Shown here piece by piece: positions 1-64,000 of a stretch of DNA of 64,000 bases. The notes under the pieces are model-generated. The model searched no databases. It was not told the DNA's origin and saw nothing but the letters and a program-made list of their open reading frames with translations. How positions within the stretch are numbered: position 1 is the stretch's first letter; each line of letters starts with the position of its first letter. Made by a program: the position numbers and the translations under genes. Source of the DNA: a virus; the IMG/VR virus record IMGVR_UViG_3300005002_000001. One strand, given 5' to 3'.

Positions 1-4
1 TCAA

Positions 5-241
5 GTGATGAAGGTCGATTGCATCCAGCTGTGTCAGGGTCCGGACGTCATCGCTCAGCTTCAAGATCATAGAGGCGACGGTCGCACCTGGTGCATCCCG
101 CTGCCCAACGGCAACTTCGAACCGGTCGAAGACGAGAAGGAGATCGCTCAGCTGTATCACTGCCTGTCGGGCGACTTCACGGGCTACATGGTCTTCCGAG
201 CCGTCGAGTACGAGGACGTGCAAATCTGCGTGTGCTTCTGA
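5..241 (+). CDS. hypothetical protein (5' end may lie upstream of window)
   Basis: ORF from track; stop TGA overlaps next ATG (ATGA). Confidence 0.4.
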   Translation: MMKVDCIQLCQGPDVIAQLQDHRGDGRTWCIPLPNGNFEPVEDEKEIAQLYHCLSGDFTGYMVFRAVEYEDVQICVCF

Positions 242-405
242 TGATCAAGCTCCGGGACGCCCACCAGTGCTCCGAGGAGACTCTTAGGCGTCTCCTCTCC
301 TTCTGCCTGGAGAGGGATCCCTCGGGTCCGCGCATGCGGCAGGATCCGCCCAAGGACAAGCAGTCCATCATCGTCCAGCTCACCTGGCTCGGAGTCATCC
401 AATGA
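241..405 (+). CDS. hypothetical small protein (54 aa)
   Basis: In-frame ATG at 241 inside track ORF 91-405; ATGA coupling at both ends. Confidence 0.4.
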   Translation: MIKLRDAHQCSEETLRRLLSFCLERDPSGPRMRQDPPKDKQSIIVQLTWLGVIQ

Positions 406-638
406 AGAAGATCACGATCTGCCCCGACACCAGCGGGTCCGTCTCGGAGGAGCAGCTGCGGGAGTGCCTGAAGCAGCTGCGAGAGGCTCCACCGTCCCTT
501 CAGATCACCTGTACAGGCGGGTCCAAGGTATCCAACATCCGGGTCGGGAAGGGCACTCATGTCATCCTGGTGACGGACGGCTACCGAGCTCCCTGGTACC
601 GCCGGCTGTTCGCCTGGGTGAAAGCTCTTTTCAACTAG
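402..638 (+). CDS. hypothetical protein
   Basis: track ORF; ATGA overlap with upstream gene. Confidence 0.5.
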   Translation: MKKITICPDTSGSVSEEQLRECLKQLREAPPSLQITCTGGSKVSNIRVGKGTHVILVTDGYRAPWYRRLFAWVKALFN

Positions 639-645
639 GAATCGT

Positions 646-678
646 GTAATCCTCCGACGATCCTGATACGATGGTATC
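646..678 (+). promoter_or_regulatory. conserved phage promoter TGTAATC-N16-TACGAT, ATG ~6 nt downstream (leaderless)
   Basis: sequence gtgtaatcctccgacgatcctgatacgatggtatcATG; approximate coordinates. Confidence 0.55.
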
Positions 679-954
679 ATGGTGGAGGCAAACATGGTCG
701 GTACCAAGCTCACGATCGGCGCGGCTCGTTTCGACAGGGCTCCCTGGGAGTACAAGGAGTTCGGCTTCTTCGAGGTCACCGTCGACCGCGAGACGGACAA
801 GGCCGTCCGCGTGACCAGCGGCAAGCGCTGGTGCTGGCTCCCGAAGGCCGCCATCCGCAAGCCCGATCAGTGCCGGGCCTTCGTCTACGGGAAGCTGGTC
901 GAGGCCGGCATCCGGGAGAGCTACGCCGTCAATAACATCGGCGGGGTTTTGTAA
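679..954 (+). CDS. hypothetical protein
   Basis: track ORF immediately after promoter motif; internal GGAGG+ATG at 694 is an alternative start. Confidence 0.55.
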   Translation: MVEANMVGTKLTIGAARFDRAPWEYKEFGFFEVTVDRETDKAVRVTSGKRWCWLPKAAIRKPDQCRAFVYGKLVEAGIRESYAVNNIGGVL

Positions 955-983
955 TCGTCCGCGCTTCCTGGTAGAATGGTATC
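950..983 (+). promoter_or_regulatory. conserved promoter TGTAATC-N16-TAGAAT-N6-ATG
   Basis: ttttgtaatcgtccgcgcttcctggtagaatggtatcATG; nearly identical to the motif at 646. Confidence 0.55.
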
Positions 984-1577
984 ATGGTGGAGGCAACGAT
1001 GACCAAGAACGAGATCGTCCAGGGCGCGTACGCGATGGTCAACCAGCTGACGGACGAGCTGTCCCGTCTCCGCACGGCGGAGCGTAAGGCGCAGCACGAG
1101 GTCTGGAAGGCGAAGGGCGGGTGCGAGCGCTGCGGCGGTCGCGGCTGGATCGTCGTCTGGGACACGCTCGACTCCCTGAGCGGCTGCTACGCCGAGTATG
1201 GCTCGTGCCCTGAGGGTGACAAGTGCACCGCCTCGACGGTGGGCGCCGACCCGGGCTACTACGACCACAAGTACGATAACCTCCGCTGGCACAAGGACAC
1301 GTTCGTCCCGTCCGCCCAGATCGCCGCCGCCGAGCGCGAACTCAAGGACTGGCAGGAGACGCTGAAGGCGGCGCAGGACGACGCCAAGATCGCCAAGGGG
1401 AAGATCATCCGGGTCGTCCGCGGGCGCAAGGTGCCGCAGGGCACGACGGGCGAGTGCGTCTGGTTGGGCGCCGGGAAGTCCTACAGCTACTACGACCGCG
1501 GCGCCGACCGGGTCGGCATCAAGGACTCCAACGGGCAGGTCCACTGGACGGCGGCCTCCAACTGCGAGGTTGTGTGA
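984..1577 (+). CDS. zinc-ribbon protein with C-terminal SH3-like (GW/WT) domain
   Basis: CERCGG...C...C cysteine cluster; C-terminus VWLGAGKSYSYY...GQVHWTAAS resembles the paralogous GDL-WTV-GW family. Confidence 0.55.
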   Translation: MVEATMTKNEIVQGAYAMVNQLTDELSRLRTAERKAQHEVWKAKGGCERCGGRGWIVVWDTLDSLSGCYAEYGSCPEGDKCTASTVGADPGYYDHKYDNLRWHKDTFVPSAQIAAAERELKDWQETLKAAQDDAKIAKGKIIRVVRGRKVPQGTTGECVWLGAGKSYSYYDRGADRVGIKDSNGQVHWTAASNCEVV

Positions 1578-1584
1578 GCGTTTG

Positions 1585-1618
1585 TGTAATCTCGCCGACG
1601 AAGTGATAGGATAGATCC
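1585..1618 (+). promoter_or_regulatory. conserved promoter TGTAATC-N15-TAGGAT-N6-ATG
   Basis: tgtgtaatctcgccgacgaagtgataggatagatccATG. Confidence 0.55.
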
Positions 1619-1834
1619 ATGGCAACCAAGAAGGTCCACGTCCTCTCCGTCCAGTCCGAGTCCTGCGACCACTACGGTCCGTTCGTCTTCGCCGTCCGAC
1701 CCAACGTCGCTCAGCTGAAGACCTTCCTCAGGAAGAACACGTCCCCCGACGACGCCGACTTCTCGGCCGACGGTCCGGGCTGGCAGGGATCGTACCTGCA
1801 CCTGACCTGGTCGACCCGGACCGTGCACGAGTGA
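1619..1834 (+). CDS. hypothetical protein
   Basis: track ORF starting at predicted leaderless transcription start site. Confidence 0.55.
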   Translation: MATKKVHVLSVQSESCDHYGPFVFAVRPNVAQLKTFLRKNTSPDDADFSADGPGWQGSYLHLTWSTRTVHE

Positions 1835-1858
1835 GTGTAAAGAAGCGCTGAGCACTTC

Positions 1859-1892
1859 TGTAATCGCGAGCGAGTCCTGATAGGATTAAATC
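1859..1892 (+). promoter_or_regulatory. conserved promoter TGTAATC-N15-TAGGAT-N5-ATG
   Basis: tctgtaatcgcgagcgagtcctgataggattaaatcATG. Confidence 0.55.
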
Positions 1893-2066
1893 ATGGTCAA
1901 GCTGGTCCTCCCGCAGGAAGTCAAGATCGCCGTCCGACCCCTCAAGCTCGTCCCGTCCGAGGACGAGTACGATCGCATGTCCAAGATGGAGTGGCGCTTC
2001 GCCGTCCTGGACGCTCGGACCCAGGTGGGTCGGGCGCTCAACCAGTTCTTCTACGGAGGCAAGTGA
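1893..2066 (+). CDS. hypothetical small protein (57 aa)
   Basis: ATG 6 nt after -10 element; translated by hand MVKLVLPQEVKIAVRPLKLVPSEDEYDRMSKMEWRFAVLDARTQVGRALNQFFYGGK; stop overlaps next ATG. Confidence 0.5.
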   Translation: MVKLVLPQEVKIAVRPLKLVPSEDEYDRMSKMEWRFAVLDARTQVGRALNQFFYGGK

Positions 2067-2524
2067 TGGGCTACTGGATCGTCAAGGGCGGCGCCAAGGT
2101 CAACGGCAAGACCGTCTACCTCCAGGACCAGGGCATGCTCCGGACGGAGGACCAGCCGCGCGGCGGACCCGGGTTCTTCGGTCCCAAGAAGTCGGCCTTC
2201 CGCTTCGCCTCAGGCGAGCAGGCGACGCGAGCGACCCTGGGCATGCTCAACCTGGGACGCGGAGCTCTCCCGGTGGCCGTCGAGACGAAGAAGCCGCATC
2301 GCAGCTTCCTGGTCGATCAGGCCATCGCCGACCTGGAGCGGGACGTGGAGTACGAGTCCGACCTCCCCAAGGCGTACATGCAGCCCGACGACTGCTCCTA
2401 CCGCTGCAAGGCGGCTCTGCTCCGGTACGTCCGAGAGCTGGAAGCGGCCCTCAAGGCGGCGAGCAAGCCCAAGTCCCGGTACGAGACGGCCAACCGGCAC
2501 GAGTACGATTCCTCCAAGGCGTAG
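2066..2524 (+). CDS. hypothetical protein (N-terminal MGYWIVKGG motif)
   Basis: ATGA-coupled start inside track ORF 1991-2524. Confidence 0.5.
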   Translation: MGYWIVKGGAKVNGKTVYLQDQGMLRTEDQPRGGPGFFGPKKSAFRFASGEQATRATLGMLNLGRGALPVAVETKKPHRSFLVDQAIADLERDVEYESDLPKAYMQPDDCSYRCKAALLRYVRELEAALKAASKPKSRYETANRHEYDSSKA

Positions 2525-2558
2525 TGTAATCGTCCGCCCGGCGTGGTAAGATGGATTC
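2525..2558 (+). promoter_or_regulatory. conserved promoter TGTAATC-N16-TAAGAT-N6-ATG
   Basis: gtagtgtaatcgtccgcccggcgtggtaagatggattcATG. Confidence 0.55.
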
Positions 2559-3227
2559 ATGGTGGAGAGCAAGCAGATGCACAAGTCGGAGTTCGCGCGG
2601 ATCAGCAAGGCCGTCATCGCCCGCCTCATCGAGGCCGGACTGCCCCTGCGGCAGGACTCGCACGACGAGCTGGTCGCCCTGGTGGCCAGGCAAGACGATT
2701 ACTTCCACGACGTCCGCGCCGTGCTGAGCGTCGATCCCAAGGCGCGCTGGTCCGAGGACGCCCGGATCGACGTGACGGCCGACCGCAGCTGGGACAAGGA
2801 AGTGGACGAGGAGACGGGCGACGTCCTGGCCACGTCCAAGGTCAAGGTGACACTGCGCCTCAGCAGCTTCGAGGGCCCTCCCTCGGACGAGCTCTACGGT
2901 CGGCTGGACCTGACGCGCCAGGCCGTCGAGGCGTGCGAGAGCCTGCAGAAGGAGTTCGCCAAGGAGTACAAGTACGTCGTCCGCACGGCGGCGGAAGAGG
3001 CCGAGCGTCTGGCCAAGGAGGAGGCCGAGAACCGGCGCCTGAAGGTGCAGCGGATGGCCGAGTACCCGTCCAAGGGACTGCGCGCCGGCGGCAACGCCCG
3101 AACCGTCTCCCGCGAGCTCTTCACGGGCTGCCCGGACGGGACGTACGAGGTGAGCTACGATTCGGGCAAGCGCCAGTGCCGAGTGGTCCTCAGGCCGGGT
3201 AACGCCACCATCAGGAGGCTGGGATGA
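2559..3227 (+). CDS. hypothetical protein with C-terminal coiled coil
   Basis: track ORF; EEAERLAKEEAENRRLK heptad-like segment; alternative start at 2574 after GGAGAG. Confidence 0.55.
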   Translation: MVESKQMHKSEFARISKAVIARLIEAGLPLRQDSHDELVALVARQDDYFHDVRAVLSVDPKARWSEDARIDVTADRSWDKEVDEETGDVLATSKVKVTLRLSSFEGPPSDELYGRLDLTRQAVEACESLQKEFAKEYKYVVRTAAEEAERLAKEEAENRRLKVQRMAEYPSKGLRAGGNARTVSRELFTGCPDGTYEVSYDSGKRQCRVVLRPGNATIRRLG

Positions 3228-3472
3228 AGGTGCTGGAAGAGAAGCCCTGGACGCTGGAAGTGACGTGCGGAGAGTGCGGCTCCAAGCTCCAGGTGGAGAA
3301 GGACGACGTCCGAGCCGTGGAGTACGAGGTGTCGGACTGCGACCACACGGACTACAGCGCCATCTGCCCGGTGTGCAAGAGTCCGGTGGACCTGCCGACC
3401 AAGGACATCGCCGTCGGAGTCCGGGAGGAGGCCGTCAAGCGGTACCGCAAGAGCCGGAAGAGCCGGTGGTAG
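3224..3472 (+). CDS. zinc-ribbon protein
   Basis: CGECG...CPVC two CxxC pairs; ATGA overlap with upstream gene. Confidence 0.55.
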   Translation: MKVLEEKPWTLEVTCGECGSKLQVEKDDVRAVEYEVSDCDHTDYSAICPVCKSPVDLPTKDIAVGVREEAVKRYRKSRKSRW

Positions 3473-3893
3473 CCGCCGCCTGCAACGTTGCGGCAACTGG
3501 GGCCCCTGCAGAGCTGCAACGTCGTTGTAACAAGGGGCCCCTACGGGCCCCCTTCGGAGAGGCGAAAAAGGCCTAGGGGCCCGCCCCATTAAAGGGCCCC
3601 ATTAAAGTGGGGGGGCCGGGGGCAACCTTTGTGGGGCTTTTAACCACCTCCAGCGGGACCTAACCCCCTGCGGAAAATCTGGACCCTCCGCCGACTTTTC
3701 ACTCCACGCAGCGAGCGACCACGTTGATAAGCGTTTATTAGCAGCTCGAAAAAATGTAACCGAGGCCCACGTGCCCAAAAAATCTGGAAAAAAAGTGTCG
3801 GGCTTTTCAAGCCCTGCATCCTTGCATAGCAAGGACCTCGATCGACGAGGCCAATCGGCGCAGCATTCGCGTTTGAAACGCAATCCCACGCTC
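3473..3893. repeat. non-coding island dense in GC-rich palindromes and hairpins
   Basis: gcaacgttgc, ctgcagagctgca, ggggcccc (x2), gggccccc, short direct repeat ccattaaag (x2), hairpins gggcttttcaagccc and gcgtttgaaacgc; no convincing ORF. Confidence 0.5.
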
Positions 3894-4253
3894 ATGGAAG
3901 CGCTGGACGCCAGCATCGCGAAGGAGAAGGCGAAATTCCCGTTGGGCGTCATCGTCGCCCGGAATCACGCCGATCGAGCCGCGCTCAAGCTGGAAAAGAA
4001 TCCGGCCGAGCGGCCTCTGAGTTTTCCTCATGTTGATCAGTTGGACGAATGGCACCGAAACGTCCAAAAAGCTCGGGAAGCGACCTATTTTGTCGTCATC
4101 GATTCCCATTGGGACGCCGATTACTGCTATCTGTGGGTCGAGCTCATGGGACTGGGAGACCCCAGCGTCCGAGGCTGGTTGCGTAACCCGGAGACCAAAC
4201 TGATGCAGGTCGATCTGGAAAAGAAGAGAACGCGCCCGTGTAAAACACGCTGA
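3894..4253 (+). CDS. hypothetical protein (start uncertain)
   Basis: track ORF 3771-4253 trimmed to ATG 3894 because 3771-3890 is hairpin-rich. Confidence 0.35.
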   Translation: MEALDASIAKEKAKFPLGVIVARNHADRAALKLEKNPAERPLSFPHVDQLDEWHRNVQKAREATYFVVIDSHWDADYCYLWVELMGLGDPSVRGWLRNPETKLMQVDLEKKRTRPCKTR

Positions 4254-4278
4254 TCCCTTCAGGTTACTTTGCTTTCAA

Positions 4279-4773
4279 ATGCCGATCATCCTATCCACCC
4301 AACCCCAAGACATCGACATCGCCGAGGCCTACGCCTTGGACGTGTGCCAGTCCGATCCCCGCAAGAACCCCGAGACCTTTTACACCGGAGCTCTAGGCGA
4401 GCTCGCCTTCGCTCGTTGGGACGGGCCCGAGACTTACGACCGCTGCGTCGCGCACCTCCGTCGGGGCGCCGCTCCCGCCGCCGAGGACTGGCGTTACGAC
4501 TTCGTCTCCCGGCGTTCCTATCTGATCGACGTCAAGTCGGTGGGTTACGACAACGTCCGTCGGGGCTTCGGCGATATGCTCATCTCCAAGCCCGATCCCG
4601 ACGTCACCTACGTCCTCCTCTATTCCCTGGGCCCGAGCAATCGAGTCTTCGAATTCTCAGGTTGGGTCCTGGGCTCGCAGATCCACGATATGGCCCTCAA
4701 GCCACTGGCGCGCGACAATCACAAGTTCGTTCGGGTGCGCAAGCGCGATCTCAACCCGATCGACAAATGGTGA
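4279..4773 (+). CDS. hypothetical protein, possible PD-(D/E)xK-type nuclease
   Basis: GALGELAF ... DF ... YLIDVKS pattern resembles a restriction-endonuclease-like D...(D/E)xK core; weak. Confidence 0.3.
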   Translation: MPIILSTQPQDIDIAEAYALDVCQSDPRKNPETFYTGALGELAFARWDGPETYDRCVAHLRRGAAPAAEDWRYDFVSRRSYLIDVKSVGYDNVRRGFGDMLISKPDPDVTYVLLYSLGPSNRVFEFSGWVLGSQIHDMALKPLARDNHKFVRVRKRDLNPIDKW

Positions 4774-5138
4774 GCGCCCCGTCCTGGCGAGAGCTGCTGA
4801 GCGAGGTCTTGATGAATATCGTCCGTTGGATCGACATGAAGCTGGCTCCGGATCCCGGGCAGGTGCTGCGCCTGCGGCCGGGCCATTGGAACCCCGAGCC
4901 CTCCCTCGACATGACGCTGATCGCCCTGCATCGCGAATTTCCTAAGTGGAAGGCGCTCGATCACGCGTCCTACCGCATCTGGAAGAAGGCCGAGCTGCCT
5001 ACCCACTGGGTCGTCGTCGAGAAGCGCTGGCATCCCGAGGCCCAGCAGGTCTTTATCCGGCTGGTGTCGATGGGCGAGCGCGAGGTTCTGGGCTGGTGCC
5101 AGTACTTATACGAGCACTTCGACTGGGTCAAAGTTTAA
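4769..5138 (+). CDS. hypothetical protein
   Basis: ATGgTGA overlap start inside track ORF 4269-5138; the upstream part of that track ORF is Arg/Pro-rich GC artefact. Confidence 0.45.
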
Positions 5139-5163
5139 GGACGCCGACAAGAAATAGCTCTCG

Positions 5164-5197
5164 TGTATTCTCCGCGCCCTGGGTGTAAGATTGGGCT
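5164..5197 (+). promoter_or_regulatory. promoter variant TGTATTC-N15-TAAGAT-N6-ATG
   Basis: tcgtgtattctccgcgccctgggtgtaagattgggctATG. Confidence 0.45.
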
Positions 5198-5491
5198 ATG
5201 AGCCTGCAGTGCGTCGATCGTTCCTTCCCGCCTCGGGGAGCTTTGCTGGCCGGTGCGCGCGCCCAAGTTTTGGGCGACCTGGTCTCCTTCTATCGCACGC
5301 CGGAGTGGTCGAAGCGCGCTGATAACCACATCGGAGATTTTCGGACCGACGGCTTCTGGATCGTCCTGACGAAGCATCGGGATCGGACTCGTCTCATCTC
5401 TTTTCGTCCGGATCGGATCCGCCAGGTGTGCGGCTGGATCGAAAACATCGACCTGCGCTTCAAATTCGACCTCATTCGGAGCCGACCGTGA
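5198..5491 (+). CDS. hypothetical protein
   Basis: track ORF following promoter variant. Confidence 0.5.
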   Translation: MSLQCVDRSFPPRGALLAGARAQVLGDLVSFYRTPEWSKRADNHIGDFRTDGFWIVLTKHRDRTRLISFRPDRIRQVCGWIENIDLRFKFDLIRSRP

Positions 5492-5832
5492 GCATGCTGC
5501 AACGCCGACCGGGCGACGTCCTGCAAGGCGTCCTGCTGACGGGCAAGCTGGCTCCCTGGCCGCCTTACGTCCGGGCCAATCGAGTCCGCGTCTATCGGCG
5601 CATCGATCTCGAGCGTTCCCGAGGGATCGCCCGGGGCGAGCTCTTCCACCTCATCGGTTCTCGGGTCGAATACGACCTGTCGCGCCAGGGTTACTGGACG
5701 GTGCTCGAATACTTCCTGGGCGCCGCCCGCTATCGGGTGCTGCACGTCGATGAGATTCATAAGCTGCACGACGTCTTGATCAACGTCGGTGATATCGAGG
5801 ATACGAAACTCTTTCGCAAGGTGAACAGATGA
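5488..5832 (+). CDS. hypothetical protein with GYWTV motif
   Basis: GTGA overlap start (or ATG 5494); RQGYWTVLEY motif of the paralogous family. Confidence 0.45.
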   Translation: MSMLQRRPGDVLQGVLLTGKLAPWPPYVRANRVRVYRRIDLERSRGIARGELFHLIGSRVEYDLSRQGYWTVLEYFLGAARYRVLHVDEIHKLHDVLINVGDIEDTKLFRKVNR

Positions 5833-6119
5833 GCGACAAGCAGAGCAAGCAATCGGACCAACTGGACAGCTGGATGTCTATGCTGACGGACGACAAGGAG
5901 CGGGCCAGCGTCATCAAAGCCCAGATCGAGGCCAACGCCCAGACGGAGCGCGTGCGGGTCGAGCAGGTCGAGCAGTCCCGCCGGGCCGACATCGCCACCG
6001 ATGGCTTCCAGGGGTTTCGCATCGTCGCCGTCTTCGCCATCATGGCGGCCATCGCCGGTTCGACGTGCGTCGGCTATCACGCCATCGAGCTGAAGGCGGG
6101 CGCCTCCCAGCAGAAGTAG
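5829..6119 (+). CDS. small membrane-anchored protein with coiled coil
   Basis: ATGA overlap; C-terminal hydrophobic stretch FRIVAVFAIMAAIAGSTCVGY. Confidence 0.5.
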   Translation: MSDKQSKQSDQLDSWMSMLTDDKERASVIKAQIEANAQTERVRVEQVEQSRRADIATDGFQGFRIVAVFAIMAAIAGSTCVGYHAIELKAGASQQK

Positions 6120-6128
6120 GAGCTTTTC

Positions 6129-6542
6129 ATGGATCATCGGGAGCAGATCGCTCGACTCGTCGAGCTGCACGCCCAGGGCGTCATCTCTCGCCGGACCCTC
6201 ATCGAGGCGGCCGGTCTGGGCGACGTCATAAAGGACGACGAGGATAACAACGTGGCCGACGAGGTCGAGAATGTCGACGAGGACGACTTCCTGGATCGCA
6301 CCTATCCCCTGGGCGCGTTGATCCGGCCTAGAGTGCCGCTATCGGTCGGCATCAGCCTGTCGACCCGGCCCGGAGGCAAACCGCTGGCCGACGGCGAGCG
6401 CGCTCCCGTCGCCGTCCAAGTGAAGGCCTCGGGCTACTGGACCGTCGTCGCTCATCGCTCGGGGTGGACCAAGGTCGCCTCGGCCGACGGCCGCGGCGCG
6501 GGCTGGACCTTCTACGTCCGGGACTACTTTGAGCGCGTCTAA
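6129..6542 (+). CDS. GDL-WTV-GW family small protein (acidic linker + SH3-like C-terminus)
   Basis: SGYWTVVAHRSGWTKVASADGRGAGWTFYV; RBS aggag upstream. Confidence 0.6.
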   Translation: MDHREQIARLVELHAQGVISRRTLIEAAGLGDVIKDDEDNNVADEVENVDEDDFLDRTYPLGALIRPRVPLSVGISLSTRPGGKPLADGERAPVAVQVKASGYWTVVAHRSGWTKVASADGRGAGWTFYVRDYFERV

Positions 6543-6849
6543 GCGGAGCGATAAGCGGAGCGATTACATCGACTTTCGGCAGGGGGACCTGCTGGTCGGT
6601 CGACCCAACAAGCCCGAAGGCACTCTGCACCTGGAGAGACCTAATCGTTACACCCACACCCCGCAGCGACCCTGTCCCAACTATAGCTTTTCTCTGGACG
6701 AGTGCGTCGTCCTCATCCTGAGCGCCCAACGAGCCGGCAAGGACGCCTTCGCCGACTCCGAGGTCCTGGTCTCCGACTGTCGTCGGCAGAAGCTGATGCG
6801 TGGCTGGATGACCAATTACTACCTGATGAACGATTTTTGGATAGCATGA
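6529..6849 (+). CDS. hypothetical protein (FRQGDLLVGRP motif)
   Basis: track ORF, overlaps neighbours by a few nt. Confidence 0.4.
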   Translation: MSASKRSDKRSDYIDFRQGDLLVGRPNKPEGTLHLERPNRYTHTPQRPCPNYSFSLDECVVLILSAQRAGKDAFADSEVLVSDCRRQKLMRGWMTNYYLMNDFWIA

Positions 6850-7331
6850 GCAAGCGCAAGAAGCGCAACTGGACGGCGGCTCAGCAGGCCGTCTGGAAGG
6901 CGATCCTGGACGATATCAAACGCTGGACCATCCCGAACTGGATCTATGAGATGCAGTCCCTGGGCCTCTCCGTCCGGCGCGAGATGTACGGGGATTATGA
7001 CGAGGAGCATAGAGTCGTGAGCCTGAGCAAGTATCCCTTCGCACTGGGTACCCTGGTGAAGGTGCGACCGCGCAAGCCCTTTAAGGGCTCGATCGACGTC
7101 GTCCTGTCGGATAGGATGCGTTGGCCGCCCAAAGCCCGGGGCAAGAATGCCTACGCCTTCGGTGACAATAGGCGGGTGCCAGGCTGGGGTTACTGGACCG
7201 TCGTCGCTGTCGATCCCGTGCCGGGCGTAGGATTCTGGCACAAGATCGTCCGGGGAGACGGCGAGATGGGCTGGGTCGAGGACCTGCAGAAGGACTTCGT
7301 CGTCGTGAAACCCGAGGAAGAAACCAAGTAA
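6846..7331 (+). CDS. GDL-WTV-GW family protein
   Basis: ATGA start inside track ORF 6702-7331; GWGYWTVVAVDPVPGVGFWHKIVRGDGEMGWVED. Confidence 0.55.
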   Translation: MSKRKKRNWTAAQQAVWKAILDDIKRWTIPNWIYEMQSLGLSVRREMYGDYDEEHRVVSLSKYPFALGTLVKVRPRKPFKGSIDVVLSDRMRWPPKARGKNAYAFGDNRRVPGWGYWTVVAVDPVPGVGFWHKIVRGDGEMGWVEDLQKDFVVVKPEEETK

Positions 7332-7339
7332 TATTTCCG

Positions 7340-7519
7340 ATGGCGAAGCGTTCGAAGTTCGAAGAACAATGGACTCGGGAGCAGCTGCTGAGCGAGGTCC
7401 GAGAGCTCCGGGCGAGGAACGTCCGCCTCGAGCGGCGACTCGCCGAGCTGGAGGCCGCGCAAAAAGATAACTGCCTATCCGACGCTTCGCGTCGCGACAA
7501 CAGATTCGAACTCGCCTGA
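7340..7519 (+). CDS. small coiled-coil (leucine-zipper-like) protein, 59 aa
   Basis: hand translation MAKRSKFEEQWTREQLLSEVRELRARNVRLERRLAELEAAQKDN...; stop overlaps next ATG. Confidence 0.45.
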   Translation: MAKRSKFEEQWTREQLLSEVRELRARNVRLERRLAELEAAQKDNCLSDASRRDNRFELA

Positions 7520-7848
7520 TGTCTCACCGATTCCTCAATCTCATCAGCGATACTTCGCTTCTAAAAGAGGGCGACCTTCTCAAGCTGTACTCCCATCATT
7601 CTCGGAAGCTCAACGGTGAGGAAGAGGAACACGGCCCGTCCATCAAGCTACACCCCGCCGCTAACGAGTATAGCACGCGAGCTACTTACGTTCATGGCGC
7701 CCTCTTCTGGACCGTGCTGAGTACCTGGACTCGAGACTGGGTCTTCGTCGTCAATTCCGACGGCGACAAGGGCTGGGCGAATATTCATTCGAACACGCTG
7801 GAACTATGCGAGTCGCGCGATTCCACTCAATCTACGCCTACGATCTGA
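7519..7848 (+). CDS. GDL-WTV-GW family protein
   Basis: EGDLLKL ... LFWTVLSTWTRDWVFVVNSDGDKGWANI. Confidence 0.55.
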   Translation: MSHRFLNLISDTSLLKEGDLLKLYSHHSRKLNGEEEEHGPSIKLHPAANEYSTRATYVHGALFWTVLSTWTRDWVFVVNSDGDKGWANIHSNTLELCESRDSTQSTPTI

Positions 7849-8093
7849 AGCCAGGAGATTTGCTGCGACAAACGCTCGCCGCCTCCCTGCGCGGGGGCGG
7901 AATGCAGCTTCTAAATGAGAGGACGCCCGAGCCCACCTACAATTTCAAGTACTCGAACCACAATTCCCTCTGGTGGACCGTCCTGGCCGTCTATGACGAC
8001 GAATACATCGAGATCCTCTCCCATTACAATCATGAGCGTGGATTCGTCCATCGCCGCGATTGGGACAACTTCGAACTGGTAGTCGAGCAATGA
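7806..8093 (+). CDS. GDL-WTV-GW family protein
   Basis: PGDLLRQ ... LWWTVLAVYDDEYIEIL. Confidence 0.5.
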   Translation: MRVARFHSIYAYDLKPGDLLRQTLAASLRGGGMQLLNERTPEPTYNFKYSNHNSLWWTVLAVYDDEYIEILSHYNHERGFVHRRDWDNFELVVEQ

Positions 8094-8566
8094 ACATCTT
8101 CGTCCTGGACACCGATCCCGTCCGCGCCGCCCAGATGCAGTGCGACAAGCACGTCGTCAAGATGATCGTCGAGTCGGCGCAGATGCTGTGCAACGCCCTG
8201 CCCCTCCAGTTCGCCTACTACGAACGCACCCATTTCAATCACCCGTGTTCCGTCTGGGTCCGCGCTTCGCGCGAGAACTACCTTTGGCTGTGCGAGCACG
8301 CCCTCGAACTCTGTCACGAGTATACTCGTCGCTACAAGAAGACCCACTCCACCGAATGGGTCATCCTGCTCTGCATATCTCTCGCCGAGCTCGTACCGAG
8401 CTCGCGGCTGACTCCTTTTGTCATCTGCGTGCCCGACGACTGCAAGACTCCCGATCCCGTCGAGTCCTATCGACTGTGCTATCTCAAGCACAAGTCCCGT
8501 TTCGCCAAGTGGAGATTCGCTTGCTCACCCGCGCCCGCTTGGTACCAAACGCTTCAAAACACGTAG
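8090..8566 (+). CDS. hypothetical protein
   Basis: ATGA start; N-terminus MNIFVLDTDPVRAAQMQCDKHVVKMIVESAQML; no function assigned. Confidence 0.5.
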   Translation: MNIFVLDTDPVRAAQMQCDKHVVKMIVESAQMLCNALPLQFAYYERTHFNHPCSVWVRASRENYLWLCEHALELCHEYTRRYKKTHSTEWVILLCISLAELVPSSRLTPFVICVPDDCKTPDPVESYRLCYLKHKSRFAKWRFACSPAPAWYQTLQNT

Positions 8567-8576
8567 GAGATTCCCG

Positions 8577-9497
8577 ATGTATTACGTCGACACCCCGATC
8601 TTTCAGAATGACAAGGCTCGAATCAAAAATCAGATCGACGTCATCTCGGCTCAGCGCGCCAAGATCAAGGAGATCAAGCGGAAATTCCGATCCAAGCAGG
8701 ACCAGCGCCTTTTCGAATCGATACCTCAGCGTCTCAAAACTCTGACAGGCAAGCTCGAGCGACTGTCGAATCTGACGTGCCCGTCATGGGACTTGGTCCA
8801 CTATCTCCAGGCGTGCGACAATTCGCTGTGGGACGACCTACAGATCGACGCCTGGAACAAGACGCTGGCCAACCACGAAGGCAGGGGAGAGGCTTCCCTG
8901 CGACTCTGGTACGGACTCCCGGCCGCGGCAGCCACGACCGAGGACGTCGACCTGCCAGAGATCGACGGTGAAGCCAAGAACGCCCAGGGACGTCGCAAGG
9001 ATGGCAAGTTTCAGTTGCAGACCGTGCAAGCGGGCAAGAGCGGGCGCAAGGCTTACACTCGTTGGATGATGTATTCGGCCGAGCTCGGACTCTTCAAGGA
9101 CCTACCTGAAAATGTGAGGGAGGCTCTCGCCGAAGGAGAGCTGTCCCAAAGCATCATCTACGGCGCGCTCCCCCAAGAACTGAAGGAATCGTTGCTCGGA
9201 GCCGTCCTGCCGTCGATCGTCTTTACGAGATACGAGTTCATCGATTTCACGACTAGGAACGGATTCCTGCACGTCATCAACACTGATTTCGATTCCGCTC
9301 TGAGCTTTCAATGCATCACCAAATGCGGACCCAAGTACGCTCTCAAAAAAGAATACCTCGTCAATCGCCTGCGGCGATCCCGGGCGTTCGTCGCCACGCG
9401 CGAGGCCCTGCATCTGCTTTCTCTCAAGGAACGGGTCTCCTTGATGAAATCGAAAAACTGTAATCCTGCATCGCCGAAGGTACAATCAGCAGCATGA
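8577..9497 (+). CDS. hypothetical protein
   Basis: AGGAG 7 nt upstream of ATG 8577; long ORF (track 8418-9497 trimmed). Confidence 0.5.
   Translation: MYYVDTPIFQNDKARIKNQIDVISAQRAKIKEIKRKFRSKQDQRLFESIPQRLKTLTGKLERLSNLTCPSWDLVHYLQACDNSLWDDLQIDAWNKTLANHEGRGEASLRLWYGLPAAAATTEDVDLPEIDGEAKNAQGRRKDGKFQLQTVQAGKSGRKAYTRWMMYSAELGLFKDLPENVREALAEGELSQSIIYGALPQELKESLLGAVLPSIVFTRYEFIDFTTRNGFLHVINTDFDSALSFQCITKCGPKYALKKEYLVNRLRRSRAFVATREALHLLSLKERVSLMKSKNCNPASPKVQSAA
9458..9493 (+). promoter_or_regulatory. conserved promoter TGTAATC-N16-TACAAT-N8-ATG
   Basis: ctgtaatcctgcatcgccgaaggtacaatcagcagcATG, embedded in 3' end of upstream gene. Confidence 0.5.
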
Positions 9498-9757
9498 GAT
9501 CCATCAAACACATCGGTCTAGGAATTCTAACCTTCGCCCTGGGCCTCGCCGTCTGTCGAGTCCTGGGCATCTTCTGGCGCATCGTTCTGACGATGATCGA
9601 TCCCGCCAAGCCGCCAAAAGCCAACATCGTCGGCGACATCTTTCTAGGCCTGGCATGCACCGCCATGGTCGTCATCATCGTCGGTATGCTGGGTTGGGCC
9701 GCCAAGTCCATCGGCGAGGAGCTCGAATTTCGCTATCACAACTGGAAGAACAAATGA
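9494..9757 (+). CDS. small membrane protein (2 predicted TM helices)
   Basis: hydrophobic segments ILTFALGLAVCRVLGIFW and LGLACTAMVVIIVGMLGWAA. Confidence 0.55.
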   Translation: MRSIKHIGLGILTFALGLAVCRVLGIFWRIVLTMIDPAKPPKANIVGDIFLGLACTAMVVIIVGMLGWAAKSIGEELEFRYHNWKNK

Positions 9758-9990
9758 ACTGGGAACACGCCATCAACGCTGCCGAGCGTCTCGGCTTTTC
9801 TGTCCTCCTTCGCAACATGGACGTCGAGGCCATCTCGCTGCCCATCTTCAATCGGGTCATCACGATCGAGTCTCCCGAGCAGGCAGCTAGCGTCGTCGAA
9901 TCGATGGCCCAGGGCCGCAACGCCATTTATTACGATCCGCAGAACCTTCTCGATCCCGCTCTCGTCAATCAGATGGTCGTCCTCGGGTGA
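9754..9990 (+). CDS. hypothetical protein
   Basis: ATGA-coupled start inside track ORF 9655-9990. Confidence 0.45.
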   Translation: MNWEHAINAAERLGFSVLLRNMDVEAISLPIFNRVITIESPEQAASVVESMAQGRNAIYYDPQNLLDPALVNQMVVLG

Positions 9991-10226
9991 TCTATCGGGC
10001 CGGGCAGCTTTGGGAGTATCGACCCGGAGACACTTTCGAATGGCGACTCATCGTCATTCTGAAGTCCGAGTGGGGACCTGACGTCGCCGATTACGTGGGA
10101 GCTCAGGTCTTTCACATCGCCATGTATGTCAAAGAGATGCTTCGGACCGACCTGATAGAAAATCTTGAGCCCCCTCGTCCTGGTCGATGGGAGGACATGC
10201 CCGGCAGCTTTCGGAGGATCGCTTGA
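9987..10226 (+). CDS. hypothetical protein
   Basis: track ORF, GTG start overlapping upstream stop. Confidence 0.4.
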   Translation: MIYRAGQLWEYRPGDTFEWRLIVILKSEWGPDVADYVGAQVFHIAMYVKEMLRTDLIENLEPPRPGRWEDMPGSFRRIA

Positions 10227-10531
10227 AGGAGTTTCATAAATTCATCGATCGTTCGGGCGAGTGCTGGCTCTGGAATTTTCGATCCACCACTCCTAGGACG
10301 TGGATGAAAACTTTTTCAGGCCCGGCCATGTACCGCCGTCCAAAGGTCATCGACGATTGGCAGCTCGTCATCGTCCTCTCCTCGTATTGGAGCATCTCCG
10401 ATCGGGGAGATTGCATCGGGCATCGCTGCCTCGAGATCAAAAAGGATGGCTCGCCTCACATCATACGGCTCAAAGAGTCGACGACGAGGCCTTGGGACAG
10501 CCGATCCGATCTCTTCAAACGAGTGAGTTGA
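10187..10531 (+). CDS. hypothetical protein (start uncertain)
   Basis: track ORF; overlaps previous ORF by 40 nt; later in-frame ATG at ~10303 is possible. Confidence 0.3.
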   Translation: MGGHARQLSEDRLKEFHKFIDRSGECWLWNFRSTTPRTWMKTFSGPAMYRRPKVIDDWQLVIVLSSYWSISDRGDCIGHRCLEIKKDGSPHIIRLKESTTRPWDSRSDLFKRVS

Positions 10532-10583
10532 CGAATGATCGTGCCTGTCATGCACTGCATCCTCGCTCGCCTGGGGAAGGCCG

Positions 10584-10617
10584 TGTATTCCCCCGCCGCT
10601 CCTGGTATGATAAGGCT
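10584..10617 (+). promoter_or_regulatory. promoter variant TGTATTC-N16-TATGAT-N6-ATG
   Basis: ccgtgtattcccccgccgctcctggtatgataaggctATG. Confidence 0.45.
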
Positions 10618-11124
10618 ATGGGAGGAATCATCGTGTGCGAACGATACTGCTCGCGGCAGGATTACGATAAGGATCTGCTTGCTCGAGCCAAGTTCTCGAT
10701 GGCCGTCCTCAATCGAGCTCCCGACGAGGACGAGGATCCCACTCTCCAAGGCGAGCTCATCACGATGGATCGTCTCGACTGTTGGGACCTTCTGAAGCGT
10801 GCCAAACTCGCTCTCGAATTCTTCTATCCGCACTTTCGAATCCACGACGAGATCATCGCCCGAGCCCGAGAGGACTGGGACTGGCGCTTCAAGGAGTTCT
10901 TCTCTCGGCTCTTCCGTTGGGATTGGAAGGATCGCGACGGGCATGCGCTCGTCGTGAAGCATGAGAAGATGATCGCCGGCTTCGAGCGCATGCTCGGGCA
11001 GGTCTCCTCCACTCAGCACAATCGCATCGAGATCGAGACGAAGGTCGTCCGCGCGGCACGCAACTGGATCAAATGGCACGATTCCGAATTGGGTCGCTGC
11101 AACTTCCGAGGAGCATATCGATGA
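10618..11124 (+). CDS. hypothetical protein
   Basis: ATG at predicted leaderless start; the 5' part of track ORF 10300-11124 is artefact. Confidence 0.5.
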   Translation: MGGIIVCERYCSRQDYDKDLLARAKFSMAVLNRAPDEDEDPTLQGELITMDRLDCWDLLKRAKLALEFFYPHFRIHDEIIARAREDWDWRFKEFFSRLFRWDWKDRDGHALVVKHEKMIAGFERMLGQVSSTQHNRIEIETKVVRAARNWIKWHDSELGRCNFRGAYR

Positions 11125-11321
11125 ACAAGCAGCTCGAAAACAAGATCGACGAATTGGCTCGCGACTGGACTGGCAAGGTGCGCGATCGGGCCTTCGAGGT
11201 CGATCCGGGCAACGAGCACGAATGGTACTCGCTCTCCATCGGCTTCTTTCTAGGTCGTGGCTTCTCGGCCGACGAGTCCCACGAGATCACTCTCGAACTC
11301 AATCGAAGGAACCTCCTATGA
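11121..11321 (+). CDS. hypothetical small protein
   Basis: ATGA coupling chain 11121 > 11318 > 11554 > 11793. Confidence 0.45.
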   Translation: MNKQLENKIDELARDWTGKVRDRAFEVDPGNEHEWYSLSIGFFLGRGFSADESHEITLELNRRNLL

Positions 11322-11557
11322 GCTTTCGCTTCACTCCCGAGACGGGCGTCCACGGCGTCGCCCTCGTCTCTCAGATCGCCCGGTTCGCGGATATCATTTG
11401 GGTCTCCCTGGTCTGCGTCTACGTGGGTCGCGATCCCAACGTCTTCTGGAAATGGGCCGTCGTCTTCCTCTTTTTGCTTTCCTTTTTCAATCACGCCCGG
11501 CGCTGGTCGGGCTGGAAAGAGCGCGACTCTTACCTACGTTCCCGGAGGAAACCATGA
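11318..11557 (+). CDS. small membrane protein
   Basis: ATGA start; hydrophobic IIWVSLVCVYVG and WAVVFLFLLSFF. Confidence 0.45.
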   Translation: MSFRFTPETGVHGVALVSQIARFADIIWVSLVCVYVGRDPNVFWKWAVVFLFLLSFFNHARRWSGWKERDSYLRSRRKP

Positions 11558-11796
11558 GAAGGATCGTTACGATGACGTCAAACACCAAGAAAGAGACGAA
11601 GGAGATCAAACCTCTGCCGCCCATCGACGTCTCCTCGTCCAAGGCGGCGCTCGCCGATCTCAAGAAGCGAGAGTATTCCGACACCGCTGCTCTGAGCTAC
11701 GCTAAGGCGGCGCGTTCTTGGACGCAGAAGGACTCCAAGGAGTGGAAGGTCTGGAAAGAGGTCGAGGCTTTTCTCTCCGAAAAGTGCGGGGGATGA
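11554..11796 (+). CDS. hypothetical small basic protein
   Basis: ATGA start inside track ORF 11257-11796. Confidence 0.45.
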   Translation: MRRIVTMTSNTKKETKEIKPLPPIDVSSSKAALADLKKREYSDTAALSYAKAARSWTQKDSKEWKVWKEVEAFLSEKCGG

Positions 11797-12092
11797 GCCA
11801 GAAGCGACTGCTGAAAGTAGTCGGTCGGGACAGCACGGGCAAGACGCTCTATCGCGGCGTGTTCGCTTTCTACGAGACTCATGGTCTTCCCCTGAGCGAT
11901 ATGCTCTTTCACATGTGGGAGCGCGATGCTTTGCCCGATTTTGTCCAACTCGTGCGAGACATGCACGCCGCCGGTCGACCTTGGAATCGCTGCCTAGAAT
12001 CGATCGAAGCCGCAGTGCATGATGCCTGCTATCCGCTCGAAATTCGAGACGCCATCATCGCGCGTCTCAAGCTCCTAAGGAAAGACGAATAA
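11793..12092 (+). CDS. hypothetical protein
   Basis: ATGA start inside track ORF 11718-12092. Confidence 0.45.
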   Translation: MSQKRLLKVVGRDSTGKTLYRGVFAFYETHGLPLSDMLFHMWERDALPDFVQLVRDMHAAGRPWNRCLESIEAAVHDACYPLEIRDAIIARLKLLRKDE

Positions 12093-12101
12093 TTATCATG
12101 G

Positions 12102-12842
12102 ATGAGAGTGGCCGTCGTATTACCCAGTCACGTCCGGACTTTCGAGCGGTGCTGGCCGAATTGGCTCAAGCACGTCGTCGAGCCCAACGGTTGGAAGTGC
12201 CGATACTTCATTCACACGTACGACCTGGCGGAGATGACGCAGGAGACGAGCCGGAAGCTCGACAAGGTCGTCCGACCCCCGGAAGCGGAGTCACGCGCTC
12301 TCGTTGAAAAAGCTCTAGCGACTCTGGCTCCGCACACCGAGTTCGTTGCTGTCGATTCGAACCCGCCCAATGTCGCTCGTACCCTCAGAGAATTGAGAGG
12401 CTGCGGCATCTACCAAGGCCGCGGCGGCAACGCGGAGGCACAGTGCCTGCAGACGAAGAAGCTGCAGATGGCCTACGAACCGCTCAGGACTCGTTTGAAC
12501 GAGTTCGACCTGGTGGTGCGCTGGCGCTTCGACATGGAATTCGCCTCTCCCATCGAGGTTCCCACGCTGCGCGACGACCAGATCGTCACCATCGCTCGCC
12601 TCAGCATGCCGCACGATTGCATGTGCGATTGCTTCGCCGTCATGCGTCCCATCCAGCGAGTGTGCGATGCCTATTTCGACGTTTACGACAGCCTCCTGCC
12701 CAGGGCCCAGAGAAAGAACTATCTGAAGCGCTACACCCTCGAAAATCATTTCGGTCTCAATATGATCGAGCACGGCATCGAGCGCCTCGTCCTTCCCAAC
12801 CCGGACAATACGATCAAGTGCGTCCGCTTCGACGATCCCTGA
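12102..12842 (+). CDS. hypothetical protein, paralogue of 28381-29184 (possible glycosyltransferase-like)
   Basis: N-terminus MRVAVVLPSHVRTFERCWPN matches MRIAAIWVGHVRTFHRIWPEN in the other copy; shared RxxDxEF block; function inferred weakly. Confidence 0.5.
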   Translation: MRVAVVLPSHVRTFERCWPNWLKHVVEPNGWKCRYFIHTYDLAEMTQETSRKLDKVVRPPEAESRALVEKALATLAPHTEFVAVDSNPPNVARTLRELRGCGIYQGRGGNAEAQCLQTKKLQMAYEPLRTRLNEFDLVVRWRFDMEFASPIEVPTLRDDQIVTIARLSMPHDCMCDCFAVMRPIQRVCDAYFDVYDSLLPRAQRKNYLKRYTLENHFGLNMIEHGIERLVLPNPDNTIKCVRFDDP

Positions 12843-12846
12843 CCGT

Positions 12847-12881
12847 TGTAATCTCGGCTTCTCGGGGCTTATGATGGTCCC
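12847..12881 (+). promoter_or_regulatory. conserved promoter TGTAATC-N16-TATGAT-N5-ATG
   Basis: gttgtaatctcggcttctcggggcttatgatggtcccATG. Confidence 0.5.
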
Positions 12882-13067
12882 ATGCTAGCGGCAATTGCGT
12901 GGGCCTATGAGACTCTCGAAGCCAACGATCAGATGACGGCGGCCGAGCTCAAGGAGCAGTATCGCTGGTTCATGAAGACGTACCACCCGGACAATCCGGA
13001 GACAGGCGACGTCCAGATCTATCGCAACGCCATCGAGGCGTGGAAGATCCTCAGCAGGGAGATTTGA
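12882..13067 (+). CDS. J-domain mini-protein (DnaJ-like, HPD motif)
   Basis: ELKEQYRWFMKTYHPDNPETGD...IYRNAIEAWKIL matches the J-domain helix II-HPD loop-helix III pattern. Confidence 0.55.
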   Translation: MLAAIAWAYETLEANDQMTAAELKEQYRWFMKTYHPDNPETGDVQIYRNAIEAWKILSREI

Positions 13068-13068
13068 C

Positions 13069-13194
13069 ATGTCTCAAGAAGATGAAGATTGGGATCGCTT
13101 TCGGACCAAGTTGAGCGGCTGCTTCGACGCGTCTATCGTTGCCGTCGGGCTGGGGATCATCGTCTCCTGTTTCGTCGAGTGGTGCGGTCGATGA
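13069..13194 (+). CDS. tiny membrane protein (41 aa)
   Basis: hand translation MSQEDEDWDRFRTKLSGCFDASIVAVGLGIIVSCFVEWCGR. Confidence 0.3.
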   Translation: MSQEDEDWDRFRTKLSGCFDASIVAVGLGIIVSCFVEWCGR

Positions 13195-13364
13195 CGTCTT
13201 GCGGTTGGCAAGACAAGCGTCCCGTGACACGGAAGCACCACCAGAAATCTTTTCTGTGGGAGGGTGAAAGAGTCTGGGTCGACGAGAAGCTGATTAATCT
13301 GATCCCAAATCTGTTCAAGCTCGTGATCATCACGTCTACGGCAAGCGATGACAGCTTTATCTGA
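13191..13364 (+). CDS. hypothetical small protein
   Basis: ATGA start inside track ORF 13089-13364. Confidence 0.3.
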   Translation: MTSCGWQDKRPVTRKHHQKSFLWEGERVWVDEKLINLIPNLFKLVIITSTASDDSFI

Positions 13365-13776
13365 ATATACGACCCACAAGCTGGGCGACATCAAGCAATT
13401 GATCTCGAACTGCGTCCAGATCGCGCTAGAAGACGAGGATTCCCAGTTCTTCAAGACGTGCGAGGAGTTGCGTCGTTTGAGAAACGCGTTGGATCCGCGC
13501 GAGCTGCGGACCGACCACGTCAAGTGGCATCGCAAGGACAATTGGCGACTCGTGGGAAAGGAAATCATCGATAATCCGTACGCCTCGGCCCCTGATGAAA
13601 AACGTCTTCCGTACCAGCTCAGGTTGGAATTCGACGCCGGTCTTTACCGAGCGTGGGTGACGGTGTGCAATTTCCCGGCTCCTGAGGGAGACATTCGTGA
13701 CATCGACGTCCTCATCGGAGCCTTCTGGTCGCCCGAGCACCAGCCGCCGACGGGACCCATTCGAGTCCGCGGATGA
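13348..13776 (+). CDS. hypothetical protein
   Basis: track ORF; ATGA overlap with next gene. Confidence 0.5.
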   Translation: MTALSEYTTHKLGDIKQLISNCVQIALEDEDSQFFKTCEELRRLRNALDPRELRTDHVKWHRKDNWRLVGKEIIDNPYASAPDEKRLPYQLRLEFDAGLYRAWVTVCNFPAPEGDIRDIDVLIGAFWSPEHQPPTGPIRVRG

Positions 13777-14198
13777 AAAAGCAGCTCGAAGAACTCCTCT
13801 TGACGGAGGAGGGTGCTATCGTCCTTTTGGGCGAGGAGAAAGTCATGTCCAAAACGGGAGATTGGTCCGGGCTCGTGGGTCGCATGATTCGTGGCCGTGG
13901 CTATTCTCATTCCGAAGGTTACGAGACGATCGACCTGTATCCCAGCGTCCAATCTTACGACAAGAAGATGGACGAAAAAGCGGGGACGCACGAGTCAGGA
14001 GCATCTTGGCAAATGTGGCGTCTCTTGACGAAAGAAGAGCGCGGGCAACCCGTCCAGCTCTATAAGAAAGATATCTGGACCGTTGTGGGAGTCGAGGTCG
14101 ACAAGGAAGGCGCTCTACGTCTCGTCAAGATCGCTTCGCCCGCCGGACAGACGGGTTGGACTCCTCACTTCTATCGCCTCGAGGTCGTCGACGGATGA
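13773..14198 (+). CDS. GDL-WTV-GW family protein
   Basis: KKDIWTVVGVEVDKEGALRLVKIASPAGQTGWTPHF. Confidence 0.55.
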   Translation: MKKQLEELLLTEEGAIVLLGEEKVMSKTGDWSGLVGRMIRGRGYSHSEGYETIDLYPSVQSYDKKMDEKAGTHESGASWQMWRLLTKEERGQPVQLYKKDIWTVVGVEVDKEGALRLVKIASPAGQTGWTPHFYRLEVVDG

Positions 14199-14548
14199 TC
14201 ACTCTTTTCGAAAGCATGACGATCAAGCAGGGGGACTTGCTGCGTTTCGAACCCGACGGTCGGTGCCAGCTCTTCGACCTGTATCAGCGCCTCGAACGCG
14301 GCGTCATGCAGAGCTACACGCCGCTCGATCCCGTCCAGACGTGGGATCAGGTGTGGACCGTGCTCGACGTCGTCATCGATCGAGACAAGCTACTATGCAT
14401 CGTGCAGATGTGCAGCGCCCAGGGAGCCAAAGGCTGGGTCGTCATGGTCGCTGACGGCCAGCATCCCGCGCGCGGATCCAACCTTCTGCGTCACAACTTC
14501 GAGATCATCGAAGACTACGGCGAATTCAACTGCGATAAATGCCTTTGA
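14195..14548 (+). CDS. GDL-WTV-GW family protein
   Basis: ATGA start; QGDLLRF ... VWTVLDVVIDRDKLLCIVQMCSAQGAKGWVV. Confidence 0.55.
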   Translation: MITLFESMTIKQGDLLRFEPDGRCQLFDLYQRLERGVMQSYTPLDPVQTWDQVWTVLDVVIDRDKLLCIVQMCSAQGAKGWVVMVADGQHPARGSNLLRHNFEIIEDYGEFNCDKCL

Positions 14549-14847
14549 CTCCCCAGCAGATCCATCGGCGCATGACGGAGTTCCGAATCGGCACGCTCAT
14601 CAAGCCGAATCGAGAGATCAAACTGTGCGAACTCATCGTCCAAAAGGACGGCCGAGCCTGGCTCGATTGGGACAACACGAGGCTCATCACAGAGTTTGAA
14701 AATAAGAAGCGACTGTGGCTCATCGTCGACGCGCACGTGACGCCCGGCTTCGATCAGCACTATTACGTCAAGATCTTCGAATTCCAAAGCGGACGCGTCG
14801 GATGGACCGAATCGCTGGCCCTCTACGAACCGGTATTGTATAAATGA
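14539..14847 (+). CDS. GDL-WTV-GW family protein (divergent)
   Basis: RLWLIVDAHVTPGFDQHYYVKIFEFQSGRVGWTE. Confidence 0.5.
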   Translation: MPLTPQQIHRRMTEFRIGTLIKPNREIKLCELIVQKDGRAWLDWDNTRLITEFENKKRLWLIVDAHVTPGFDQHYYVKIFEFQSGRVGWTESLALYEPVLYK

Positions 14848-15242
14848 GACACGCTCGCCTCTACATTCTAGCTCATCCTTCGGATTGCGACCCGCCCCAC
14901 GGGCTCGATCTGACTCCCGGCAGTCGAGATTCTCTCAAGGTCGAGATGCTGGAGGAGGCCTTTCGGACGAAGGGTTTCGATCCCGACGAGCCCGCCCTCG
15001 TCGGCTATCCCATCGACGGTCGCATCCAACTCCTGAGCGGCACTCATCGTCACGAAGCAGCGCGCCGCGCCGACATGTTTCTACCCGTCACCCTCAAGCT
15101 GAGGAGTGTCGTCGAAGGTTCCTGGGGCACCGATCGGTGGGAGGCCCTCATCGAGGATATTCCCGTTAGAGATTTGGAATGGGCTCCCGTTCGGGAGAGC
15201 GATTGGATTCCCGGGCTGGACGAGAGAGTGAGCTTTCGATGA
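14844..15242 (+). CDS. possible ParB/sulfiredoxin-like nuclease domain protein
   Basis: PALVGYPIDGRIQLLSGTHRHEAARRA resembles the ParB N-terminal GxxR/H-R-x-x-A motif; weak. Confidence 0.35.
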   Translation: MRHARLYILAHPSDCDPPHGLDLTPGSRDSLKVEMLEEAFRTKGFDPDEPALVGYPIDGRIQLLSGTHRHEAARRADMFLPVTLKLRSVVEGSWGTDRWEALIEDIPVRDLEWAPVRESDWIPGLDERVSFR

Positions 15243-15856
15243 AAGGCCCGCAGGACGAATACGACATTCTCGCCCGTCAACTGGATGACCTCGTCTATTA
15301 TCGGAAGAACCTTCGTTCTGGGCCCTCCTTTAACATGTGGGAGCAGGACTTCTCCGGCAAGGTCAAGTACCGAGACTTCGAATACGAAGAGTCTCGCCTG
15401 ATGGACAAAGAGGTCGACATTCGAGTGCGAATGGAAGAGCTCCGGCGCCGACAGCGCGGGCTCAACGAGCAGCGTCTCAATCCAGCTTCGGGTTGTCGAC
15501 TCGACGAGCTCTACCCAACTCTACCCGCTCCGGGAGCGTTGCTTCGATTCGATCTGACCAATAAAAGCGAGGGTCGTTGGCGTTACAAGCCCGATAAGCA
15601 GCAGGTGGGAGAGGGTGATCCGGGTTATCGAAATCTCGCCATCGGCGTCAAATCGTTCAGAACCTCGACGGGGGAGATGTCCTGGTCGCTCGAGAGCCCG
15701 TTCGTATTGGCGCATCCCGACGCGGCAATCATTCTTCTCCCGTGCGAGCCCGTTCTGATCGGCGATCATACGCCCTTTGTCAAGATCATGGTCAATACGG
15801 TTCGTCGTGATTCCGAAATTCTTTGGTCACCGGTTTCCGACCTGGTGATCGTGTAA
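15239..15856 (+). CDS. hypothetical protein
   Basis: ATGA start inside track ORF 15179-15856. Confidence 0.5.
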   Translation: MKGPQDEYDILARQLDDLVYYRKNLRSGPSFNMWEQDFSGKVKYRDFEYEESRLMDKEVDIRVRMEELRRRQRGLNEQRLNPASGCRLDELYPTLPAPGALLRFDLTNKSEGRWRYKPDKQQVGEGDPGYRNLAIGVKSFRTSTGEMSWSLESPFVLAHPDAAIILLPCEPVLIGDHTPFVKIMVNTVRRDSEILWSPVSDLVIV

Positions 15857-15936
15857 TCCTTAGGCTGTCTATTATAGAGTAGGACTACGTTAACCAACCG
15901 GCCCCGAAAGGGCCAAACGAAAAGAGAACAGAACAC
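15853..15936 (+). promoter_or_regulatory. TGTAATC promoter plus ~50-nt leader with hairpin and purine-rich RBS upstream of the vault-protein gene
   Basis: cgtgtaatcctt...; leader hairpin ggccccgaaagggcc (~15899-15913); aaaagagaacagaacacATG. Confidence 0.45.
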
Positions 15937-24367: not shown

Positions 24368-24898
24368 CGTCGGATCGTCGCTCTCTTTCTATTTGTGGTG
24401 GCGTTCATCGCGTGCTCTCCTAGTTGGCGTAAGCCGCCGGCTTCTTTGGCAAATTTGGATCGAGCAACGACCGTTTACGTCTGTCTCGATCTGCCCGATT
24501 CTCAGCAAAAATCGGCGGTCGAAGCCGTCGAGATGTGGGACAAGGCTGTCGGCAGCTGGAAGCATCTCGTGCCTGTCAAATCGCACGACGACTCCTTCTG
24601 CGGATTTTGGGTGCACGAGACGTCAGAGGATCATCCCAAAGATCCATCAGCGTTGGCTTGGGCCTCGATGATCGGCGGGCGAGAGATCTACATGAAGATC
24701 GGTCGCTACGAAAAGGATACGAAAGGCATCCTGACGCACGAACTGGGTCACGCCTTCGGGGCTCAGCACATCAAAGGTACGCTAATGAATAAGAACTGGG
24801 AGCCCGGCATGTTCGTTTGCCCGGACAATCCGACGGTAGCCCAGGTCGCCGCCTTTCACAACATCAACCTCGAACTGCTTAGCTGGTGCACTCCATGA
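24356..24898 (+). CDS. secreted zinc metalloprotease, metzincin type
   Basis: N-terminal signal peptide IVALFLFVVAFIACS; HELGHAFGAQH (HExxHxxGxxH) and downstream Met (TLMNK). Confidence 0.65.
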   Translation: MIMHRRIVALFLFVVAFIACSPSWRKPPASLANLDRATTVYVCLDLPDSQQKSAVEAVEMWDKAVGSWKHLVPVKSHDDSFCGFWVHETSEDHPKDPSALAWASMIGGREIYMKIGRYEKDTKGILTHELGHAFGAQHIKGTLMNKNWEPGMFVCPDNPTVAQVAAFHNINLELLSWCTP

Positions 24899-25404
24899 TC
24901 TTTTCGATCGTCTTTTTCGCGGCTTACATCGTCCTGATCACTCTCTTCGGTCACGTGGCCCATTGGGCGATGCACAAGCCGTGGATGAAGGCACTCTATC
25001 GAGCTCATATGGTGCATCACTTCAAGCTGTATCCCATTGATGATTTCGAGTCCGACAGCTATCGATCGGCCGGCAAAGATAGCGGCACGATCTTTTTCAC
25101 AGTGCTAGCGATTCCCTTGCTAGCGATTCCTATCGTCGCTTGCTTGCTGACTCCCCTCTCTCTTTTTTGGGCCATCGGTTCGATCGTCGGTGGCATCGTT
25201 TTCGGGCTGCTCAATGACTGGGTGCACGCGTCGTTCCACGTTCGTAAAAATCTTCTGCGATACATTCCCGGTTGGCAAAAGATGAGAGACCGTCATTATC
25301 AGCACCATGTCGACGTGACGGCTAACTACGGGATTTGGCTCTTTAGCTGGGATCGAGTCTTCGGCACGCTTCGCGACCAAGTACAAAAGAGCGATCCGAA
25401 GTAA
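24886..25404 (+). CDS. fatty-acid hydroxylase / sterol desaturase superfamily membrane protein
   Basis: His boxes HKPWMKALYRAHMVHH and HYQHHVD between hydrophobic segments. Confidence 0.5.
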   Translation: MHSMIFSIVFFAAYIVLITLFGHVAHWAMHKPWMKALYRAHMVHHFKLYPIDDFESDSYRSAGKDSGTIFFTVLAIPLLAIPIVACLLTPLSLFWAIGSIVGGIVFGLLNDWVHASFHVRKNLLRYIPGWQKMRDRHYQHHVDVTANYGIWLFSWDRVFGTLRDQVQKSDPK

Positions 25405-25433
25405 TATCAACCATCCCGGAAGGAGATGGTCTG

Positions 25434-25679
25434 ATGGGATACCATACCCGAGAATTCGATAAGGGCGTCTACGGAGAAGTCAGCAAAATCCAGGAGGAGT
25501 ACGAAGAGTTCCTGGACGCTGTCAAGCAGAACGCCAAGGTTTTGGAACTGTGCGAGCTAGCCGATCTTTACGGCGCCATCGCTGGATACGTCGAGCAGAA
25601 TTTTCCAGGACTCAACATGGATGACATCAAACAGATGTCGGACATGACTCGCTCGGCCTTCGAGGAAGGCAAAAGATGA
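25434..25679 (+). CDS. small MazG-like nucleotide pyrophosphohydrolase domain protein (tentative)
   Basis: 81 aa all-helical; EEYEEF / ELADLYGAIAGYVEQ acidic motifs; GGAGATGG RBS. Confidence 0.35.
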   Translation: MGYHTREFDKGVYGEVSKIQEEYEEFLDAVKQNAKVLELCELADLYGAIAGYVEQNFPGLNMDDIKQMSDMTRSAFEEGKR

Positions 25680-26281
25680 ACCAAGAGATCAGGTGGGACC
25701 TCGTCGCTGCCGCTCGATCCTGGTACACTCGGTGGGGTTACACGTACGTCGAAACGCCTTGGTACGTGGCGGGAAGGGCGCTTAGAGCGACATTACCCGA
25801 AGGCAAACACGGATTTCAGCTTTGCCATCCCGAATTATTCAAAGGGTGGCTGGTGGGATCGGCCGAGCAGGGATTCCTGCAGATGATGCTCGACGGAGAT
25901 CTCAAACCGGGCAAATACTTTTCAGCTACTCCCTGCTTTCGCGATGATCCCGAGGACGAGCTGCACAACACTTACTTCTTCAAGGTCGAGCTCATCGAGA
26001 TCGAAGATCGCCTTCAGGTGCTGGACGACGGGAATGTCTATCGACTCATGAGCGCCTGCAAGAAGTTTTTCGAGGAATACTCTCACCAAGAGGTCAAAGT
26101 GAGACCCACTCCCGAAAATGGGCCATCGACTTACGATCTAGAACTCAACGACATCGAGATCGGATCTTACGGACTTCGAAAGCACGAGAATCACAGATGG
26201 GTATATGGGACAGGGTTAGCCCTTCCGAGATTCAATTTCGCAGCAGCGAGTCGAGGTACTCCCATCTGGGATCCGAAATAG
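25676..26281 (+). CDS. minimal class-II aminoacyl-tRNA-synthetase-like catalytic core (201 aa)
   Basis: motif 1-like WGYTYVETPW, motif 2-like TPCFRDDPEDELHNTYFFKVELIEI (fRdE), motif 3-like GSYGLRKHENHRWVYGTGLALPR; no anticodon-binding domain. Confidence 0.5.
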   Translation: MNQEIRWDLVAAARSWYTRWGYTYVETPWYVAGRALRATLPEGKHGFQLCHPELFKGWLVGSAEQGFLQMMLDGDLKPGKYFSATPCFRDDPEDELHNTYFFKVELIEIEDRLQVLDDGNVYRLMSACKKFFEEYSHQEVKVRPTPENGPSTYDLELNDIEIGSYGLRKHENHRWVYGTGLALPRFNFAAASRGTPIWDPK

Positions 26282-26310
26282 TCCTTGTCGATCACGAGGT
26301 CGACGATCTT

Positions 26311-26544
26311 ATGGAAGGCGACTTGTTGATCAAACTAAACGAGGAAGTCGATGAAGACATCGTTTATAAGGGTCGTTACTACGTGGTCATCGACATCGAA
26401 AAAGATGATGACTACGTTTTGACATCGGTGGCTAGCACGAGAGTGTTGGGCGGAGTCGAATTTGAAGAACGACTTGATGGTCATCGCGGTGACGCGCTTG
26501 GTGACTTCGGCTTTCGAAGAGTGTGTAATGGAAAGTCTCGTTAG
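26311..26544 (+). CDS. small acidic SH3-like protein (GDL family)
   Basis: MEGDLLIKLN...GRYYVVIDIEKDDDYVLTSVAS; start ATG 26311 inside track ORF 26197-26544. Confidence 0.4.
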   Translation: MEGDLLIKLNEEVDEDIVYKGRYYVVIDIEKDDDYVLTSVASTRVLGGVEFEERLDGHRGDALGDFGFRRVCNGKSR

Positions 26545-26559
26545 TCTATAATCATACCA
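26524..26559 (+). promoter_or_regulatory. promoter variant TGTAATG-N15-TATAAT-N8-ATG
   Basis: gtgtgtaatggaaagtctcgttagtctataatcataccaATG. Confidence 0.45.
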
Positions 26560-26814
26560 ATGGCGGCCGTGACCGTCGTATGGTCGAAGGGCTGGTTTTT
26601 AGCAGGCTCGCTAACGAAACCGATAGAGCCCGATGCAGATCTAAAAGACCCGGACGAGGTGGAGACCGCGTGGGGTTACGACAGCTACAGTATTCGCCGG
26701 CTTTCTAGCTTACCCGACCTCAAGTACGAGGTCCTCCTTAAAGACGAGGACGACGAGTCAGTCGCGCAGCAATTGCTCGACGACTTACTAGACTCCCTGG
26801 AGACACAAAGATGA
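26560..26814 (+). CDS. hypothetical acidic protein
   Basis: track ORF; ATGA overlap with next. Confidence 0.5.
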   Translation: MAAVTVVWSKGWFLAGSLTKPIEPDADLKDPDEVETAWGYDSYSIRRLSSLPDLKYEVLLKDEDDESVAQQLLDDLLDSLETQR

Positions 26815-27140
26815 GCAGGAGCGTGCAACGTTCTCATTGTAAGCATTCGTGTTGGATGTGTGATCCCGGTAAACAGGAGCCCGGGGTCCCCAAACCGAGC
26901 GACCGACGACGTATGCAAGACGACATGAAAGAATGGGAACGAGAACCCAAGGACGTGCCTCGTTGCGCCTGCGGCGCTCCTGCCGACTGGTATTACGCTC
27001 CGACAAACGGCGGAGACTACTGCGACGCGTGCGTCCCTCGAGGATGCTCGTGCAATGTCGATTGCGACGGCAACGAGATTCTAGACGAAGGCGGCCGGCA
27101 ATTGCCGTGCTGCGAATATATGGAGTACGCTGACAAATGA
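26811..27140 (+). CDS. cysteine-rich (zinc-finger-like) protein
   Basis: 16 Cys including CKHSCWMCDPG, CACGAP, CDACVPRGCSCNVDCDG, CCEY. Confidence 0.5.
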   Translation: MSRSVQRSHCKHSCWMCDPGKQEPGVPKPSDRRRMQDDMKEWEREPKDVPRCACGAPADWYYAPTNGGDYCDACVPRGCSCNVDCDGNEILDEGGRQLPCCEYMEYADK

Positions 27141-27961
27141 AGATCTGGATTCCCAAATGCGGCGACGAAGTCAAACTCGATCAGGACTGGACGTTCACTC
27201 TCCATCCCGAATACCGGAACGCTGACTTTTGCGGCGCCGTCGCCGGCGGAGCCAAACCCGGTCCGCGATATCACGCGACCAAGAATTACCAGCAGCAGGA
27301 GGTCACGTTTCCTGCTGGGTGCCGCCTCGTCTTCGATCGGATCTACATCCGGCAGGACAGCGGCGACTACACGTCCGTCACCTTCATGATCAAACAGCAT
27401 CCCAAGCACGAGTACATCGGGGAGCGTTTTTGGGTCAAGTTGCCCGACGCCAACAAGATCGAAGCGACGTTCCTGTCGGAAAACAACCCGGTGGGCGGAT
27501 TCGCCAAAGCGAAGTACAAGGCCGAAGCCAAAGCTGCGATCGATCCGGCGTTCGCGCAAGCCGCCATCGATCGCAAACGAGCCAAAGAAGAGCTCGAGGC
27601 GGCGCGCGGAGCGTGCTCGGAAGAAGTCGAGTCGAACAATGCCGGACCGGTAGCGGCGCACGTCGACAAGATCATTCGAGATGCCGTGAATCACATCAAC
27701 GGCAGCAAGACGTCTTATTTTTGGGGCGGGGGCGGCGCCTCGGCATCGCAGGTGCGATCGATCATGATTCAAGGAACGTACTGGCGCCGGGGAGGTAAGG
27801 ATGCTCCCGCGTGGGTCATCGATTCCACCAAGAAAAACGATCAAGGTCAGACGATCCGAAACATTCGCTTTTGGCACAAAGGTCGAAAGTTCGACGGCTT
27901 CACCGTGACATCAAAAGGCACGGAGATCTGCGGTATCATTCCGCTCGTCTATCCTACTTAA
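27137..27961 (+). CDS. hypothetical protein
   Basis: track ORF; ATGA overlap. Confidence 0.5.
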   Translation: MKIWIPKCGDEVKLDQDWTFTLHPEYRNADFCGAVAGGAKPGPRYHATKNYQQQEVTFPAGCRLVFDRIYIRQDSGDYTSVTFMIKQHPKHEYIGERFWVKLPDANKIEATFLSENNPVGGFAKAKYKAEAKAAIDPAFAQAAIDRKRAKEELEAARGACSEEVESNNAGPVAAHVDKIIRDAVNHINGSKTSYFWGGGGASASQVRSIMIQGTYWRRGGKDAPAWVIDSTKKNDQGQTIRNIRFWHKGRKFDGFTVTSKGTEICGIIPLVYPT

Positions 27962-27965
27962 AGGG

Positions 27966-28409
27966 ATGAAGACGTTTCGTATCAAGCTGGGAGACCTCCG
28001 AAAGTTCATTCGAGAAGTCTACGAATGCGGCGACATGATGCCTGAGGCCGGAGGAGACATCTACGGCGCGGGATCGGCTGGCCCGGGAGAATCGTCCGGA
28101 AAAACGATGGCTGAAACCGATTCAGGACCGTCTTGGCCGCATCCGTGGCCCAAACCCAAAAATTCAGAAATGATAAAGGCTCATCGAGCTGTGATGGATT
28201 ATCTGGGTCCTGAGCATGTCGGAGACCTGGTCAACGCAAAATACGTCCTGGACCCTCGAGTCAAGGGAGTCGTCGGTATCCGTCTCGAAGACGGCGGGCA
28301 GCACGCCGGCACGACGATAGATTTTGTCGTCTACAACTGCGACAGAGGTTGCAGCGCCGACGATGTCGATGAAGTTCAGTTCACATCTTGGCCCCCGACC
28401 GTGTACTGA
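27966..28409 (+). CDS. protein with shared N-terminal leader MKTFRIKLGDLRKFIREVY
   Basis: fourth member of the N-terminal leader family; upstream acttaaagggATG resembles the ATATTTAAAGCC motif. Confidence 0.5.
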   Translation: MKTFRIKLGDLRKFIREVYECGDMMPEAGGDIYGAGSAGPGESSGKTMAETDSGPSWPHPWPKPKNSEMIKAHRAVMDYLGPEHVGDLVNAKYVLDPRVKGVVGIRLEDGGQHAGTTIDFVVYNCDRGCSADDVDEVQFTSWPPTVY

Positions 28410-29184
28410 TCAGCTTTTGAGCTAGCGTCTTTCCGTCTTCCTTGCTGAAGCGGACGATTTCCAACAAGTGCTTCCCGTTGACGGGCTCGACATATCGAGC
28501 CTCGAGACGTTTAATACCCGAGCGCTTGCAATGCAATGCGTAATTCTGTTCGGGCCACCAATCTCGTTTTTCTTCGAGCAGCATCTTGGGCACGCTCTCT
28601 CCCATTCTCATGTAGCGATCGATCGCTTTGGGATGGCCGATGGCGAATCGATCGTCCATACCGTCGTGGAAAAAGGGCGGACCAAGACTGTCGAACGTGT
28701 AGAGCTCGTCCTCCGTCAAGCCGGCTAGCTTGATGTCGACAAGACCTTGAAATTCAACATCAGGTCGATGGAAAACGATGGCATCGAACTCTTCCCAGTC
28801 AGGGAGATGAGTTTTGAAAGAGTTCCACGCTTCGAGCCGTTTGGTGAATTGGTGGACGACGGTCCCAACGTGGCCCGTATTCATGTCGGGTCGCTTCTTG
28901 CAGATCTCGTTATAAAGATCGATCGAAGCCTGTGACATATCTCTTATGTCTAAGACTTCAGGGTCGAGGGCTAACTTGACGTATTCGAGGGCGTCTTCCG
29001 CCGAATAATCAGCGGGTGGATCATCCGGTCGGTTGCGTCGGCATTGCCCGGCGGGATACGTATAGAAAAAGTTGCGAACGGGTTCCGTCAGACCCAATCG
29101 ATTCCAGCATCTTTCTGTCACGTTTTCGGGCCAGATCCGATGAAAAGTTCTGACATGTCCCACCCAGATTGCTGCAATCCTCAT
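28381..29184 (-). CDS. hypothetical protein, paralogue of 12102-12842 (possible glycosyltransferase-like)
   Basis: shared N-terminus MRxAxxxxxHVRTFxRxWPxN and HRPDVEF / DDRFAIG blocks. Confidence 0.5.
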   Translation of the reverse strand: MRIAAIWVGHVRTFHRIWPENVTERCWNRLGLTEPVRNFFYTYPAGQCRRNRPDDPPADYSAEDALEYVKLALDPEVLDIRDMSQASIDLYNEICKKRPDMNTGHVGTVVHQFTKRLEAWNSFKTHLPDWEEFDAIVFHRPDVEFQGLVDIKLAGLTEDELYTFDSLGPPFFHDGMDDRFAIGHPKAIDRYMRMGESVPKMLLEEKRDWWPEQNYALHCKRSGIKRLEARYVEPVNGKHLLEIVRFSKEDGKTLAQKLISTRSGAKM

Positions 29185-29210
29185 CTTCTGATTATAATAC
29201 TTATCGTAAG

Positions 29211-29738
29211 ATGAGGATCATCTCCCACCGCGCCAACTTAAATGGCCCTAGCGAAAACTATAGCGAGTTCAAAATCATCAGAGCGCTTAGGATGGGATTC
29301 GATATCGAGATCGATATCAGATGCGATTCGAATCGCCTATGGGTCGGACACGATCAGCCCGATTTTCTCTTGCCCAGAGACGTGACGACTAATGATATGA
29401 TCTCGAGGATTTGGTTTCATGCCAAAGACCTCGCGTCGGTCGAGATGCTGCCCGAACACGCTTTGGTCTTTTGTCATGCCGACGACGATTTTGTCATCGT
29501 TTCCGGAGATAAGCGGATCGTCTGGTTGCATCCCAGGTTGAATCCGCAGATCGACGACCTGGTCGCTTCCGGTTCGATCACACCCGCTCGGACCATCGTA
29601 TTAGATGTCGCTGGTCACACCAGGATCGATCCAGAATATTTCGTCAAAAAGGGTTATGGGTTCATGGGTGTCTGCACCGATTGGCCCATTGATTGGTTGC
29701 AGTTCTTCGTCTCAAACCTACAGAAAAACTTCAAATGA
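29211..29738 (+). CDS. glycerophosphodiester phosphodiesterase (GDPD)-like protein
   Basis: IISHRANLNGPSENYSEF...GFDIEIDIRCDSNRLWVGHD matches GDPD HR..PEN...E.D...DG..VV.HD. Confidence 0.6.
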   Translation: MRIISHRANLNGPSENYSEFKIIRALRMGFDIEIDIRCDSNRLWVGHDQPDFLLPRDVTTNDMISRIWFHAKDLASVEMLPEHALVFCHADDDFVIVSGDKRIVWLHPRLNPQIDDLVASGSITPARTIVLDVAGHTRIDPEYFVKKGYGFMGVCTDWPIDWLQFFVSNLQKNFK

Positions 29739-30367
29739 ATCAGACAGTCGTCGTTTTTGATCTGGACGGCGTCGTCCTGGATGCAAAAGAATTACATCGA
29801 GAGTGCTTCATCGAGGCTTGCAAGATGGGAGCCGGTTTGATTATCGATGTCGAGTTTCACGAGAATCATCTCGAGGCTCTGAGCACCAAACAGAAGGTCT
29901 CCAAGCTGATGGACATGAAACTTTTGAAGGACGAAAATGAAGCTTTCGAAGTCGCCTGGCGCAAACAGGAACTGACGACGGCGCGCATACCGACCGCGCC
30001 GCTGACTGTTCCTTGGATGCAAAGCATCTTTGCTCACATCAAAGAGCGAGGATTCAGCTTGGCGCTTTGCAGCAATTCAGTCAGAGCGACATGCACGACG
30101 GCTCTCGAAAGCTACGATCTCCTCAAGTATTTCGATCTGATCGTTTCGAACGAGGACGCGCCGCACCAGAAGCCTTCTCCGGCACCCTATCTGTCGGTGG
30201 CGGCGACGCTAAACACTGTCCCATCGAAGCTTATTGTTTTTGAAGACTCGGCCGTCGGCATCGCTTCGGCCCACGCGGCGGGATGCATCGTGACTCCCGT
30301 CTTCGATCCCAAGCACGATCTCGATCTCGAAAGGATTCAAAGATGGCTGAAGTACATTGTCGGTTGA
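29735..30367 (+). CDS. HAD-superfamily hydrolase (beta-phosphoglucomutase-like)
   Basis: VVVFDLDGVVLD motif I, LALCSNS motif II, LIVFEDSAVGIASAHAAG motif IV; ATGA start. Confidence 0.65.
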   Translation: MNQTVVVFDLDGVVLDAKELHRECFIEACKMGAGLIIDVEFHENHLEALSTKQKVSKLMDMKLLKDENEAFEVAWRKQELTTARIPTAPLTVPWMQSIFAHIKERGFSLALCSNSVRATCTTALESYDLLKYFDLIVSNEDAPHQKPSPAPYLSVAATLNTVPSKLIVFEDSAVGIASAHAAGCIVTPVFDPKHDLDLERIQRWLKYIVG

Positions 30368-31107
30368 TCGTTCTTGCGGCAGGAGAGGGCAAGAGATTTC
30401 AAGAAGTGGGTTATAAGGAGCCCAAACCCTTCATCGAAATCCTGGGAGTTCGAATGATCGAGCTCGTCATCGCTAATATGAGATCCCAGTTGGGTGTTGA
30501 CTGTCCCGTCACGATTATCACACAAGATAAGTTTGGACGGATCTTCGGGCAAACTGAATTCTATCTCGACAAGACGAGCGTCATCAGGCTAGGCTCTTTG
30601 ACAGGAGGCGCCGCCGAGACGGCGCTCTGGGGTTTGAAACACGGGCCCGACATGGGAGAGAAGATCGTCATCGCTAACTGCGATCAGCTCGTCCTCTTCG
30701 ACGGCAAGAAGATGCTCAAATCGCTCGATAAACACGCCGGATCGATCCTAACGTTTGATGAGCCCGGACGCAATCCCAAATGGTCGTATGCCGAGATCAA
30801 CAAGAAGGGTCTCATCACGCGCGTCGCCGAAAAGAATCCCATCAGCGATCACGCGACGGTGGGCGTGTACGGTTATGCGAATCGTAACGTCGCTATCGAT
30901 GCCATCTCTAAAATGATGGCGGCCAACGATCGATTCAACAACGAATTCTACTTGTGCCCGGCTTACAACTACATCGACGGGACAATTTCTAACGTTTCTT
31001 CGACTCGCATGTGGGGTCTCGGCACTCCGGAAGATGTCCAGACAGCGATTGCCGACAAGGACTTTGCCACCGAAATCGAGACGATCCGCCGTATTGTAAT
31101 GCCATAG
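30343..31107 (+). CDS. sugar-/alcohol-phosphate nucleotidyltransferase (cytidylyl/NTP-transferase fold)
   Basis: LIVLAAGEGKRF...PKPFIEI G-rich signature; start chosen at internal ATG of track ORF 30283-31107. Confidence 0.55.
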   Translation: MAEVHCRLIVLAAGEGKRFQEVGYKEPKPFIEILGVRMIELVIANMRSQLGVDCPVTIITQDKFGRIFGQTEFYLDKTSVIRLGSLTGGAAETALWGLKHGPDMGEKIVIANCDQLVLFDGKKMLKSLDKHAGSILTFDEPGRNPKWSYAEINKKGLITRVAEKNPISDHATVGVYGYANRNVAIDAISKMMAANDRFNNEFYLCPAYNYIDGTISNVSSTRMWGLGTPEDVQTAIADKDFATEIETIRRIVMP

Positions 31108-31166
31108 CTCCCTGTGTTATTGTTAGGGTTGCAGGATAGGACTGTAACCCACACGGAGCATGAAAT

Positions 31167-32102
31167 ATGTATCGTAGGATCGCGCTTGCTTTAGCGGCGC
31201 TCTCTCTCATCGGATGCGGCAGCCAAGACGTTCCTCCGGCCCACAAGGGTCGTAAATTCGACAAGACGGGAGCCGCGGCTCTCTGGGCCGGCGGAGCCGG
31301 CTTCGAGGGTCCGATCCTCGGGCCCGGCACGTACTACACGGGCATCTACCCCGAGATTCGCATGGTAGAATGCGGACAGCGCACCGTCAAAGAGTCGCTG
31401 ACGGCTCTCACCAAGGACGGCGTCCAGTTCTCTCTCGATGTCTACGTCTCGTACAGCGCGGCCTGCGACGAAGAAAAGACCGTCCAGACGCTGCTCGAAA
31501 AGCTTTCTCCCGAGGGCAAGCAGCCGGTGCCCGAAAAGGGCAAGGAAGACGCGTCGCAGCACGCTAGCGCCGCCGCCGATCCGACGCTGACGATCACAGC
31601 CGATCAGGTTTATCGGGTCTTCATCCGCCCGGCGATGGGCGAGGCCGTTCGCGAAAGCGTCTCTCCTTACATCGCCAACGATGTCAACGAGAAGCGCGAA
31701 GAGATCTTCGACAAGGTCAAGAAGTCCTTCGAGGAGAACCTCAAGAAGCAGCAGCAGAAACTCGTCACCATCTACACGATGAACCTCTCCAACCTCGACT
31801 TCCCGGATGCGATGGACGCGGCCAACGCGGCCCGCGCTGTCCAAGCCATCGAAAAGGACAAGGCGATCGCCGCCCGAGCGAAGGTCGAAGCCGAGATCGA
31901 GACGGCCAAGCTCGAAGTGACGAAGCGCGAGGTCGAGGCGCAGGCCGAGGCCAAAAAGATCGACGTCATCGGCGCGGCCCTTCACCGCAATCCCGAGTAC
32001 TACATCCGCGATGTATACTTCTACGCCGCCGACAAGGGTGGGTCGGTCATGGTCCCGTCGAATCCCAACGTCATCCTCCAGATGACGCCCAAGAAGCCCT
32101 AA
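31167..32102 (+). CDS. SPFH/band-7 domain lipoprotein
   Basis: lipobox signal MYRRIALALAALSLIGCGS; SPFH-like core followed by Ala/Glu-rich coiled coil AARAKVEAEIETAKLEVTKREVEAQAEAKK. Confidence 0.5.
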   Translation: MYRRIALALAALSLIGCGSQDVPPAHKGRKFDKTGAAALWAGGAGFEGPILGPGTYYTGIYPEIRMVECGQRTVKESLTALTKDGVQFSLDVYVSYSAACDEEKTVQTLLEKLSPEGKQPVPEKGKEDASQHASAAADPTLTITADQVYRVFIRPAMGEAVRESVSPYIANDVNEKREEIFDKVKKSFEENLKKQQQKLVTIYTMNLSNLDFPDAMDAANAARAVQAIEKDKAIAARAKVEAEIETAKLEVTKREVEAQAEAKKIDVIGAALHRNPEYYIRDVYFYAADKGGSVMVPSNPNVILQMTPKKP

Positions 32103-32115
32103 CAAGGAGAAGACC

Positions 32116-32595
32116 ATGAAAGACATTGCCAACGTCACCGTCCTGAAGTCCGCAGCCACGATCGACGAAGAGAAGGTACGCGAGCTTTTCGAGGAGCACG
32201 ACTACGATCTGCCCGCGGAGTGCTGGCTCAGAAACTTCTACGAGTCCCTCGACGAGGCTGAGGATGTCGAGAAGCACTGCGAGCCCTGCGACATCTATCT
32301 GGACGACGACTCCAAGTTCTGCAAGAACTGCGGTCAGGCCGTCACCGATCCTGTCCTCGAAAACGACAAGATCGGCTTCGATCTCCTGTGGTGTGGTGAG
32401 GACTCGGGAGCTTCGTTCCAGAGCATCTTCGTCAAGCAGATCGTGCCGCACATCAAGGGTCGGATCGAGGCCTTGCTCTTTCTCGAAACGTCGGATGACG
32501 AGCCCTACAAGCTGATGGGCGTCGTCGTCGAGGACGGGCAGTACAAGAGCTACGACGTCGACGTCGAATTCAAACCCTGGCCCTCCAGGAGCTGA
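32116..32595 (+). CDS. zinc-ribbon acidic protein
   Basis: CEPC...CKNCG; AGGAGAAG RBS. Confidence 0.5.
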   Translation: MKDIANVTVLKSAATIDEEKVRELFEEHDYDLPAECWLRNFYESLDEAEDVEKHCEPCDIYLDDDSKFCKNCGQAVTDPVLENDKIGFDLLWCGEDSGASFQSIFVKQIVPHIKGRIEALLFLETSDDEPYKLMGVVVEDGQYKSYDVDVEFKPWPSRS

Positions 32596-32608
32596 TAGGA
32601 GAAGCATC

Positions 32609-32830
32609 ATGATGACGAAAGAAGAGTTTCAGGCCGGCATTCAGGAGATCCTCGATGACGTCGAGGATCCCAACTCGGAGTTCAACACTGTCTTCCTCAA
32701 GGAGGGCAAGGAGTACGCCGAAGAGGTGAAGGCCTTCGATCCCATCCTCGCGGAGAAGGTCGTCACCCTCATCAAGGGCTTCGAGGACCTCGCCTCGTAC
32801 GTCCGCAGCCGTTCGGAACGGAAAGACTAA
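32609..32830 (+). CDS. small helical protein, paralogue of 33098-33307
   Basis: MMTKEEFQAGIQEIL...FDPILAEKV vs MNKKEFQELVGTMY...FDPELGRRF. Confidence 0.5.
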   Translation: MMTKEEFQAGIQEILDDVEDPNSEFNTVFLKEGKEYAEEVKAFDPILAEKVVTLIKGFEDLASYVRSRSERKD

Positions 32831-33084
32831 TGCTGTTCGGCGAGTTTCTTGTCCTCCTGGGAATCCTCAGCGGCTCGGGCTTGGGATTCGCCTACATCGT
32901 CACTCGCTATAAGCTACGCAGAGAGCGTCAAAAGAAGTTTTACGATGACCTCTCTGCGGCTCTAGCGACTCACAAATACCAAGCTATCGACGATCTCATG
33001 GTCATGCATCCCGACATGCCCGCGACAGCTCTTCGATGGTTGCAAGCTCGTCGGGACCAACTTTTCATCGAGAACAATCCGTAA
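32830..33084 (+). CDS. small membrane protein
   Basis: N-terminal TM FGEFLVLLGILSGSGLGFAYIV. Confidence 0.45.
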   Translation: MLFGEFLVLLGILSGSGLGFAYIVTRYKLRRERQKKFYDDLSAALATHKYQAIDDLMVMHPDMPATALRWLQARRDQLFIENNP

Positions 33085-33097
33085 CAAAGAGAAGACA

Positions 33098-33307
33098 ATG
33101 AACAAGAAAGAATTTCAGGAACTCGTCGGCACCATGTACATCCACTTCAATGGAGACATGAAGTTCTACTACGGTGGAGCTTATCACACACGCGACCAGG
33201 CCGTCCAGGACCTCGCCAAGTTCGACCCCGAGCTCGGGCGGCGCTTCAAGAACATCGTCGACTCTCACGAAGAGTTCGCGGCTCACATCCGCCACAAGCT
33301 GGGCTGA
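33098..33307 (+). CDS. small helical protein, paralogue of 32609-32830
   Basis: see 32609. Confidence 0.5.
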   Translation: MNKKEFQELVGTMYIHFNGDMKFYYGGAYHTRDQAVQDLAKFDPELGRRFKNIVDSHEEFAAHIRHKLG

Positions 33308-33308
33308 G

Positions 33309-33629
33309 ATGGAACGGTACACGGCCGACAGCATACGGGAAAAGGTGAGCGCCGAATTTGATAGGCTGTTCTCATCGTATGCTGTCGGCCGGAGTCCCAA
33401 TTGGATCTGCGATCAACAGACAAAAGACATCGTCACGATCTCGGTCTGGATGCGCGAGGAGCTGACCCGCATCGGCCTAGACGATCTAGGACGACGAACG
33501 CAGGAAAACGCGTTCAATAGATTTTCGAGGTCGGACAAGGACCTCTTCGAGTTGGCGGCTCAGTTGATGAACGACGCCCTCGACGACAACATAGACAGGT
33601 TCAGACGACCGCATAGGAGATGGGGATGA
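33309..33629 (+). CDS. hypothetical protein
   Basis: ATG inside track ORF 33174-33629. Confidence 0.4.
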   Translation: MERYTADSIREKVSAEFDRLFSSYAVGRSPNWICDQQTKDIVTISVWMREELTRIGLDDLGRRTQENAFNRFSRSDKDLFELAAQLMNDALDDNIDRFRRPHRRWG

Positions 33630-33793
33630 CTAAGGTAGGAGCCCGACAAGTGATCGATGCTCTGGCGCTCAGAGTCTTCGAAATCGAAGAGATCGAAACA
33701 CGGCTTTCGATCGAAAAGCAGCAGCTAAGGGAGCGGATCCACGAGCTCGAGTGGTTCGAAGACAGTGACGTGGTGGAGTTCAATGGCGAATGA
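33626..33793 (+). CDS. small coiled-coil protein (55 aa)
   Basis: hand translation MTKVGARQVIDALALRVFEIEEIETRLSIEKQQLRERIHELEW...; ATGA at both ends. Confidence 0.4.
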   Translation: MTKVGARQVIDALALRVFEIEEIETRLSIEKQQLRERIHELEWFEDSDVVEFNGE

Positions 33794-34728
33794 AAAATCG
33801 AAACGACAAGATCCTCCTGCGAATCGCCCAGGGCGACGCCTACGCCATGGCCGTCGAGTACTGCAAGCGTACCGAGCATCCGGAACTCTTCGACGAGGTC
33901 CTCAAGTTCGAGCGCTTTCACAAGCATCCGACGCATCACAAGCTCAATCCGGGCATGTATACTGACGACACTCAGATGTCTGTTGCCGTGACGGAAGCCC
34001 TGCTGGCCGACGCGTCGGGCCTCTACTGGGACAACTACCTGACGACTGATATGTTCGCCTGGCACTTCTTCGAAGCCTTCAAGCGGGATCCCCGGGACGG
34101 CTACTCTAGAAAGTTTCAGGAGATCCTCGAGCGGTCGCGAACAGTCAACGAGCTCAAGCTCAATCTAGTGCCCGATTCGAATAAGAACGGGGCCTGCATG
34201 CGGGCCGTTCCGATCGGCGTGCTTCTCACCCCCGAGGAAGTGATCAAAGTTTGCGAGACGCAAGCCAAAGTCACTCATGATACGTTCGGAGGGATCCGGT
34301 CGGCGCAAGTCGTCGGACTCATGTCTCACTTTGCACTCTACGAATCGGCTCCTTTTTCGGATCTGCCGGGCTATGTTGCCCGTTACTTGCCGGATCTGAA
34401 TTTTCTGAGCGAACCCTGGAGGGGTGGAGTGGGTCTGCAGCATAGCGACCCGCACGGTCGCGGGATCGGTATCAACACGGCTCACGCCGTCATGACTTTG
34501 CTCATCGAGCAACCATCGTTGATGGATATCCTGCGGCAAACCATCGAATGGCGCGGCGATACCGATTCGGTGGCCGCCGTCGCTTGGGGCATCGCCTCGA
34601 CTCGGTATCCCAACGAAATCATACCCGATTTTCTCGAGCATGCGCTCGAAGCGACAGGCAATCTGAAGTACGGCCCGGACTTCCTGTTGAAATTGGGCAA
34701 GCGGTTGATGAACGAATACGACGTGTGA
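33790..34728 (+). CDS. ADP-ribosylglycohydrolase (ARH/DraG family)
   Basis: RIAQGDAYAMAVEY, MYTDDTQMSVAVTEALL, C-terminal WRGDTDSVAAVAWGIAS - both metal-binding signature regions. Confidence 0.75.
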   Translation: MKNRNDKILLRIAQGDAYAMAVEYCKRTEHPELFDEVLKFERFHKHPTHHKLNPGMYTDDTQMSVAVTEALLADASGLYWDNYLTTDMFAWHFFEAFKRDPRDGYSRKFQEILERSRTVNELKLNLVPDSNKNGACMRAVPIGVLLTPEEVIKVCETQAKVTHDTFGGIRSAQVVGLMSHFALYESAPFSDLPGYVARYLPDLNFLSEPWRGGVGLQHSDPHGRGIGINTAHAVMTLLIEQPSLMDILRQTIEWRGDTDSVAAVAWGIASTRYPNEIIPDFLEHALEATGNLKYGPDFLLKLGKRLMNEYDV

Positions 34729-34735
34729 GGGAACT

Positions 34736-35503
34736 ATGGACCTCTCTGACAGAATGAAGCAGTACGAGGGAACCTACCGAGGTTACCTGAAGATCGAAAA
34801 CGAGCATGACGTAGTCGTCATTCGTGTCGACGGTCGGGCATTTCACACCTACACTCGAGGGGCTAAAGAGCCGTTCGACGAGATGCTGCAATCTTCGATG
34901 AACGAGGTAGCTCGCGAACTGTGCGAGAACATTCAGGGAGCGCAGCTGGCCTATGTCCAATCGGACGAGGTGTCCGTCATCGTCTCTGCGGGCAACGGAG
35001 CCAACATCTGGTTCGATGGAAACATCCAAAAGATGTGCTCCATCTCGGCAGCGATCGCTTCGACCCGCATGACTTTGGAGTCTCCAAGAGTCTTCGGCAA
35101 GATGAGAGTCGCTCAGTTCGATTCTCGAGTCTTCGTCCTGCCCAAGGAAGAAGTCATCAACTACCTCATCTGGAGGCAATCGGACGCCACTCGAAACTCT
35201 GTTCAAATGCTAGCTCGATCCCTCTTTTCCCACAAGCAGTTGCTGGGAAAGTCGTGCGACGTCATGAAGCAGATGGTGAGAGAAGCCGGGAGACCTTGGG
35301 AGAACGAAGCCATCGGCTCGACCCGGGGTCGCTGCATCATCAAGCAATCCTTTCAAGAGAACGTCGAATACGTCGACAAGCGTACCAAGCAAATCAAAAA
35401 CGCCGTCGCCGAACGAACTCGCTGGATCCCCATCTGGGATATCCCGTGCTTCGTGCAAGACAGGACTTTCGTCGCGCAGCAGCTCAAAAAGGAACAGCAA
35501 TGA
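34736..35503 (+). CDS. thg1: Thg1-like tRNA 3'-5' nucleotidyltransferase (tRNA-His guanylyltransferase family)
   Basis: VVIRVDGRAFHTYTRGAKEPFDEML...AYVQSDEVSVIV aligns with the Thg1 core RLDGRNFHRF...AYGQSDEYSFVF. Confidence 0.75.
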   Translation: MDLSDRMKQYEGTYRGYLKIENEHDVVVIRVDGRAFHTYTRGAKEPFDEMLQSSMNEVARELCENIQGAQLAYVQSDEVSVIVSAGNGANIWFDGNIQKMCSISAAIASTRMTLESPRVFGKMRVAQFDSRVFVLPKEEVINYLIWRQSDATRNSVQMLARSLFSHKQLLGKSCDVMKQMVREAGRPWENEAIGSTRGRCIIKQSFQENVEYVDKRTKQIKNAVAERTRWIPIWDIPCFVQDRTFVAQQLKKEQQ

Positions 35504-35988
35504 AAAACAGAAGACCGGTCACGAAGGGCAAAGCGGCCAGGGGTTGGAACGATCGCCACACTTACAGCCCGCCTCCCAATCCTTTTGTCACCAAGACGAA
35601 GGTAGAAGCGGGCACGTACATGATGGCTCCCGATTCGGCCGACAAGGCGACGGAACTCTATGCGAGTCGAGGCATCTGGGGCGGGATCCCGCTCAATATG
35701 CAGATTCGAGAACTCAAGCCCGATGGCACGACGCGATTGGATTCGAATCGCCAGATCCAATCAAACGAACCATTCTTCGTGACCGGTCAGTCTTACGTGT
35801 CAAAGCAAGGAAACGTCGTCCTTGTCGAAATTATCCCTCCCGATGGATATCCCGGATGGATCGAGATTCGTCGAGCAGACGACGTGATACACGGTCACCA
35901 GTCATTCAACGATATCGCTAATGAGACTGTCAAGTATTGGTTTACTCAGACGTTCTCGGGCAAAAAGCGACGACAGAGCGATCGATAG
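35500..35988 (+). CDS. hypothetical protein
   Basis: ATGA start inside track ORF 34921-35988. Confidence 0.45.
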   Translation: MKNRRPVTKGKAARGWNDRHTYSPPPNPFVTKTKVEAGTYMMAPDSADKATELYASRGIWGGIPLNMQIRELKPDGTTRLDSNRQIQSNEPFFVTGQSYVSKQGNVVLVEIIPPDGYPGWIEIRRADDVIHGHQSFNDIANETVKYWFTQTFSGKKRRQSDR

Positions 35989-36319
35989 GAACCAGTTCGA
36001 AACCGAACGGTTTCTTTGACGCGTCTCGAGATTGATCGGTGTCGACTAAAAACCAAACAATCCTGTCCTTGTAGAGACAATTAATACCAACGAAGGTAGG
36101 AGAATTCATCCACGGCCTGATGTCGTCACCGATGCATGTGATGTAACTCTCGTCGGGAAAGTGATCGAGTCCTCTGAGGCCACCCGTCGATGGGTTGAAT
36201 TCTAGAGGATTGGGTTGGCCGTCCCAGAAAGCCGGAGCGCAATTTCTATCATGCTCGTTTCTGATGATCAAAAAGCTCTGTCCCGGAGTCCAAGCTGCTA
36301 TGTCGCGACGCGGATCCAC
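35942..36319 (-). CDS. hypothetical protein (only plausible ORF in 36.0-36.3 kb gap)
   Basis: track ORF on minus strand filling an otherwise empty 350-bp gap; no motif support. Confidence 0.3.
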   Translation of the reverse strand: MDPRRDIAAWTPGQSFLIIRNEHDRNCAPAFWDGQPNPLEFNPSTGGLRGLDHFPDESYITCIGDDIRPWMNSPTFVGINCLYKDRIVWFLVDTDQSRDASKKPFGFELVPIDRSVVAFCPRTSE

Positions 36320-36342
36320 TTACTTACATTATAGGACATTTG

Positions 36343-36708
36343 ATGAGGCAATACGATAGCAAGATCCTTCGAAACAGAATTGTGAGCGATCCCATCAAAC
36401 TAGAGGCTCTGGCTGTCAAGTTTGGTTATCACATCGGAGACCTGGTAAAACCCATTCCGAGGGATAAGTGGCAGAATGCGTATTCGGGACGTGACAGCGG
36501 AATTCGATGCTGCTGGTCTTGCAATAGAGAGCGACCGATCTATCGTGGAAAAGGAAAGTATCTCGAACCCAACGAGGGCGTCATCGTCCTCGATATGATC
36601 GATTCGCCCAATGGCCGTCTGACCGTCGTCATGACGTCGGAGGGAAAACCCGGATTCGTGCGCTCTAGCGAATTGGAAATGATCCAACCCAATCCCGATC
36701 GGAAGTGA
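36343..36708 (+). CDS. SH3-like small protein (GDL family, divergent)
   Basis: IGDLVKPIP...NEGVIVLDMIDSPNGRLTVVMTSEGKPGFV; upstream TATAGGAC -10-like element. Confidence 0.5.
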   Translation: MRQYDSKILRNRIVSDPIKLEALAVKFGYHIGDLVKPIPRDKWQNAYSGRDSGIRCCWSCNRERPIYRGKGKYLEPNEGVIVLDMIDSPNGRLTVVMTSEGKPGFVRSSELEMIQPNPDRK

Positions 36709-36736
36709 TCGAAAACTCGGCACGTGAGTAATTCTT

Positions 36737-36997
36737 ATGAACATGGAAGACGCGTTCACGCCCTCCTACGAGGATCTAGCCTCGGCTTGGTGGGCCATTT
36801 CTGAGGCTCTCGAGATCAAGGAACATCCTTGGAAAAGCGATCAACAAAATCGTATCTTTTGTGAGGTCCTCAAACAGTGCGGCTGGACGATCGAAGCGTG
36901 GAACGATGAGGTCGCGTTTCAAAAAATGATCTCCGAAGAGACGGCTTCTCCCTCGTCAAATGACGAAGAGAAAGGGACCGGGTCCCAGGAGAAGTGA
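36737..36997 (+). CDS. hypothetical protein
   Basis: track ORF. Confidence 0.45.
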   Translation: MNMEDAFTPSYEDLASAWWAISEALEIKEHPWKSDQQNRIFCEVLKQCGWTIEAWNDEVAFQKMISEETASPSSNDEEKGTGSQEK

Positions 36998-37001
36998 TGC
37001 G

Positions 37002-37223
37002 ATGCTTCTCAAATGGGAAGACGTCCGACGAGGGGATCTTATCGCTCTGAGCGGGCAGCATTACTTTGTCTTCAAGGTCAAAGAGCACGACATCGACGGC
37101 CCGCCTCCGGGTCCCGAACGTTTTTGGTCCGTCTATTACATCGACTCGTTTGACGAAAAGCACCCGATGAAGACGTTGCGAACCTTCGAACCCGAAGCGA
37201 TGCTGCTTCAAAGAAAAAGATGA
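37002..37223 (+). CDS. SH3-like small protein (GDL family)
   Basis: RRGDLIALSGQHYFVFKVKEHDIDG; start inside track ORF 36960-37223. Confidence 0.4.
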   Translation: MLLKWEDVRRGDLIALSGQHYFVFKVKEHDIDGPPPGPERFWSVYYIDSFDEKHPMKTLRTFEPEAMLLQRKR

Positions 37224-37636
37224 GAAGTCGACGTCGCAATCGTGGCCAGGCAAAGAAGGCGAGGCTCAATCGAGTCCGCCAGGTGGGAGAGCTTGTCATT
37301 CTGACGAACGATTCGTGGGCCTTCAACGGCGGGAAAGTGCCAGTTACTCGGTTTTCTGATTACATCGCATTCGCAGGCGAGGACAAAAAGGCCCGACGAG
37401 CTGATGGGACGCCCATGCCTGATCGTAATGGTGACAGCATCCGGATGAGTTTGCCCAACAAATGTCTGGGCGTCTTTTTGGGTCACGAACGGGTCAGAAT
37501 CGGAGAGCACTGGGGTCTGATGGGAGGGTATCGAATCCTCGTAGAGAACACCGAATATATTGTTCCTCCCGGTTACGTTCATTTCGTTTTGGACGGTAGC
37601 TATAGAACGATGTACGGCGAAATCGTTGCCGTGTAA
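37220..37636 (+). CDS. hypothetical basic protein
   Basis: ATGA start; track ORF. Confidence 0.5.
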   Translation: MRSRRRNRGQAKKARLNRVRQVGELVILTNDSWAFNGGKVPVTRFSDYIAFAGEDKKARRADGTPMPDRNGDSIRMSLPNKCLGVFLGHERVRIGEHWGLMGGYRILVENTEYIVPPGYVHFVLDGSYRTMYGEIVAV

Positions 37637-37690
37637 TCATCTACCATCGTGTGTTAGATAGATACTAAGGTCCGACCAAGGAGCCGACAC
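37633..37690 (+). promoter_or_regulatory. TGTAATC promoter with longer leader
   Basis: ccgtgtaatcatctaccatcgtgtgttagatagatactaaggtcc... Confidence 0.35.
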
Positions 37691-37858
37691 ATGAAGTTTC
37701 AAGATGTCAAGGATTCGCTGGGGCGAGTAGCCAAGAAGCTTTTCTCACCCAAGACCGTCGCCGTGCTAGGAGCAGCCGTCGCGCTCTTTCAGTTCGCCAT
37801 GGCCATCGAGGAGATGCGCAACTCTCTGAGCGACGATGAGGGGGACGACGACCGCTAG
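37691..37858 (+). CDS. small membrane protein (55 aa)
   Basis: hand translation MKFQDVKDSLGRVAKKLFSPKTVAVLGAAVALFQFAMAIEEMRNSLSDDEGDDDR. Confidence 0.4.
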   Translation: MKFQDVKDSLGRVAKKLFSPKTVAVLGAAVALFQFAMAIEEMRNSLSDDEGDDDR

Positions 37859-37877
37859 GCCGCCGTAAGGGTGTGCC

Positions 37878-38063
37878 ATGGGATACGTCGTCAAGGAATG
37901 GACCTGCGTGTCAGGTACATACCAAGAACCTCAAATTGTCGAGGAATCGTCTACCGAAGTCGAAGCGACGAAAGTCATCTTTCGACGAAAGTGCCAAGCT
38001 GACAACGCCGGCGAGCAGAGATGCTGGTCGATCACTCCTCCAGAAGAGAATGAAAAAAGATGA
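37878..38063 (+). CDS. hypothetical small protein
   Basis: track ORF; TAAGGGTG RBS. Confidence 0.45.
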   Translation: MGYVVKEWTCVSGTYQEPQIVEESSTEVEATKVIFRRKCQADNAGEQRCWSITPPEENEKR

Positions 38064-38272
38064 AAGCGACACCGGATCAGATCAACGGTCTGTTAGAAAC
38101 GATGGACGACTGGATCGCTGCCTGGCACGACGGCCCCGAAACGGGTCGGACGTTGCATCAGTATCTGCAGATGAGTTGGACCGAGTACCAGGAGTTCGTC
38201 CAGCGGCCCCAGACTTGGGCCCAGAATATTCTGGACAAGCGATCCAAGGACCATTCAAGGTCGGAGACCTAA
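38060..38272 (+). CDS. hypothetical small protein
   Basis: ATGA start; track ORF. Confidence 0.45.
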   Translation: MKATPDQINGLLETMDDWIAAWHDGPETGRTLHQYLQMSWTEYQEFVQRPQTWAQNILDKRSKDHSRSET

Positions 38273-38505
38273 TATTCAATAGGCATTCTGGAGGCTGGGG
38301 CGTCATCATGCGTATTCAGCCCTGGAATGACCCGGTATACGAAGGCGGCTACTTTGGCACGCTTTACTTTGCCAATCCCGCATATCAAATGCTACATCCC
38401 GCTTTTTTACGGGATCCCAAAATTCTCAAGGACGATTCCGATGATCCAGCGGGTTATATTCCTCTCGACATTGTCGATTCTCATTATGATTCTAAGCGGG
38501 CTTGA
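38215..38505 (+). CDS. SH3-like small protein (GDL family); start uncertain (TTG 38215 or ATG 38298)
   Basis: VGDLIFNRHSGGWGVIMRIQ domain is upstream of the first ATG, so a non-ATG start is inferred. Confidence 0.3.
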   Translation: MGPEYSGQAIQGPFKVGDLIFNRHSGGWGVIMRIQPWNDPVYEGGYFGTLYFANPAYQMLHPAFLRDPKILKDDSDDPAGYIPLDIVDSHYDSKRA

Positions 38506-38686
38506 TCGACCGTCGGCGGCGCAGGACGCCTGCCGCCTCAACGAAGCGCGACAGATCGCATGCGCCGCGGCCAATAAATCGTGGGAGATCGATCACAACT
38601 GGCCTCGGGCTCAGGGAGTCTTTGCGACGAACATGTCACACCTCGGCTGCGGAGAATCTAGAAAGTGGGACGGTGTCTGCCGCTAA
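38441..38686 (+). CDS. small secreted Cys-containing protein
   Basis: signal peptide MIQRVIFLSTLSILIMILSGLDRPSAAQDA; start inside track ORF 38327-38686. Confidence 0.45.
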   Translation: MIQRVIFLSTLSILIMILSGLDRPSAAQDACRLNEARQIACAAANKSWEIDHNWPRAQGVFATNMSHLGCGESRKWDGVCR

Positions 38687-38855
38687 AGCACGGGTCGGGG
38701 ATCTTGTCCTTTCGAAGACTCACTGCTACGGGATCGTACTTCTCTATCTCCCGGAGTCAGAGCACTACATCGTCCTTTGGACGATCATCAAAAATGGCGT
38801 CACCCGATTCAACGAACAATTGAGAGAACCCGAATCTTTTAGTAAGATCTCGTAA
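38662..38855 (+). CDS. SH3-like small protein (GDL family); putative GTG start
   Basis: RVGDLVLSKTHCYGIVLLYLPESEHYIVLWTII in track ORF 38502-38855. Confidence 0.3.
38819..38854 (+). promoter_or_regulatory. sigma70-like promoter TTGAGA-N18-TAAGAT-N6-ATG (leaderless)
   Basis: caattgagagaacccgaatcttttagtaagatctcgtaATG. Confidence 0.45.
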
Positions 38856-39322
38856 TGGCATTCATTCCTCCCATCGCAAAAGACAAGCTAGCGACCACCT
38901 CCGATGACGATCTACGTCAGATCGATGGCAAGGCTTTGGCTGGTCCTGAGCGCGATGAAGAGTGGGACAAGGCCTTCGAAGCGCGGGTTTCGACCATCCC
39001 GGCGGTAGCGAGCATCGTCAATGATCTAAAGAATCCCGGGATCGCGACTGACCGTTCCAAGGATTCCGATATCTTGAATCGATTCAACGCATTGATTTCT
39101 GATGTCGAACGTATCGGCGCTTTCAACGCCGGCACTCGTGTGGAGCAAAGTCAGATCGAACCTAACAAGCCGCGGCTCAAGGCGATCTTTCTGTTCCTCG
39201 GACCCGAATTTCAGAAATCGCACAAACGAGCTAAAGACGGCCAGGCGATCAAACCTTTCAAGTCGTCGGCTCTTCTGCGCGCCGATCGCCCCGTGACGTT
39301 TGTCAAGACGATAAAACGCTAA
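38855..39322 (+). CDS. hypothetical protein
   Basis: track ORF at predicted leaderless start. Confidence 0.5.
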   Translation: MAFIPPIAKDKLATTSDDDLRQIDGKALAGPERDEEWDKAFEARVSTIPAVASIVNDLKNPGIATDRSKDSDILNRFNALISDVERIGAFNAGTRVEQSQIEPNKPRLKAIFLFLGPEFQKSHKRAKDGQAIKPFKSSALLRADRPVTFVKTIKR

Positions 39323-39636
39323 TGCATCTCAATTTCCTTTCCATCGATCGCCGCACCGCCTGGGATATCTTTTCTCTCAATCCACCCGATGGTTATGAGA
39401 TCATCGATCGGGAAGAGGGTTGGGAAGAACGCAAAGGCATCAAGATCGATTATCGCAAGCTCATTTTCCGTGTCGACGGTCGAGTTTGGCTCCTAACGGG
39501 AGCCGCCTGGGACGCCGATCACATCAATCGCATGTTTTCCTTTTTCCTTTACGCCGAAGCGAGATGGTCCGATGACGAATCGGAACCCGTCTCTTGCCCC
39601 GAGGTCCAGAATGACTCAGACGTCCTCCGAAAATAA
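39322..39636 (+). CDS. hypothetical protein
   Basis: track ORF; TAATG overlap. Confidence 0.5.
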   Translation: MHLNFLSIDRRTAWDIFSLNPPDGYEIIDREEGWEERKGIKIDYRKLIFRVDGRVWLLTGAAWDADHINRMFSFFLYAEARWSDDESEPVSCPEVQNDSDVLRK

Positions 39637-40777
39637 CTTGCAATCGTTCATCGATGCGAGAGCCATCAAACCCATCGAATTCGAAACGGTCGACGACGGC
39701 TGCGCCGATCGATTCTTGACGAGCCTGCGACCGGTCGAAAGGAAGGTCGTCGAGGCAGCGCTCGACGCTGGAGGCTTCGTGGCAGGCGGTTGCCCTCGGT
39801 ATGTGACCGAGACGATCGATCACATGGGCGGTTACGACGAGATCGATGCCAATGCGTACCGTCAATTCGGTGATTGCGATCTCTTCTTCCCCAATGAGGA
39901 GTCGTATCGAGTCGCCCATCAGGACCTGCTGAGTCGTCGTGGGAGGGTCCAGCTGTCTCTAAAGGCGGACGCTCAGAATCGGGAAGAATCCATCACGACC
40001 AACGAACGTGGCATCTTTGCAATCAATTTGCAAGCGAACGAGATCGATTTGAAGGGAAAGACCTTGCCCTTCCAGCTCATCAAGTGCGCTTTCGGCGACC
40101 TGCAATCGACGTTGGCACGGTTTGATATCCTCAATTCGATGATTGGATTCTTTCGGGAAAACGGCAAGATGAGGACGTTGAGGGCTCGAGGATGGTTGGA
40201 AAACGAACGCAGCAATACGCTCAACGTTCTGGTCTGGGACTCTCCTCTCAGCTTTTATCGCATCCAGAAGTACATCCAAAAGTACGGATACGAGCGCCTC
40301 GCTCACATGGGAATCTCGCATGATCGTCTCATGAAAGACATGGCGAAGACGATGGAGGCTCTGCCTTTCGATCCCGAACCGGCACGCAGGCGACCGATGG
40401 CCTGGCAAAATGTGCGTTCTTCGGGAGAGAAGATCATCTTCACTCAGCAAAATTACGCTGTGCACATCATCAATACGCTGGCCGCAGTGGGGCACAACTT
40501 CCCAGAGGAAGTGGTCGTCTTCATGCTTTCTCTTTGCATGGCGACGGGGGTCGTCAATGACAAGGGAGCCAGCGATTTGATGATCAAAACCAGCGAGATG
40601 CGGCGGGTCTGGGACCCTAAGGTGATGAAGGCGAGGGTCGAGTCGTGGAAAGAAAGCCAGAGGAAAATGCTGGCCGAGAAGGCGGACAGGCAAGCTCGGA
40701 TCGCAGCGGGGGAAGACGTCTATGGCCTTGGCCTGAGACACACGATCCCGATCCCTGGATTCAAGGGTCGCCCCTAG
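39611..40777 (+). CDS. hypothetical protein (388 aa)
   Basis: ATG 39611 inside track ORF 39572-40777, overlapping upstream stop. Confidence 0.5.
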   Translation: MTQTSSENNLQSFIDARAIKPIEFETVDDGCADRFLTSLRPVERKVVEAALDAGGFVAGGCPRYVTETIDHMGGYDEIDANAYRQFGDCDLFFPNEESYRVAHQDLLSRRGRVQLSLKADAQNREESITTNERGIFAINLQANEIDLKGKTLPFQLIKCAFGDLQSTLARFDILNSMIGFFRENGKMRTLRARGWLENERSNTLNVLVWDSPLSFYRIQKYIQKYGYERLAHMGISHDRLMKDMAKTMEALPFDPEPARRRPMAWQNVRSSGEKIIFTQQNYAVHIINTLAAVGHNFPEEVVVFMLSLCMATGVVNDKGASDLMIKTSEMRRVWDPKVMKARVESWKESQRKMLAEKADRQARIAAGEDVYGLGLRHTIPIPGFKGRP

Positions 40778-40893
40778 AAGAAGATTCCCTCTTCGTCAAA
40801 TCGATCTGGTGGTTTCTGATCTATATCGTCCTCATCGGAACGATATTGCTAGCGACTCCATTAGGAATGGCTCTCATATTTTCGAGATAATCG

Positions 40894-41208
40894 ATGTCGA
40901 ACGTCGAATTGCCCACCAGCAACAGCATCTATCCCGGTTGTCTCGTCGCCCTCAACGACAAGAATAGCTACTACGCCAACCGAGTCATTTTGCTCGAAAA
41001 GCACCCAAGAGAAGTCAAAACTTCCGACGCAACCCGTGTCTTGCCCCTCGAGCAGAATTCAATCGGAGTCGCGATCGAAATCTTTCCAAACGCTCTCGTC
41101 AGAAAATCAGAAAGGACCTGGCTCGTCTATTTCCATCCGAAGATGGCGGTCGTCGAGCAGTCAAGGTTACGTAGGGTATCGTTCTCCTGGAGGGAAATCA
41201 ACAAATGA
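40894..41208 (+). CDS. hypothetical protein
   Basis: track ORF. Confidence 0.45.
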   Translation: MSNVELPTSNSIYPGCLVALNDKNSYYANRVILLEKHPREVKTSDATRVLPLEQNSIGVAIEIFPNALVRKSERTWLVYFHPKMAVVEQSRLRRVSFSWREINK

Positions 41209-41269
41209 TCCTTCAGGGCCTTACAACGTACGATACTTATGATTACCTTGTTTGATTGAGGAGAAAGAC

Positions 41270-41575
41270 ATGTCGAACCTTTTCAAGGCCCCGAGCGTCA
41301 GTGCGGCTGTTTTCAGCGATACCGATCTCAAAAAGATGTCGACCTTGTGGTATGGAAACACCGACCTCAAGGGGGAAGCCGTCAAAGAAAAGTGGAAAGA
41401 CGTGATCGGAGAAGAGAACGCTTATCTCTTCGTCAAGAGGCTGCGTCAGACGGTTCTCTCTTACAAGGAACACATCAAGAAGCTCTACAAGATCGATCCT
41501 GATGAGCGCGAAAAGTTCGAACAGGACATGGTCAATACGATCGTGGCCCTGGAGTCGGCTTTCACACTCAATTGA
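41270..41575 (+). CDS. hypothetical protein
   Basis: AGGAGAAAG RBS 5 nt before ATG 41270 (track ORF 41252-41575 uses TTG). Confidence 0.5.
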   Translation: MSNLFKAPSVSAAVFSDTDLKKMSTLWYGNTDLKGEAVKEKWKDVIGEENAYLFVKRLRQTVLSYKEHIKKLYKIDPDEREKFEQDMVNTIVALESAFTLN

Positions 41576-41582
41576 AAGTTCG

Positions 41583-41617
41583 TGTATTGACCATCCCAGC
41601 CAGGATAGGATGATACT
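41583..41617 (+). promoter_or_regulatory. promoter variant TGTATTG-N16-TAGGAT-N6-ATG
   Basis: cgtgtattgaccatcccagccaggataggatgatactATG. Confidence 0.45.
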
Positions 41618-41869
41618 ATGATAGAGCTTGGTGATCTAGTCGTCTTCACACCCTGTCAACGAAATTGCTCTCAGTTATTAAAGCTAGCGGGCAAAGTAGC
41701 TTTCAGAAATCTAAGAGAGCAAGTATCATGCGGCGTAGTCATCGATCGCTTTAGCAAAAGCGAAGGTACAACTCTTAGAGTCATTTTTCCGGAAGGCTCT
41801 TACAGCATGGATATCAATCAAGTGACTACCGTTAGCAAGTGGTACGTCGGTTCGCTAAATAAACTGTAA
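41618..41869 (+). CDS. SH3-like small protein (GDL family)
   Basis: MIELGDLVVFTPCQ...CGVVIDRFSKSEGTTLRVIF. Confidence 0.5.
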   Translation: MIELGDLVVFTPCQRNCSQLLKLAGKVAFRNLREQVSCGVVIDRFSKSEGTTLRVIFPEGSYSMDINQVTTVSKWYVGSLNKL

Positions 41870-41913
41870 TCGACGGATCACGGAGCCATTATTATAGGAA
41901 GTAGGTGCGTCAT
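41865..41913 (+). promoter_or_regulatory. TGTAATC promoter upstream of second metzincin
   Basis: aaactgtaatcgacggatcacggagccattattataggaagtaggtgcgtcatATG. Confidence 0.4.
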
Positions 41914-42738
41914 ATGGCTTCAAAATTTTTCGGTTCCGTCCTTCGTACTCTTTCGAAGGCGAGTTTGCTTCTCCTCTTTCCGGTAGCCCTCGTTAGTACA
42001 TGCAACGGTTGCCATCCGACAAAAACGGCAGAGTCGCTCGGAAAGGCGCAGCAGGCAGCCCAGGTCGAACCGATCATCAAAGGTCGAGTACTCATTGATC
42101 CCGAGTTCAGCGGACCGGAACGAGAGTTGATCCTGAAGGGGATTCGTATGTGGACGAATCCCCTTTCTGACGTTTTGAAGATGGAGGTCTCGGATAATCC
42201 GGGACGAGAAGCCTTTGAGAACGACATGCAGCAGCGAATGATTTTGGCTCAGGAACGGGCAGCATCCGGCTTGCCCGAACCCGAAGAGGACGAGGAGGAT
42301 ACGTGGGTCGATCCCCATAGCAAGTGGAACTCCTTCGATCCCCGGGCTCCTTTCTGGAGCATGTCCGAAGGTTGCAGCAGCGCTGTTCTCATCCTTCGAT
42401 TTACCAGTGACAGTCCTGTCGTCAAAGCCGTCGAAAAGGCAGTCTCAGGCAACGGTCACGGCGTGCTCTACGGTCATACCAACAACAGCTGCCATAGAAA
42501 AGCCATCATGCTGGTCGCCGATCGTCTCAAGACGGCCGACGAGTTTACCGAGGTCTTCGCCCACGAATTCGGACACGTCCTGGGACTCAGGCACGATTTC
42601 GAGAGCGACGTCAGCATCATGCATCCCGAGGACAAGTCAACGCGCTGCGTCACTCGTCGAGATGTCAGTTCTTTCTGCGCGCGTTGGAACTGTCCCAAGC
42701 ACCGCCCCTATATGTCGGAATCACGATCCTGCGGTTGA
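41914..42738 (+). CDS. secreted zinc metalloprotease, metzincin type
   Basis: signal peptide; HEFGHVLGLRH (HExxHxxGxxH) followed by SIMHP Met-turn; track ORF 41905 trimmed to ATG. Confidence 0.65.
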   Translation: MASKFFGSVLRTLSKASLLLLFPVALVSTCNGCHPTKTAESLGKAQQAAQVEPIIKGRVLIDPEFSGPERELILKGIRMWTNPLSDVLKMEVSDNPGREAFENDMQQRMILAQERAASGLPEPEEDEEDTWVDPHSKWNSFDPRAPFWSMSEGCSSAVLILRFTSDSPVVKAVEKAVSGNGHGVLYGHTNNSCHRKAIMLVADRLKTADEFTEVFAHEFGHVLGLRHDFESDVSIMHPEDKSTRCVTRRDVSSFCARWNCPKHRPYMSESRSCG

Positions 42739-42773
42739 TGTAAACGATCTGCTACCCATGGTATGATAGTGCC
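42738..42773 (+). promoter_or_regulatory. promoter variant TGTAAAC-N16-TATGAT-N8-ATG
   Basis: gatgtaaacgatctgctacccatggtatgatagtgccATG. Confidence 0.45.
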
Positions 42774-44027
42774 ATGGGACTGAAGCAGACTTTCAAACTC
42801 GCCGTTCAGGAATATCTCGAGACCCATTCCCTCGCCGATCTGGAGAGGGAATTCGGCGTCTCGGCGCGCCTCTCGTCGAGCGGCACCAAACTGTCTCTCA
42901 ACTACGATCAGGTGGCTTCGAAGCCGGGAACGATCGTCAACCAGTGCCGCGGTCTCATCATCAGGCCGCAGACTCCTCGAGTCTTGAGCGATGATCCGGA
43001 TTACGCTTCTAAGATCTTTGGCAAGTCCAAGGTCGTGGCGTATCCCTTTAATCGTTTCTACAACTATGGTGATCACAGCGTCGAAGTGGCTGTCGATCTC
43101 AATGACGTCGAACTCCGAGTCGAGGAAAAGATCGACGGCACCCTCATCATCGTTTACCTCGATGACGTCACCAAAGAATGGTGTGTCGCGACGCGCTCGG
43201 TGGCTGAGGCCGATGTTCCTATCTCGGCGGGCGCCGTCACTCACGGCGATCTGACTTTTCGAAAGCTCTTCGATCGAGCCGTCAAGGCGACGACGGGCGT
43301 CAGCTTCAAGCAGCTGTCGGAAATGCTCGATTCGAACTTCACCTGGATGTTCGAGCTCGTCTCTAACGTCAACAAGGTCGTCGTCTCGTACGACGAGGGT
43401 ATCGTCCTTCTGGGTTGTCGTTCGATCTGGACGGGCAAGGAACAGGTCGATCCGTCCCAGTATTTCGGCATCACCGTGCCGTCGATCGCTGATATCATTC
43501 CGCGTCCCAAGGTGCACTCGTTGTCTTCTATCGAGGATATCGTCAAGTTCGTCAACGAACGCAAAGGCACGGAAGCCGAAGGCGTCGTCCTGCGCGATTC
43601 CAAATTCAATCGCGTCAAGATCAAGAATCCAGAATACGTTCTGGCTTCGAAGTCACGCGATATGCTACTGTCGTCTCGACGAAACATGATCCACTACATC
43701 CTCGCCGAGAAGATCGACGATGTCATGCCTCTTCTTGACAAAGAGACGGCGAGCGCCGTCGAAAAGGCTCGAATCGATCTGATGCACATCTTCGATTCGA
43801 TGGATCGTAACTACGATATCGCTTACAACTGTTCCGATCAGGGACGAGATCGTAAGGCCTTCGCGGGGCAGGTGATGATGCTCAAATACAATAGCAAGTG
43901 CTTTTTCGATCGGCTGATCGGGAAGTGTACTTCGGCGAAAGACTTTTACATGACGCTCGCCAAGTCCGATAAGATCAGCACGAGCAATCTCGATCACCTG
44001 GACAAGCTCATCAAGGATCTTCCTTGA
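42774..44027 (+). CDS. ATP-dependent polynucleotide (RNA) ligase, covalent nucleotidyltransferase superfamily
   Basis: motif I EEKIDGTLIIVY (KxDG), motif IV/V EAEGVVLRDSKFNRVKIKNPEY; size and architecture similar to Rnl2-type RNA ligases. Confidence 0.6.
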   Translation: MGLKQTFKLAVQEYLETHSLADLEREFGVSARLSSSGTKLSLNYDQVASKPGTIVNQCRGLIIRPQTPRVLSDDPDYASKIFGKSKVVAYPFNRFYNYGDHSVEVAVDLNDVELRVEEKIDGTLIIVYLDDVTKEWCVATRSVAEADVPISAGAVTHGDLTFRKLFDRAVKATTGVSFKQLSEMLDSNFTWMFELVSNVNKVVVSYDEGIVLLGCRSIWTGKEQVDPSQYFGITVPSIADIIPRPKVHSLSSIEDIVKFVNERKGTEAEGVVLRDSKFNRVKIKNPEYVLASKSRDMLLSSRRNMIHYILAEKIDDVMPLLDKETASAVEKARIDLMHIFDSMDRNYDIAYNCSDQGRDRKAFAGQVMMLKYNSKCFFDRLIGKCTSAKDFYMTLAKSDKISTSNLDHLDKLIKDLP

Positions 44028-44446
44028 GGGCCGAAAAGCTCTTGGCGCAGGCCGTAGCCAAACTGCGGGCCGAACACGAGGAGCTCCTGAAAACGGAGCT
44101 CACGGCTTTTCACTGCGCGATTCTCGTGTCGGGCGGAGCGATCCTGTCCGTCGGTTTCAACAAGCCGAAGGTCAATTCCTTCGTCGCGGTCTACGCTCAT
44201 CATCCTGATGTGCAGACTATCCATGCCGAGATCGACGCAATCCTTCAAGTTCGCCGCAAGACCGATCTGACGGGTTGCAAGATCTACGTTGCCAAACTGG
44301 GACGCAACGGAGAAGTGGGAAACTCCTGCCCGTGCGCCATGTGTCACGAGGCTCTTCACAACTACGGTATCAAGCGAGCGTATTACACCGTCAACGAGAC
44401 TACTTATGCTGTAGAGCGCCTTAGCGGCGAGGAGTGGCCCAAATGA
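44024..44446 (+). CDS. CDA-fold zinc-dependent deaminase (TadA/dCMP-deaminase-like)
   Basis: HAEIDAI ... SCPCAMCHEAL (H-A-E and PCxxC zinc ligands); TTGA overlap start. Confidence 0.6.
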   Translation: MRAEKLLAQAVAKLRAEHEELLKTELTAFHCAILVSGGAILSVGFNKPKVNSFVAVYAHHPDVQTIHAEIDAILQVRRKTDLTGCKIYVAKLGRNGEVGNSCPCAMCHEALHNYGIKRAYYTVNETTYAVERLSGEEWPK

Positions 44447-44607
44447 TCGTGATCGATTTGGTCAATGGTGATGACGTCATTACCATCCCACCAGAAGATT
44501 CTCCGGAAGAGAAGGCGCGCAAGGAAAAGATGCGCCAGGAAGCCCTCAGAAAAATCTTCGAACGAGCGCCTAGGCCTCAACTAGAGATCGTCGAAATTAA
44601 GCGGTAG
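44443..44607 (+). CDS. hypothetical small protein (54 aa)
   Basis: ATGA start; MIVIDLVNGDDVITIPPEDSPEEKARKEKMRQEALRKIFERAPRPQLEIVEIKR. Confidence 0.35.
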   Translation: MIVIDLVNGDDVITIPPEDSPEEKARKEKMRQEALRKIFERAPRPQLEIVEIKR

Positions 44608-44941
44608 AGGGCAATCTAGCCTCGATGACGATGGCCACCAGCGTATTCCCGCTGGGAGGAGCCGCGGTCGGATCGGTCGTCACCCAGTGCTCGTATTGGC
44701 TGGTCGCGACTCGATAGCCACGCATGCGATATTTCTGCGCCACGGCCGCGACAGCTACGCTCGTCGCGGGGAGCGTTTTGATGTCGAAACCGCTAAAATC
44801 CGCCAGCGTATTGCCTTCTCGGATATCGAGATTGCTGACAGGCAAAATGTTTCGACCATCAAAGGAAGCAGGAGTCGGTCCCACTAAGTCGAAAGCACCC
44901 AGTCCGACGAAATTTAAATCAGCGAATTCGTTACCCGCCAT
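44597..44941 (-). CDS. hypothetical protein (last gene of minus-strand structural operon)
   Basis: track ORF. Confidence 0.5.
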   Translation of the reverse strand: MAGNEFADLNFVGLGAFDLVGPTPASFDGRNILPVSNLDIREGNTLADFSGFDIKTLPATSVAVAAVAQKYRMRGYRVATSQYEHWVTTDPTAAPPSGNTLVAIVIEARLPSTA

Positions 44942-44958
44942 GGCTTTAAATATCGAAG
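44942..44958 (-). promoter_or_regulatory. ATATTTAAAGCC motif immediately 5' of ATG (minus strand), overlapping upstream stop codon
   Basis: 17-mer ATATTTAAAGCCATGGC identical to the one at ~22534. Confidence 0.35.
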
Positions 44959-46124
44959 CTCATCGTTCGACCGGTACGAATTCCGTTTTGAAATCCAGGC
45001 TGGCTGCCTGACCAAGGGATCAGAATCTTTCCGGCCGTAGCAGTCGACGTACCAAACGCAGCCGAGGACGAAGTAGGAGTGACGGTATGAGTCGCCATAC
45101 CGATTCCGTAATTGAGATGATTGATCGTGCCCAGGATTCCGTTATCGATGCCCTCTGATAGCACTACCCACATCGGAAATCGCTCATATGATCCGCTGTT
45201 GACGAAGTTGTTATAGCCGATCGTGCTGTTGACCAGCACTTGAGCCACCCCGTAAAGCCTCGACCCGCTTGTCAGCGTAGGATGAGCTATAGCTCCATCA
45301 ATCGTATCGACGCTGGGGCTAGTAGCTAAGCCATTAGTAGTCGTCCATGTATTTCCCCAAGGACTGTTGCCGGCGCCGCCGTTGCTGATCATGACGTACG
45401 GACTCTCAGGATAAGGCGTGATGCCGGGCCGAGGAGCGTATGATCCGAAGTGGATCACTCGATAGTTGCCGTCGGCTAGTGAATCTGTCAATACTGTCAG
45501 ACTATCTTCGCTGGCGATAACATGATATCTCAATGGTACGATAGTAGTCGAGTTATCATTTACGATCGACATGTAATTTCGACTGCCCGAATACGTGCCA
45601 CCGTGGCTAAGTGATCTAGGGAAAAATGATCCCTTACCATCGGGCGTCAGTTTCCAAACCGGATCTCCGATAGATGCTGAAGTGAGGCTGTACGTACCGT
45701 TCCACGGGCCGTCAGCCGAACCGGTGTTCGAGCCCGAGGGATGACTAGCAAAAGAGAAACCGAGATTTCCCCTCGCAGTCGACGTATTTGTCGTCGCCCA
45801 GCCGGCCGGACGCATAGGTCCATTGGAGACGACCGACCCGGTGGCAACAAACACCATGCAGTCGAACTTGCCCATCGAAGCAGAGTGGAATCGAAAGATA
45901 GCAAAAGCTCGATGCCCGGCGCCGATCGTTCCCTGATCCCAGAACGTAAATCCTGTACCGGCGACTCCGTAATTGGCAGCGATCATTTCGATGCCAAGAT
46001 CCGAGCAGCTCGAAAGATGCTGCACGGTATTGACGAACATTTCGCCGACCGTTCGACTGTCCGTTCCCGTGGAATCGGATGTCGGGTTCATATAGCAATC
46101 TACTCGTCCTCTATATTTGGGCAT
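44946..46124 (-). CDS. virion/tail-fibre-associated protein, paralogue of 46133-47389
   Basis: shared N-terminus MPKYRGRVDC and many conserved blocks (FHSASMGKFD, HPSGSNTGSADGPWNG, TPYPESPY). Confidence 0.55.
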   Translation of the reverse strand: MPKYRGRVDCYMNPTSDSTGTDSRTVGEMFVNTVQHLSSCSDLGIEMIAANYGVAGTGFTFWDQGTIGAGHRAFAIFRFHSASMGKFDCMVFVATGSVVSNGPMRPAGWATTNTSTARGNLGFSFASHPSGSNTGSADGPWNGTYSLTSASIGDPVWKLTPDGKGSFFPRSLSHGGTYSGSRNYMSIVNDNSTTIVPLRYHVIASEDSLTVLTDSLADGNYRVIHFGSYAPRPGITPYPESPYVMISNGGAGNSPWGNTWTTTNGLATSPSVDTIDGAIAHPTLTSGSRLYGVAQVLVNSTIGYNNFVNSGSYERFPMWVVLSEGIDNGILGTINHLNYGIGMATHTVTPTSSSAAFGTSTATAGKILIPWSGSQPGFQNGIRTGRTMSFDI

Positions 46125-46132
46125 CTAAAACC

Positions 46133-47389
46133 TCAGACATCGAAATTCATGGTTCGGCCTGTTCTGTGTTGCCAATTGGTGCCCGGGGCCGAACCGGACC
46201 ACGGCACAATAATCTTGACGCTCTGAGCTCCTGCCAATCCCATAGCGGCCGAGCCTGATGCGTAACTGACGGAATTCGGATTCATCCCGTACCCCCATGC
46301 TACGTGTTTGGCCAGGCCCAGAATGCCATTGTTAGTTCCTTCGGAGATAGCTACCCACATGGGTATTTTTTCAAAAGATCCGCTATTGACGAAATTCGTG
46401 TATCCAGCGATCGAAGCCAATCCACCGATGGTAACATGCCCAAAGATCAAAGCTCCCGATAACAAGCTGGGATGCGCAACAGCACCGTCGGGAGTTCCTG
46501 TTCCTCCGGCGACGCCGGCCGTCTGACCGATGTTTGCCTGTGTATAAAAAGCACCGACAGGGTTGACAGTCGATACAGTGTTTGTAAACATGTAATACGG
46601 GCTTTCGGGATAAGGAGTCGATCCCGAGCGCGGGAAATACGGCCCGAAATGTGTCACCTTATACGAGGCATCGTTAGCGTGATCGACCAAGAATGTGAAG
46701 GAATCCTCGCTCAACAAAATGTGATAACGAGCAGGCAAAAATGTAGCTTCGGAGCTTACTTGAGAGCCGTCTTCATTAAGAGTCGCTAGATAATTGCGGC
46801 TAGCCGAGTATGTGCCGGCGATGCCGTTGGCGCGTGGAAAAAACGCGCCTTTGCTGTCAGCGGTCGTCTTCCACAACGGATTGTTAGCAGACAGTCCCGA
46901 GTTTCCGATGCCCAGGGTGGCGGACGTCAAGCTATAGCTTCCATTCCACGGACCGTCGGCTGAGCCGGTGTTCGAACCCGAGGGATGGCATGCAAAAGAC
47001 ACGCCGAAATCTCCATAGAGATAATTCGAACCGACAAATGAGGTTGTCTGCTGGGACATGACAACTCCGCCGAAAGTCTGACCGCTGCTAGCTGAGACTT
47101 GATAGAGTAACATGTCGAATTTACCCATCGAAGCTGAGTGAAATCGAGCGACTATCCAAGTTCGGGGCCCAGTAGGAGTGCCTTGATCCCAGAATTGGAA
47201 TCCCGTCCCACCGGCGCCGTAATTAGCAGCAATGATTTCGATGCCAAGTTCGGGTCCGTACTGCTGTATGTGTTGCACAGTGTTGATGAACATTTCACTG
47301 TGTGCACGAGGACCTCTCCAGTTGCCGGCATTGGGATCTACCTGCAATGGAAACGAAAAGCAATCTACTCGTCCTCTATATTTGGGCAT
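46133..47389 (-). CDS. virion/tail-fibre-associated protein, paralogue of 44946-46124
   Basis: see 44946. Confidence 0.55.
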   Translation of the reverse strand: MPKYRGRVDCFSFPLQVDPNAGNWRGPRAHSEMFINTVQHIQQYGPELGIEIIAANYGAGGTGFQFWDQGTPTGPRTWIVARFHSASMGKFDMLLYQVSASSGQTFGGVVMSQQTTSFVGSNYLYGDFGVSFACHPSGSNTGSADGPWNGSYSLTSATLGIGNSGLSANNPLWKTTADSKGAFFPRANGIAGTYSASRNYLATLNEDGSQVSSEATFLPARYHILLSEDSFTFLVDHANDASYKVTHFGPYFPRSGSTPYPESPYYMFTNTVSTVNPVGAFYTQANIGQTAGVAGGTGTPDGAVAHPSLLSGALIFGHVTIGGLASIAGYTNFVNSGSFEKIPMWVAISEGTNNGILGLAKHVAWGYGMNPNSVSYASGSAAMGLAGAQSVKIIVPWSGSAPGTNWQHRTGRTMNFDV

Positions 47390-47401
47390 GCGTTACCTTA
47401 A

Positions 47402-50386
47402 TTAGGTCGTTTCTACTTCAAGCATCGCGCTCTTGACTATAGCGGCTCTATTAGAACCGGTGGGTGTACACCAGAATCTAGCTTCGATGATGCCGGATCC
47501 TGTCACCGAGCTCAGAGCGGCGGTGATCTCTCTAGAGAAATAAGTAAATGTCGTCGATGATCCCGTGACGACGGAACCTGAGATGGGCTGCGGAATTCCG
47601 TTGATGATTCCGTTGTAATCATACAGATCGGCATACGCTACTGTCGTACCCGAGACAGGAGCCAAGATCGTTCTGAAATAGAACTTCTTAGTACCAGCAG
47701 GCAATTGCGTCTGATCGAGATATGCCATTCCTAGAGATTCATTCGACCCCGATCCCTGATCTGTCGTGGCGATACCATTCATCAGATTGAATTTGTTGGA
47801 CTGAGTGACGGGTGTGCCCGAGAATTGGACTTCGAGCCAGGCACTCTTGCAGATAGCAGCGAGATCCGATCCGGTCGGCGTGCACCATAGACGAGCTTCA
47901 AAAATTCCGGAGCCCGTGACGCTCGTCAGGACGCTCGTCAGGTCCTTAGAAAAATAAGTGAATGAGGTGGAGGAACCGGTAACGATCGAGCCCTGAATTA
48001 TCTGAGGGACCCCTGAGATGATTCCGTTGTAGTCGTAGAGCTCTAGGTAAGCGACGGTCGATCCTGTCGATGGCGCCAATATCGATTTGAAATAGTAGCT
48101 TTTGGTACCGATCGGTAGCGTCGATTGATCGAAGTACGTCATACCGATAGATTCGACGGACGACGATGGCTGGGTCGTTGTGACGGTCTCGTGAGTAATT
48201 CCGTATCTCATGATACGGTTTGAACTGCCGTTGGTCGAGATGACGACGCTGCTGTTGGGACCGTTATCGACGATGGAGATGCCCGTGCCGGCCGTCAACA
48301 CTCTTTCGTTGGGCAGAGAAGACGTAGTCCCTAGAACGACGTAGGAGGCAGAAACATCGGCTCCTCCGCCCGATCCTCCGAACGATCCGGATCCGATCGT
48401 TATGGGATCGGCGATTCGAAACACAGTGACGCGACCGGTCACCATATTTTCTCCGTCTATTGGATTCGAAACGTTCCACGTGCCGGCTGTGCCGGTGTTT
48501 CTGACATATTGCAGTCTGAAGCTGCTGCCCGATATCAGAGAAATGATGCCATCTAGGCGGGCGTTGCCTGCAGCGTCTGACGCGTTGTCATATGACGTCT
48601 GCTGGATTATCGAGCCGTCCGAACCGCTGAGCCTAAAGGCGAGATATCCGGTCGACATGGCATAGTTGAAGTCCGAATGCCAGGCGTAATATCCGTCTTT
48701 GCTAACGAACCACGTCGATGCGCTTCTAGAAATACCGTTGCGAATTCGATCTTGGAATCCCGATGCGATGTTTGTGAAATCGGTCCAGGTGGTATTGTTA
48801 CCCCAGTTCAAAGACTGAGTCGTAAAACCGTCGTATATGTCAGCTGATTGAGATGATGCTCCCGTCAGACCGATAGTGACGCTGCCGCCCGGACCGCCGT
48901 CCGTGATCGCGATGCCCGTGCCAGCCGCTAGCACTCTTTCATTAGGCAGAGATGCCGTCAACGCCATGACGACGTAAGACGCGTCTCCATCTCCCGTTCC
49001 GGAGCCGCCGCCCGAACCTGAGAACGTTCCGGAAGCCGTCGAACTGATCGTGATCTGTCCGTTGGAAGCCGAAGTGATGATGATATTCGATCCGGCGACA
49101 AGATACGACTGGCCGTTCGTCAACCTCGTTAGAGATCCCGAAAGACCGGCCGTGTGATTCGTCACGCCCGAGAATGTTGAACCCGAAATAGTGGCGACGA
49201 TTCGATCGTCGATGAAGATGTTATAAGTGCCGCCGGCACCGCCATCGGTGAATTTGATGCCATTGATGGGAGCAAAGACACGTTCTGCCGTCAGCGTACC
49301 GTCAGCTGTCAATACGAGATAGGTCGCATTGATCGGTGCATCGATAGAAGAGGATGCAGCCAGGCCTGTAATCGTCACCTGTCCGTTGGAGGCCGACGTG
49401 ACCGTGATGCCGGTACCTCCGACGATGTAGGATCGACCGTCCGTCAAGCGTGTCAACGATCCTGAGAGACCCGCGGTATGAAGCGTCGCTCCAGTGAAAG
49501 TGGATCCCGAAATAGTGGCAACGACGCTGTTATTGATGGCCCACGTGACAGGACCGTTCGCGCCGCCATCGGTGACTCGAATTCCCAGGCCACCGCTGAC
49601 GAAACGCTCGTTAGTCAGCGATGCCGTCAAAGCCATGACGACGTATGACGCGCCTGGATCGGCATTCGCGCCCGAGCCTGTTGTTTGCGTGATCGACGTT
49701 ACTCGTCCTTGAGAATCGACCGTGATTTCGCTGGGATATGTGTAAGTTCCAGGAGTTCCCGTATTAGCCAGTCCTAGATTGGCGTTGGGAGACGTCGTAT
49801 CGAGCGTCAGATGTCCCGGGGTGACGGACAACACTCGAGAGTTAGAAAGACCGATTTCAGTTCCCCAAACGACATAACGAGAATTATTCGGAGCTCCGCC
49901 GCCGGCCCCTGAGGCACCGAGAGCCAGCGAGACCCAGCCTTGTCCCGTCCAAACGAACATGATTGCGCCGAAAGCGACAACGATGTTCTGAGCCGTCTGG
50001 CCGTCGATAGTCGATCCATCGGTCGTCTGAATTCGAATGGGCGTTGCGTTGCTAGCAGTTCCTCGATAATCTTTGATGATATGGGTCTGACCAGCATTAG
50101 CGGGCGGCGTGGGCAAATTGACCGTGACTTGCACTCCCGAATCATTCAGGATGAAGTACGCGATCTTGTCGTTGGTTACTCTGACATTAGCCGCATCAGC
50201 CGGACTACTGATCTGAAGAACGAACGCGTTGATATCTAGAGCGCCTCTTAGAATGAGCGCGCCTGGACTGCCTTCAAATCCGACCTGCAGATCTTTGGGC
50301 GTGACGACAGTGACAACGTCACCCTTACCGTCACGAATGACGATCTGCGGAGTCCTCTTAGCTTCTGCTACGTTGAAACTAGGCAT
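47402..50386 (-). CDS. repeat-rich fibre protein (tail-fibre-like), 994 aa
   Basis: internal ~90-aa tandem repeats (VATISGSTF(T/S)G(A/V)T(L/N)HTAGLSGSLTRLT(D/N)G...), three ASYVV(M/L)...NERV blocks, duplicated ~130-aa C-terminal domain (…YFDQSTLPIGTKSYYF… / …YLDQTQLPAGTKKFYF…). Confidence 0.6.
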   Translation of the reverse strand: MPSFNVAEAKRTPQIVIRDGKGDVVTVVTPKDLQVGFEGSPGALILRGALDINAFVLQISSPADAANVRVTNDKIAYFILNDSGVQVTVNLPTPPANAGQTHIIKDYRGTASNATPIRIQTTDGSTIDGQTAQNIVVAFGAIMFVWTGQGWVSLALGASGAGGGAPNNSRYVVWGTEIGLSNSRVLSVTPGHLTLDTTSPNANLGLANTGTPGTYTYPSEITVDSQGRVTSITQTTGSGANADPGASYVVMALTASLTNERFVSGGLGIRVTDGGANGPVTWAINNSVVATISGSTFTGATLHTAGLSGSLTRLTDGRSYIVGGTGITVTSASNGQVTITGLAASSSIDAPINATYLVLTADGTLTAERVFAPINGIKFTDGGAGGTYNIFIDDRIVATISGSTFSGVTNHTAGLSGSLTRLTNGQSYLVAGSNIIITSASNGQITISSTASGTFSGSGGGSGTGDGDASYVVMALTASLPNERVLAAGTGIAITDGGPGGSVTIGLTGASSQSADIYDGFTTQSLNWGNNTTWTDFTNIASGFQDRIRNGISRSASTWFVSKDGYYAWHSDFNYAMSTGYLAFRLSGSDGSIIQQTSYDNASDAAGNARLDGIISLISGSSFRLQYVRNTGTAGTWNVSNPIDGENMVTGRVTVFRIADPITIGSGSFGGSGGGADVSASYVVLGTTSSLPNERVLTAGTGISIVDNGPNSSVVISTNGSSNRIMRYGITHETVTTTQPSSSVESIGMTYFDQSTLPIGTKSYYFKSILAPSTGSTVAYLELYDYNGIISGVPQIIQGSIVTGSSTSFTYFSKDLTSVLTSVTGSGIFEARLWCTPTGSDLAAICKSAWLEVQFSGTPVTQSNKFNLMNGIATTDQGSGSNESLGMAYLDQTQLPAGTKKFYFRTILAPVSGTTVAYADLYDYNGIINGIPQPISGSVVTGSSTTFTYFSREITAALSSVTGSGIIEARFWCTPTGSNRAAIVKSAMLEVETT

Positions 50387-50400
50387 TTAGTCGAAGCCCG

Positions 50401-53310
50401 TTACCGGGTAAATCTCATCGAATAAATACTCGGAACGTACAGAGGCTCTTCCCTATTGCGAACAGTTCCGTCAAAGTACGGCAAAGAAGAAGTTGCCTCG
50501 AAGCTTAGGTTTGAAGAAAAAGTGTTTTCGGGTTTGATTGTAGATCCGTTGGGTCCGATGAATTTGACATTGACGGGAGCCGCCAGAACAGTGACTCCAT
50601 TGTGAAATTTGCCGTCCGGGCGCTGTTCTAGCATATCTCTGAACTGACCGTAACGATCTCGTCGGAAGACGGCCTTTGTCTGAGTTTCAAACCCATTCAA
50701 CATTCCGTATTTCCAGCCTCGAGCTATGGCTCCTCGGCTAGTTCTGTTGCTATAGCCGTAGGGCGGAGCGCCTGCATCCGAAGTTTTTGTCCTGTAAAAC
50801 GGTCGACACGTCGACCCATAGAACCCGCCAGACTGCTCTTCGCTAAAAATGTTTCGTCGGCAATTATTCCAATCTCCAGATCCGTAGAGGATTTTGATGA
50901 TGTCTTCGTACCGCAATCCAGAAAAGTTACCATTGATCGAATCGGCATGGATTCGATAGTTCTGAGCAATTCCTAGCTCAGTGTTGCCGGGTGGATACAT
51001 CTCGATAGCGATTTTCGTATCGACTGGAGAAAGCGTACTCAATCGAGTCGATCCTCCGAAGAATCCGCTAGTGTTGTATCGAGATGTCACCTTGTCTACA
51101 AGTTTAGTACGAATCAGATTAGAGTATTTGGGTTCGAATGGGAATGAACGAGTCCAATCAGTGACCGTGAAACCGATGGTGACAAAGTCAATAAAATCTA
51201 GACTGATCAACATGTCTCCGGATCCGACCACGGCGTTGTAAGGAGCACCCGAACCTTCTTTTCGAAAGATCTCATCGAATCGAGGAATCATGCTATCATA
51301 GAATTGCTCGTTATCGCTAGTGATCTGCGAGTTTCTGAAGAACTGCACGCGTTCCCAGTACTTGACTTCTTGCTCGGACAAGAAGATAGAAGGCATCGTA
51401 TTTTGAGGATCAAAATTCGTCGCGTCGGCAAGAAGCTGTCGCGACCACTGATATTCTAGACGATTTAGAAACGGAGTCGTCGTGCCCGACATGAACTGCG
51501 CTCTGGTCGATCCCGTAAACTCTTGCTGAGACCCGATGTCCCATTCATCGACTATTACATTGTGAATCGATTCATGAACTGCGTTGGTATCGAGTCGAGA
51601 ATTGAGAGTGTCATGATATTCGACTCCCTCTCTTACCATGCTACCGTACATCGTGATCTTGACAGATCCCGTATCCATCCAGATATCATGAGCCTGATTG
51701 AGGTTCATGCTTCCGTTGAAATTGAATGGAACTGTTCCGTTGACGGCGCTCTGTGAGACGCACGCTCGATACTTCGAAACAGAAAGAACGAGCTTATCAG
51801 AAGGAAACAGGATGTACGGAGATATCGCTGTCTGCTCGTAGTTGTAGAGATAGACATCGCAGTACGAACCAATTCCCTCAGGAAAGAAACGAGCAAGGGC
51901 CGAAATGCCATCACCATCGGGAACGGAAAATTCCTTGCCAAAGACGCTACGGCCAGCGGCGACTCCTCTCATCGATCGTCCGAAAGGGTTGACAGAGATA
52001 GCAAAAGAATTTCGTAACTTGTCACCTCGATTTTGGCCGTAGAGACCGTACGATCCAGGAACGCAGAAGAATCCAAGAGAGGTGACTCCGTTAGAAATTC
52101 TAGGCTCAAGTTGAAATTTCAGAGTGCCAGTGAATGTCTGATCTGACCCGGAAGATACGACGATGGCCGGTTGACCGTATGACTTGAATCCCGAAGCGAA
52201 GCGCTCGTTATAGAGAGGGCTGATGTCCTGTCCGATGAAATTGTCGTTTTCTGGGATGATGGTGGCCGATAGGATCAGATCTCTGTTGTTTCGATTGATC
52301 TGATTGATCAGACCAAAAGTGACGGCCGGACCGCCAGTGTCAAACGGATCGCCACGGTAACCGTTGATAGCGTTTAGTCTGACAAATCTCGTGTAATCTC
52401 TGAGCCATCCAGGGCCCGCCTTGATGGGCACTTCCATGATGATCTTCTCGACCATGAACGGTTGAGAGATGTAACGATTCATCTGGATGTACTGGGAAGA
52501 TGTCGCTTCGAAATTCGAATCGATCAAAGCTGACTGCGTATTGACGAGACTCAGTAGCCTTCCCATGTTGGAAAAAGCCGTGGGAATATTGTCCTGTAGA
52601 TACGAACGAGGCAGGGTCTGGTCTTCGGTCGGAGTATTCAGAATGTGACCCAACTGCAGCACATCCTGTTTAGAACTCGATAGAATGTTCGAACCCAAAT
52701 GGTTGAAAAGTCTGGTCTCCCAGAAATTCATGTTGGCCCAGGGACGGTGCCTGATGCCTGCGGCAATCTCTTCGAATCGACCTCGTTCGTTGTTCAGATA
52801 ATAGATGCTCGCAGACGAGGGCTGCATCTGCACCGCCGTCGCGACTGGAATGTCGATAGAAATTTTGGTCTTGCTATCCAGCTTCGACAAAAATCCGAGG
52901 CCGAATTCGGATAGAGAGGATCCCGTCTTGAAAAATTCTGTCGTCTTGAGATCTTGATCGTAAAGCTTGCTTTCGACGTATGGCTTGATGGCCTCAAACT
53001 GTCGAGTCGGAGTCAGCCACTGTTCGACGTCTCGAATAGCGTTGCCTGAAACGAAGATGGACGATGTCAGATTGCCGATCAGATACTTCGATCCGGACGG
53101 GATGGATGTCGGTAGAGAGACGAATTGCGGTCCCTCGGACGCGGTGCCGACCAGCTGTGTATAGACAAATGTGTCAGTGTCATCGAAGAAGATCGAGCCA
53201 GCACCCGTGCGATTCGAATCTCCCGTGCGCGCGACGGTCGGATATCGGCTGATCTGGTTATCCAGAATCCGAACTTCGAGTCGTGGGGATCTTTTCTTCT
53301 TAGAGGGCAT
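50401..53310 (-). CDS. large virion structural protein, paralogue of 53314-56193
   Basis: conserved N-terminus (...RILDNQISRYPTVARTGDSNRTGAGSIFFDDT) and C-terminus (YSSNLSFEATSSLPYFDG(T/Q)VRNREEPL). Confidence 0.55.
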   Translation of the reverse strand: MPSKKKRSPRLEVRILDNQISRYPTVARTGDSNRTGAGSIFFDDTDTFVYTQLVGTASEGPQFVSLPTSIPSGSKYLIGNLTSSIFVSGNAIRDVEQWLTPTRQFEAIKPYVESKLYDQDLKTTEFFKTGSSLSEFGLGFLSKLDSKTKISIDIPVATAVQMQPSSASIYYLNNERGRFEEIAAGIRHRPWANMNFWETRLFNHLGSNILSSSKQDVLQLGHILNTPTEDQTLPRSYLQDNIPTAFSNMGRLLSLVNTQSALIDSNFEATSSQYIQMNRYISQPFMVEKIIMEVPIKAGPGWLRDYTRFVRLNAINGYRGDPFDTGGPAVTFGLINQINRNNRDLILSATIIPENDNFIGQDISPLYNERFASGFKSYGQPAIVVSSGSDQTFTGTLKFQLEPRISNGVTSLGFFCVPGSYGLYGQNRGDKLRNSFAISVNPFGRSMRGVAAGRSVFGKEFSVPDGDGISALARFFPEGIGSYCDVYLYNYEQTAISPYILFPSDKLVLSVSKYRACVSQSAVNGTVPFNFNGSMNLNQAHDIWMDTGSVKITMYGSMVREGVEYHDTLNSRLDTNAVHESIHNVIVDEWDIGSQQEFTGSTRAQFMSGTTTPFLNRLEYQWSRQLLADATNFDPQNTMPSIFLSEQEVKYWERVQFFRNSQITSDNEQFYDSMIPRFDEIFRKEGSGAPYNAVVGSGDMLISLDFIDFVTIGFTVTDWTRSFPFEPKYSNLIRTKLVDKVTSRYNTSGFFGGSTRLSTLSPVDTKIAIEMYPPGNTELGIAQNYRIHADSINGNFSGLRYEDIIKILYGSGDWNNCRRNIFSEEQSGGFYGSTCRPFYRTKTSDAGAPPYGYSNRTSRGAIARGWKYGMLNGFETQTKAVFRRDRYGQFRDMLEQRPDGKFHNGVTVLAAPVNVKFIGPNGSTIKPENTFSSNLSFEATSSLPYFDGTVRNREEPLYVPSIYSMRFTR

Positions 53311-53313
53311 CTG

Positions 53314-56193
53314 TCATCCCATGTACTGGAATTGCTGAATATTCGTGAAGCTGAGAGGTTCTTCTCTATTTCTAACCTGTCCGTCGAAAAACGGCAAGGA
53401 AGATGTGGCTTCGAAGCTCAAATTGGAAGAGTACGTCTCTTCGGGACGGACTCGACTACCTGATGAATTGAGGAATTTTACGTTGACGACGGCCGAGCCG
53501 GCGAATGATAGATTCTTTTTTGTCGACAGGAGTCGACGACCGATTCTCTCTGCTTCATCGACCGTTTGAAAGAATTTCGTATCTTGTCGCTGCTCGAGCA
53601 TGTCTCGATACTGCCCGTATTTATCTCTTCGGTAGATTCCTTTGGAGTACTGGGGCAGTGCGTTGACGAGTCCGTATTTCCATCCTCTGATCTCGGCGCC
53701 TGCGTAGCTGTTCGTGAAAACATTTTCGATCATCAAGGGCCGATCGGTCGCGCCGAACGTCTTGGATCCCGCTCGATAGCAATTATTAAATTGACCGATG
53801 CCATAAAGAAGCTTCAGGGCTACTTCGTTTCGAAGTCCGACTCTCTGAGCTCCTGGATCGACCTGGTCGATACCGATGTTGTGAATGTTGTTTCCAACTC
53901 CTACTTTGATGACCATGTTGTCATTCATGTCGAAATAACGACCGTAGTAGGAAAAGAAGGAAAAGAAGTTCAATAGAAAGCGAGCAAAAAACTTCTGTGT
54001 CGTAGCTCGTAGGACAGTGCCGTATCTAGGTTCGAACGGGAAGGATCGGCTCCAATCGTTAGAAGAGTGATCTAGATAGATGCTCGAATACTGATTTGAG
54101 TCGAGGTTGACAGTGATGACGTTTCGAGGACCGGTACCGAACAAAAGCCAGGCGTAAAGACGTGTGAAATATCGACCCCTTCGTAAGATTTCGTCGAGCG
54201 GCGGAACGAGACTGTCATAGAATCTTTCTGTAACGGAATTAGCTTCAGCATATCTCCTGAATGACACGAGATGATAGATAAAGCGTCGGCGATCGCTGAC
54301 TCGATCGGCAAACGTCAGACGAGCATTAGCATTGCTATCCAGAGATGACCTCCAACGCGCTCGGCCCGCATTGTTATTGGCAAAGATGCTACCAGAGACG
54401 TAATCGGTGATGTATGTATCGCGAAGCTCGTCTTTGTAGAAGACGTCATATTCATCGTAAATCGGATCGCCTCCGATGATTTCGTGAACAGCAGCCGATG
54501 TACCGTTCGGATTGTGACCGTCGTTGCTTTCGATGCCCTCACGAAGAAGAGAACCGAAGAGTGTGATGTTGATCTTTCCCTCGAGGACCACGAAATCGTG
54601 AGATCCGGTCGGAGCTCCGAGCGAAGTATACGTGCCGTTGACGGAAATCATCGGACGATGCTTAGAAAGAGTCAACATCAAGCTATCTTTGGGATAGATG
54701 ATGTACGGGCTCGGCACATTAGAATCGAAGGACCAGATTTCGGGATAATCTCCAGCGATGCCGGTGCCGGGCGTACCAAAAAGCTTTTTGTTGTTGGATT
54801 CGATGTTGAATGTCGAAATTTGTGGCGTCGTAAATTCCTTGCCGAAGATCGATCGTCCGCAAGGATCGATCGTCGAACCTCGTCCGTAAGGATCGACAGA
54901 TCCGATGTAGCTCTCTTTGAATTCGGTCGCTGTCCACTGACGGCCGGCGGCCGGCGGAGCGCCGTAGCTGATTAGGCTATTTCTGACGTTAGCCGTGCCG
55001 GGAACGACGATGGTTCCCGTAAACTTTCCATCCGCATTGGGCTCGATCGCGGTCGAGGCTCTTCCAAAACTTCGGAAGCCGTACATAGCTCTGTATGTGT
55101 TGCCTCCCGAAATGAAATTCATCGTACCCGAGATGTCGTCGCCGGCTGGGATGACAGTGGCAGACATGATCAGATCTCGCTTGCCGCTATTGTTTGTACC
55201 GAGCAAAGCAAACGTGACACATGGACCGCCTGCATCAGGCACATTATCAAACGGACCGTTGGGCATCATTTGAGTGCGATCGTTGAACCAACCGGTACCC
55301 GCCCTCAGAGGAAATTCGATGACAGCCTTTTCGATGACAAATGGATGGTTGATGTAACGATCCATTCGAATCAGATTATTGGGAGTCGGGGCGTAACGTG
55401 GATCTGTCAAAACAGAAGCGGTATTGTTTTGCCACTGAAATGCGTCGTTTAAAGACGTTTTGACTTTCGATACGTCTTTGACTCCGTAGAAAGGGACGTT
55501 GGCAGCGCCGGACAGCAAAAAGTTGCCAAACGGTCCGAACATCTTAGCGTCCATGTTGGGATATGTCGTCGCCAGGCTGGCGTTATCGGTCGCCGGTCCT
55601 TCGGCGGTCGTAGCTACTCCTTGAAGGATTCCGTTGTCTCCGTCGACAACATTGCTACGCCAATAGTAAACGCTAGCTCGATTGCCAGGAATCGTCTGGG
55701 GTCCGACGTTGTTTAGCCTGATTCGAACAGCAATTTTGGATTTGAGCTTAGATTGCAGACCAAAACCGACATGCTCAACAGCTGTGCCCGTCAAGAAAAA
55801 ATCCGAATTGTCTTCGATCTGTTCGTGCAGACCGTCTTCTCTAAAGGGTCCCGGAGCTTCAGAAAAGATGGGAAGATTGTTGATCGTCCCGACCGAGCTT
55901 TTGACAGTCTTGCCAAAAGTAACGATAGAGCTTGTGAAGTCAGTGGCTTGATGCAGCTTAGATCCGACTGTCAGCGTCGAGGGCCAGGAGATGCTAGAAG
56001 ACGCCTGCGAACCGCTCGAACCCGACGGGACGTAATACGATGGATCGTAGAGGACAGTCGTCGTATCGTCGAAGAAGATCGATTGATTGCCCTTCCTCGT
56101 CGGGTCTCCCGTTCTCAGGATGCTCGGATATGTTCCGGGACGATCGTCCTGGCGGCGTATCTCGATTCTGGGTAATTGCTTCCTTTGAGACAT
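53314..56193 (-). CDS. large virion structural protein, paralogue of 50401-53310
   Basis: see 50401. Confidence 0.55.
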   Translation of the reverse strand: MSQRKQLPRIEIRRQDDRPGTYPSILRTGDPTRKGNQSIFFDDTTTVLYDPSYYVPSGSSGSQASSSISWPSTLTVGSKLHQATDFTSSIVTFGKTVKSSVGTINNLPIFSEAPGPFREDGLHEQIEDNSDFFLTGTAVEHVGFGLQSKLKSKIAVRIRLNNVGPQTIPGNRASVYYWRSNVVDGDNGILQGVATTAEGPATDNASLATTYPNMDAKMFGPFGNFLLSGAANVPFYGVKDVSKVKTSLNDAFQWQNNTASVLTDPRYAPTPNNLIRMDRYINHPFVIEKAVIEFPLRAGTGWFNDRTQMMPNGPFDNVPDAGGPCVTFALLGTNNSGKRDLIMSATVIPAGDDISGTMNFISGGNTYRAMYGFRSFGRASTAIEPNADGKFTGTIVVPGTANVRNSLISYGAPPAAGRQWTATEFKESYIGSVDPYGRGSTIDPCGRSIFGKEFTTPQISTFNIESNNKKLFGTPGTGIAGDYPEIWSFDSNVPSPYIIYPKDSLMLTLSKHRPMISVNGTYTSLGAPTGSHDFVVLEGKINITLFGSLLREGIESNDGHNPNGTSAAVHEIIGGDPIYDEYDVFYKDELRDTYITDYVSGSIFANNNAGRARWRSSLDSNANARLTFADRVSDRRRFIYHLVSFRRYAEANSVTERFYDSLVPPLDEILRRGRYFTRLYAWLLFGTGPRNVITVNLDSNQYSSIYLDHSSNDWSRSFPFEPRYGTVLRATTQKFFARFLLNFFSFFSYYGRYFDMNDNMVIKVGVGNNIHNIGIDQVDPGAQRVGLRNEVALKLLYGIGQFNNCYRAGSKTFGATDRPLMIENVFTNSYAGAEIRGWKYGLVNALPQYSKGIYRRDKYGQYRDMLEQRQDTKFFQTVDEAERIGRRLLSTKKNLSFAGSAVVNVKFLNSSGSRVRPEETYSSNLSFEATSSLPFFDGQVRNREEPLSFTNIQQFQYMG

Positions 56194-56238
56194 CTCTGAC
56201 GGATATAATCTACACTAAGTACGCCATCATGAAAGCTC

Positions 56239-57090
56239 TCAGTCAGCAGGAGGACGAGATACGCTGCTAGAAATGTAGTAATAGCCTCCGAAGGCGATCG
56301 AGTCAGTACCTTCGGAAGTGTCAAACGAGAAACCAGACGGCATCGATTTCTTATTTGTGGGAACGTAATTGTCCTGGCGGGATCCCAAAGACAACACTTT
56401 GGATCGAAAATCGGAGTCCATGTTGGTCGATGCGAGACTGCCCGAAGCTATCGGATTGTCAGACCACGGGACGATTCGGTTGGGCGTCAGATCGACGACG
56501 CCCGGAAGAGTCACGTTTCCGATCGAGCCGACTTGATCGAGAAACGCGGCTTCGTTGGGTCGAGAGTTCAATTCATAAACGGAGACGATTTGGTCGTTTC
56601 GGCCGTCGGTGATATCATTGCCATCGGCCAGACGAACGAATATATTCCTCGATTCTTTGAAATCCTCTGTTTCGTAGAGGCTAGCTCTAGCCTTGATAAC
56701 GATAGGTTCCAATACTCCGTCCATGGCGAAAGCAAAGGATGTCGGAGGATTTCGATTGACTCTAAGAAACGTCGATTCGCATGATCGAAGAGCGCCGTCT
56801 GTGACGGGATTCGATCGAAGATAGGTGTCAGGCCCGTAGGTATCGAGGTCATAATACCAGTTCTCGTCGACTAGCGGCGCGCGGGACTGACCAAATTTGT
56901 TTTGAATGAGCTGATGCTCTGGGAAGCCCGAATGAATCTTGACGGCTCCCATAAAATAGAAATTGCCTCTGAGTTCGACTCCTTGTCGAAATTGATCGGT
57001 CAACTGCAGATCGCTGCCCGATACGACATGGGCTTGTCGATAGTTGATCTGCACGACAGACGAGTCATTGAAGGGAGGAACGGAAGGCAT
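56239..57090 (-). CDS. structural protein, paralogue of 57090-57977
   Basis: shared blocks (TFGQS, FRQG(V/I)EL, DSIAFGG). Confidence 0.5.
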   Translation of the reverse strand: MPSVPPFNDSSVVQINYRQAHVVSGSDLQLTDQFRQGVELRGNFYFMGAVKIHSGFPEHQLIQNKFGQSRAPLVDENWYYDLDTYGPDTYLRSNPVTDGALRSCESTFLRVNRNPPTSFAFAMDGVLEPIVIKARASLYETEDFKESRNIFVRLADGNDITDGRNDQIVSVYELNSRPNEAAFLDQVGSIGNVTLPGVVDLTPNRIVPWSDNPIASGSLASTNMDSDFRSKVLSLGSRQDNYVPTNKKSMPSGFSFDTSEGTDSIAFGGYYYISSSVSRPPAD

Positions 57091-57977
57091 CAGACTTCGA
57101 TCTCCTCAGCGATTTGGATCGGAGACGCCGACATACCACCGAAGGCGATCGAATCGGTGCCAAACCTGCTAAAATCGTGGACAAATCCCGAAGTCATGAC
57201 GATCTGATCGGACGACGCATAACTGTCTTCTGGAGGAGACATGCTACGTAACGCGTCTATCATCTGACCGCTCATATTCACACTCAGTTTAATTCCCGTC
57301 GACAGCTTATTGTCTCTTACCGGTCCGGTGAAAGCAATTTCTGGGCTAACGTAGCCTTCGATGACGGCGCCTCCGCCTTCGGCTGTGTCGACCGAGTCGA
57401 AGTAATTGATGGCCGAATGTTCGTCAGCCGGTGTGTATTTGTTGACGATCTGATCGTGAGCCAGCAAGTAGTTGACGTTACCTTCTAAAAAGGCCGCTTT
57501 GATATCGTGAGCGAAGAAAGGAATATCGATAGAGTAATTGTTGGATTTCTCTCTGAGGGCGAACGGCTCTAGAGCTCCATCTCCATTTAGAAACTCATAT
57601 CGATCGATGTCTCCGACAATGACGGGAAACGTATTTTCGTACGTTCGAAGCAGCGTTTCCTGCGAAATGTGGTGATCCCACTGGACGTAAGTGACAGGAT
57701 TCCAGTTGTCGACTTCTTCGAAACGAGGATAGGGAGACACTCTGATCTTGGATTGACCGAAAGTGCACTGCTTGACTTCGTGTTCGTCTTCCCCCGAATG
57801 AATCTTGACAGTGCCCTCGTAGTAATAACGAGGCATGGTCAGCTCTATGCCTTGCCTAAAGCGGTCGAAGGACGTAGTGTCGGTACCGTCAGCGTAAGAA
57901 ATTTCGACGTCAGTCCAATGCGTTTTATTGGGCTTCGTATCGTTGAATGGCTTGACGGAGTTGGGGTTTAGAGACAT
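57090..57977 (-). CDS. structural protein, paralogue of 56239-57090
   Basis: see 56239. Confidence 0.5.
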   Translation of the reverse strand: MSLNPNSVKPFNDTKPNKTHWTDVEISYADGTDTTSFDRFRQGIELTMPRYYYEGTVKIHSGEDEHEVKQCTFGQSKIRVSPYPRFEEVDNWNPVTYVQWDHHISQETLLRTYENTFPVIVGDIDRYEFLNGDGALEPFALREKSNNYSIDIPFFAHDIKAAFLEGNVNYLLAHDQIVNKYTPADEHSAINYFDSVDTAEGGGAVIEGYVSPEIAFTGPVRDNKLSTGIKLSVNMSGQMIDALRSMSPPEDSYASSDQIVMTSGFVHDFSRFGTDSIAFGGMSASPIQIAEEIEV

Positions 57978-57980
57978 CGA

Positions 57981-60900
57981 TTAATATTTCTTGATGATGC
58001 CCGCGATCTGCTGCAGCAGCAATGTATCTCTGAATCGGTATCTGTCATTTTCTCCCAAATAAATGTCGTTACCCAGCAATTCGAACTTGGGTCGTTCGAG
58101 CATGTGAGATTCGATAACAAAATTCGTTCCGAAGTACTTCGTTTTTCTGGGAATGAGCTGATCGATGAACATGCCAATCGACTGCTCGAACCATCGGAAG
58201 AATTCGAAGAACGATTTGAAATTGAGCTTGTCAGTCAGACGATTGAAATAGATGTCTCTCAGATATTCGAGACCGGGATAATCGGGAGAGAAGATCAGTT
58301 CGGGATTGCCGATGACATTGTCCAACGAATCCAATGTAGCAAAGATATTGATCATGTCCCGATTGAGAGCGTCGACCAACGAGAATTCGATAGAGAATCT
58401 CGTATTGTCGGTCGGACGCTCACTGGGATTGATTCGATAGACAGGCGCGACCTCGGCCCAGGGAGTCTCTTGTACCTTGTCGAAGTCCTGGTAGCTTCTG
58501 ATTCGAATTTTTTCGTTGGTCGACGCCTCGTCGAAGTATGGAGAGATGGTGGAAAATCGGAAAATGTCGACCGCAAACGGGTTCGTCGACGAACCCCAAT
58601 TGGATCCGGTAGCGTGCAAATTATGCTGTGAGAAATCGAAGAAGATGATTCGGCCATCCGGATCGGTAGTCTTCGTCGGCTGCCGCATCGAAATATCCAT
58701 TCTGAGCTTGCCGAAAGAACCTGAGTTGGCGTTAGAGAAATTGAAGTTCGTCAGCGGATCTTCGACTCCGATCGATTTGTAGTTCTTAGTGTGTTCCTTC
58801 CACTCGGCATTACTCAGAGCCTTGGACCAGAATCTGATCTGATTGATATGACCTTCGAAGATCGTTCGGTGAGCCGCCGACTCAGTGACAGCGGTCGTAT
58901 TATTGAGATACAAATAGCCCGCATCGGCTCCTGTAATGACGGATCCCGTGCCGATCTTGATGCAAGTGCCGCTAGCATTCAGAATGGTGTCGATTTCTCC
59001 ATCTAGAGAATTATTGACGCCCGGCTCTCCACCGGCATACGATCCGATTTCTCGGAACCATGCAGTAGATTCGTGATATTCTGTTCCCAGAGAATCTTTG
59101 CCGGCCCGTAAGAAGTAAGAAGAGGAAGCGTATACTTTAGACTCGAACTCATCGCCCCGCTTTCGTCCGAAAGAAATATTCCAACGATCTCCGTCGAAGA
59201 CGTCGGCCGGGACGGTGAGCTTCAAAACGGGAGAATTCGGACCGGCCGAAGGTCGACCGTACAACACGACTGAGTGAGGCTCAAAGATACCCGATCCGCT
59301 GATGGCGATCAGATTGAATGTGATTCCTCCCGAGCTTGAGAGAGCTCCCGTGACTTCCATTCTTCCCAGGCTCTGAGTGTTGGAAGTCAGCTTGATGTTG
59401 AGGGGATACTTGTATGTCGCCTCGTATGTCCAGGATCCGGACGTGAGCGCTCCGTCCTGTACGTCATCAGAGATTCCGTGCGGATGATACAGTTCCTTAT
59501 CGCGGAAGATTCCTCGAGGCTCGGGAAAACCCGGCTCGAAACGACTCGAAGAAAGAAAAGGCGTGACTAGATAAGCGTGCGTCGTACCGCTGAGCCAAAT
59601 TCCGGGTTCGATCTTTTCTTCGCGAGCATAAGTCAATGATCGCGCTGTCGGGCCTCCGAATTCTCTGATCCTGAATGAGTTGTCGGGATCGATTCCCACG
59701 GCTCGCATGAACGATTTGATGCTTCTTTGAGTTCCTTTAGAACGGATGATGCTACCCATCGAAACAAGGATTCGACGAAGGATCTGATTCTGGACGGACT
59801 TTAGCGGTTCGGCTCCGCGCGAGATATTGAATTCGACATTTTCTGGGCTAACGTACTGTTCGATGCTAGCATCCAAAAACAGCGGTGGCATGTTGAATCC
59901 CAGGGACTTATACATCTGCGGGATAAATTGATCGGGCGATGTATCGTCTGTCGAATAATCAACGAAATGTAGCTTGCTGAATGCATCGACAAAGATTTTC
60001 AATTCATCGAAGAACTTAGCCCAGATATAAAGGAATGTCAGCATGAGCTGGACATTGCCCAGCTTTCCCGAACCTGGAATCGAATTAGACTCGTATTCTT
60101 CTCCGATTAGGCCTTGCTGAGTTTCAAATCCGTCAAACGCCTGACCGTCGACCAGATAATGTTTGGGTACGAGACGTGTGATTAGATTGGGATTATCAGC
60201 GTCATACTGCGTCGCGCTGCTTAGCAGTTCAACATTTAGTTCTGCAACATCTCCGTATGAAGTGAAAAGGATGGGCGAAAGATCAGCTCTTTCCAATGTC
60301 ATCGGATTCGGAATCGATCCGGTCGAACGAAGCGAAAAGCTGAATCCATTGTCGATGTGAGAATGTAAGGAATGTCCCGAGCTGTCTAGAACGATTCGAT
60401 TGACAGAATCATTGGTGTCATCAGACAGAGCTCCTGAGGGTTCGTTAAACTTGAAGTAGAGTTTCAGATCATCGCTAGCATAGATCGTTTTCTGAGCGTA
60501 TGCAGCTTGCTTAGATTCGCTTCGAGTCGAATGGAAAAATCTAAACTCGTCGAGCGCGCCCGAGAACGTCTGATCAGGAGAAACAGAAGCTACGCCGATA
60601 TTGAATGTTGAGCCCGAACCGATAGTCAACATCGTGCCGACTGTCGTCAGCGGACCCATGACGACGCTTGTCGTCGAATCCATGGAGCCTTCGGATTCCA
60701 GGAACGTGCGTAGTCGGTGGAATCGACCGTCTTTATCGTATGTTAGAGCGACATGATTGAATCGACCCTTCGTCAATGGAACGGAGGCCGACATAAAGTA
60801 GCTGCCGCTTTGAACCACAAACGTAGAATTAGTAACAGTCGATGAACCTGTCGAATTCAAGAAATACGTGTAGCCGACATTGGTTCCCGAAATTCTCTGA

Positions 60901-61460
60901 AAGACGACTTGATCGCCGTTGCCCTGCGGCGGGACATAGATCTGCATTTCGATCGTCCAGGAAAGATCCCCAGGATCGATGACGGGTGTACCTGATTTGA
61001 CTTTCGACAGTTCAGGATAAACTCCACCGGCGTAATCACGAACAGAGATGCTTGTTCCGTTGGCACCGTTTTCTCCTGTCGCTGTGCCCGAGAAAAAGAG
61101 GTAACCTGTGTTCTTCGGGAAACGATCAAAGACCCACTTTTCGAACCCAGATAGGCCCTCAAAAAATTTTTCGTATTCCCGTCTGGTACCATCAAACGGA
61201 AAGCCGTTGATTATTCTGTCAAAGGCTACGTTGACATTTACTTCGGCCGAGTTGAAGAATGTGTGATTTTCGAACCTAGACCAATCGAGATTGACCTGCT
61301 GAGTCGATTTGAGTCCGACTCCTGGGACATCGTAAAAGAACGAACTCGTACTTTCAAAGTTGGAGTCAGAAGTCTGCTCGAGATTCGAGCGGATCGATCT
61401 AGCACCATCGATAATGGTTTGGATGAAGCTAGGAGTGAATCTCGAAGGCGTGTCTGCCAT
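57981..61460 (-). CDS. very large virion structural protein (1159 aa; baseplate/tail candidate)
   Basis: track ORF in structural operon; no assignable motif. Confidence 0.5.
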   Translation of the reverse strand: MADTPSRFTPSFIQTIIDGARSIRSNLEQTSDSNFESTSSFFYDVPGVGLKSTQQVNLDWSRFENHTFFNSAEVNVNVAFDRIINGFPFDGTRREYEKFFEGLSGFEKWVFDRFPKNTGYLFFSGTATGENGANGTSISVRDYAGGVYPELSKVKSGTPVIDPGDLSWTIEMQIYVPPQGNGDQVVFQRISGTNVGYTYFLNSTGSSTVTNSTFVVQSGSYFMSASVPLTKGRFNHVALTYDKDGRFHRLRTFLESEGSMDSTTSVVMGPLTTVGTMLTIGSGSTFNIGVASVSPDQTFSGALDEFRFFHSTRSESKQAAYAQKTIYASDDLKLYFKFNEPSGALSDDTNDSVNRIVLDSSGHSLHSHIDNGFSFSLRSTGSIPNPMTLERADLSPILFTSYGDVAELNVELLSSATQYDADNPNLITRLVPKHYLVDGQAFDGFETQQGLIGEEYESNSIPGSGKLGNVQLMLTFLYIWAKFFDELKIFVDAFSKLHFVDYSTDDTSPDQFIPQMYKSLGFNMPPLFLDASIEQYVSPENVEFNISRGAEPLKSVQNQILRRILVSMGSIIRSKGTQRSIKSFMRAVGIDPDNSFRIREFGGPTARSLTYAREEKIEPGIWLSGTTHAYLVTPFLSSSRFEPGFPEPRGIFRDKELYHPHGISDDVQDGALTSGSWTYEATYKYPLNIKLTSNTQSLGRMEVTGALSSSGGITFNLIAISGSGIFEPHSVVLYGRPSAGPNSPVLKLTVPADVFDGDRWNISFGRKRGDEFESKVYASSSYFLRAGKDSLGTEYHESTAWFREIGSYAGGEPGVNNSLDGEIDTILNASGTCIKIGTGSVITGADAGYLYLNNTTAVTESAAHRTIFEGHINQIRFWSKALSNAEWKEHTKNYKSIGVEDPLTNFNFSNANSGSFGKLRMDISMRQPTKTTDPDGRIIFFDFSQHNLHATGSNWGSSTNPFAVDIFRFSTISPYFDEASTNEKIRIRSYQDFDKVQETPWAEVAPVYRINPSERPTDNTRFSIEFSLVDALNRDMINIFATLDSLDNVIGNPELIFSPDYPGLEYLRDIYFNRLTDKLNFKSFFEFFRWFEQSIGMFIDQLIPRKTKYFGTNFVIESHMLERPKFELLGNDIYLGENDRYRFRDTLLLQQIAGIIKKY

Positions 61461-61481
61461 TGCTAGTCCTTAAAATACAAC

Positions 61482-64000: not shown

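Follow-up and report, generated by a model that had tools for sequence, protein, structure and literature searches.

The early promoters of phage T4 have a tight phage-specific consensus, yet they are read by the unmodified host polymerase (PMC2988021). They are numerous, strong sigma70-type promoters with a -35 element, TGn and a -10 box, and their consensus is tighter than the host's (PMC2988021, PMC2839356, PMC4122927). In T4-type PeSL cassettes, promoters precede small ORFs that are non-essential and belong to a plastic region, and the repeated promoter copies are crossover points for the gain and loss of single genes (PMC2988021, PMC2839356, PMC4122927). T4 middle promoters pair a MotA box with a sigma70 -10 element, relying on sigma appropriation by AsiA and MotA; an asymmetric phage-specific box near -30 takes the place of the -35 element, the -10 match is stringent and TGn occurs in many members (PMC2988021, PMC6755090). 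[quoted passage not shown] The phylum of its host is rich in leaderless genes. In phage phiYS40, the middle and late mRNAs are reportedly leaderless, with transcripts that begin at the start codon, as Sevostyanova et al. are said to have found in 2007. In bacteria, leaderless genes are marked by TANNNT some 10-12 nt before the start codon, and they are frequent in Actinobacteria, Deinococcus-Thermus and delta-proteobacteria (PMC3160421).

Here, we find that a compact promoter, repeated before many small accessory genes of an uncultured giant (jumbo) phage, is real and conserved. Our data are a 64-kb stretch of DNA, the window, with no megablast match among known phages, from a genome of probably ~240 kb. 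In this promoter, GTGTAATC is followed by an extended -10 box and then, six bases on, by the ATG. The family resembles T4 early promoters and PeSL cassettes in its many strong sigma70-type promoters, its tight phage-specific consensus, its place before small non-essential ORFs of a plastic region and its repeated copies at which single genes are gained and lost, as it does T4 middle promoters in its asymmetric box, stringent -10 and frequent TGn, and P23-45 promoters in its TGn and -10 box. With bacterial leaderless genes it shares the order of -10 box, 6 nt and ATG, with ATG as the start throughout (PMC3160421; mycobacteria, PMC4633059), and the G-rich interior of its -10 boxes (TAGGAT, TAAGAT, TATGAT) recalls high-GC bacteria (PMC3160421; PMC4633059). 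It departs from T4 early promoters in its -35-position box, TGTAATC, a poor match to TTGACA, and in mRNAs that are predicted to be leaderless where T4 early mRNAs have Shine-Dalgarno leaders. Host leaderless promoters have little or no conserved -35, and Thermus phage promoters no conserved -35-position element, whereas here a near-invariant heptamer joins the -10 box; megablast found no sequence relationship between the Thermus phages and this phage.

The composite pattern TGTA[AT][AT][CG]-N14-17-TAnn[AT]T-N5-7-ATG matched the + strand of the window 15 times and the - strand not once, where a block-wise, composition-matched Markov-1 simulation averaged 0.034 matches and never exceeded 2 in 500 runs. 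Exact TGTAATC was seen 18 times versus 4.46 expected (largest shuffle, 10), with 16/18 copies on the + strand and 13/18 in a promoter-like context; the remaining five (6568 and 37364 on the - strand, 47614, 49367 and 52392) are at chance level. An earlier sequence-only reading had listed 18 positions, all of which are present to within 1 nt, and its expectation of a motif beyond chance is borne out by regex scan and simulation. Its heptamer-to--10 distance of 15-16 nt also agrees with our measurements (15 nt in 10 sites, 16 nt in 5, no other length in the window). Its description of the copies as near-identical holds only for the heptamer and the core of the -10 box, and not for the spacers, which vary.

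The gap from -10 box to ATG is 6 nt in 12/15 window sites, 5 nt in one and 7 nt in two, and every one of these ATGs is the first in its ORF, which has 50 codons or more. Conversely, TAnn[AT]T followed by such a first ATG occurs at 19 window sites, 15 of which carry a heptamer variant. The -10 part is an ordinary sigma70-type extended -10 (TGnTAnGAT); its TG, which the sequence-only reading had passed over, is present in 9/15 sites, and TGn is absent from the other six. Lying at -34 to -28, the heptamer is non-palindromic and fixed in orientation and spacing, which fits a monomeric reader, be it region 4 of sigma or an adaptor like MotA. A generic sigma70 scan recognised only two family members, which counts against the explanation favoured below.

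The element recurs over 42 kb and precedes genes unrelated to one another (Table 1). It is confined to a + strand block of small accessory genes; the block of large genes on the - strand, at 44.6-64 kb, has no site. At the left end of the window a stretch of 2 kb contains five promoters, and relatives L341-L344 carry 6-8 promoters per 4-7 kb; this arrangement is that of an early or host-takeover region.

Table 1. Promoter sites in the window: the 15 leaderless-type sites, then the members with leaders and the TTGAGA promoter.
Position	Strand	Elements	Start codon	Remarks
645..681	+	TGTAATC-N15-(TGa)TACGAT-N6-ATG	679	ORF 679-954; GTGGAGG after ATG, then second in-frame ATG at 694
950..986	+	TGTAATC-N15-(TGg)TAGAAT-N6-ATG	984	second in-frame ATG at 999; heptamer TAA is stop codon of ORF 679-954
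1585..1621	+	TGTAATC-N15-(TGa)TAGGAT-N6-ATG	1619	
1859..1895	+	TGTAATC-N15-(TGa)TAGGAT-N6-ATG	1893	
2525..2561	+	TGTAATC-N15-(TGg)TAAGAT-N6-ATG	2559	second in-frame ATG at 2577
5164..5200	+	TGTATTC-N15-TAAGAT-N6-ATG	5198	variant heptamer, identical in L343 orthologue at 5352
9459..9496	+	TGTAATC-N15-TACAAT-N7-ATG	9494	without TGn
10584..10620	+	TGTATTC-N15-(TGg)TATGAT-N6-ATG	10618	variant heptamer
12847..12884	+	TGTAATC-N16-TATGAT-N6-ATG	12882	
18864..18899	+	TGTAATC-N15-(TGa)TAGGAT-N5-ATG	18897	
22560..22597	+	TGTAATC-N16-(TGa)TAGGAT-N6-ATG	22595	2OG-Fe(II) oxygenase gene downstream; L178 orthologue 17172
23228..23264	+	TGTAATC-N15-TAGAAT-N6-ATG	23262	L178 orthologue 17840
26524..26562	+	TGTAATG-N16-TATAAT-N7-ATG	26560	variant heptamer; TGTAATC in L178 orthologue
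41583..41620	+	TGTATTG-N16-TAGGAT-N6-ATG	41618	variant heptamer, same in L061 orthologue at 2693
42739..42776	+	TGTAAAC-N16-(TGg)TATGAT-N6-ATG	42774	variant heptamer; T4-type RNA ligase gene downstream; consensus TGTAATC and TGaTAAGAT in L061 orthologue
15852..15939	+	TGTAATC-N16-TAGAGT (15875-15880), 5'UTR ~50 nt, ATG	15937	major-vault-like gene; conserved GGCCC/GGGCC hairpin in 5'UTR; heptamer TAA is stop codon of ORF 15179-15856; L178 orthologue TGTAAAC-N16-TATAAT
37632..37693	+	TGTAATC-N16-TAGATA, leader ~25 nt with AAGGAG, ATG	37691	heptamer TAA is stop codon of ORF 37220-37636; heptamer, -10 and entire leader kept in L061
41865..41907	+	TGTAATC, -10-like CATTAT/TATTAT, AGGAAG, GTG	41905	metallopeptidase gene; heptamer TAA is stop codon of ORF 41618-41869; TGTAATT in L061
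38820..38857	+	TTGAGA-N17-TAAGAT-N6-ATG	38855	lone canonical-like -35; leaderless geometry too; kept in L061

By this geometry transcription is predicted to begin on or beside the ATG, at its A where the gap is 6 nt, and the mRNAs of the 15 sites should be leaderless. The sequence-only reading had extended that prediction to all 18 of its sites; it stands for these 15 and fails at 15852, 37632 and 41865, which carry short leaders and are family promoters, yet not leaderless ones. The same reading gave the TTGAGA promoter an 18-nt spacer, which we correct to 17 nt, and concluded from that promoter that host sigma70 is used as well, an inference rather than an observation.

The same element stands before orthologous genes in five related uncultured phage contigs, for a total of 45 distinct promoter sequences with the consensus G-TGTAATC-N12/13-TGn-TAnGAT-N6-ATG. 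Across the clade, 40/45 unique promoters have the 6-nt gap to the ATG and 36/45 have the TG, and in an independent NCBI record of the relative L178 the gene calls begin exactly at the promoter-linked ATGs. For orthologues found through their coding sequence only, mismatches numbered 0/68 in TGTA, 5/48 in ATC and 2/34 in TG, and 0/34 and 2/34 in the T1A2 and A5T6 positions of the -10 box, compared with divergences of 0.25 in the spacer, 0.32 upstream and 0.185 at codon position 3. Spacers and synonymous sites thus diverge while almost no change is seen in TGTA, in TG or in the TA..AT of the -10 hexamer, and this computation supports purifying selection on the element in the relatives. The computations also support the earlier view that the promoter family is the phage's own. 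In more distant relatives the leaderless TGnTAnnAT-N6-ATG persists and the heptamer position is occupied by a looser GTGnA(A), a point for a common and fairly tolerant reader.

With a probability of roughly 0.5, the best explanation is that these are sigma70-type extended -10 promoters with the heptamer as a lineage-specific -35 element, mRNAs that start at the ATG and leaderless translation. A holoenzyme with a housekeeping-type sigma would read TGn through region 3.0 and TAnGAT through region 2.4, while a single protein domain would contact the heptamer. For that domain we lean toward the host primary sigma's region 4, as in T4 early promoters; at a 17-nt spacer the heptamer would present nTGTAA, retaining the TG and last A of TTGACA. 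The transcript would begin at the A of the ATG with no 5'UTR, and ribosomes would bind the 5'-terminal AUG, a route that implies a host proficient with leaderless mRNA. About a quarter of the promoters, unlike bacterial leaderless genes, are followed by GGAG and, 12-18 nt downstream, by another in-frame ATG, which would permit ordinary Shine-Dalgarno initiation as well.

As to what contacts the heptamer, a host primary sigma that recognises it directly and a phage sigma or MotA-like factor are equally good candidates. Against the host sigma, the heptamer mismatches TTGACA at -32 and -31, is conserved at -29 and -28, beyond the usual -35 hexamer, and far exceeds ordinary -35 boxes in information content. 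A good extended -10 makes the heptamer unneeded by host polymerase, so that its strong constraint hints at a dedicated reader. Such a reader, which we entertain tentatively, would be encoded by the phage: either a sigma whose regions 2 and 3 are housekeeping-like and whose region 4 has diverged, or an activator that acts as a monomer together with an anti-sigma, like T4 MotA/AsiA. In both cases the -10 and TGn would be read normally, and the family would be a middle (delayed-early) class activated by a truly early gene product. The box is non-canonical, almost invariant over 7-8 positions and reaches -28, its asymmetry and fixed orientation suit a monomeric reader, and its centre near -31 is close to that of the MotA box at -30 (PMC2988021). 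It is paired with an excellent -10 and frequent TGn, as in T4 middle promoters (PMC2988021), and the TTGAGA promoter, which lies in this block too, could represent the early class. However, the heptamer is unrelated to the T4 middle box TGCTTtA and lies 15-16 nt from the -10, versus 12 +/- 1 for the MotA box. The phage sigma or MotA-like reader that the sequence-only reading had proposed was not recovered: unlike in the T4 middle system, searches of the ~100 window ORFs, part of the genome, against Pfam, PHROGs and PDB sequences returned no sigma, MotA or AsiA relative, and tblastn with the RpoD C-terminal region had no match in the window or the sampled DNA of close relatives. The same query did find RpoD-like sigma factors in some distant jumbo phages with the major-vault-like gene (L254, 13912-14601; L241, 13855-14529; 46-50% identity to the E. 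coli region), a point in favour of a phage reader. Against such a reader, the densest clusters precede tiny ORFs at one block end, an immediate-early look, and the loose GTGnA(A) of distant relatives speaks against a tightly co-evolving specific factor.

It is unlikely that the extended -10 alone is the promoter and the heptamer an operator overlapping the -35 position, bound by a phage regulator such as an early-class shut-off repressor. Extended -10 promoters can function without a -35, as in the P23-45 middle and late classes (PMC7403470). If the box were an operator, its strong constraint would also make sense even though host polymerase can, strictly, work without it. Repressor operators are usually dyad-symmetric, though, and the heptamer is asymmetric and single-copy; its fixed distance to the -10 is typical of an element read inside the initiation complex, and the sites without TGn would need some -35 contact. 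Least probable is that the likeness has no regulatory role and is a recombination repeat, a relic of repeated duplication of gene-cassette junctions. Promoter copies do flank insertions and deletions, and some copies, such as 645 and 950, share extra sequence; yet flanks and spacers vary between copies while only heptamer, TG and TA..AT are retained, the orthologue constraint is site-specific and exceeds that at synonymous sites, and the element is locked by its 6-nt gap to first ATGs of unrelated genes over 42 kb.

Under the preferred reading, of sigma70-type promoters with a lineage-specific -35, the ~40-bp repeats may also be sites of crossover by which promoter-plus-gene cassettes are gained or lost. 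Window segments 692-949 and 1613-1858 are missing from relatives with junctions inside promoters, and single-gene insertions and deletions are bounded by promoter copies, as in T4 PeSL cassettes. The stem-loop/terminator half of a PeSL was not found, with upstream folds at a mean z of 0.03 and a terminator scan at chance level. We regard the family as a variant, not described before, of a kind of phage promoter already known. Gene content and layout suggest that, in this uncultured jumbo phage, these promoters form one temporal class, most probably early or pre-replicative.

The accessory block of this genome carries a predicted promoter family, shown at the sequence level to be confined to one strand and one block, fixed in geometry, locked to start codons and conserved. 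The exact heptamer TGTAATC, which in the family occupies the -35 position, is present in 18 copies in the 64-kb window, against 4.46 expected from dinucleotide-preserving shuffles of the window, which reached a maximum of 10. Sixteen of these copies lie on the + strand, and 13 of the 16 precede a -10-like hexamer with an ATG behind it. The five copies outside a promoter context (6568 and 37364 on the - strand; 47614, 49367 and 52392) are at chance level. Once variants of the heptamer are allowed, the composite pattern TGTA[AT][AT][CG]-N14-17-TAnn[AT]T-N5-7-ATG occurs 15 times on the + strand of the window and never on the - strand, whereas 500 block-wise first-order Markov simulations produced it 0.034 times on average and at most twice. 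The sequence-only reading had placed the element in both compositional parts of the genome, and this holds: every promoter copy falls within the + strand accessory block, some where it is GC-rich (about 62%) and some where its GC is ~50%. The spacer between heptamer and hexamer is 15 nt in 10 of the 15 sites and 16 nt in five, and the final T of the hexamer is separated from the ATG by 6 nt at 12 sites, by 7 nt at two and by 5 nt at one. Nine of the 15 have a TG one base 5' of the hexamer, forming an extended -10 element that the earlier reading had left unmentioned. Every leaderless-type site has a TAnn[AT]T hexamer (15/15), and in each case the promoter ATG is the first in an ORF that is 50 codons long or longer; viewed from the other side, a heptamer variant sits at the fixed upstream distance in 15 of the 19 window places where TAnn[AT]T-N5-7-ATG begins such an ORF.

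The element recurs in related uncultured phages. In L178, a syntenic 240,834-bp NCBI metagenome contig (JAXOUH010011742.1; GCA_034680565.1), it lies 5' of the major-vault-like gene, the 2OG oxygenase gene, the gene after it and the orthologue of the gene at 26560. The related locus L061 carries it 5' of the RNA ligase gene, where the window variant TGTAAAC appears as the consensus TGTAATC, and retains the elements at 37632, 41583 and 41865 together with the TTGAGA promoter at 38820. The latter had been described as canonical with an 18-nt spacer, but is actually TTGAGA-N17-TAAGAT-N6-ATG, with a spacer of 17 nt. In relatives of the left end, the promoter-dense region runs on past the window with 6-8 promoters per 4-7 kb. 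Pooling the window with six related loci gave 45 distinct promoter sequences, with a G 5' of the heptamer in 35, TGTAATC itself in 32, a TG in 36, a 6-nt gap to the ATG in 40 and a spacer of 15 nt in 34 and of 16 nt in 11; the -10 consensus of the pool is TAnGAT (TAGGAT 16, TAAGAT 10, TATGAT 9). For a footprint of constraint, 17 orthologue pairs were found by coding sequence only and their upstream DNA was then aligned, leaving the relative's side without ascertainment. Mismatches were absent from TGTA (0/68), -10 T1A2 (0/34) and the ATG (0/51), and were few in the ATC of the heptamer (5/48), the TG of the extended -10 (2/34) and -10 A5T6 (2/34), compared with rates of 0.25 in the spacer, 0.32 in the upstream flank, 0.35 at -10 position 3 and 0.185 at third codon positions. 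The heptamer, the TG and the key -10 positions are thus constrained more than synonymous sites, as predicted for a functional promoter. Distant phages whose major-vault-like protein is 60-71% identical keep a leaderless TGnTAnnAT-N6-ATG with a looser GTGnA(A) at the -35 position, and no such promoter sites were seen in low-GC phages at ~40% identity. LR756500 and LR756501 (major-vault-like protein 44% identical) are low-GC and lack the motif. Strict pattern scans of viral and metagenome contig collections returned chance-level single matches only, bar one known relative, so the exact motif is confined to a small clade. A literature search found nothing relevant on the heptamer as a phage promoter element.

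Leaderless mRNAs had been predicted for the whole family. The prediction stands for 15 sites, where the -10 ends 5-7 nt from the start codon and leaves no room for a Shine-Dalgarno leader, but fails at 15852, 37632 and 41865, where the heptamer and a -10-like box are followed by a leader. A 6-nt gap would put +1 on the A of the ATG, so that the transcripts would be leaderless and ribosomes would have to recognize a 5'-terminal AUG. The start codon is ATG at all 15 leaderless-type sites, and in L178 the genes called independently in the NCBI record begin at precisely these predicted ATGs. A TANNNT box ~10-12 nt 5' of the start codon is a recognized signature of leaderless genes, which are frequent in Actinobacteria, Deinococcus-Thermus and delta-proteobacteria (PMC3160421). 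Some genes of the family also have a second potential start. GGAG or GAGG occurs 4-14 nt after the 5' ATG in 9 of 38 distinct promoters, against a background of 8.5%, and in five to six of these a second ATG follows behind a GGAG, 12-18 nt downstream and in every case in frame, including where the orthologues are 6 nt apart in length. The Shine-Dalgarno-like sequence thereby lies inside the first codons of these genes, and in the public records of the related short contigs L341 and L343 gene callers often chose the second ATG. Judging from this arrangement, dual-start genes may be translated by both leaderless and Shine-Dalgarno routes.

The promoters also mark the boundaries of gene gain and loss. 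At 954, 15856, 37636 and 41869 the TAA of TGTAATC is the stop codon of the upstream ORF, so that gene end and next promoter overlap. Window 692-949 (gene 679-954) is missing from three short related contigs, L342, L343 and L344, and window 1613-1858 is missing from L343; both indels have their junctions inside promoter copies, which align to both flanking promoters. An additional gene of ~200 nt is inserted at promoter 1585 in L342, with its junction in the spacer. In the PeSL cassettes of T4-type phages, recombination between promoter copies likewise bounds gene indels (PMC2839356, PMC4122927). The resemblance lies in a repeated promoter within a hyperplastic region, with recombination between copies leading to indels, all of which we find here; the difference is that the stem-loop terminator half is lacking. 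Folds in the 57 nt upstream of 18 sites were not stronger than those of shuffles (mean z 0.03), and a window-wide scan for intrinsic terminators showed no excess over chance.

Coordinates of features discussed in the text (window positions unless a related locus is named)
Feature	Position (strand)	Associated gene or remark
Stop codon/promoter overlap	950-956	
Stop codon/promoter overlap	15852-15858	
Stop codon/promoter overlap	37632-37638	
Stop codon/promoter overlap	41865-41871	
Region compared for cassettes	645-996	against L342, L343, L344
Region compared for cassettes	1585-1886	against L342, L343, L344
Leadered family member	15852	5'UTR of ~50 nt ahead of major-vault-like gene
Leadered family member	37632	leader of ~25 nt with AAGGAG
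Leadered family member	41865	short leader with AGGAAG
ATG-GTGGAG(G)-second in-frame ATG	679-699	
ATG-GTGGAG(G)-second in-frame ATG	984-1004	
ATG-GTGGAG(G)-second in-frame ATG	2559-2582	
ATG-GTGGAG(G)-second in-frame ATG	L343 974; L343 2993; L344 1331	relatives
TATTTAA site	20974-20988 (+)	ORF 20986-21267 (+)
TATTTAA site	22545-22532 (-)	ORF 21584-22534 (-)
TATTTAA site	44952-44939 (-)	ORF 44597-44941 (-)
TATAAT site	29196-29182 (-)	ATG of 28381-29184
TATAAT site	36333-36317 (-)	GTG of 35942-36319
RpoD-like sigma	L254 13912-14601	46-50% identical to E. coli RpoD C-terminal region, as for L241
RpoD-like sigma	L241 13855-14529	46-50% identical to E. coli RpoD C-terminal region, as for L254
RpoD-like sigma	L253 2759-3346	weaker match, 24%
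Endonuclease VII, 201 aa	62999-63604	only recognizable protein, next to the nine - strand proteins of 44597-62999

By sequence, the family belongs to the sigma70-type extended -10 promoters, having a TAnnnT hexamer with a TG one base upstream; a start 6-8 nt downstream of the -10 and dependence on a sigma70-family factor are predictions from geometry only. It falls outside the canonical TTGACA-N17-TATAAT class (at least 4/6 to TTGACA, 16-18 nt from the -10), the typical nTGTAA matching at 3/6. A canonical consensus scan of the window picked up only 950 and 12847 of the family (as TTGTAA), with totals at chance level (6 vs 4.4 and 12 vs 10.4). An NtcA or CRP-type site (TGTA-N8-TACA) was ruled out, the second half-site being absent, as was an archaeal BRE/TATA reading, since the conserved box, which lies 6 nt before the ATG, is a bacterial -10 that comes with TGn and since the Shine-Dalgarno-like GGAGG is used elsewhere. 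Rfam had no match anywhere in the window. In function the family resembles a phage early or middle promoter class, its closest counterparts being T4 early promoters and PeSLs, T4 middle promoters and the promoters of Thermus phages, which combine extended -10 elements with leaderless mRNAs. Phage-specific promoter classes, leaderless phage mRNAs and promoter-mediated shuffling are each already known; what we rate as new is the promoter consensus of an uncultured jumbo-phage clade.

The heptamer spans -34 to -28, is asymmetric and occurs in a single orientation at two spacings only, which points to recognition by a single protein domain in the initiation complex rather than by a dimeric regulator. 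That it is an operator overlapping an extended -10 promoter is an unlikely, minor alternative, and that the family is a mere duplication remnant is highly improbable. Counted with a 17-nt spacer, the heptamer reads nTGTAA and keeps T-34, G-33 and A-30 of TTGACA, differing at -32 and -31, while its conservation adds T-29 and C-28. TGn and TAnGAT are the elements for regions 3.0 and 2.4 of sigma70-family primary sigma factors, and from this established promoter knowledge the same regions would be expected to read them in this family. The reading we slightly favor over a phage-specified reader, with a probability of about 0.5, is that the host primary sigma also reads the heptamer as a lineage-specific -35 element at early promoters. 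It is favored because the promoters crowded ahead of tiny ORFs at one end of the block suggest a region of early or host-takeover genes, because the spacing is canonical, because relatives carry a degenerate box and because no phage factor was found in the window. T4 early promoters likewise pair a tight phage-specific consensus with unmodified host polymerase (PMC2988021).

It is possible, if somewhat against the odds, that a phage-encoded sigma or MotA-like adaptor reads the heptamer instead. The high information content of the box would suit such a reader, as would conservation running beyond the usual hexamer, the dispensability of a -35 element given a good extended -10, and the presence of one TTGAGA-type promoter (38820, conserved in L061). 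RpoD-like sigma genes also exist in some distant jumbo phages with a major-vault-like gene: a tblastn search with the RpoD C-terminal region detected them in L241, L253 and L254 and found none in the window or in the related loci L002, L003, L061 and L178-L190. In those distant low-GC phages the RpoD-like genes lie a few kb from the major-vault-like gene. Against a phage reader, nothing related to sigma, MotA or AsiA turned up when the window ORFs were compared with Pfam, PHROGs and PDB sequences, and no sigma or activator emerged at Pfam E up to 5 or from PDB sequences for ten of the larger window proteins that lack a known function, of which three are encoded downstream of the TTGAGA promoter; such searches miss MotA/AsiA analogues that lack sequence similarity. 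The box itself, GTGTAATC at 15-16 bp from the -10, is unlike the MotA box, (a/t)(a/t)(a/t)TGCTTtA placed 12 +/- 1 bp ahead of the -10, by sequence as well as by spacing, and so is not a member of that family (PMC2988021). Tentatively, the clade could have a promoter code of its own, wherein a reader specified by the phage (either a sigma whose region 4 is altered or an adaptor of the MotA type that resembles no known one in sequence) would act at GTGTAATC (-31) together with a host-type TGnTAnGAT and obligatory leaderless initiation, the 40-bp unit serving as a terminator-less single-gene shuffling cassette that often includes the preceding stop codon.

Other promoter-like motifs occur in the window. 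Each of the three copies of TATTTAA precedes the ATG of an ORF by 4-5 nt; two of the three sites have TATTTAAAGCCATG in common, and at 6403 of L178 we found gaTATTTAAgtccATG 5' of the homologue of the gene at 20986. TATTTAA may represent a further class of leaderless promoters, one whose -10-only box is AT-rich and resembles T4 late TATAAATA, in copies too few for statistics. Within the + strand block, a TATAAT without a heptamer also precedes the start codons of two - strand genes by 6-8 nt; these sites are possible further leaderless promoters of another class.

A megablast of 20 kb of the window against a phage collection gave no match, tblastn of window proteins gave remote matches only, to huge uncultured phages and a Microcystis phage, and exact look-ups of three window proteins returned nothing for two and only a 1.5-kb JGI contig for the third. 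The closest relatives are all uncultured phage contigs, namely IMGVR_UViG_3300044998_000776, where one protein is 92% identical, L178, whose major-vault-like protein has 79% identity, and the short contigs L341-L344, so the window is part of an uncultured jumbo phage. Positions 1-44.4 kb hold ~85 mostly small + strand genes, few of which can be annotated: a major-vault-protein-like protein, an SPFH protein, a 2OG-Fe(II) oxygenase, Thg1, an ADP-ribosylglycohydrolase, a T4-type RNA ligase, a metallopeptidase, a dCMP deaminase, a tRNA-synthetase-like protein and DnaJ. No tRNA genes were found in the window. Large - strand genes and an endonuclease VII gene occupy 44.6-64 kb. On this strand (44597-62999), nine consecutive proteins, seven of them large (283-1159 aa), had no PHROGs match; the three scanned against Pfam (44946-46124, 46133-47389 and 61482-62999) had no match there, and the two searched by tblastn against known phages gave weak matches only. 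The 882-aa major-vault-like protein (15937-18585, +) has major-vault-protein shoulder, vault repeat and SPFH/Band 7 domains (Pfam MVP_shoulder E = 7.9e-30), and a second SPFH protein is encoded at 31167-32102. Public data contain more than 6,000 homologues of the former; copies that are 60-96% identical sit on large phage-like contigs of up to ~440 kb, some in the viral collection, and those at ~49% are chromosomal in Myxococcota, Riflebacteria and Chloroflexi. Its 5'UTR (15881-15936, +) holds a GGCCC-loop-GGGCC hairpin, which in L178 (9975-10000) keeps the stem with a different loop (CGAAA vs TGTG) and is possibly a 5' stabilizing stem-loop. The left-end genes (1-8000) and the major-vault-like gene have a GC content of 61-65% and GC3 up to 0.94, most others ~50-55% and ~0.6, and the right end falls to 44%; this heterogeneity suggests genes of different origin or age in one phage. 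A G-rich interior of the -10, together with GC3 values that are high in many genes, fits a high-GC host. Leaderless promoters of the Myxococcota, Riflebacteria and Chloroflexi homologue carriers have an extended -10 and no GTGTAA-type -35, and no host could be assigned from them.

The signal is unusually clean and directly testable, providing a precise regulatory signal for a group of uncultured giant phages in which nearly every protein lacks an annotation. It would mark one temporal gene class and fix the true start codons of genes, several of which automatic gene callers appear to mis-start. It would also narrow the host range to bacteria with efficient translation of leaderless mRNA. With cassette indels bounded by promoter copies, the PeSL idea that promoters mediate gene shuffling extends to phages other than the T4 type. 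If the host sigma reads the heptamer, the family would reveal a non-TTGACA -35 preference in an unstudied host; if a dedicated reader does, it would be a new example of promoter-specificity switching beyond the T4, SPO1 and Thermus phage models.

Follow-up and report, generated by a model that had tools for sequence, protein, structure and literature searches.

SH3b domains are extracellular cell-wall anchors found in lysins and surface proteins. GW modules, also extracellular, occur as repeats and bind lipoteichoic acid. [quoted passage not shown] Bacillus phage G carries about 35 copies of a zinc ribbon, a lineage-specific expansion in jumbo phages; the survey of jumbo-phage expansions that documents it describes none of SH3 type (PMC7824862).

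The 64-kb window, the whole stretch of DNA analyzed, comes from a large uncultured phage. Twelve genes on its plus strand, between 3894 and 24180, form one paralogous, lineage-specific family. Compared with the SH3_3/SH3b domains (PF08239; phiSM101 endolysin, NlpC/P60 hydrolases), the family scores under every Pfam cut-off and carries a 34-58-aa insert at the RT loop. Its members are encoded by 12 separate genes, with no in-chain tandem repeats and with neither the fusion to a hydrolase or surface protein nor the export signal of SH3b cell-wall-binding modules. The family does resemble GW modules in structure (PF13457; Listeria InlB, Ami and Lmo1076; staphylococcal Atl R repeats), but its proteins are single-domain, lack export signals and do not match Pfam GW. 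As in T4, a large lytic phage encodes several small, functionally uncharacterized SH3-type-barrel proteins in an early region that is dispensable, "early" being probable here. The T4 proteins however are three and related by fold only, whereas the 12 described here have sequence-detectable homology and a barrel that is predicted to be of SH3b rather than LSm type. As in phage G, one small domain has been amplified into many stand-alone copies within a single large-phage lineage, a zinc ribbon there and an SH3b barrel here. Few small-domain expansions have been documented in jumbo phages, and the family contributes one of SH3 type.

Membership and fold

The family consists of eight genes in 3894-8093, a tandem triplet at 13773-14847 and a single gene at 23878 (Table 1). 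Alignments placed the conserved motif at homologous positions in 5494 (5488 in the initial annotation), 6129, 6846, 7519, 7806, 13773, 14195, 14539 and 23878, with G, W and G as invariant columns. As the initial annotation had proposed, the shared motifs are positionally homologous in these nine genes, and the leave-one-out HMMs and phmmer links agree. The leave-one-out HMMs, run against 1822 six-frame ORFs plus reversed decoys, recovered 8 of 10 members at E 5e-3 to 1e-7 (4812, 6129, 6846, 7519, 13773, 14195, 14539 and 23878), the best decoys scoring E 0.07-2. Two further genes, 3894 and 5198, also scored above the decoys with HMMs not trained on them, and the signal was weak for 5494 and 7806. 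An HMM that included orthologues recovered exactly the 12 window ORFs (top decoy E 0.48). The family HMM found no member at 24.2-64 kb or in the 10 kb that precede the window (L005), and therefore the real span is 3894-24180 with 12 members. The earlier estimate of 15-18 (about 20) genes reaching to about 41.8 kb is reduced accordingly: nine of the listed genes belong to the family, seven others and two listed as possible show no detectable homology, and the last member ends at 24180. Three members, 3894, 4812 and 5198, had been overlooked.

Table 1. Family members and promoter-like elements in the window (left-out HMM, HMM not trained on the member in question)
Coordinates	Strand	Feature	Length (aa)	Search support	Orthologues
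2525..2561	+	Promoter-like TGTAATC-N15-TAAGAT-N6-ATG, nearest one upstream of the 3894-8093 cluster			
3894..4253	+	Family member	119 (from ATG)	phmmer to 4812, E 5e-6	
4812..5138	+	Family member, identical to P0001	108	left-out HMM E 0.005	
5198..5491	+	Probable member	97	left-out HMM E 0.0052	
5494..5832	+	Apparent divergent member	112	alignments; left-out HMM E 0.86	
6129..6542	+	Family member	137	left-out HMM E 0.0026; phmmer to 6846, 2.5e-5	P0012, P0017, P0018, P0026
6846..7331	+	Family member, N-terminal extension of 66 aa	161	left-out HMM E 1.4e-6	P0011, P0014, P0024, P0025
7519..7848	+	Family member	109	left-out HMM E 0.005	P0003, P0007, P0009
7806..8093	+	Family member	95	phmmer to 7519, E 0.006; left-out HMM E 0.22	
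12847..12884	+	Promoter-like element, same TGTAATC class, upstream of the unit with 13773, 14195 and 14539			
13773..14198	+	Family member, leads translationally coupled triplet	141	left-out HMM E 3.1e-5	
14195..14548	+	Family member, ATGA-coupled	117	left-out HMM E 6e-4	
14539..14847	+	Family member	102	left-out HMM E 6e-4	
23228..23264	+	Promoter-like element, same TGTAATC class, upstream of the unit with 23878			
23878..24180	+	Family member, singleton locus, modelled by AF2	100		

The assignment of 3894 also draws on an E of 0.0012 with an HMM that never saw it and, with its orthologues added, on an hhalign Prob of 94.6% (P 7e-8). The gene caller starts this gene at GTG 3771, which gives 160 aa. 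The most basic member, 5198 (pI 10.7), ranked among the top non-members in all leave-one-out runs, first of them in most, and reached an hhalign Prob of 68.7% (P 4.5e-5). The hhalign value for 5494 (95.5%) is circular because this sequence was in the profile; its apparent membership is drawn from the visible YWTVL motif rather than from independent significant support. By phmmer, 13773 links to 23878 (2.1e-7) and to 14195 (1.6e-5). The C-terminal tail of 14195 is Cys-rich. In 6129 a helical N-terminal segment is followed by an acidic linker and then the barrel. Acidic linkers, said to precede the core often, are obvious only in this protein, 6846 and 7519 having shorter acidic runs.

With 95-161 aa, each protein is a stand-alone soluble β-barrel belonging to the bacterial SH3 class (SH3b/GW-like). 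Conservation is concentrated in G-x-L of the first strand and in W-T-V, x-K-I/V, G-W and F-E-x-V. Since these residues coincide with consensus positions of SH3_3 repeats, they probably outline the framework of the barrel. Eight of the 10 aligned members have Gly-Trp, which is replaced by GD in 5494 and by GF in 7806. The insert lies between the first strand and the WTV strand. It is unalignable across paralogues and conserved inside each orthologous group (e.g. 79% in the 7519 group).

AF2 predicted an SH3-type barrel with nine strands for 23878 (pLDDT 79.5, pTM 0.73, from a 10-sequence alignment), the insert being less confident (pLDDT 58-79). The 4812 protein, modelled from an alignment of its own clade only, gave the same strand order (pLDDT 71.8, pTM 0.68; one of five runs confident). 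An SH3/Tudor-like barrel had been expected, and the predicted structure superposes on solved SH3b domains. The family HMM matched three multi-SH3_3 lysins at E 1.0e-4 to 1.8e-4 (1.84e9 proteins; scores summed over 5-7 repeats). A comparison by hhalign with 18 true SH3_3 repeats gave a moderate Prob of 74.5% (P 2.7e-5, 42 columns), pairing the family WTVV..WyKI..G.GW with the SH3_3 vtVl..WykV..GktGW. The Pfam SH3 matches stayed below the gathering cut-offs: the best SH3_4 (PF06347) score was 12.3 bits against 24.1, a faint match at the W..V..G..GW part of 7519, and the best SH3_3 score 9.1 bits against 27, for 23878; eight other members had no SH3 match. Scans with Pfam, PHROGs and PADLOC returned nothing at or near cut-offs for the members, and NCBIfam and a profile search of PDB sequences gave chance-level matches only. 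Foldseek with the 23878 model found nothing at E <= 0.001 in PDB or BFVD, the top matches being loosely SH3/Tudor-like. Taken jointly, the family and its SH3-type fold are highly probable.

Operons and evolution

The promoter-like TGTAATC motif, first spotted by eye and tested afterwards, has 10 matches where 0.01 are expected, and it is conserved in related loci. A generic scan for sigma-70 promoters and terminators over 1-20 kb did not rise above chance. Judged from sequence, the members lie inside operons headed by a conserved, apparently leaderless promoter of sigma-70-like type. Since dozens of small ORFs surround them as well, early expression by the host RNA polymerase is probable, "early" being read only from the promoter resemblance. 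Seven of the 12 genes begin inside the preceding gene, with overlaps of 1-43 nt, three of which are a 4-nt ATGA; this confirms the translational coupling described earlier as ATGA-coupled arrays. ATGA couples 6846 to the upstream 6529-6849, and the 43-nt overlap of 7806 with 7519 is retained in L002-L004. Rfam matched nothing in the G/C-rich spacer at 3473-3893, whose folding energy is ordinary (z -1.4), and no tRNA genes were found.

Profile searches returned 9 matches among 5.8e9 proteins and about 22 clusters among 1.84e9 representatives. With the exception of the three multi-SH3_3 lysins, every match is an orthologue of one particular paralogue and comes from one of a few related large phages; the family is confined to one small clade of metagenomic phages. 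Searched with the 6846 orthologue group, the genomes of IMG/VR and GTDB gave no match and the JGI metagenomes gave two short contigs. The stretches fetched from related phages hold 5-11 members each. The orthologues of every paralogue make up a separate conserved group. Most of the family's growth came from tandem duplication that predates the split of the known relatives. Fragmentation of a broken multi-SH3 lysin was ruled out by the members' own starts and stops and by their orthologues, which are intact and evolve under purifying selection.

The segment that holds the main cluster is plastic, with entire genes acquired, lost or replaced between phages that are otherwise near-identical. Compared with the close relatives L002 and L003, positions 3683-6962 are replaced and 14621-15409, with 14539, are inserted, between flanks 92-97% identical; copy number and alleles vary among phages with such flanks. 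Gene-wide dN/dS is 0.04-0.54, which indicates purifying selection and is close to the values of neighboring genes; gene-wide positive selection was ruled out, all values being below 0.55. The genes had been attributed to an arms race and not to housekeeping. Their accessory nature holds (no Pfam, PHROGs or PADLOC family, one clade, variable copy number and alleles). A fast race by point mutation is not supported, as the dN/dS values resemble those of the neighbors and the inserts are conserved within orthologous groups.

Possible role

Pfam showed no further domain in the members and no enzyme or catalytic domain, each being a separate single-domain ORF. The members also have no signal peptide, hydrophobic N-terminus or membrane segment (maximum 19-residue hydropathy <= 1.27). 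Cytoplasmic action is therefore most likely. The predicted role, offered tentatively, is that of cytoplasmic, paralogue-specific protein binders. Early transcription by host RNA polymerase from the sigma-70-like promoters would yield small cytoplasmic binding modules, and each paralogue would use its insert to recognize a separate ligand. The most plausible candidates are a host protein or else a macromolecule, of phage or host origin, with a part in takeover or counter-defence. The ligands of canonical SH3b and GW domains are cell-envelope polymers outside the cell, which counts against such a role. The whole account, the SH3b-type family together with its putative cytoplasmic binding role, is the best explanation and has about an even chance of being correct. 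Under it, the SH3b-type barrel would occur as twelve separate, presumably cytoplasmic proteins that each carry a large loop insert of their own and are encoded in a probable early region. If binding specificity resides in the inserts, these proteins would amount to a compact natural collection of scaffold-plus-loop binders and a way to find the host processes or defences targeted by this phage clade. Until the host and one or more ligands have been identified, the practical value is limited.

A more speculative form of the binder reading is that a fixed SH3b scaffold has its enlarged RT-loop insert re-specified in each paralogue against different host hub or defence proteins, whole cassettes being swapped among phages in the plastic early region. 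If true, the family would parallel anti-defence islands at the protein level, with one fold as its only building block.

The paralogues might instead be nucleic-acid-binding barrels, RNA or DNA regulators or chaperones each tuning a different transcript or locus, like the T4 LSm- and KOW-like early proteins. RNA or DNA binding is frequent among small SH3-type barrels, and T4 provides the precedent of an LSm-like early family with a KOW/SH3-like DNA binder (PMC12152347, PMC7827196). Tudor and KOW/ribosomal SH3-like domains are among the weak Foldseek top matches, and six members are basic (pI 8.6-10.7, the family covering 4.7-10.7). This reading is unlikely, yet it carries appreciable weight.

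The canonical SH3b/GW function, in which detachable lysin subunits or virion-associated adhesins would bind an envelope glycan such as peptidoglycan or teichoic acid, is improbable, even though the nearest structures, and the sole relatives by sequence, are the cell-wall-binding SH3_3/GW modules of autolysins and endolysins. The members lack the signal peptide, membrane segment and catalytic domain, and they sit among small genes downstream of sigma-70-like promoters, with the structural-looking block of large genes (minus strand) about 20-40 kb away. Twelve distinct wall specificities in one phage would also be hard to explain.

Genes outside the family

Nine ORFs listed earlier did not separate from background with an HMM that had not seen them. 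The scores of 984, 2066, 26311, 37002, 38215 and 41618 were no higher than reversed-sequence controls by HMM, phmmer and profile-profile comparison. The coordinate 38662 is off-frame (codon AAA), and the actual ORF, 38673-38855, is also without signal. Of the others, 6529 is at noise level (P 0.0066) and 36343 is marginal (P 0.004 against the family). Iterated HMM searches drew in none of these candidates, and profile-profile tests with their L001-L012 orthologues were negative except for weak signals from 36343 and 35500.

Some 18-20 small "GDL..." proteins over 1-42 kb could still form one SH3-like superfamily whose extra members are too diverged for sequence detection. A G-D-L-hydrophobic strand opens several of the unconfirmed ORFs, hhalign gave P 4e-4 for 36343 to SH3_3 repeats and P 8e-4 for 35500 to the family, and many small uncharacterized phage proteins in BFVD weakly resemble the AF2 model. 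However, 984, 2066, 26311, 37002, 38215, 38673 and 41618 stay within the reversed-control range even with orthologues added, and they carry neither the WTV nor the GW motif. The family HMM matches nothing in the equivalent region of relatives L010-L012. A superfamily of this breadth has little probability.

That the family ORFs are functionless decaying duplicates or mis-called frames is hardly credible: they are short and fall outside any database family, and some relatives can do without them, but their codon-usage scores are positive, their orthologues are intact in several diverged phages at the dN/dS values given above, and their translational coupling is conserved.

Membership and extent of the family

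Translation from the coordinates of the initial annotation, followed by alignment, showed a motif at the same position in nine of the listed ORFs. From N- to C-terminus it consists of a first strand, G-(D)-L-(L/I/V)-(R/K), a variable stretch, an aromatic-W-T-V-(V/L) strand, a strand ending in x-(K)-(I/V), a G-x-x-G-W turn and F/L-E-x-V near the C-terminus. As a test against chance, leave-one-out HMMs searched the window's full set of 911 six-frame ORFs together with reversed copies of them (decoys). Eight of ten members were recovered with E-values of 5e-3 to 1e-7, the best decoys scoring 0.07-2. The weaker two were 5494 (E 0.86; genes are named by start coordinate) and 7806 (E 0.22). 7806 is tied to 7519 by pairwise phmmer; 5494 is a putative member, placed by its visible motif with no independent significant link. 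Three genes missing from the initial annotation, 3894, 4812 and 5198, also belong (see table). An orthologue-enriched HMM finds exactly 12 family ORFs in the window, with the best decoy at E 0.48. The family is real, cleanly defined and rare, and we hold it and its fold with high confidence.

A single family of motif-sharing small proteins, as first proposed, thus holds for the nine aligned ORFs and fails for 984, 2066, 6529, 26311, 37002, 38215, 38662 and 41618. 6529 scores at noise level, and 38662 was read off-frame, the true ORF likewise being without signal. The other six never rose above reversed-sequence controls by HMM, phmmer or single-sequence hhalign, and profile-profile hhalign with orthologues from related contigs was also at control level. 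No family HMM match was found in the equivalent 26-46-kb region of three relatives or in the 10 kb (L005) that precede the window. The HMM and these scans give a span of 3894-24180 with 12 members, in place of 984-41869 with 15-20, and the wider superfamily is quite improbable. Two ORFs give marginal profile-profile matches, one of them (35500) not listed originally; either may be a separate SH3-like protein. The non-member 984 (192/197 aa) is 83-98% identical among relatives with a dN/dS of 0.08-0.26. In its N-terminal part 984 resembles a CxxC zinc ribbon; it matches phrog_37790, a group of unknown function, at E 9e-6.

Positions of features in the window
Feature	Position	Strand	Evidence or remark
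Non-member 984	984-1577	+
Promoter-like element	645, 950, 1585, 1859, 2525, 9459, 12847, 18864, 22560, 23228	+	motif scan
Non-coding spacer	3473-3893		421 nt
Segment replaced relative to L002/L003	3683-6962		flanks 92-97% nucleotide identity
Family gene 3894	3894-4253	+	phmmer E 5e-6 to 4812; hhalign with its orthologues Prob 94.6%
Family gene 4812	4812-5138	+	left-out HMM E 0.005
Family gene 5198	5198-5491	+	E 0.005, HMM that never saw 5198; hhalign Prob 68.7%
DenV-like pyrimidine-dimer glycosylase	8090-8566
Paralogue pair, opposite strands	12102-12842; 28381-29163	+; -	246 aa, 260 aa; phmmer E 9e-8
Insertion relative to L002/L003	14621-15409		holds 14539 and a 132-aa ORF
132-aa ORF	14844-15242
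Protein with MVP_shoulder orthologues	15937-18585	+	882 aa
AlkB-like oxygenase	22595-23227
Marginal ORF 35500	35500-35988	+	P 8e-4 to family
Marginal ORF 36343	36343-36708	+	P 0.004 to family, P 4e-4 to SH3_3 repeats
True ORF at 38662	38673-38855
Tandem paralogues	44946-46124; 46133-47293	-	E 4e-107
Tandem paralogues	50401-53310; 53314-56193	-	E 2e-121
Tandem paralogues	56239-57090; 57090-57977	-	E 1e-30

Probable relation to bacterial SH3 domains

The AlphaFold2 model of 23878, built from a 10-paralogue alignment, is all-beta (pLDDT 79.5, pTM 0.73). Its confidence exceeds 90 for the final 40 residues; for the insert, the segment that separates the first strand from the WTV strand, it is 58-79. 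A model of 4812 from its own clade alone (pLDDT 71.8, pTM 0.68) has the same strand order, only one of five runs being confident. The fold is supported independently of the models, because an exhaustive family-profile search matched three long lysins (E ~1e-4, through 5-7 repeats each) that Pfam shows to be arrays of SH3_3, the bacterial SH3 domain, and because hhalign of the family against 18 lysin SH3_3 repeats (Prob 74.5%, P 2.7e-5) places WTVV..WyKI..G.GW on vtVl..WykV..GktGW. Thus the family is a probable remote relative of SH3_3. Since no member reaches the Pfam cut-offs, we call it SH3b-like and not a member of Pfam SH3_3. The conserved positions align with consensus positions of the repeats and so probably mark the framework of the barrel.

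The insert occupies the place of the RT loop and is 34-58 residues long in the six paralogues measured. In the 23878 model it is predicted to form extra hairpins. It cannot be aligned between paralogues and is kept within each orthologous group, in most only slightly below the core (79% in the 7519 group, 63-68% in the closer 6846 orthologues). Some members have N-terminal extensions, a helical segment and acidic linker in 6129 and 66 extra residues in 6846. The pI ranges from 4.7 to 10.7, and no member has a hydrophobic N-terminus or membrane segment.

Distribution, turnover and expression

The family is very rare, with 9 matches among 5.8 billion clustered proteins and 22 among 1.84 billion representatives. 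The 6846 group has no match in IMG/VR or GTDB genomes and matched two short JGI/GenBank contigs. With the three SH3_3 lysins set aside, each match is orthologous to a single paralogue of the window; the duplications are therefore older than the divergence of these phages. The stretches retrieved from related phages contain 9-11 members (L001), 7 (the close relatives L002 and L003), 6-7 (L007) and 5-6 within 3.6 kb (L008). The best phmmer pairs are mostly neighbours (3894-4812, 6129-6846, 7519-7806, 13773-14195), which points to tandem duplication.

Compared with L002/L003, one segment has been replaced and another inserted, so recombination alters copy number and alleles, as happens in other large phages' plastic regions. 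Across the replaced segment, L002/L003 lack close counterparts of 4812, 5494 and 6129; 5198 and 6846 show 52-69% protein identity and a dS of 0.6-1.3, against 0.02-0.2 in the flanks. The 132-aa ORF of the insertion is 91% identical to that of the distant relative L001, where 50-65% is typical, a sign of lateral exchange. The genes that flank this site are fused into one 288-aa ORF in L002/L003. The non-coding spacer contains many GGGGCCCC-type palindromes and lies at the synteny break (3683); it matches no Rfam family, and its folding energy is in the usual range (z -1.4).

A promoter-like element, TGTAATC, 12-16 nt, T(A/G)NNAT, 4-8 nt, ATG, occurs 10 times on the plus strand, against 0.01 expected, and is also present in relatives L001-L008. 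The ATG lies 33-35 nt past the TGTAATC start and only 5-7 nt past the -10-like hexamer, so the transcripts are probably leaderless. By this reading ATG 679, 984 and 2559 ("MVE..." starts) may be true start codons. We infer that this sigma-70-like class serves early transcription by the host polymerase. The 12 family genes all follow one of three elements (2525, 12847 and 23228), no gene having an element of its own, and 7 of the 12 start within the upstream gene.

Possible function and genomic setting

The best-supported reading, which we hold tentatively, is that the proteins are small binding modules, each paralogue with its own ligand, that would act in host takeover or counter-defence. It is favoured because the proteins are predicted to be soluble and cytoplasmic, have no enzyme domain, combine a conserved framework with a paralogue-specific insert, span a wide range of charge and are encoded in a plastic, probably early, region. 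An unlikely alternative is that they are nucleic-acid binders like the LSm/KOW-like early proteins of T4 (PMC12152347, PMC7827196); the acidic charge of half the members speaks against a nucleic-acid surface common to all. Canonical envelope binding would fit the nearest relatives, but export signals are absent and the genomic position does not fit; it is improbable. That the ORFs are non-functional is very improbable, since gene-wide dN/dS is 0.04-0.54 and the genes are thus real and constrained. These values lie inside the range of neighbouring non-family genes and show no sign of a gene-wide point-mutation arms race. The arms-race role suggested in the initial annotation gained no support.

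The SH3b fold is already known, and a jumbo-phage lineage that has multiplied a small domain is on record too, with ~35 zinc-ribbon copies in Bacillus phage G (PMC7824862). T4 encodes a few early proteins with an SH3-type barrel that form a family at the level of fold. What is new is that an SH3b-type barrel stands alone in a protein without a signal peptide, carries an enlarged loop insert and has been amplified to 12 genes. Pfam, PHROGs and PADLOC lack this sequence family, and its NCBIfam matches are at chance level only.

The window is part of a large uncultured phage, since the protein collection places its proteins on a JGI contig of 162 kb and the most distant relative recovered on a 241-kb NCBI contig, its recognisable genes are of large-phage type and one of its proteins resembles proteins of 462-735-kb phages. 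About 100 mostly small plus-strand genes, many overlapping by 1-4 nt, run from 1 to ~44.6 kb, followed by large, structural-looking minus-strand genes from 44.6 to 64 kb. Besides the DenV-like glycosylase and AlkB-like oxygenase genes in the table, the recognisable genes include those for an SPFH protein, an ADP-ribosylglycohydrolase, Thg1, T4-type RNA ligase 1 and a 1159-aa Laminin_G_3 protein, a set of accessory genes usual in large phages. The 882-aa protein is 99% identical in close relatives and 44% identical to proteins of the 462-735-kb uncultured phages LR756500, LR756501 and LR756503; its orthologues have the major-vault-protein shoulder domain (Pfam MVP_shoulder) and faint Vault repeats.

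Tandem paralogues were also seen among the large minus-strand genes, and another pair lies on opposite strands, its plus-strand protein having no Pfam family. G+C declines steadily from ~0.63 at the left end of the window to 0.44 at the right, which is unusual inside one phage genome.

What the first reader, a model, noticed from the sequence alone, without database searches (positions are those of the whole stretch)
3473..3893. About 420-bp non-coding island packed with GC-rich palindromes between two plus-strand gene blocks
In a genome where genes overlap by ATGA, this stretch has no credible ORF. It contains gcaacgttgc, ctgcagagctgca, ggggcccc (twice), gggccccc, gggcccgcccc, a G7 run, the direct repeat ccattaaag (x2) and at least two clean hairpins (gggcttttcaagccc, gcgtttgaaacgc). 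It also marks the boundary where the TGTAATC promoters stop for ~1.3 kb. Candidates are a replication origin, a pac/cos or terminal-repeat boundary, a cluster of terminators, or a structured ncRNA.
Basis: seen in the sequence. Interest (0 to 1): 0.6.

Follow-up and report, generated by a model that had tools for sequence, protein, structure and literature searches.

The report
Ultra-conserved non-coding island in large phages
A roughly 300-base gene-free stretch packed with G/C palindromes and short repeats is conserved far better than the genes around it in a group of uncultured large phages, so it is a real functional signal (most likely a DNA control site such as a replication origin), but its function cannot be settled from sequence alone.

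Summary
The boundaries need correcting. The non-coding island is 3473-3770. Bases 3771-3893 are probably the N-terminus of a variable protein (start GTG 3771), and the two "clean hairpins" lie there in a lineage-specific 60-nt in-frame insert.

In about 15 related metagenomic contigs, the core (about 3495-3692) is 83-100% identical while flanking genes are 50-77% identical. One-base indels rule out coding. There is no Rfam match, folding energy is no better than shuffles, and the longest helix never varies.

An invariant 17-mer (GGCAACCTTTGTGGGGC, 3621-3637) recurs in three much more distant large-phage contigs. There it has the same layout: GCCCCA repeats, the 17-mer, then an A/T-rich box about 31 nt later. 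In those contigs it lies between a canonical terminator and a promoter, or next to a probable opposite-strand gene, and beside lineage-specific repeat arrays.

I favour a cis-acting DNA site, most likely an iteron-type replication origin (about 0.3). The rivals are:
- an RNA-level terminator or leader
- a stand-alone ncRNA
- a packaging or injection-stop site
- a regulator-binding array

Function remains untested.

The parts
3224..3472 (+). Upstream gene: an 82-aa zinc-ribbon protein, the last gene of the promoter-per-gene block. It is not part of the element but is its usual left neighbour.
   Evidence: ORF. It has weak Zn-ribbon, DUF7560 and phrog_2834 hits. It is deleted in L083 and replaced in L135 while the island is kept. 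L147 carries a weak homologue to the left of its island.
3480..3493 (+). Hairpin hp1 (CTGCA-acgt-TGCGG). Its sequence varies among relatives, and it is absent in L139.
   Evidence: Every variant can form a 4-5 bp hairpin, but in shifted registers. L139 lacks it.
3499..3552 (.). G/C palindrome block: GGGGCCCC (3499), hairpin hp2 TGCAAC-gtc-GTTGTA (3515-3529), GGGGCCCC (3534) and GGGCCCCC (3545). This includes the 7-bp hairpin 3534-3551.
   Evidence: It is conserved in close relatives. Distant relatives carry one GGGGCC..GGCCCC palindrome at the equivalent position.
3553..3582 (.). Block TTCGGAGAGGCGAAAAAGGCCTAGGGGCCC. It is invariant in all close relatives except L139, where it is replaced.
3583..3608 (+). 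Two tandem 13-bp repeats: GCCCCATTAAAGG and GCCCCATTAAAGT.
   Evidence: Family D7. They are invariant in 9 sequences. GCCCCA(Y) repeats recur in L147, L163 and L151.
3609..3622 (+). G-run segment (G7 CC G5). This is the only part of the core that tolerates 1-nt indels and substitutions.
   Evidence: Searches show G7 or G8, CCG or CCT, GGGGCTGGGG in L010, and G6C4G4 in L137.
3621..3637 (+). Box 1: the invariant 17-mer GGCAACCTTTGTGGGGC. It holds an inverted, imperfect copy of the 13-bp repeat (GCCCCACAAAGG on the minus strand). T4 follows at 3638-3641.
   Evidence: It occurs once in the window even with 3 mismatches allowed. It is identical in all close relatives and in L147/L141, L143=L163 and L151. 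Together with 3583-3600 it forms a 17-pair helix that never varies.
3650..3668 (+). Conserved CCAGCGGGACCTAACCCCC. The preceding 10 nt (3642-3651) come in two alternative versions among relatives.
3670..3692 (+). Box 2 / DR-A: GCGGAAAATCTGGACCCTCCGCC, an A-tract/T-tract box 32 nt after Box 1.
   Evidence: Family D16. A similar box lies 31-32 nt after Box 1 in L147, L163 and L151.
3720..3795 (.). AT-rich segment, tied for lowest-GC 40-nt window and lowest at 60 nt in the first 16 kb. It contains a weak promoter-like site (TGTAACC 3755, N16, AAAAAT), the GAGG Shine-Dalgarno motif (3762-3765), the GTG start (3771) and the second copy of the A-rich box, DR-B (3774-3797).
   Evidence: GC is 0.35-0.40 against a mean of 0.595. 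The promoter-like score is 10.6, against at least 14 for established sites. The segment is conserved in L009 and L083 and replaced in the other lineage.
3771..4253 (+). First downstream gene (160 aa), a member of a fast-diverging family with the C-terminal motif W..C.LWIE..RGW.
   Evidence: No Pfam or PHROG hit. The AlphaFold model (pLDDT 76) has no significant structural match.
3795..3854 (+). Lineage-specific 60-nt in-frame insert carrying three perfect hairpins (3800-3814, 3819-3835, 3836-3850). A fourth hairpin lies at 3869-3881.
   Evidence: It is absent in L009 and present in L083. The hairpins are listed. Folding of 3795-3890 gives z = -2.5.

Best explanation
The island (3473-3770, core about 3495-3692) is a single-copy, cis-acting DNA element conserved across a clade of uncultured large or jumbo phages. 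I think it is most likely an origin of replication of the repeat-plus-AT-rich type.

Proposed mechanism (inferred, not shown):
1. A sequence-specific protein binds the GCCCCA(Y)AAAG repeats. These are two direct copies plus the inverted copy inside the invariant 17-mer.
2. The flanking G/C palindromes and the A/T boxes give structure and an easily melted region (3720-3795).
3. Transcription from the dense early promoters upstream may run into the site and help activate it.

In the window's own lineage the element also marks the end of the promoter-per-gene early block. There it may double as a transcription barrier.

What is shown: non-coding status, uniqueness, nucleotide-level purifying selection, repeat architecture, and recurrence in distant relatives.

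What is inferred: DNA-level action, protein binding, and origin function.
For: - **Uniqueness.** One such island occurs per locus, both in the 64-kb window and in every related locus.
- **Conservation above coding level.** The core is 83-100% identical to L010 and L009, where flanking genes are 50-77% identical. The 17-mer is identical in phages whose neighbouring Zn-ribbon protein is only 26% identical, and which share almost no other detectable protein nearby.
- **Not coding.** Relatives show 1-nt indels, and three different reading frames run through Box 1.
- **Repeat architecture.** There are two tandem 13-mers plus an inverted copy. Distant relatives carry their own repeat arrays between Box 2 and DR-B. 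L163 has ACAGACACACTGACTTTAT twice in tandem plus 2-3 degenerate copies. L151 has GCTGCTTC four times. L147 has two short tandem pairs.
- **AT-rich flank.** An AT-rich segment, among the lowest-GC stretches in the first 16 kb, sits next to the G/C block.
- **Context in distant relatives argues against mRNA.** In L163 the element lies after a canonical hairpin-plus-U terminator and before the next leaderless promoter. In L151 a probable opposite-strand GIY-YIG gene lies to its left.
- **No RNA signal.** There is no Rfam family. MFE is no better than shuffles, with z of -0.2 to +0.85 for the core. The 17-pair helix is invariant rather than covarying.
- **The distant hits are in related phages.** L147 and L163 share the TG(C/T)AAT leaderless promoter type, which is absent from all nine control loci that also hit the 17-mer. 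L151 shares a protein that is 52% identical with L137.
Against: - No replication gene is recognisable next to the island. The flanking proteins have no family or fold match.
- The island contains no DnaA box.
- Cumulative GC skew shows only a broad maximum over 3-7 kb, not a sharp switch.
- In the window's lineage there are only two or three repeats, and the AT-rich part overlaps the ribosome-binding site and start of the next gene.
- About six distinct chance hits for a 17-mer are expected in the viral collection by my rough estimate. Residual similarity to the distant islands is weak by generic local alignment (z of 3 or less). Their homology therefore rests on layout and phage relatedness.
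- Three compensatory changes and some G-U-compatible substitutions in the minor helices are compatible with an RNA role.
- No experimental data of any kind are available.
Confidence: 0.3

Rival explanations
1. RNA-level transcription boundary. The plus-strand RNA folds into G/C hairpins. The main one is the long helix 3583-3600 / 3618-3637 followed by U4. These hairpins terminate or attenuate the transcripts coming from the many upstream early promoters. The promoter-less genes 3771-5138 would then be expressed only by regulated read-through, that is antitermination or delayed-early timing.
For: - The island starts 8 nt after the stop codon of the last gene of a block with five TGTAATC promoters in 2.5 kb. 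No such promoter occurs again until 5164.
- A 17-pair helix followed by UUUU is present in all nine close relatives.
- A<->G changes opposite U, and U-G to U-A changes in hp1, hp2 and the GGGGCCCC helix, keep pairing on the plus strand.
- The whole structure has three compensatory cells, reached by 1 of 500 shuffles.
Against: - The U-tract is not kept in distant relatives: UGUUCG in L163 and CAUCUG in L151.
- L163 has its own canonical terminator upstream of the element and a promoter downstream of it.
- Folding energy is not better than dinucleotide shuffles, and the ensemble is diffuse.
- Both arms of the main helix are invariant. A plain terminator would be expected to drift with compensation.
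- The tested structure was derived from the same sequences, which biases.
Confidence: 0.23
2. Regulator-binding or module-boundary DNA. The repeats are operator- or enhancer-like sites for a phage transcription factor that controls the downstream block. Alternatively, they form a conserved 'linker' that serves as a homology arm for swapping the variable genes to its right.
For: - Two copies of an A-rich box flank the segment just upstream of the next gene: DR-A at 3670-3692 and DR-B at 3774-3797.
- Gene content to the right of the island differs among otherwise near-identical relatives, with at least four variants of the first gene.
- The left neighbour is deleted or replaced in L083 and L135.
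- In L163 the repeat array lies 150-250 nt upstream of a promoter.
Against: - Operators normally overlap the promoter they control. No convincing promoter lies in the window's island; the best site scores 10.6, against at least 14 for established sites.
- A passive homology arm would not need a 17-mer that stays invariant across very distant phages.
Confidence: 0.15
3. Virion-DNA landmark. The island is a packaging signal (pac/cos), the inner boundary of a long terminal repeat, or a T5-like injection-stop signal that halts DNA entry after the early 'take-over' genes.
For: - The layout resembles the T5 iss. [quoted passage not shown] It is conserved much better than the neighbouring ORFs, and a homing endonuclease is inserted in it in some phages (Davison, bioRxiv 10.1101/866236, read).
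- Here the island follows at least 10 kb of small genes, each with its own promoter.
- A probable GIY-YIG gene abuts it in L151.
- Four contigs of close relatives end or become chimeric inside the island: L007, L008, L013 and L012.
Against: - The island has no DnaA boxes, and no A1/A2-like proteins were found upstream.
- In the 269.5-kb contig the island lies mid-contig, at about 139.6 kb.
- Contigs of relatives extend 22-38 kb upstream with no common end.
- The contig breaks are equally explained by strain micro-diversity at a boundary between conserved and variable sequence.
- No terminase similarity was seen in the flanking genes examined.
Confidence: 0.13
4. Stand-alone structured non-coding RNA, for example a 3'-UTR-derived small RNA or a G-rich RNA, whose sequence rather than just its fold is recognised by a protein or a target.
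For: - The core shows extreme nucleotide conservation with variation confined to a putative apical loop, the G-run.
- GCCCCA...UGGGGC pairing potential is kept in all distant relatives, even though the 5' partner moves.
- Four or more G-runs give G-quadruplex potential in most variants.
Against: - No dedicated promoter lies in front of the element in any lineage.
- No Rfam match, no thermodynamic signal and no covariation in the main helix.
- In L163 the element lies between a terminator and a promoter.
Confidence: 0.12

Closest known systems
Iteron-type replication origins of phages and plasmids (lambda ori, P1 oriR, T4 oriE). Comparison from general knowledge.
   Same: - It is a single-copy non-coding or gene-boundary site.
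- It has short direct repeats in tandem plus an inverted copy, an adjacent AT-rich stretch, and G/C-rich palindromes.
- The repeat arrays differ between related replicons while the overall layout is kept.
- It sits at a promoter-rich early region.
   Different: - There is no recognisable initiator gene beside or around it.
- There are no DnaA boxes.
- The window's lineage has only 2-3 repeats.
- A 17-mer invariant across very divergent phages is unusual for initiator sites, which normally co-vary with their protein.
- Origin activity is untested.
Injection stop signal (iss) region of T5-like phages (Davison, bioRxiv 10.1101/866236)
   Same: [quoted passage not shown]
- It lies just after a block of small early genes.
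- It is conserved far better than the neighbouring ORFs.
- Homing-endonuclease genes are inserted next to it in some members.
   Different: - The T5 region is 1.2-1.7 kb, lies inside a 10-kb terminal repeat, and carries eight paired DnaA boxes. A1/A2 genes lie upstream.
- None of these features is found here.
- Terminal position cannot be assessed. The element is mid-contig in one 269-kb assembly.
Intrinsic (Rho-independent) terminators and attenuators at early/delayed-early boundaries (lambda tR1/tL1 type). Comparison from general knowledge.
   Same: - G/C-rich hairpins sit directly after the last gene of a multi-promoter early block.
- One long helix is followed by UUUU.
- The downstream genes lack their own promoter of the known class.
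   Different: - The U-tract is not conserved in distant relatives.
- The stem sequence is frozen rather than compensating.
- A separate canonical terminator precedes the element in L163.
PeSL-type promoter/stem-loop cassettes that flank shuffled small genes in T4-like phages (recalled from memory, not checked here)
   Same: It is conserved non-coding sequence at the border of a hyper-variable gene region, and relatives differ by gene replacements on both sides of it.
   Different: Those cassettes are repeated many times per genome, and each carries a promoter. This island is single-copy and has no convincing promoter.

Membership tests
Any described RNA family (Rfam 15) | Match to a curated covariance model | tested here: not met
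   No hit at E <= 1 in window 2500-5000. No hit in the islands of L137, L147, L151 and L163 or in L153 and L155. No tRNA or tmRNA in the window.
Structured RNA in general | Folding energy better than composition-matched shuffles | tested here: not met
   For 3473-3700, z is -0.2 on the plus strand and -1.3 on the minus strand. For the core 3576-3648, z is +0.85 in the window and between -0.5 and +0.1 in L010 and L139.
Structured RNA in general | Compensatory base-pair changes across relatives | tested here: inconclusive
   Only 3 of 52 pairs show a double change. The 17-pair main helix never varies. The structure was derived from the same nine sequences.
Intrinsic terminator | G/C-rich hairpin immediately followed by a U-tract, at the end of a transcription unit | tested here: inconclusive
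   In the window clade the criterion is met: helix 3583-3637 plus U4, located 110 nt after a stop codon. The tail is lost in L163 and L151. The standard scan found no plus-strand terminator in the island.
Iteron-type replication origin | Cluster of direct repeats of about 12-22 bp | tested here: met
   Two tandem 13-mers plus one inverted copy. L163 has a 19-bp unit twice in tandem plus degenerate copies.
Iteron-type replication origin | Adjacent AT-rich, easily melted region | tested here: met
   3720-3795 has GC of 0.35-0.40. It ties for the lowest 40-nt window and is the lowest 60-nt window in the first 16 kb. It is shorter and less AT-rich in the second lineage.
Iteron-type replication origin | Host DnaA boxes (TTWTNCACA) | tested here: not met
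   There are only two matches in 64 kb, both far from the island.
Iteron-type replication origin | Initiator or other replication gene overlapping or adjacent | tested here: not met
   The flanking proteins have no Pfam or PHROG replication hit. The model of the downstream protein has no significant fold match.
Iteron-type replication origin | Replication initiates there | not testable with these tools
   This needs marker-frequency or 2D-gel data. GC skew gives only a broad cumulative maximum at 3-7 kb.
T5-type injection stop signal | Repeat- and palindrome-rich untranslated region, conserved above the level of neighbouring ORFs, after the pre-early genes | tested here: met
   for this island. 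The T5 description is taken from 10.1101/866236.
T5-type injection stop signal | Paired DnaA boxes, with A1/A2 genes upstream | tested here: not met
   No DnaA boxes. Ten upstream proteins give only an HNH endonuclease hit.
T5-type injection stop signal | Location inside a long terminal repeat, with two-step DNA entry | not testable with these tools
   No reads or virion DNA are available. In the 269.5-kb contig the element is mid-contig.
pac/cos packaging site | Defined termini or a cleavage series at the site, usually next to terminase genes | not testable with these tools
   No reads are available. The neighbouring genes examined show no terminase similarity. Contig ends inside the island are ambiguous.
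G-quadruplex motif | Four G-runs of at least 3 with short loops, conserved across relatives | tested here: inconclusive
   The window (G7, G5, G4) and L010 (four G4 runs) qualify. L137 (G6, G4, G4) barely does. One loop is 10 nt, and complementary C-runs lie nearby.

The most novel reading that the evidence does not exclude
The island is a previously undescribed, clade-wide cis-element of uncultured jumbo-size phages with one of two unusual mechanisms.

(a) It acts as a T5-like stop signal for stepwise genome entry, in phages unrelated to T5.

(b) Its G-run and invariant 17-mer form a transcription-dependent R-loop or G-quadruplex that both ends early transcription and primes replication. This would resemble ColE1 or mitochondrial CSBII logic in a phage.
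Probability: 0.12. Interest if true: 0.75.

Novelty: new member of a known kind. Interest (0 to 1): 0.45.

Why it matters
Origins, packaging signals and timing switches are almost unknown for uncultured large phages. A 17-base sequence frozen across phages that share hardly any recognisable proteins nearby marks a site under very strong constraint. It gives an entry point for finding how these genomes start replication or switch from early to later expression. It is also a handy sequence tag for recognising members of this clade in metagenomes. If the function turned out to be stepwise DNA entry or R-loop priming, it would extend mechanisms known from single model systems to a new phage group.

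Tried and rejected
- **Cultured-phage searches.** Searches with 3000-4400 (near), 1-8000 (distant) and 3576-3700 (distant, E <= 10) found nothing. A Thg1-like protein finds only hits of about 40% identity or less, so there is no cultured relative.
- **Other collection scans.** The 222-aa upstream protein finds no viral-contig relatives. The 25-mer of the tandem repeat is absent from the viral collection. The metagenome scan with the tandem-repeat pattern returned mostly chance hits. Only L083 was new; L051 duplicates L009 and L002 was already held.
- **Relaxed patterns.** They added no new viral relatives.
- **Genome-collection hits.** L153 (Myxococcales MAG) and L155 (Anaerolineae MAG) look like bacterial chromosome. 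They lack the phage promoter type and may be chance.
- **Protein-coding explanation.** Rejected, because of 1-nt indels, a stop codon in the window in the frame shared by L151 and L163, and three different frames across Box 1.
- **Sigma-54 and DnaA-box readings of Box 1.**
- **The palindrome ctgcagagctgca.** It is not conserved in L009 and L137 and is probably incidental.
- **Terminator scans.** Counts across 1-50 kb are at chance level, so they give no reference terminator shape for this phage.
- **Source contig.** Attempts to locate the island within the 162-kb contig listed failed.
- **Downstream protein.** Structure prediction and fold search gave no functional lead.
- **Strand bias of G-U versus A-C mismatches.** My reading of the pair table shows no strand preference when counted by column.

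Full report
**1. What is in the sequence**

The stretch follows the stop codon (3470-3472) of an 82-aa zinc-ribbon gene (3224-3472).

The stretch is the statistical extreme of the window.
- It has 12 runs of four or more G or C in 200 nt. Elsewhere the maximum is 4 and the mean is 0.5.
- It has 7 perfect inverted repeats with arms of at least 7 bp in 3473-3670. Dinucleotide-preserving shuffles of the same segment give 1.7 (p about 0.007). This is the highest count of any 198-nt tile in 64 kb.
- GGGGCCCC occurs only here, twice.

The promoter observation also holds. TGTAATC is enriched, with 18 matches against 4.5 expected. Thirteen plus-strand copies form a clear class, TGTAATC-N15-TAnnAT-N6-7-ATG, which implies leaderless mRNAs. 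Sites lie at 645, 950, 1585, 1859 and 2525. The next one is a TGTATTC variant at 5164.

**2. Correcting the boundaries**

The right-hand 123 nt are probably coding. The ORF 3771-4253 is the gene call on an identical JGI contig. Several observations support its GTG start.
- The start is ATG in L083.
- A GAGG motif 5 nt upstream recurs in L009 and L139.
- The window differs from L009 by an exact 60-nt (20-codon) indel at 3795-3854.

The product belongs to a fast-diverging family. This family is the first gene after the island in all close relatives, with a C-terminal W..C.LWIE..RGW motif. It has no family or fold match.

The hairpin gggcttttcaagccc lies in the 60-nt insert, and gcgtttgaaacgc lies just after it. 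They are real (z = -2.5 for 3795-3890) but lineage-specific. The non-coding island is therefore 3473-3770.

**3. Relatives and conservation**

No cultured phage matches. Exact-protein look-ups and pattern scans recovered about 15 related metagenomic contigs.
- Near-identical relatives: L001-L008, L011, L013, L135.
- More distant relatives: L009/L083 and L010, whose zinc-ribbon proteins are 67-70% identical to the window's, plus L137 and L139.

Against L010 and L009, the core 3489-3668 is 83-100% identical, while the flanking genes are 50-77% identical. The island persists when the left gene is deleted (L083) or replaced (L135). It also persists when the right-hand genes are exchanged, with at least four variants.

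Single-base indels occur in the G-run, in GGGGCC-G and in ATTAAA-GG. Three different reading frames cross the 17-mer in different relatives. Together these exclude a protein-coding explanation.

**4. Anatomy of the conserved core (window coordinates)**

- hp1, 3480-3493: variable in sequence and dispensable.
- G/C palindromes with hp2, 3499-3552.
- A conserved block, 3553-3582.
- Two tandem 13-mers, GCCCCATTAAAGG/T, 3583-3608.
- A variable G-run, 3609-3622.
- The invariant 17-mer GGCAACCTTTGTGGGGC, 3621-3637. On the other strand it contains an imperfect copy of the 13-mer. T4 follows.
- CCAGCGGGACCTAACCCCC, 3650-3668.
- An A-rich box, DR-A, 3670-3692.
- An AT-rich stretch, 3720-3795, among the lowest-GC stretches in the first 16 kb. 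It holds the second A-rich box, DR-B (3774-3797), at the start of the next gene.

**5. Distant relatives**

Scanning the viral collection for the 17-mer gave 13 loci in six sequence families. By my rough estimate, about that many chance hits are expected. However, three families (L141/L147, L143 = L163, L151) have the 17-mer in non-coding DNA with the same layout. Each has a GGGGCC..GGCCCC palindrome, several GCCCCA(Y) repeats, the 17-mer, and 31-32 nt later an A-tract/T-tract box resembling DR-A.

These three are also related phages.
- L147 and L163 use the same unusual leaderless promoter type, TGCAA(G/T)-N16-TAnnnT-N6-ATG. It is absent from all nine control loci that hit the 17-mer.
- L151 shares a protein that is 52% identical with L137 in syntenic position.
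- L147 has a weak zinc-ribbon homologue to the left of the island.

Generic local alignment outside the 17-mer is only weakly significant (z of 3 or less). I therefore treat the homology as probable, not proven. Two hits in bacterial MAGs (L153, L155) lack these features and may be chance.

**6. What the distant relatives say about function**

In L163, from a 269.5-kb contig where the island is mid-contig, the order is as follows:
1. Gene stop.
2. A canonical terminator: an 8-bp G/C stem plus a U-rich tail.
3. GCCCCA repeats and the 17-mer.
4. The A/T box.
5. An array of ACAGACACACTGACTTTAT repeats.
6. A second A/T box.
7. A leaderless promoter.
8. The next gene.

The element there lies outside both flanking transcription units. 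In L151 a probable GIY-YIG gene on the opposite strand lies to its left, and GCTGCTTC repeats lie between the two A/T boxes. L147 has short tandem repeats in the same interval.

A role as the terminator of an upstream operon, or as the leader of the downstream mRNA, therefore cannot be the shared function.

**7. RNA evidence**

- There is no Rfam hit.
- Folding energies are no better than shuffles on either strand.
- RNAalifold proposes a 17-pair helix (3583-3600 with 3618-3637) followed by U4. All 17 pairs are invariant, which says nothing for or against pairing.
- Minor helices show three compensatory cells and some G-U-compatible changes. This is weak evidence, and the structure was derived from the same sequences.
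- The U-tail is lost in distant relatives.

**8. Interpretation**

The data show a single-copy, non-coding element under sequence-level purifying selection stronger than on the neighbouring proteins. It has a repeat, palindrome and AT-rich architecture, and it sits next to lineage-specific repeat arrays.

I judge DNA-level action more likely than RNA-level action, at roughly 0.6 to 0.4. Among DNA-level roles, a replication origin fits best (confidence about 0.3). Missing features are a neighbouring initiator gene, DnaA boxes and a sharp skew switch.

In the window's own lineage the element may additionally stop early transcription. That would explain why the next 1.4 kb has no promoter of the known class.

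The T5 injection-stop region is the closest described look-alike in layout and conservation pattern (10.1101/866236). Its defining DnaA-box pairs and A1/A2 genes are absent here. Terminal position cannot be tested.

**9. Verdict**

This is a real, clade-wide, previously undescribed cis-element of unknown function. Its extent, and two of its hairpins, belong to a coding region. Interest is moderate. Read-level and transcript-level data that already exist for the source samples could decide between the hypotheses.

Noticed in passing
window 645-41871 (for example 645, 950, 1585, 1859, 2525, 5164, 9459, 10584, 12847, 18864, 22560, 23228): A phage-wide promoter class, TGTAATC-N15-TAnnAT, sits 6-7 nt before ATG, which implies leaderless mRNAs. 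Related phages use TGCAATC (L137), TGCAAG (L147) or TGCAAT (L163). The unusual -35 motif suggests a phage-specific or host-clade-specific sigma factor.
   Followed up: partly
window 3795-3854; L004 about 10551-10610 and the equivalent stretch of L011: Two unrelated 60-nt in-frame inserts, each made of three short perfect hairpins, lie in the N-terminal region of the first gene after the island. They look like hairpin cassettes. It is unclear whether they are translated or act in the 5' end of the mRNA.
   Followed up: partly
L012 about 3006-3433: This MEGAHIT contig continues 53 nt into the island. It then switches, at hairpin hp2, to the reverse complement of another strain's zinc-ribbon allele (81 aa) and the gene before it. 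This is a fold-back junction at a palindrome. It could be a library artefact or a real snap-back molecule.
   Followed up: partly
window 15937-18585 (+) and 31167-32102 (+): An 882-aa protein has major-vault-protein shoulder and repeat domains plus an SPFH/Band 7 domain (MVP_shoulder E = 8e-30). A second SPFH protein is also present. This is unusual cargo for a phage.
   Followed up: no
window 25676-26281, 33790-34728, 34736-35503, 42774-44027 (+): A tRNA/RNA-repair-like set is present: a histidyl-tRNA-synthetase-like protein, an ADP-ribosylglycohydrolase, a Thg1-type tRNA-His guanylyltransferase and a T4-type RNA ligase. No tRNA gene lies in the window. Relatives carry a tRNA upstream (L137 3457-3529, L163 2906-2978).
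   Followed up: no
L009 2649-3074 and 3071-3454; window 3771-4253: The variable post-island gene family can be duplicated in tandem. The second gene in L009 (P0016) is 67% identical to the window's protein, while the first is only about 34% identical. This suggests rapid diversification or cassette exchange.
   Followed up: partly
L151 (reverse strand) about 1000-1240; L136 2059-2412: Homing-endonuclease-type genes lie near the element. A probable GIY-YIG gene directly abuts the island in L151. An HNH gene sits in the early block about 7 kb upstream in the window's lineage.
   Followed up: partly
L155 5260-5420 (Anaerolineae MAG) and L153 1640-1780 (Myxococcales MAG): Bacterial-looking contigs contain the exact 17-mer. 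In L155 it lies within a near-perfect hairpin, CCCCAAAGG-GCAA-CCTTTGTGGGG, flanked by an inverted repeat AAAAACCCGTTTTC/GAAAACGGGTTTTT. This could be chance or a host-side counterpart of the phage element.
   Followed up: partly
window 47402-56193 (-): Three consecutive ORFs of very similar length (994, 969 and 959 aa) follow one another on the minus strand. A 1159-aa ORF with a laminin-G/concanavalin-like domain lies nearby (57981-61460). They may be paralogous fibre or receptor-binding proteins.
   Followed up: no
window -6.8 kb (via L002) to 7 kb: The early block upstream of the island is compositionally distinct. Its GC is 0.60-0.67, with A>T and purine excess on the coding strand. Downstream the GC is 0.55-0.60 with no AT skew. 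The shift coincides roughly with the island.
   Followed up: partly

Follow-up and report, generated by a model that had tools for sequence, protein, structure and literature searches.

A 61-residue, three-helix J-domain protein of uncultivated large phages and its possible action on host DnaK

J-domains are the switches that set where and when Hsp70 works. A typical J-domain is built of four helices and roughly 70 residues, with helices II and III as an antiparallel hairpin braced by helix I and a helix II surface that is positively charged. It binds to ATP-bound Hsp70 and, by means of its HPD tripeptide, sets off hydrolysis, the one biochemical job known for it. To our knowledge, the only phage J-protein to have been studied experimentally is Rki. 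Rki (gp057w) of enterobacteriophage RB43 is a class C J-domain protein (JDP) of 237 amino acids (aa) with an HPD, is expressed early and acts on the host DnaK (PMC3486835). In the summary that PMC13254874 gives of Barriot et al. 2020, JDP genes are counted in 137 phage genomes, with 49 unique sequences of which 48 are class C without any other domain. More generally, "JD-only" proteins make up about one third of all JDPs (Malinverni et al. 2023, PMC10410713). Phage proteins consisting of a J-domain only are thus an already recognised category, and the small protein described here, which we call mini-J, adds to a known kind; our data overturn nothing in current understanding. What is new is an undescribed subfamily found in metagenomes only, of minimal size, without helix IV and with an altered helix II.

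The mini-J gene occupies 12882..13067 on the plus strand of the window, that is, of the whole 64 kb stretch of viral DNA analysed here, and runs from ATG to TGA as an open reading frame (ORF) whose assignment rests on a Pfam DnaJ match, dN/dS and AlphaFold2 (AF2) modelling. Its 61-aa product, MLAAIAWAYETLEANDQMTAAELKEQYRWFMKTYHPDNPETGDVQIYRNAIEAWKILSREI, carries YHPDNP as residues 34-39. The Pfam DnaJ profile (PF00226) matches it with E = 5.5e-8, the score of 33.3 bits exceeding the gathering cutoff of 27.8, and mini-J residues 9-60 cover positions 3-56 of the 63 in the profile. A profile made from four sequences (the closest homologues) matched in the PDB solely the J-domains of DnaJ, Sis1, Hsp40 and CbpA, and a profile of 31 family members matched 53 distinct PDB sequences at E <= 1e-3, every one of the 53 from a J-domain protein, including 5NRO chain B, the DnaJ J-domain crystallised with DnaK. 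The original prediction, that the 61-aa product has a J-domain core with the HPD, for which a Pfam DnaJ search had been proposed as the check, is borne out by these matches. NCBIfam models of DnaJ, DjlA and TopJ match mini-J via their J regions alone and far under their whole-protein cutoffs: TIGR02349 (class A/B DnaJ) gives 22.6 bits for its J region alone against a cutoff of 377, and NF006948 (DjlA) 21.5 bits against 162. As judged with TIGR02349 and related NCBIfam models, the G/F region, zinc finger and C-terminal client-binding domains are absent from the 61 aa, and since the J-domain match spans the entire protein there is no space for a client-binding region. The same prediction had held that such a region is lacking, and this too stands, the match filling a protein that ends where helix IV of DnaJ would begin.

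Three close homologues of 61-63 aa share 92, 81 and 69% identity with mini-J. Differences between it and its close relatives are concentrated at third codon positions, as in the comparison of the window with the related locus L003 (2, 3 and 17 substitutions at codon positions 1, 2 and 3), and the Nei-Gojobori dN/dS of the frame against close relatives is 0.05-0.16. On the minus strand, an ORF of equal length mirrors the gene (12885..13070) with a dN/dS of 1.3-4.7, and because these values exceed 1 the antisense ORF was rejected as the gene. Mini-J is a real gene under strong purifying selection. No clear Shine-Dalgarno sequence was seen upstream of its ATG.

AF2 modelled mini-J with a pLDDT of 83.5 from a four-sequence alignment, and with a pLDDT of 95.7 and a pTM of 0.80 from 31 family sequences. 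[quoted passage not shown] Helix III (13011..13061, plus strand), placed by AF2, carries Y47, A53 and L57, and the protein ends here, with about one to three residues left after the helix. In Foldseek searches the top viral matches of the model were all J-domain proteins, with probabilities of 0.98-1.0; fold searches of the PDB are not discriminating for a helical protein of 61 residues.

Comparison by BLASTP with residues 1-76 of Escherichia coli DnaJ gave E = 3e-5 and paired Y9 with DnaJ Y7, L12 with L10, Y27 with Y25, R28 with K26, W29 with R27, H35-P36-D37 with H33-P34-D35, Y47 with F47, A53 with A53 and L57 with L57. In DnaJ, Y7 and L10 belong to the core and Y25 and K26 to the Hsp70-binding face, F47 is replaceable by Leu, and L57 joins helices II and III (PMC1906734; PMC13012618). 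Going by this alignment, the residues critical for E. coli DnaJ function are kept in mini-J. The alignment ends at S58 (DnaJ T58) and the stop codon follows three residues on, where DnaJ helix IV (61-68) would start, so that the fourth helix is absent. [quoted passage not shown] Of the basic residues of helix II, mini-J keeps K24, R28 and K32, with E25 standing for DnaJ K23 and W29 for R27; the equivalent of DnaJ R19 is A21, and DnaJ R36, the basic residue after the HPD, is missing. DnaJ K23 and R19 are contacts that co-evolve with DnaK (PMC5519331). Given E25, A21, W29, the loss of R36 and the low charge of helix II, the affinity of mini-J for DnaK or its partner specificity may differ from the canonical. 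Nothing is appended to this three-helix J-domain, which is folded and under selection.

In an exhaustive HMMER search of 1.84 billion cluster representatives, 165 proteins passed E <= 1e-3, and many of these are just 59-68 aa long. When the short ones were aligned and the alignment was used to search 5.8 billion proteins, it gave 30 clusters, all of 58-69 aa and scoring 79-103 bits, after which scores fall to 44 bits. The family consensus, ..AY.iLE......eLK(E)(Q/N)(F/Y)RW(L/F)VK(F)YHPDN..TG(D/N)..E(F/L)(R/K)K(I/V)I.A(Y/F).., ends soon after helix III. A Trp six residues before the HPD His, at the position of DnaJ R27, is found in 32/35 matches of <= 70 aa but in only 2/134 longer J-protein matches, where Lys and Arg dominate, and the mean net charge of helix II is +0.8 in the mini-J family versus +2.5 in longer J proteins found with the same profile. 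This is a previously undescribed subfamily of three helices, without helix IV, with a near-invariant Trp and a less basic helix II.

On long contigs, members of the subfamily sit within dense same-strand arrays of small ORFan genes. Examples are a 440 kb contig that also carries genes for EF-Ts, adenylosuccinate synthetase and a GIY-YIG protein, a 58 kb contig whose mini-J has a second record, on a contig as long as 114 kb, and a 57.8 kb contig with an RNA ligase and a PolX-like gene; the closest relative of the window protein lies on a contig of 240,834 bp. Megablast of 12 kb around mini-J against phages gave no match, and tblastn of 50,697 deposited phage records found weak matches only and no family member, the best two inspected being DnaJ-like proteins with several domains and lengths of 236 and 280 aa. 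We also used a degenerate DNA pattern encoding (F/Y)xW(L/F)xKxYHPDN, which recovers the window gene and eight control loci; it had zero matches in IMG/VR and zero in 185,579 species-representative GTDB genomes. JGI/ENA metagenomes yielded nine matches, seven of which are mini-J genes, while L017 was rejected as a chance match and L020 encodes a 290-aa protein carrying a J-domain with the same Trp (W-type). A related-locus search with a tighter family alignment returned unconfirmed pattern matches only. The subfamily is found on metagenomic, phage-like contigs only (up to 440 kb), and is carried by uncultivated large phages only. In the L020 protein (1794..2666, reverse strand of the locus), a linker of Gly/Asn-rich repeats joins a membrane region at the N-terminus to a W-type J-domain at the C-terminus that ends after helix III, a DjlA-like layout with the same J subtype.

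In the 39-nt gap 5' of the mini-J gene lies a promoter-like sequence, TGTAAT-N17-TATGAT (12847..12875, plus strand), whose hexamers are invariant in five relatives and whose spacer varies freely; its -10-like box ends 6 nt before the mini-J ATG. The exact motif occurs once in the 64 kb window, with 0.01 expected, and a relaxed form, TGTAA(T/A)-N15-19-TA(T/G/A)(G/A)AT-N5-7-ATG, ten times versus 0.02 expected. All ten copies are on the plus strand (starts at 950, 1585, 1859, 2525, 12847, 18864, 22560, 23228, 26524 and 42739), each directly before an ORF of 55-417 codons. With the -10-like box ending just 5-7 nt short of the ATG, the transcription start would fall on the start codon or next to it, and we infer from this spacing that mRNAs made from the motif are leaderless, which fits the missing Shine-Dalgarno sequence. 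Mini-J would then probably be made from a promoter-proximal, leaderless position. The recurrence of the motif implies widespread leaderless mRNAs in the window phage and may be a clue to its host.

Adjoining the J stop codon (TGAcATG) is a 41-aa ORF (13069..13194, plus strand), a candidate membrane anchor or partner. In all close relatives an ORF of 39-41 aa follows immediately on the J stop codon, and the 41-aa ORF is conserved in L001, L002, L003, L004, L005, L010, L016 and L019. Its product has a charged N-terminus, (S/E)(Q/R)EDW(D/E)RF(Q/R)TKLSG, followed by one hydrophobic helix with a Kyte-Doolittle value of 2.2 over 19 residues; in L003 the N-terminal peptide is kept and the helix has diverged. 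Relative to J it is read in frame +1 in the window, L001 and L003 but in frame +2 in L010, so a frameshift fusion was rejected and the two are taken to be separate polypeptides whose translation is coupled. In more distant family members the genes 3' of J are unrelated, and a membrane-peptide partner across the whole family is unsupported, this arrangement belonging to the close clade only. Within the window clade the peptide may add localisation to mini-J.

Seven tightly packed genes without a family match, g3-g9 (13191..15856, plus strand), follow the 41-aa ORF, recognised as ORFs and by synteny with L019, L001 and L003 and giving no match in Pfam, NCBIfam or PADLOC. The last large gene of the unit (15937..18585, plus strand) is vault-like (MVP shoulder / SPFH), its 882-aa product matching PF11978 (MVP_shoulder) at 7.9e-30, Vault_3 at 4e-8 and Band_7 at 2.6e-6, and is syntenic in L019, L001 and L003. 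This protein is 78-99% conserved in L001, L003 and L019 and resembles a relative of the major vault protein in a phage-like genome. A very stable GC-rich stem-loop with a UUCG loop just 3' of the vault-like gene (18598..18648, plus strand; -34.9 kcal/mol, z = -4.9), which has a counterpart in L001 (-32.8 kcal/mol, z = -4.3), is the likely 3' boundary of the mini-J unit; it has no U-tract and may be a terminator or an RNA-stabilising element. The next promoter copy, TGTAAT-N16-TAGGAT-N5-ATG (18864..18899, plus strand), starts the following unit, with equivalent copies 3' of the vault-like gene in L001 and L019, and no promoter motif was seen inside the mini-J-to-vault unit. The order promoter, J, 41-aa ORF, g3-g9, vault-like gene, promoter is also that of L019, a near twin of the window, and of L001, and partly that of L003. 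These motifs and gene orders mark out, in at least three genomes, a single unit between promoters that opens with mini-J and has the vault-like gene as its last large gene, and this common unit lends a link between mini-J and the vault protein one real, if indirect, support.

Three further features of this region were observed. The gene g8 (14844..15242, plus strand, 132 aa) is by far the most conserved in the unit, with 90% identity in L001 against 41-58% for its neighbours, and has a weak ParB/Srx-like match (phrog_1033, E = 0.21). A 57-aa ORF (13191..13364, plus strand) has the N-terminus CPVTRKHxQKSFLWEG in common with a 200-aa gene of L003 (757..1359), and for this reason seems to have been truncated in the lineage of the window. 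L001 (9708..9962) and L003 (158..409) have, between the 246-aa gene and the J gene, a Cys-rich gene of 83-84 aa (CSSCHRP...CTTHYCKRFGR) that the window and L019 lack.

Established J-domain knowledge and the precedent of Rki (PMC3486835) make host DnaK/Hsp70 the expected target of mini-J, and the missing Hsp70 in the 64 kb window counts for host DnaK as well. With the J-domain elements kept and nothing else present, the reading we favour, at a probability of roughly 0.42, is that mini-J triggers or deregulates host DnaK without bringing a client, possibly while tethered to the membrane via the downstream peptide. Mini-J would dock on the ATPase domain and linker of host DnaK through helix II and the HPD, and once docked would trigger ATP hydrolysis. 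Lacking any part that binds clients, it would be unable to deliver substrates, and would instead fire or occupy DnaK untargeted, drawing it off DnaJ-directed tasks. The most plausible pay-off, as for Rki, would be that DnaK/DnaJ control over the heat-shock sigma factor is lost, the chaperone pool being re-tuned for the phage.

There are two precedents for this deregulator reading: free, unregulated J-domains hyperactivate and deplete Hsp70 (PMC10624832), and RB43 Rki binds DnaK and stabilises sigma32 and is no generic co-chaperone (PMC3486835). The low charge of helix II (+0.8 vs +2.5) counts against it. So does a result ascribed to Karzai and McMacken in 1996, according to which the J-domain of DnaJ alone reportedly stimulates the DnaK ATPase poorly without substrate. 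Rki itself supplies a further objection, since truncation at residue 159 abolished all of its toxicity (PMC3486835), from which it follows that the Rki J-domain needed its C-terminal domain.

The main rival, which we consider possible but doubtful, is a two-piece co-chaperone in which mini-J forms the catalytic half and the co-translated 41-aa peptide is an inner-membrane anchor, an arrangement that DjlA and Pam18 have within a single polypeptide. The pair would recruit DnaK to a specific site or to products of the same unit, and possibly to the assembly of the vault-like/SPFH protein. The adjoining 39-41 aa ORF in every close relative speaks for such a pair, as do the N-terminal peptide EDWxRFxTKLSG, kept even where the helix diverged (L003), the fusion of a W-type, helix-IV-less J-domain to an N-terminal membrane region in the 290-aa protein of L020, and the fact that in the window, L019 and L001 the J and vault-like genes belong to a single unit bounded by promoters; the literature offers a lead in DNAJC19, which binds SPFH-family prohibitin rings (PMC12953747). 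The distant members L006, L007, L009, L013 and L021, however, have unrelated non-membrane genes downstream and no vault-like gene within 8 kb, and tight gene packing is normal in phages. It is the lack of the peptide partner outside the window clade that weakens the two-piece arrangement. A more specific proposal, that mini-J and the 41-aa peptide form a membrane-tethered Hsp70 recruiter dedicated to building the vault-like/SPFH shell of the same leaderless unit, strikes us as very unlikely; if true, a jumbo phage would bring along a device of its own that directs chaperones to the assembly of an organelle-like compartment.

We regard it as unlikely that mini-J is a blocker or decoy, which would occupy the J-binding site of DnaK or mimic the DnaJ J-domain and so shut off DnaJ-dependent host processes, including immune sensing. 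A DnaJ-dependent antiphage sensor does exist (bNACHT25, PMC12169576), Rki is more toxic when DnaJ is absent, suggesting that the two compete for DnaK (PMC3486835), and mini-J, with no client-binding part, is encoded in a block of small ORFans of the kind that often holds host-takeover functions. Yet the HPD and the residues of the activating signal, which a pure blocker would not need, are strictly conserved, and the less basic helix II argues against unusually tight binding. PADLOC, run on mini-J and nine neighbours, gave no match, which also tells against a blocker, and a defence or anti-defence assignment was rejected on this result.

That mini-J acts with a phage-encoded Hsp70, to which its Trp and low-charge helix II would be matched, appears highly improbable. 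Some large phages do encode DnaK and DnaJ homologues (PMC12619734), the helix II signature is unlike that of canonical DnaK partners, and the window shows 64 kb of a genome of ~240 kb. Against this, none of the six window ORFs >= 500 aa, the size class of Hsp70, has an Hsp70 Pfam match, no Hsp70 PROSITE signature occurs in the six frames of the window, and the annotation of L001, L006, L007 and L009 shows no Hsp70 over the 16-20 kb surrounding the gene; a phage-encoded Hsp70 was rejected for the 64 kb window. Finally, the notion that mini-J is a non-functional chance ORF or the leftover of a longer J-protein, to which its very short length, the lack of a clear Shine-Dalgarno sequence and the equal-length mirror ORF might lend themselves, is already refuted by the selection and conservation data, with dN/dS of 0.05-0.16 in frame and > 1 in the mirror frame, length (58-69 aa) and stop position kept in ~30 clusters, a conserved promoter and a fold predicted with high confidence.

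Many PHROGs are matched in the window, which also carries accessory genes typical of large phages, including Rnl1-like RNA ligase, AlkB-like, NTP-transferase, Band_7 and ADP-ribosylglycohydrolase genes; no capsid or terminase gene was identified within its 64 kb. A second SPFH/Band_7 gene lies at 31167..32102 (plus strand), and in L007/L008, on an unrelated contig, a Band_7 gene lies ~8 kb downstream of mini-J; J and SPFH genes may co-occur recurrently. A block of very large minus-strand ORFs (44946..63604; 392-1159 aa, four of them > 950 aa) has hardly any family matches, with Laminin_G_3 in one ORF and a weak CBM_X2 in another, and presumably encodes structural or fibre proteins. GC content drops strongly across the window, from 0.62-0.65 over the initial 4 kb down to 0.44 at the opposite end.

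A phage family cut down to helices I-III raises the question of what a client-less J-domain does. With 58-69 residues, mini-J proteins are a natural minimal tool with which to probe or perturb DnaK, and their altered helix II could reveal how J-domain/Hsp70 specificity is tuned. From the conserved association with genes for a membrane peptide and a vault-like protein comes a hypothesis that is concrete and testable.

Among the described systems, DjlA of E. coli is like mini-J in pairing a membrane anchor with a J-domain, which in DjlA is at the extreme C-terminus; the one-polypeptide layout of DjlA recurs in L020, whereas the candidate anchor of mini-J is a separate downstream ORF whose association with it is putative. 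Mitochondrial Pam18/Tim14 (DNAJC19, DNAJC15) resembles mini-J in that its J-domain is compact, has three helices and works at a membrane. The three-helix fold of Tim14 is said to have been described by Mokranjac and colleagues in 2006. For Pam16/Magmas such a fold is cited in PMC2838536, and DNAJC19 associates with SPFH-family prohibitins (PMC12953747). [quoted passage not shown]

Rki shares with mini-J that it is a phage-encoded J-domain protein with an HPD. No specific similarity was detected between the two, RB43-type phages not being among the tblastn matches, and they differ in genome type and in the C-terminal domain of ~160 aa that Rki requires for its DnaK-dependent toxicity and that has no counterpart in mini-J. 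The J-domain-only phage JDPs of Barriot et al. and Malinverni et al. are alike in consisting of a J-domain alone, with a function that is mostly not known. From these the mini-J subfamily is set apart by its absence from deposited phage genomes and IMG/VR, and by its minimal size (58-69 aa), its three-helix form without helix IV and a Trp in place of a basic helix II residue.

Follow-up and report, generated by a model that had tools for sequence, protein, structure and literature searches.

A near-obligate gene pair of large phages joins a predicted minimal SerRS-like core to a HisE/MazG-type partner

We identify a near-obligate module of two genes, in some loci joined into a single polypeptide, in which a protein resembling a trimmed seryl-tRNA synthetase (SerRS) catalytic core accompanies a small protein that is predicted to be an NTP pyrophosphohydrolase of the HisE/MazG type. 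This partnership is the main new result of the analysis, and the pair probably acts as one functional unit, either as a complex or, in some lineages, as a fused polypeptide. Both proteins appear to retain intact active sites. We favour, at a probability of roughly 35%, a tRNA-independent ligase that adenylates an amino acid and has a nucleotide intermediate in common with the pyrophosphatase.

Partnership of the two genes

In the window, by which we mean the whole 64-kb stretch of viral DNA analysed, an 81-aa open reading frame encoding the HisE/MazG-type, all-alpha NTP pyrophosphohydrolase-like partner (25434..25679, plus strand; phrog_6408) is followed by a 201-aa frame encoding the putative trimmed SerRS-type class-II aminoacyl-tRNA synthetase (aaRS) catalytic core (25676..26281, plus strand; phrog_4806). 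The two genes are coupled by an ATGA start/stop overlap at 25676..25679 (plus strand), and the 201-aa product and its overlapping upstream neighbour were found exactly as the original prediction had described them. A Shine-Dalgarno-like AAGGAG lies 8 nt 5′ of the 81-aa frame (25420..25425, plus strand), and a second Shine-Dalgarno-like element, GAGGAAGG, lies 5′ of the start of the 201-aa frame (25662-25669). A promoter and terminator scan around the pair yielded counts no higher than those in shuffled sequence.

We retrieved related loci with conserved peptide patterns, a procedure that under-samples divergent members. Family HMMs were run on 114 loci, of which one is the window, 6 come from annotated phages, 80 are IMG/VR contigs and 27 are contigs from genomes or metagenome-assembled genomes (MAGs). 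The HMM finds the partner in 110 of the 114 loci, on the same strand as the core in every case. It lies immediately upstream in 54 of these, upstream with a gap in 34 and downstream in 9, and in the other 13 the two are fused in the order core, then small domain. One apparent absence (locus L012) proved to be an artefact of ORF calling, the partner being recovered by tblastn, which brings the corrected presence to 111 of 114; at another (L104) the locus is cut by the end of the contig. The fused form is exemplified by gp131 of the Microcystis phage Ma-LMM01, a 266-aa protein in which residues 1-189 form the core and residues 190-266 the small domain.

The same pairing is seen in phage records searched by tblastn, where the core is detected in 276 and the small protein in 278. 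The numbers for core and small protein run closely parallel from genus to genus: Escherichia 112 and 113, Acinetobacter 61 and 59, Caulobacter 13 and 13, Pectobacterium 10 and 10, Cronobacter 8 and 8, Microcystis 8 and 8, and Brevundimonas 7 and 7. Clustering of all open reading frames within 5 kb of the module revealed no third conserved gene family.

Active sites of the two proteins

The 201-aa protein passes the Pfam cut-offs for tRNA-synt_2 (32 bits, cut-off 25) and tRNA-synt_2d (28.5 bits, cut-off 19.8) and matches the phrog_4806 profile over residues 2-189 (2.5e-42). Conservation was scored on an alignment of 54 homologues that share 41-93% identity, from which an AlphaFold2 model was also computed (pLDDT 94.4, pTM 0.90); the predicted fold is the antiparallel beta-sheet fold of class II. 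All three class-II motifs that had been proposed (WGYTYVETP; TPCFRDDPEDE...FFKVELIEI; GSYGLRKH...YGTGLALPR) are present in the translation, and the class-II motif residues P28, R89, F101, E105, G178, G180 and R185, which include the motif-2 and motif-3 arginines (R89 and R185, both invariant), are invariant or nearly so. The structural reading as a minimal class-II aaRS-like core without accessory domains is thereby upheld, as is the claim that AsnA (330 aa) and EpmA (325 aa) are far larger than the core.

The alignment assigns the conserved positions to discrete elements, all on the plus strand. The motif 1 region, W20-W29 (WGYTYVETPW, 25733..25762), aligns with the motif-1 region of SerRS; Y24 and W29 are invariant and P28 nearly so. 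The invariant stretch G61-S62-A63-E64-Q65 (25856..25870) aligns with the SerRS 'PTAEV' (TxE) amino-acid-binding motif, and P41 and L59 complete the invariant positions of the N-terminal part. Motif 2 spans T85-I107 (TPCFRDDPEDELHNTYFFKVELI, 25928..25996), with P86-C87, R89, F101, K103 and E105-L106 invariant and H97 nearly so. A strand-turn-strand segment, Y153-R168 (YDLELNDIEIGSYGLR, 26132..26179), is equivalent on comparison with SerRS to 'YDLEV...REISSCS'; D154, G163, S164 and G166 are invariant within it, and E161 and R168 nearly so. Motif 3, Y177-F186 (YGTGLALPRF, 26204..26233), has the spacing of SerRS 'NGSGLAVGR' and contains invariant G178, T179, G180, A182, P184 and R185; W175 just ahead of it is likewise invariant. 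Pfam scores above threshold, the fold and the residue invariance together rule out a chance resemblance of motifs. A gene fragment or pseudogene is ruled out as well, since nearly all of the 120 listed homologues are 180-200 aa long and the model is compact and confident. Judged by these residues, the 201-aa protein is a putatively catalytically intact class-II core.

Among class-II enzymes, the core is specifically SerRS-like rather than AsnA-, EpmA- or HisZ-like. Compared with reference enzymes from E. coli K-12 and locus L089, the family HMM scores 30.7 and 19.0 bits against SerRS, 10.3 against AspRS and 5.1 against EpmA, and does not match AsnA, so that the core is not placed among AsnA proteins. 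The family profile aligns G-S-A-E-Q with SerRS 'PTAEV', PCFRDD with 'PCFRSE' and FFKVEL with 'QFDKVEM', and in a direct comparison the window segment 'STYDLELN--DIEIGSYG...YGTGLALPR' matches the E. coli SerRS segment that ends in 'NGSGLAVGR'; the C-terminal equivalences (YDLE, E-I-x-S, G-[ST]-G-L-A-x-x-R) were found by eye. The core thus carries the SerRS active-site signatures TxE, PCFRsE, F-KVE, YDLE, E-I-S-S and G-S/T-G-L-A-x-x-R with conservative departures, namely S62 for T and D90-D91 for S-E. A weak profile match had raised a class-IIb (AspRS/AsnA) affinity for the C-terminal half; we dropped this reading because of the direct comparison with E. coli SerRS (YDLE, E-I-x-S, motif-3 spacing) and the HMM scores.

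No curated SerRS threshold is reached, no SerRS model appearing in the NCBIfam output for the core. Its best NCBIfam models are pheS, genX and aspS, all far below their cut-offs; genX, the EpmA model, scores 18.7 bits against a cut-off of 286.9, which does not make the core an EpmA protein, and the invariance of its catalytic residues sets it apart from HisZ. The labels 'histidyl tRNA synthetase' and 'seryl-tRNA synthetase' both fail the membership tests. We find no N-terminal coiled-coil tRNA arm: motif 1 stands at the very start of the core, and Pfam gives no Seryl_tRNA_N match. Compared with SerRS, the profile alignment shows the motif-2 loop to be shortened by 7 residues; the loop is strongly acidic, its net charge lying between -3 and -5 in 47 of the 54 members. 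The only conserved basic residues of the core among the 54 homologues are the catalytic R89, K103, R168 and R185, and both proteins are acidic (median pI 5.7 for the core, 4.8 for the small protein). The core is thus best described as a SerRS catalytic domain trimmed to ~190 residues, in which the motif-2 loop and the inserts between strands are all shortened. Matched motif by motif, E105 and T179 correspond to residues that contact the serine hydroxyl in Thermus SerRS structures, and on account of this match serine or another small amino acid is a reasonable guess for the substrate.

The 81-aa partner passes the Pfam PRA-PH cut-off (22.8 bits, cut-off 21.3), has the HisE domain model as its sole NCBIfam match and matches the phrog_6408 profile over residues 1-81 (2.8e-33). 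Metagenomic and phage homologues share the invariant residues G2-Y3-H4, K18, E21, E22, E25, A29, E41, D44, A48, F76 and R81, among which the full superfamily signature K-x-x-E-E-x-x-E ... E-x-x-D is present. Its first half, K18-x-x-E21-E22-x-x-E25 (25485..25508), and its second, E41-x-x-D44 (25554..25565), together the metal/triphosphate-binding signature of MazG/HisE proteins, are invariant throughout the alignment, so that the 'MazG-like' label first given to this neighbour is supported by the PRA-PH score and by these six residues. The N-terminal G-Y-H (25437..25445), which in fused forms lies a few residues past the core domain, and the C-terminal Arg are family-specific extras; the three alignment features lie on the plus strand. 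In the AlphaFold2 model (pLDDT 94.5) an extended N-terminal tail precedes three helices, and the metal-binding signature E-E-x-x-E ... E-x-x-D is carried on the helical bundle. The 81-aa protein is thus predicted to be a catalytically intact HisE/MazG-type NTP pyrophosphohydrolase. Its fold and signature, together with the absence of a conserved Ser (S17 is not conserved among phage versions), rule out a carrier protein of the kind that serves amino acid:carrier-protein ligases. The small protein has ~845 representatives at 50% clustering; longer relatives (316-741 aa) were considered as Rosetta-stone hints and discarded, their extensions being low-complexity by eye and devoid of a core domain by HMM.

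Distribution, annotation and neighbourhood

The core family has 892 detectable homologues in a collection of 5.8 billion proteins. Its carriers are large phages of many unrelated lineages, including Phapecoctavirus, phi92/Justusliebigvirus, Certrevirus, T4-like phages of Acinetobacter and Morganella, the phiCbK-like Colossusvirus and Bertelyvirus, jumbo phages of Brevundimonas, Xanthomonas and Stenotrophomonas, and Ma-LMM01. Among 185,579 species genomes only 27 loci were found, many of them probably on mis-binned phage contigs. Clearly chromosomal copies occur in two groups of CPR bacteria. On a 798-kb Saccharibacteria contig, fusA on one side and rpsG-rpsL-rpoC on the other flank an island in which the pair adjoins wHTH-Nudix and AAA_28 kinase-like genes, and this layout recurs in a second Saccharibacteria genome; on a 905-kb Woesebacteria contig the fused form stands beside NrdR and a radical-SAM gene. 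DPANN archaea possibly carry the module too, as judged from MAG contigs only.

Both families are catalogued in PHROGs, 4806 as 'histidyl tRNA synthetase' and 6408 as 'unknown', and the module combines a stand-alone class-II paralogue with an obligate partner that is new. GenBank labels for the core are inconsistent (seryl or histidyl tRNA synthetase, RNA polymerase alpha-CTD protein, hypothetical protein), and one phage paper names it simply SerRS (PMC8953757). A full-text literature search, which covered comparative papers on jumbo and huge phages, returned neither functional or biochemical work on any member nor a recognition of the pair. The labels 'histidyl tRNA synthetase', 'seryl-tRNA synthetase' and 'RNA polymerase alpha CTD protein' are misleading and inflate counts of phage synthetases. 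One homologue (P0003) carries a precomputed Pfam accession, PF27744.1. The original prediction had missed the near-obligate partnership, the SerRS-like character of the core and the fact that the families are already catalogued and very widespread.

Genomic context was counted over 66 dereplicated groups, which are not independent lineages. The distance from the module to a tRNA gene is at most 200 nt in 7 of the 66 groups; the number rises to 10 at 500 nt and to 22 at 8 kb. As a rough expectation, a random position in a phage genome of 150-400 kb would have a tRNA gene within 8 kb in under 10% of cases. The tRNA genes often abut the module directly and co-directionally, and no single tRNA species is consistently adjacent. 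Other neighbours are also linked to RNA: phi92 has a YqeY/GatB-like gene near the module and CR3 the RNA-repair nucleotidyltransferase RlaP, a canonical SerRS (PF02403 + PF00587) lies ~900 nt upstream of the fused module at L089, and the window itself encodes an RNA ligase of the T4 Rnl1 type. In the Colossusvirus CcrPW the core is fused to a helix-hairpin-helix domain like that of the RNA polymerase alpha-CTD, which suggests contact with nucleic acid.

Nucleotide metabolism is represented as well. In Morganella phage MP1 the module is flanked by frd and td, and in phi92 and phAPEC8 it adjoins NrdD/NrdG; glutaredoxin genes are found 3-4 kb or less from it in XacN1, and KARL-1 has a thioredoxin gene ~1.2 kb downstream of it. 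In 7 of the 66 groups, all metagenomic and essentially one syntenic lineage, it is accompanied by ribonucleotide reductase alpha/beta, glutaredoxin, a dNMP-kinase-like gene and a second MazG. Proximity to tRNA genes is at least as frequent as nucleotide-metabolism neighbours, and neither the tRNA/RNA nor the nucleotide signal is decisive. Neighbours of the nucleotide type occur in several independent lineages (MP1, phi92/phAPEC8, Woesebacteria, Saccharibacteria) and speak for a nucleotide-directed function; those of the RNA type (the YqeY/GatB-like gene of phi92, RlaP of CR3, SerRS at L089, the helix-hairpin-helix domain of Colossusvirus) speak against it. A defence or anti-defence identity was dropped, PADLOC returning no more than a single weak match.

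Candidate activities and related systems

In the favoured mechanism, the core would bind ATP and a small alpha-amino acid and form an aminoacyl-adenylate, in keeping with pocket residues that match the serine pocket of SerRS. The aminoacyl group would then pass to a small nucleotide-type acceptor, without charging tRNA for translation. The pyrophosphatase would act on the same nucleotide, either by making an NMP acceptor from the NTP or, alternatively, by turning a triphosphate product into the monophosphate and thereby pulling the reaction forward. We prefer a tRNA-independent activity because the tRNA-binding elements are lost, the motif-2 loop is short and acidic, the conserved basic residues are all catalytic and both proteins are acidic; the missing tRNA-binding elements and the short, acidic loop likewise lead us to propose a small nucleotide rather than tRNA as the acceptor. 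The chemistries of both active sites break the alpha-beta bond of an NTP, and two co-inherited, sometimes fused proteins with intact sites would plausibly act on one nucleotide-linked intermediate in common. The choice of amino acid and acceptor and the sequence of steps are proposals, serine being suggested by motif equivalence and by SerRS structures. The carrier phages are not known to share an amino-acid-modified nucleotide, nor is a modified base known for them.

The main rival, a tRNA-directed role in which the mini-core charges, modifies or repairs tRNA at its 3′ CCA end or at a nucleoside and the pyrophosphatase is accessory, would account for the tRNA genes near the module, for the YqeY/GatB-like, RlaP, SerRS and alpha-CTD-like neighbours, for the Rnl1-type ligase in the window and for the complete SerRS-type active site. 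We nevertheless consider it rather unlikely, since the core has neither a tRNA-binding arm nor an anticodon-binding domain, the loop with which SerRS contacts the acceptor stem is shortened and strongly acidic, and conserved basic residues are absent outside the catalytic motifs. It is not obvious what an NTP pyrophosphatase that is strictly required would do in charging; moreover, the 64-kb window contains no tRNA gene, no tRNA species is consistently adjacent, and it may simply be that tRNA arrays and accessory genes accumulate at the same genomic hot spots. Considering both acceptor types jointly, we regard the following as possible though doubtful: a two-enzyme system, common to large phages and ultra-small CPR bacteria and based on the smallest class-II synthetase core known in nature (180-200 aa), that either makes an aminoacylated or adenylate-derived nucleotide, as metabolite or messenger, or is a free-standing minimal synthetase acting on tRNA ends without a tRNA-binding domain, comparable as a natural enzyme to the engineered aaRS 'urzymes'.

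Ap4A is classically synthesized by class-II aaRSs, and the core might make a dinucleoside polyphosphate of the Ap4A type, or another adenylate-derived signal, that the MazG-like partner hydrolyses, in the manner of Rel/SpoT, GGDEF-EAL or toxSAS-hydrolase toxin-antitoxin pairs. Two intact active sites in paired or fused proteins, both with a chemistry that cuts the NTP alpha-beta bond, fit such a maker and breaker; so do the resemblance to type II toxin-antitoxin modules (a small acidic upstream protein and a larger downstream enzyme, encoded by overlapping genes) and the patchy occurrence over unrelated phages and in the Saccharibacteria island between rpsG and fusA. This is improbable, as PADLOC gives no match of note, no sensor or effector gene is conserved nearby, and a constitutively fused, unregulated maker and breaker would be futile. 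Aminoacylation of a protein, similar to that of EF-P by EpmA and already suggested in the original prediction, would place the amino acid either on a host protein or on the small partner, for instance at its G-Y-H tail or K18. The partner, however, retains the full catalytic MazG/HisE signature, which an acceptor does not need, and K18 fits the usual HisE K-x-x-E-E pattern; the EpmA model lies far below its cut-off, and the module also resides in Saccharibacteria and Woesebacteria chromosomes. A chromosomal module in which both active sites are intact suggests two enzymes that form a self-contained activity, not a modifier of host proteins peculiar to phages, and we rate this alternative as quite improbable. 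Very unlikely is a non-catalytic core that, like HisZ with HisG or the HisRS domain of GCN2, senses a ligand and switches the pyrophosphatase according to the level of amino acid or ATP, because the core keeps residues that pseudo-enzymes of the HisZ type usually lose (R89 and R185 invariant, E161/S164 conserved).

Comparison with known systems delimits the favoured tRNA-independent ligase. The SerRS catalytic domain comprises ~250 aa against ~190 in the phage core; SerRS has an N-terminal coiled-coil tRNA arm, whereas the core has none and carries the shorter, acidic motif-2 loop, reaches no SerRS equivalog threshold and requires a MazG/HisE-like partner. Relative to the SerRS-like amino acid:carrier-protein ligases (Bll0957, PDB 3mey) the core is ~100 aa shorter, and in place of their carrier it is joined by a MazG/HisE fold with an NTP-pyrophosphatase signature and no conserved phosphopantetheine Ser. 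AsnA, EpmA (GenX/PoxA) and HisZ are, like the phage core, class-II cores without anticodon-binding domains, and all three work without tRNA; AsnA also shares a short, acidic motif-2 loop with the core at the sequence level. GluQRS (YadB), a truncated class-I GluRS paralogue, glutamylates queuosine in tRNA-Asp. It likewise has no anticodon-binding domain and uses an aminoacyl-adenylate on a non-canonical acceptor, which provides a precedent for a tRNA-modifying role, but it belongs to the other aaRS class and has no pyrophosphatase partner.

An all-alpha NTP pyrophosphohydrolase works together with an enzyme that modifies the same nucleotide in MazZ-PurZ of Z-genome phages, in T4 gp56-gp42 and in HisG-HisE, and PurZ ligates an amino acid to a nucleotide. 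In functional logic these pairs are the closest parallel to the module, in which an NTP pyrophosphatase may either supply a nucleotide-modifying ligase or draw its reaction forward. The likeness is functional only: MazZ-PurZ and T4 gp56-gp42 employ adenylosuccinate-synthetase and thymidylate-synthase folds, whereas the putative ligase here has a class-II aaRS fold.

AsnA, EpmA, HisZ and the amino acid:carrier-protein ligases each showed unexpected aminoacyl-adenylate chemistry outside translation, and the present family is smaller than all of them yet retains every catalytic residue. The identity of its substrate would define a new metabolic or RNA-directed activity of phages and CPR bacteria and, once found, make the module a natural test case for the minimum size of a working class-II active site. 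The family occurs in hundreds of cultured phages, including tractable phages of E. coli, Acinetobacter and Caulobacter.

Genes surrounding the pair in the window

The genes immediately 5′ of the pair (window 22595-25404) are encoded on the plus strand, co-oriented with it. Within this interval we found a 2OG-Fe(II) oxygenase (PF13532, 3.5e-23), an HExxH metalloprotease-like protein (24356-24898) and a fatty-acid-hydroxylase-family membrane protein (PF04116, 2e-12), and the order of these genes recurs on further metagenome contigs that encode the identical protein. Farther along the same strand, an ADP-ribosylglycohydrolase-like protein is encoded at 33790-34728 (phrog_6572, 1.6e-17). An RNA ligase of the T4 Rnl1/gp63 type, an enzyme of the tRNA-repair type, is encoded on the plus strand at 42774-44027, at a distance of ~16 kb from the module (phrog_562, 4.3e-39; PF09511, 2.7e-17). 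No tRNA genes were detected across the entire 64,000-nt window.

Neighbours and variants of the module in related loci

In one of the scanned loci (L089, 3810-6804), whose contig carries the label Nanoarchaeota, the core and the small protein are fused, and a canonical 431-aa SerRS (PF02403 and PF00587) lies ~900 nt upstream of the fused module. The tRNA arrays that flank the module in two metagenomic phages each contain a 'tRNA-Pyl' predicted by ARAGORN (L020, 1980-2053; L022, 891-961), and both calls have a CUA anticodon of the amber-suppressor type. In two Saccharibacteria genomes (L110, 4268-5699; L112, 3732-5598), the module adjoins genes for a wHTH-Nudix protein and for a NadR-like kinase of the AAA_28 type; in L110, the entire island is flanked by fusA and rpsG.

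The module itself also varies. At L068 (7983-9233), a single small-protein gene is followed by two tandem core paralogues of 195 and 216 aa. Lineage-specific additions to the module proteins were observed in gp446 of Caulobacter phage CcrPW (L001, 3743-4597) and in the homologues P0129, P0130, P0134 and P0137: the Colossusvirus core carries an RNAP alpha-CTD-like domain fused at its N-terminus (PF03118, 8e-6), and some small proteins bear zinc-ribbon-like CxxC...CxxC tails.

Base composition and large ORFs of the window

Along the window (1-64000), the GC content declines steadily from left to right, starting at 0.64 and reaching 0.455. Located in the GC-rich part (~0.60) is a plus-strand ORF of 882 aa (15937-18585) with similarity to Major Vault Protein domains, in which a match to MVP_shoulder (PF11978, 7.9e-30) is accompanied by matches to Vault_3 (4e-8), Band_7/SPFH (2.6e-6) and the Vault repeat (3.6e-5). 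MVP-like proteins are unusual for a phage-like contig.

On the minus strand, the interval 47402-61460 is taken up by four successive, very large ORFs of 994, 969, 959 and 1159 aa. PHROG matches were absent from the three ORFs scanned (all except 50401-53310), and the first two ORFs of the run are not paralogous. Pfam matched the run at a single point, through a Laminin_G_3 domain of the last ORF. The four ORFs probably encode a novel type of tail-fibre or structural protein.
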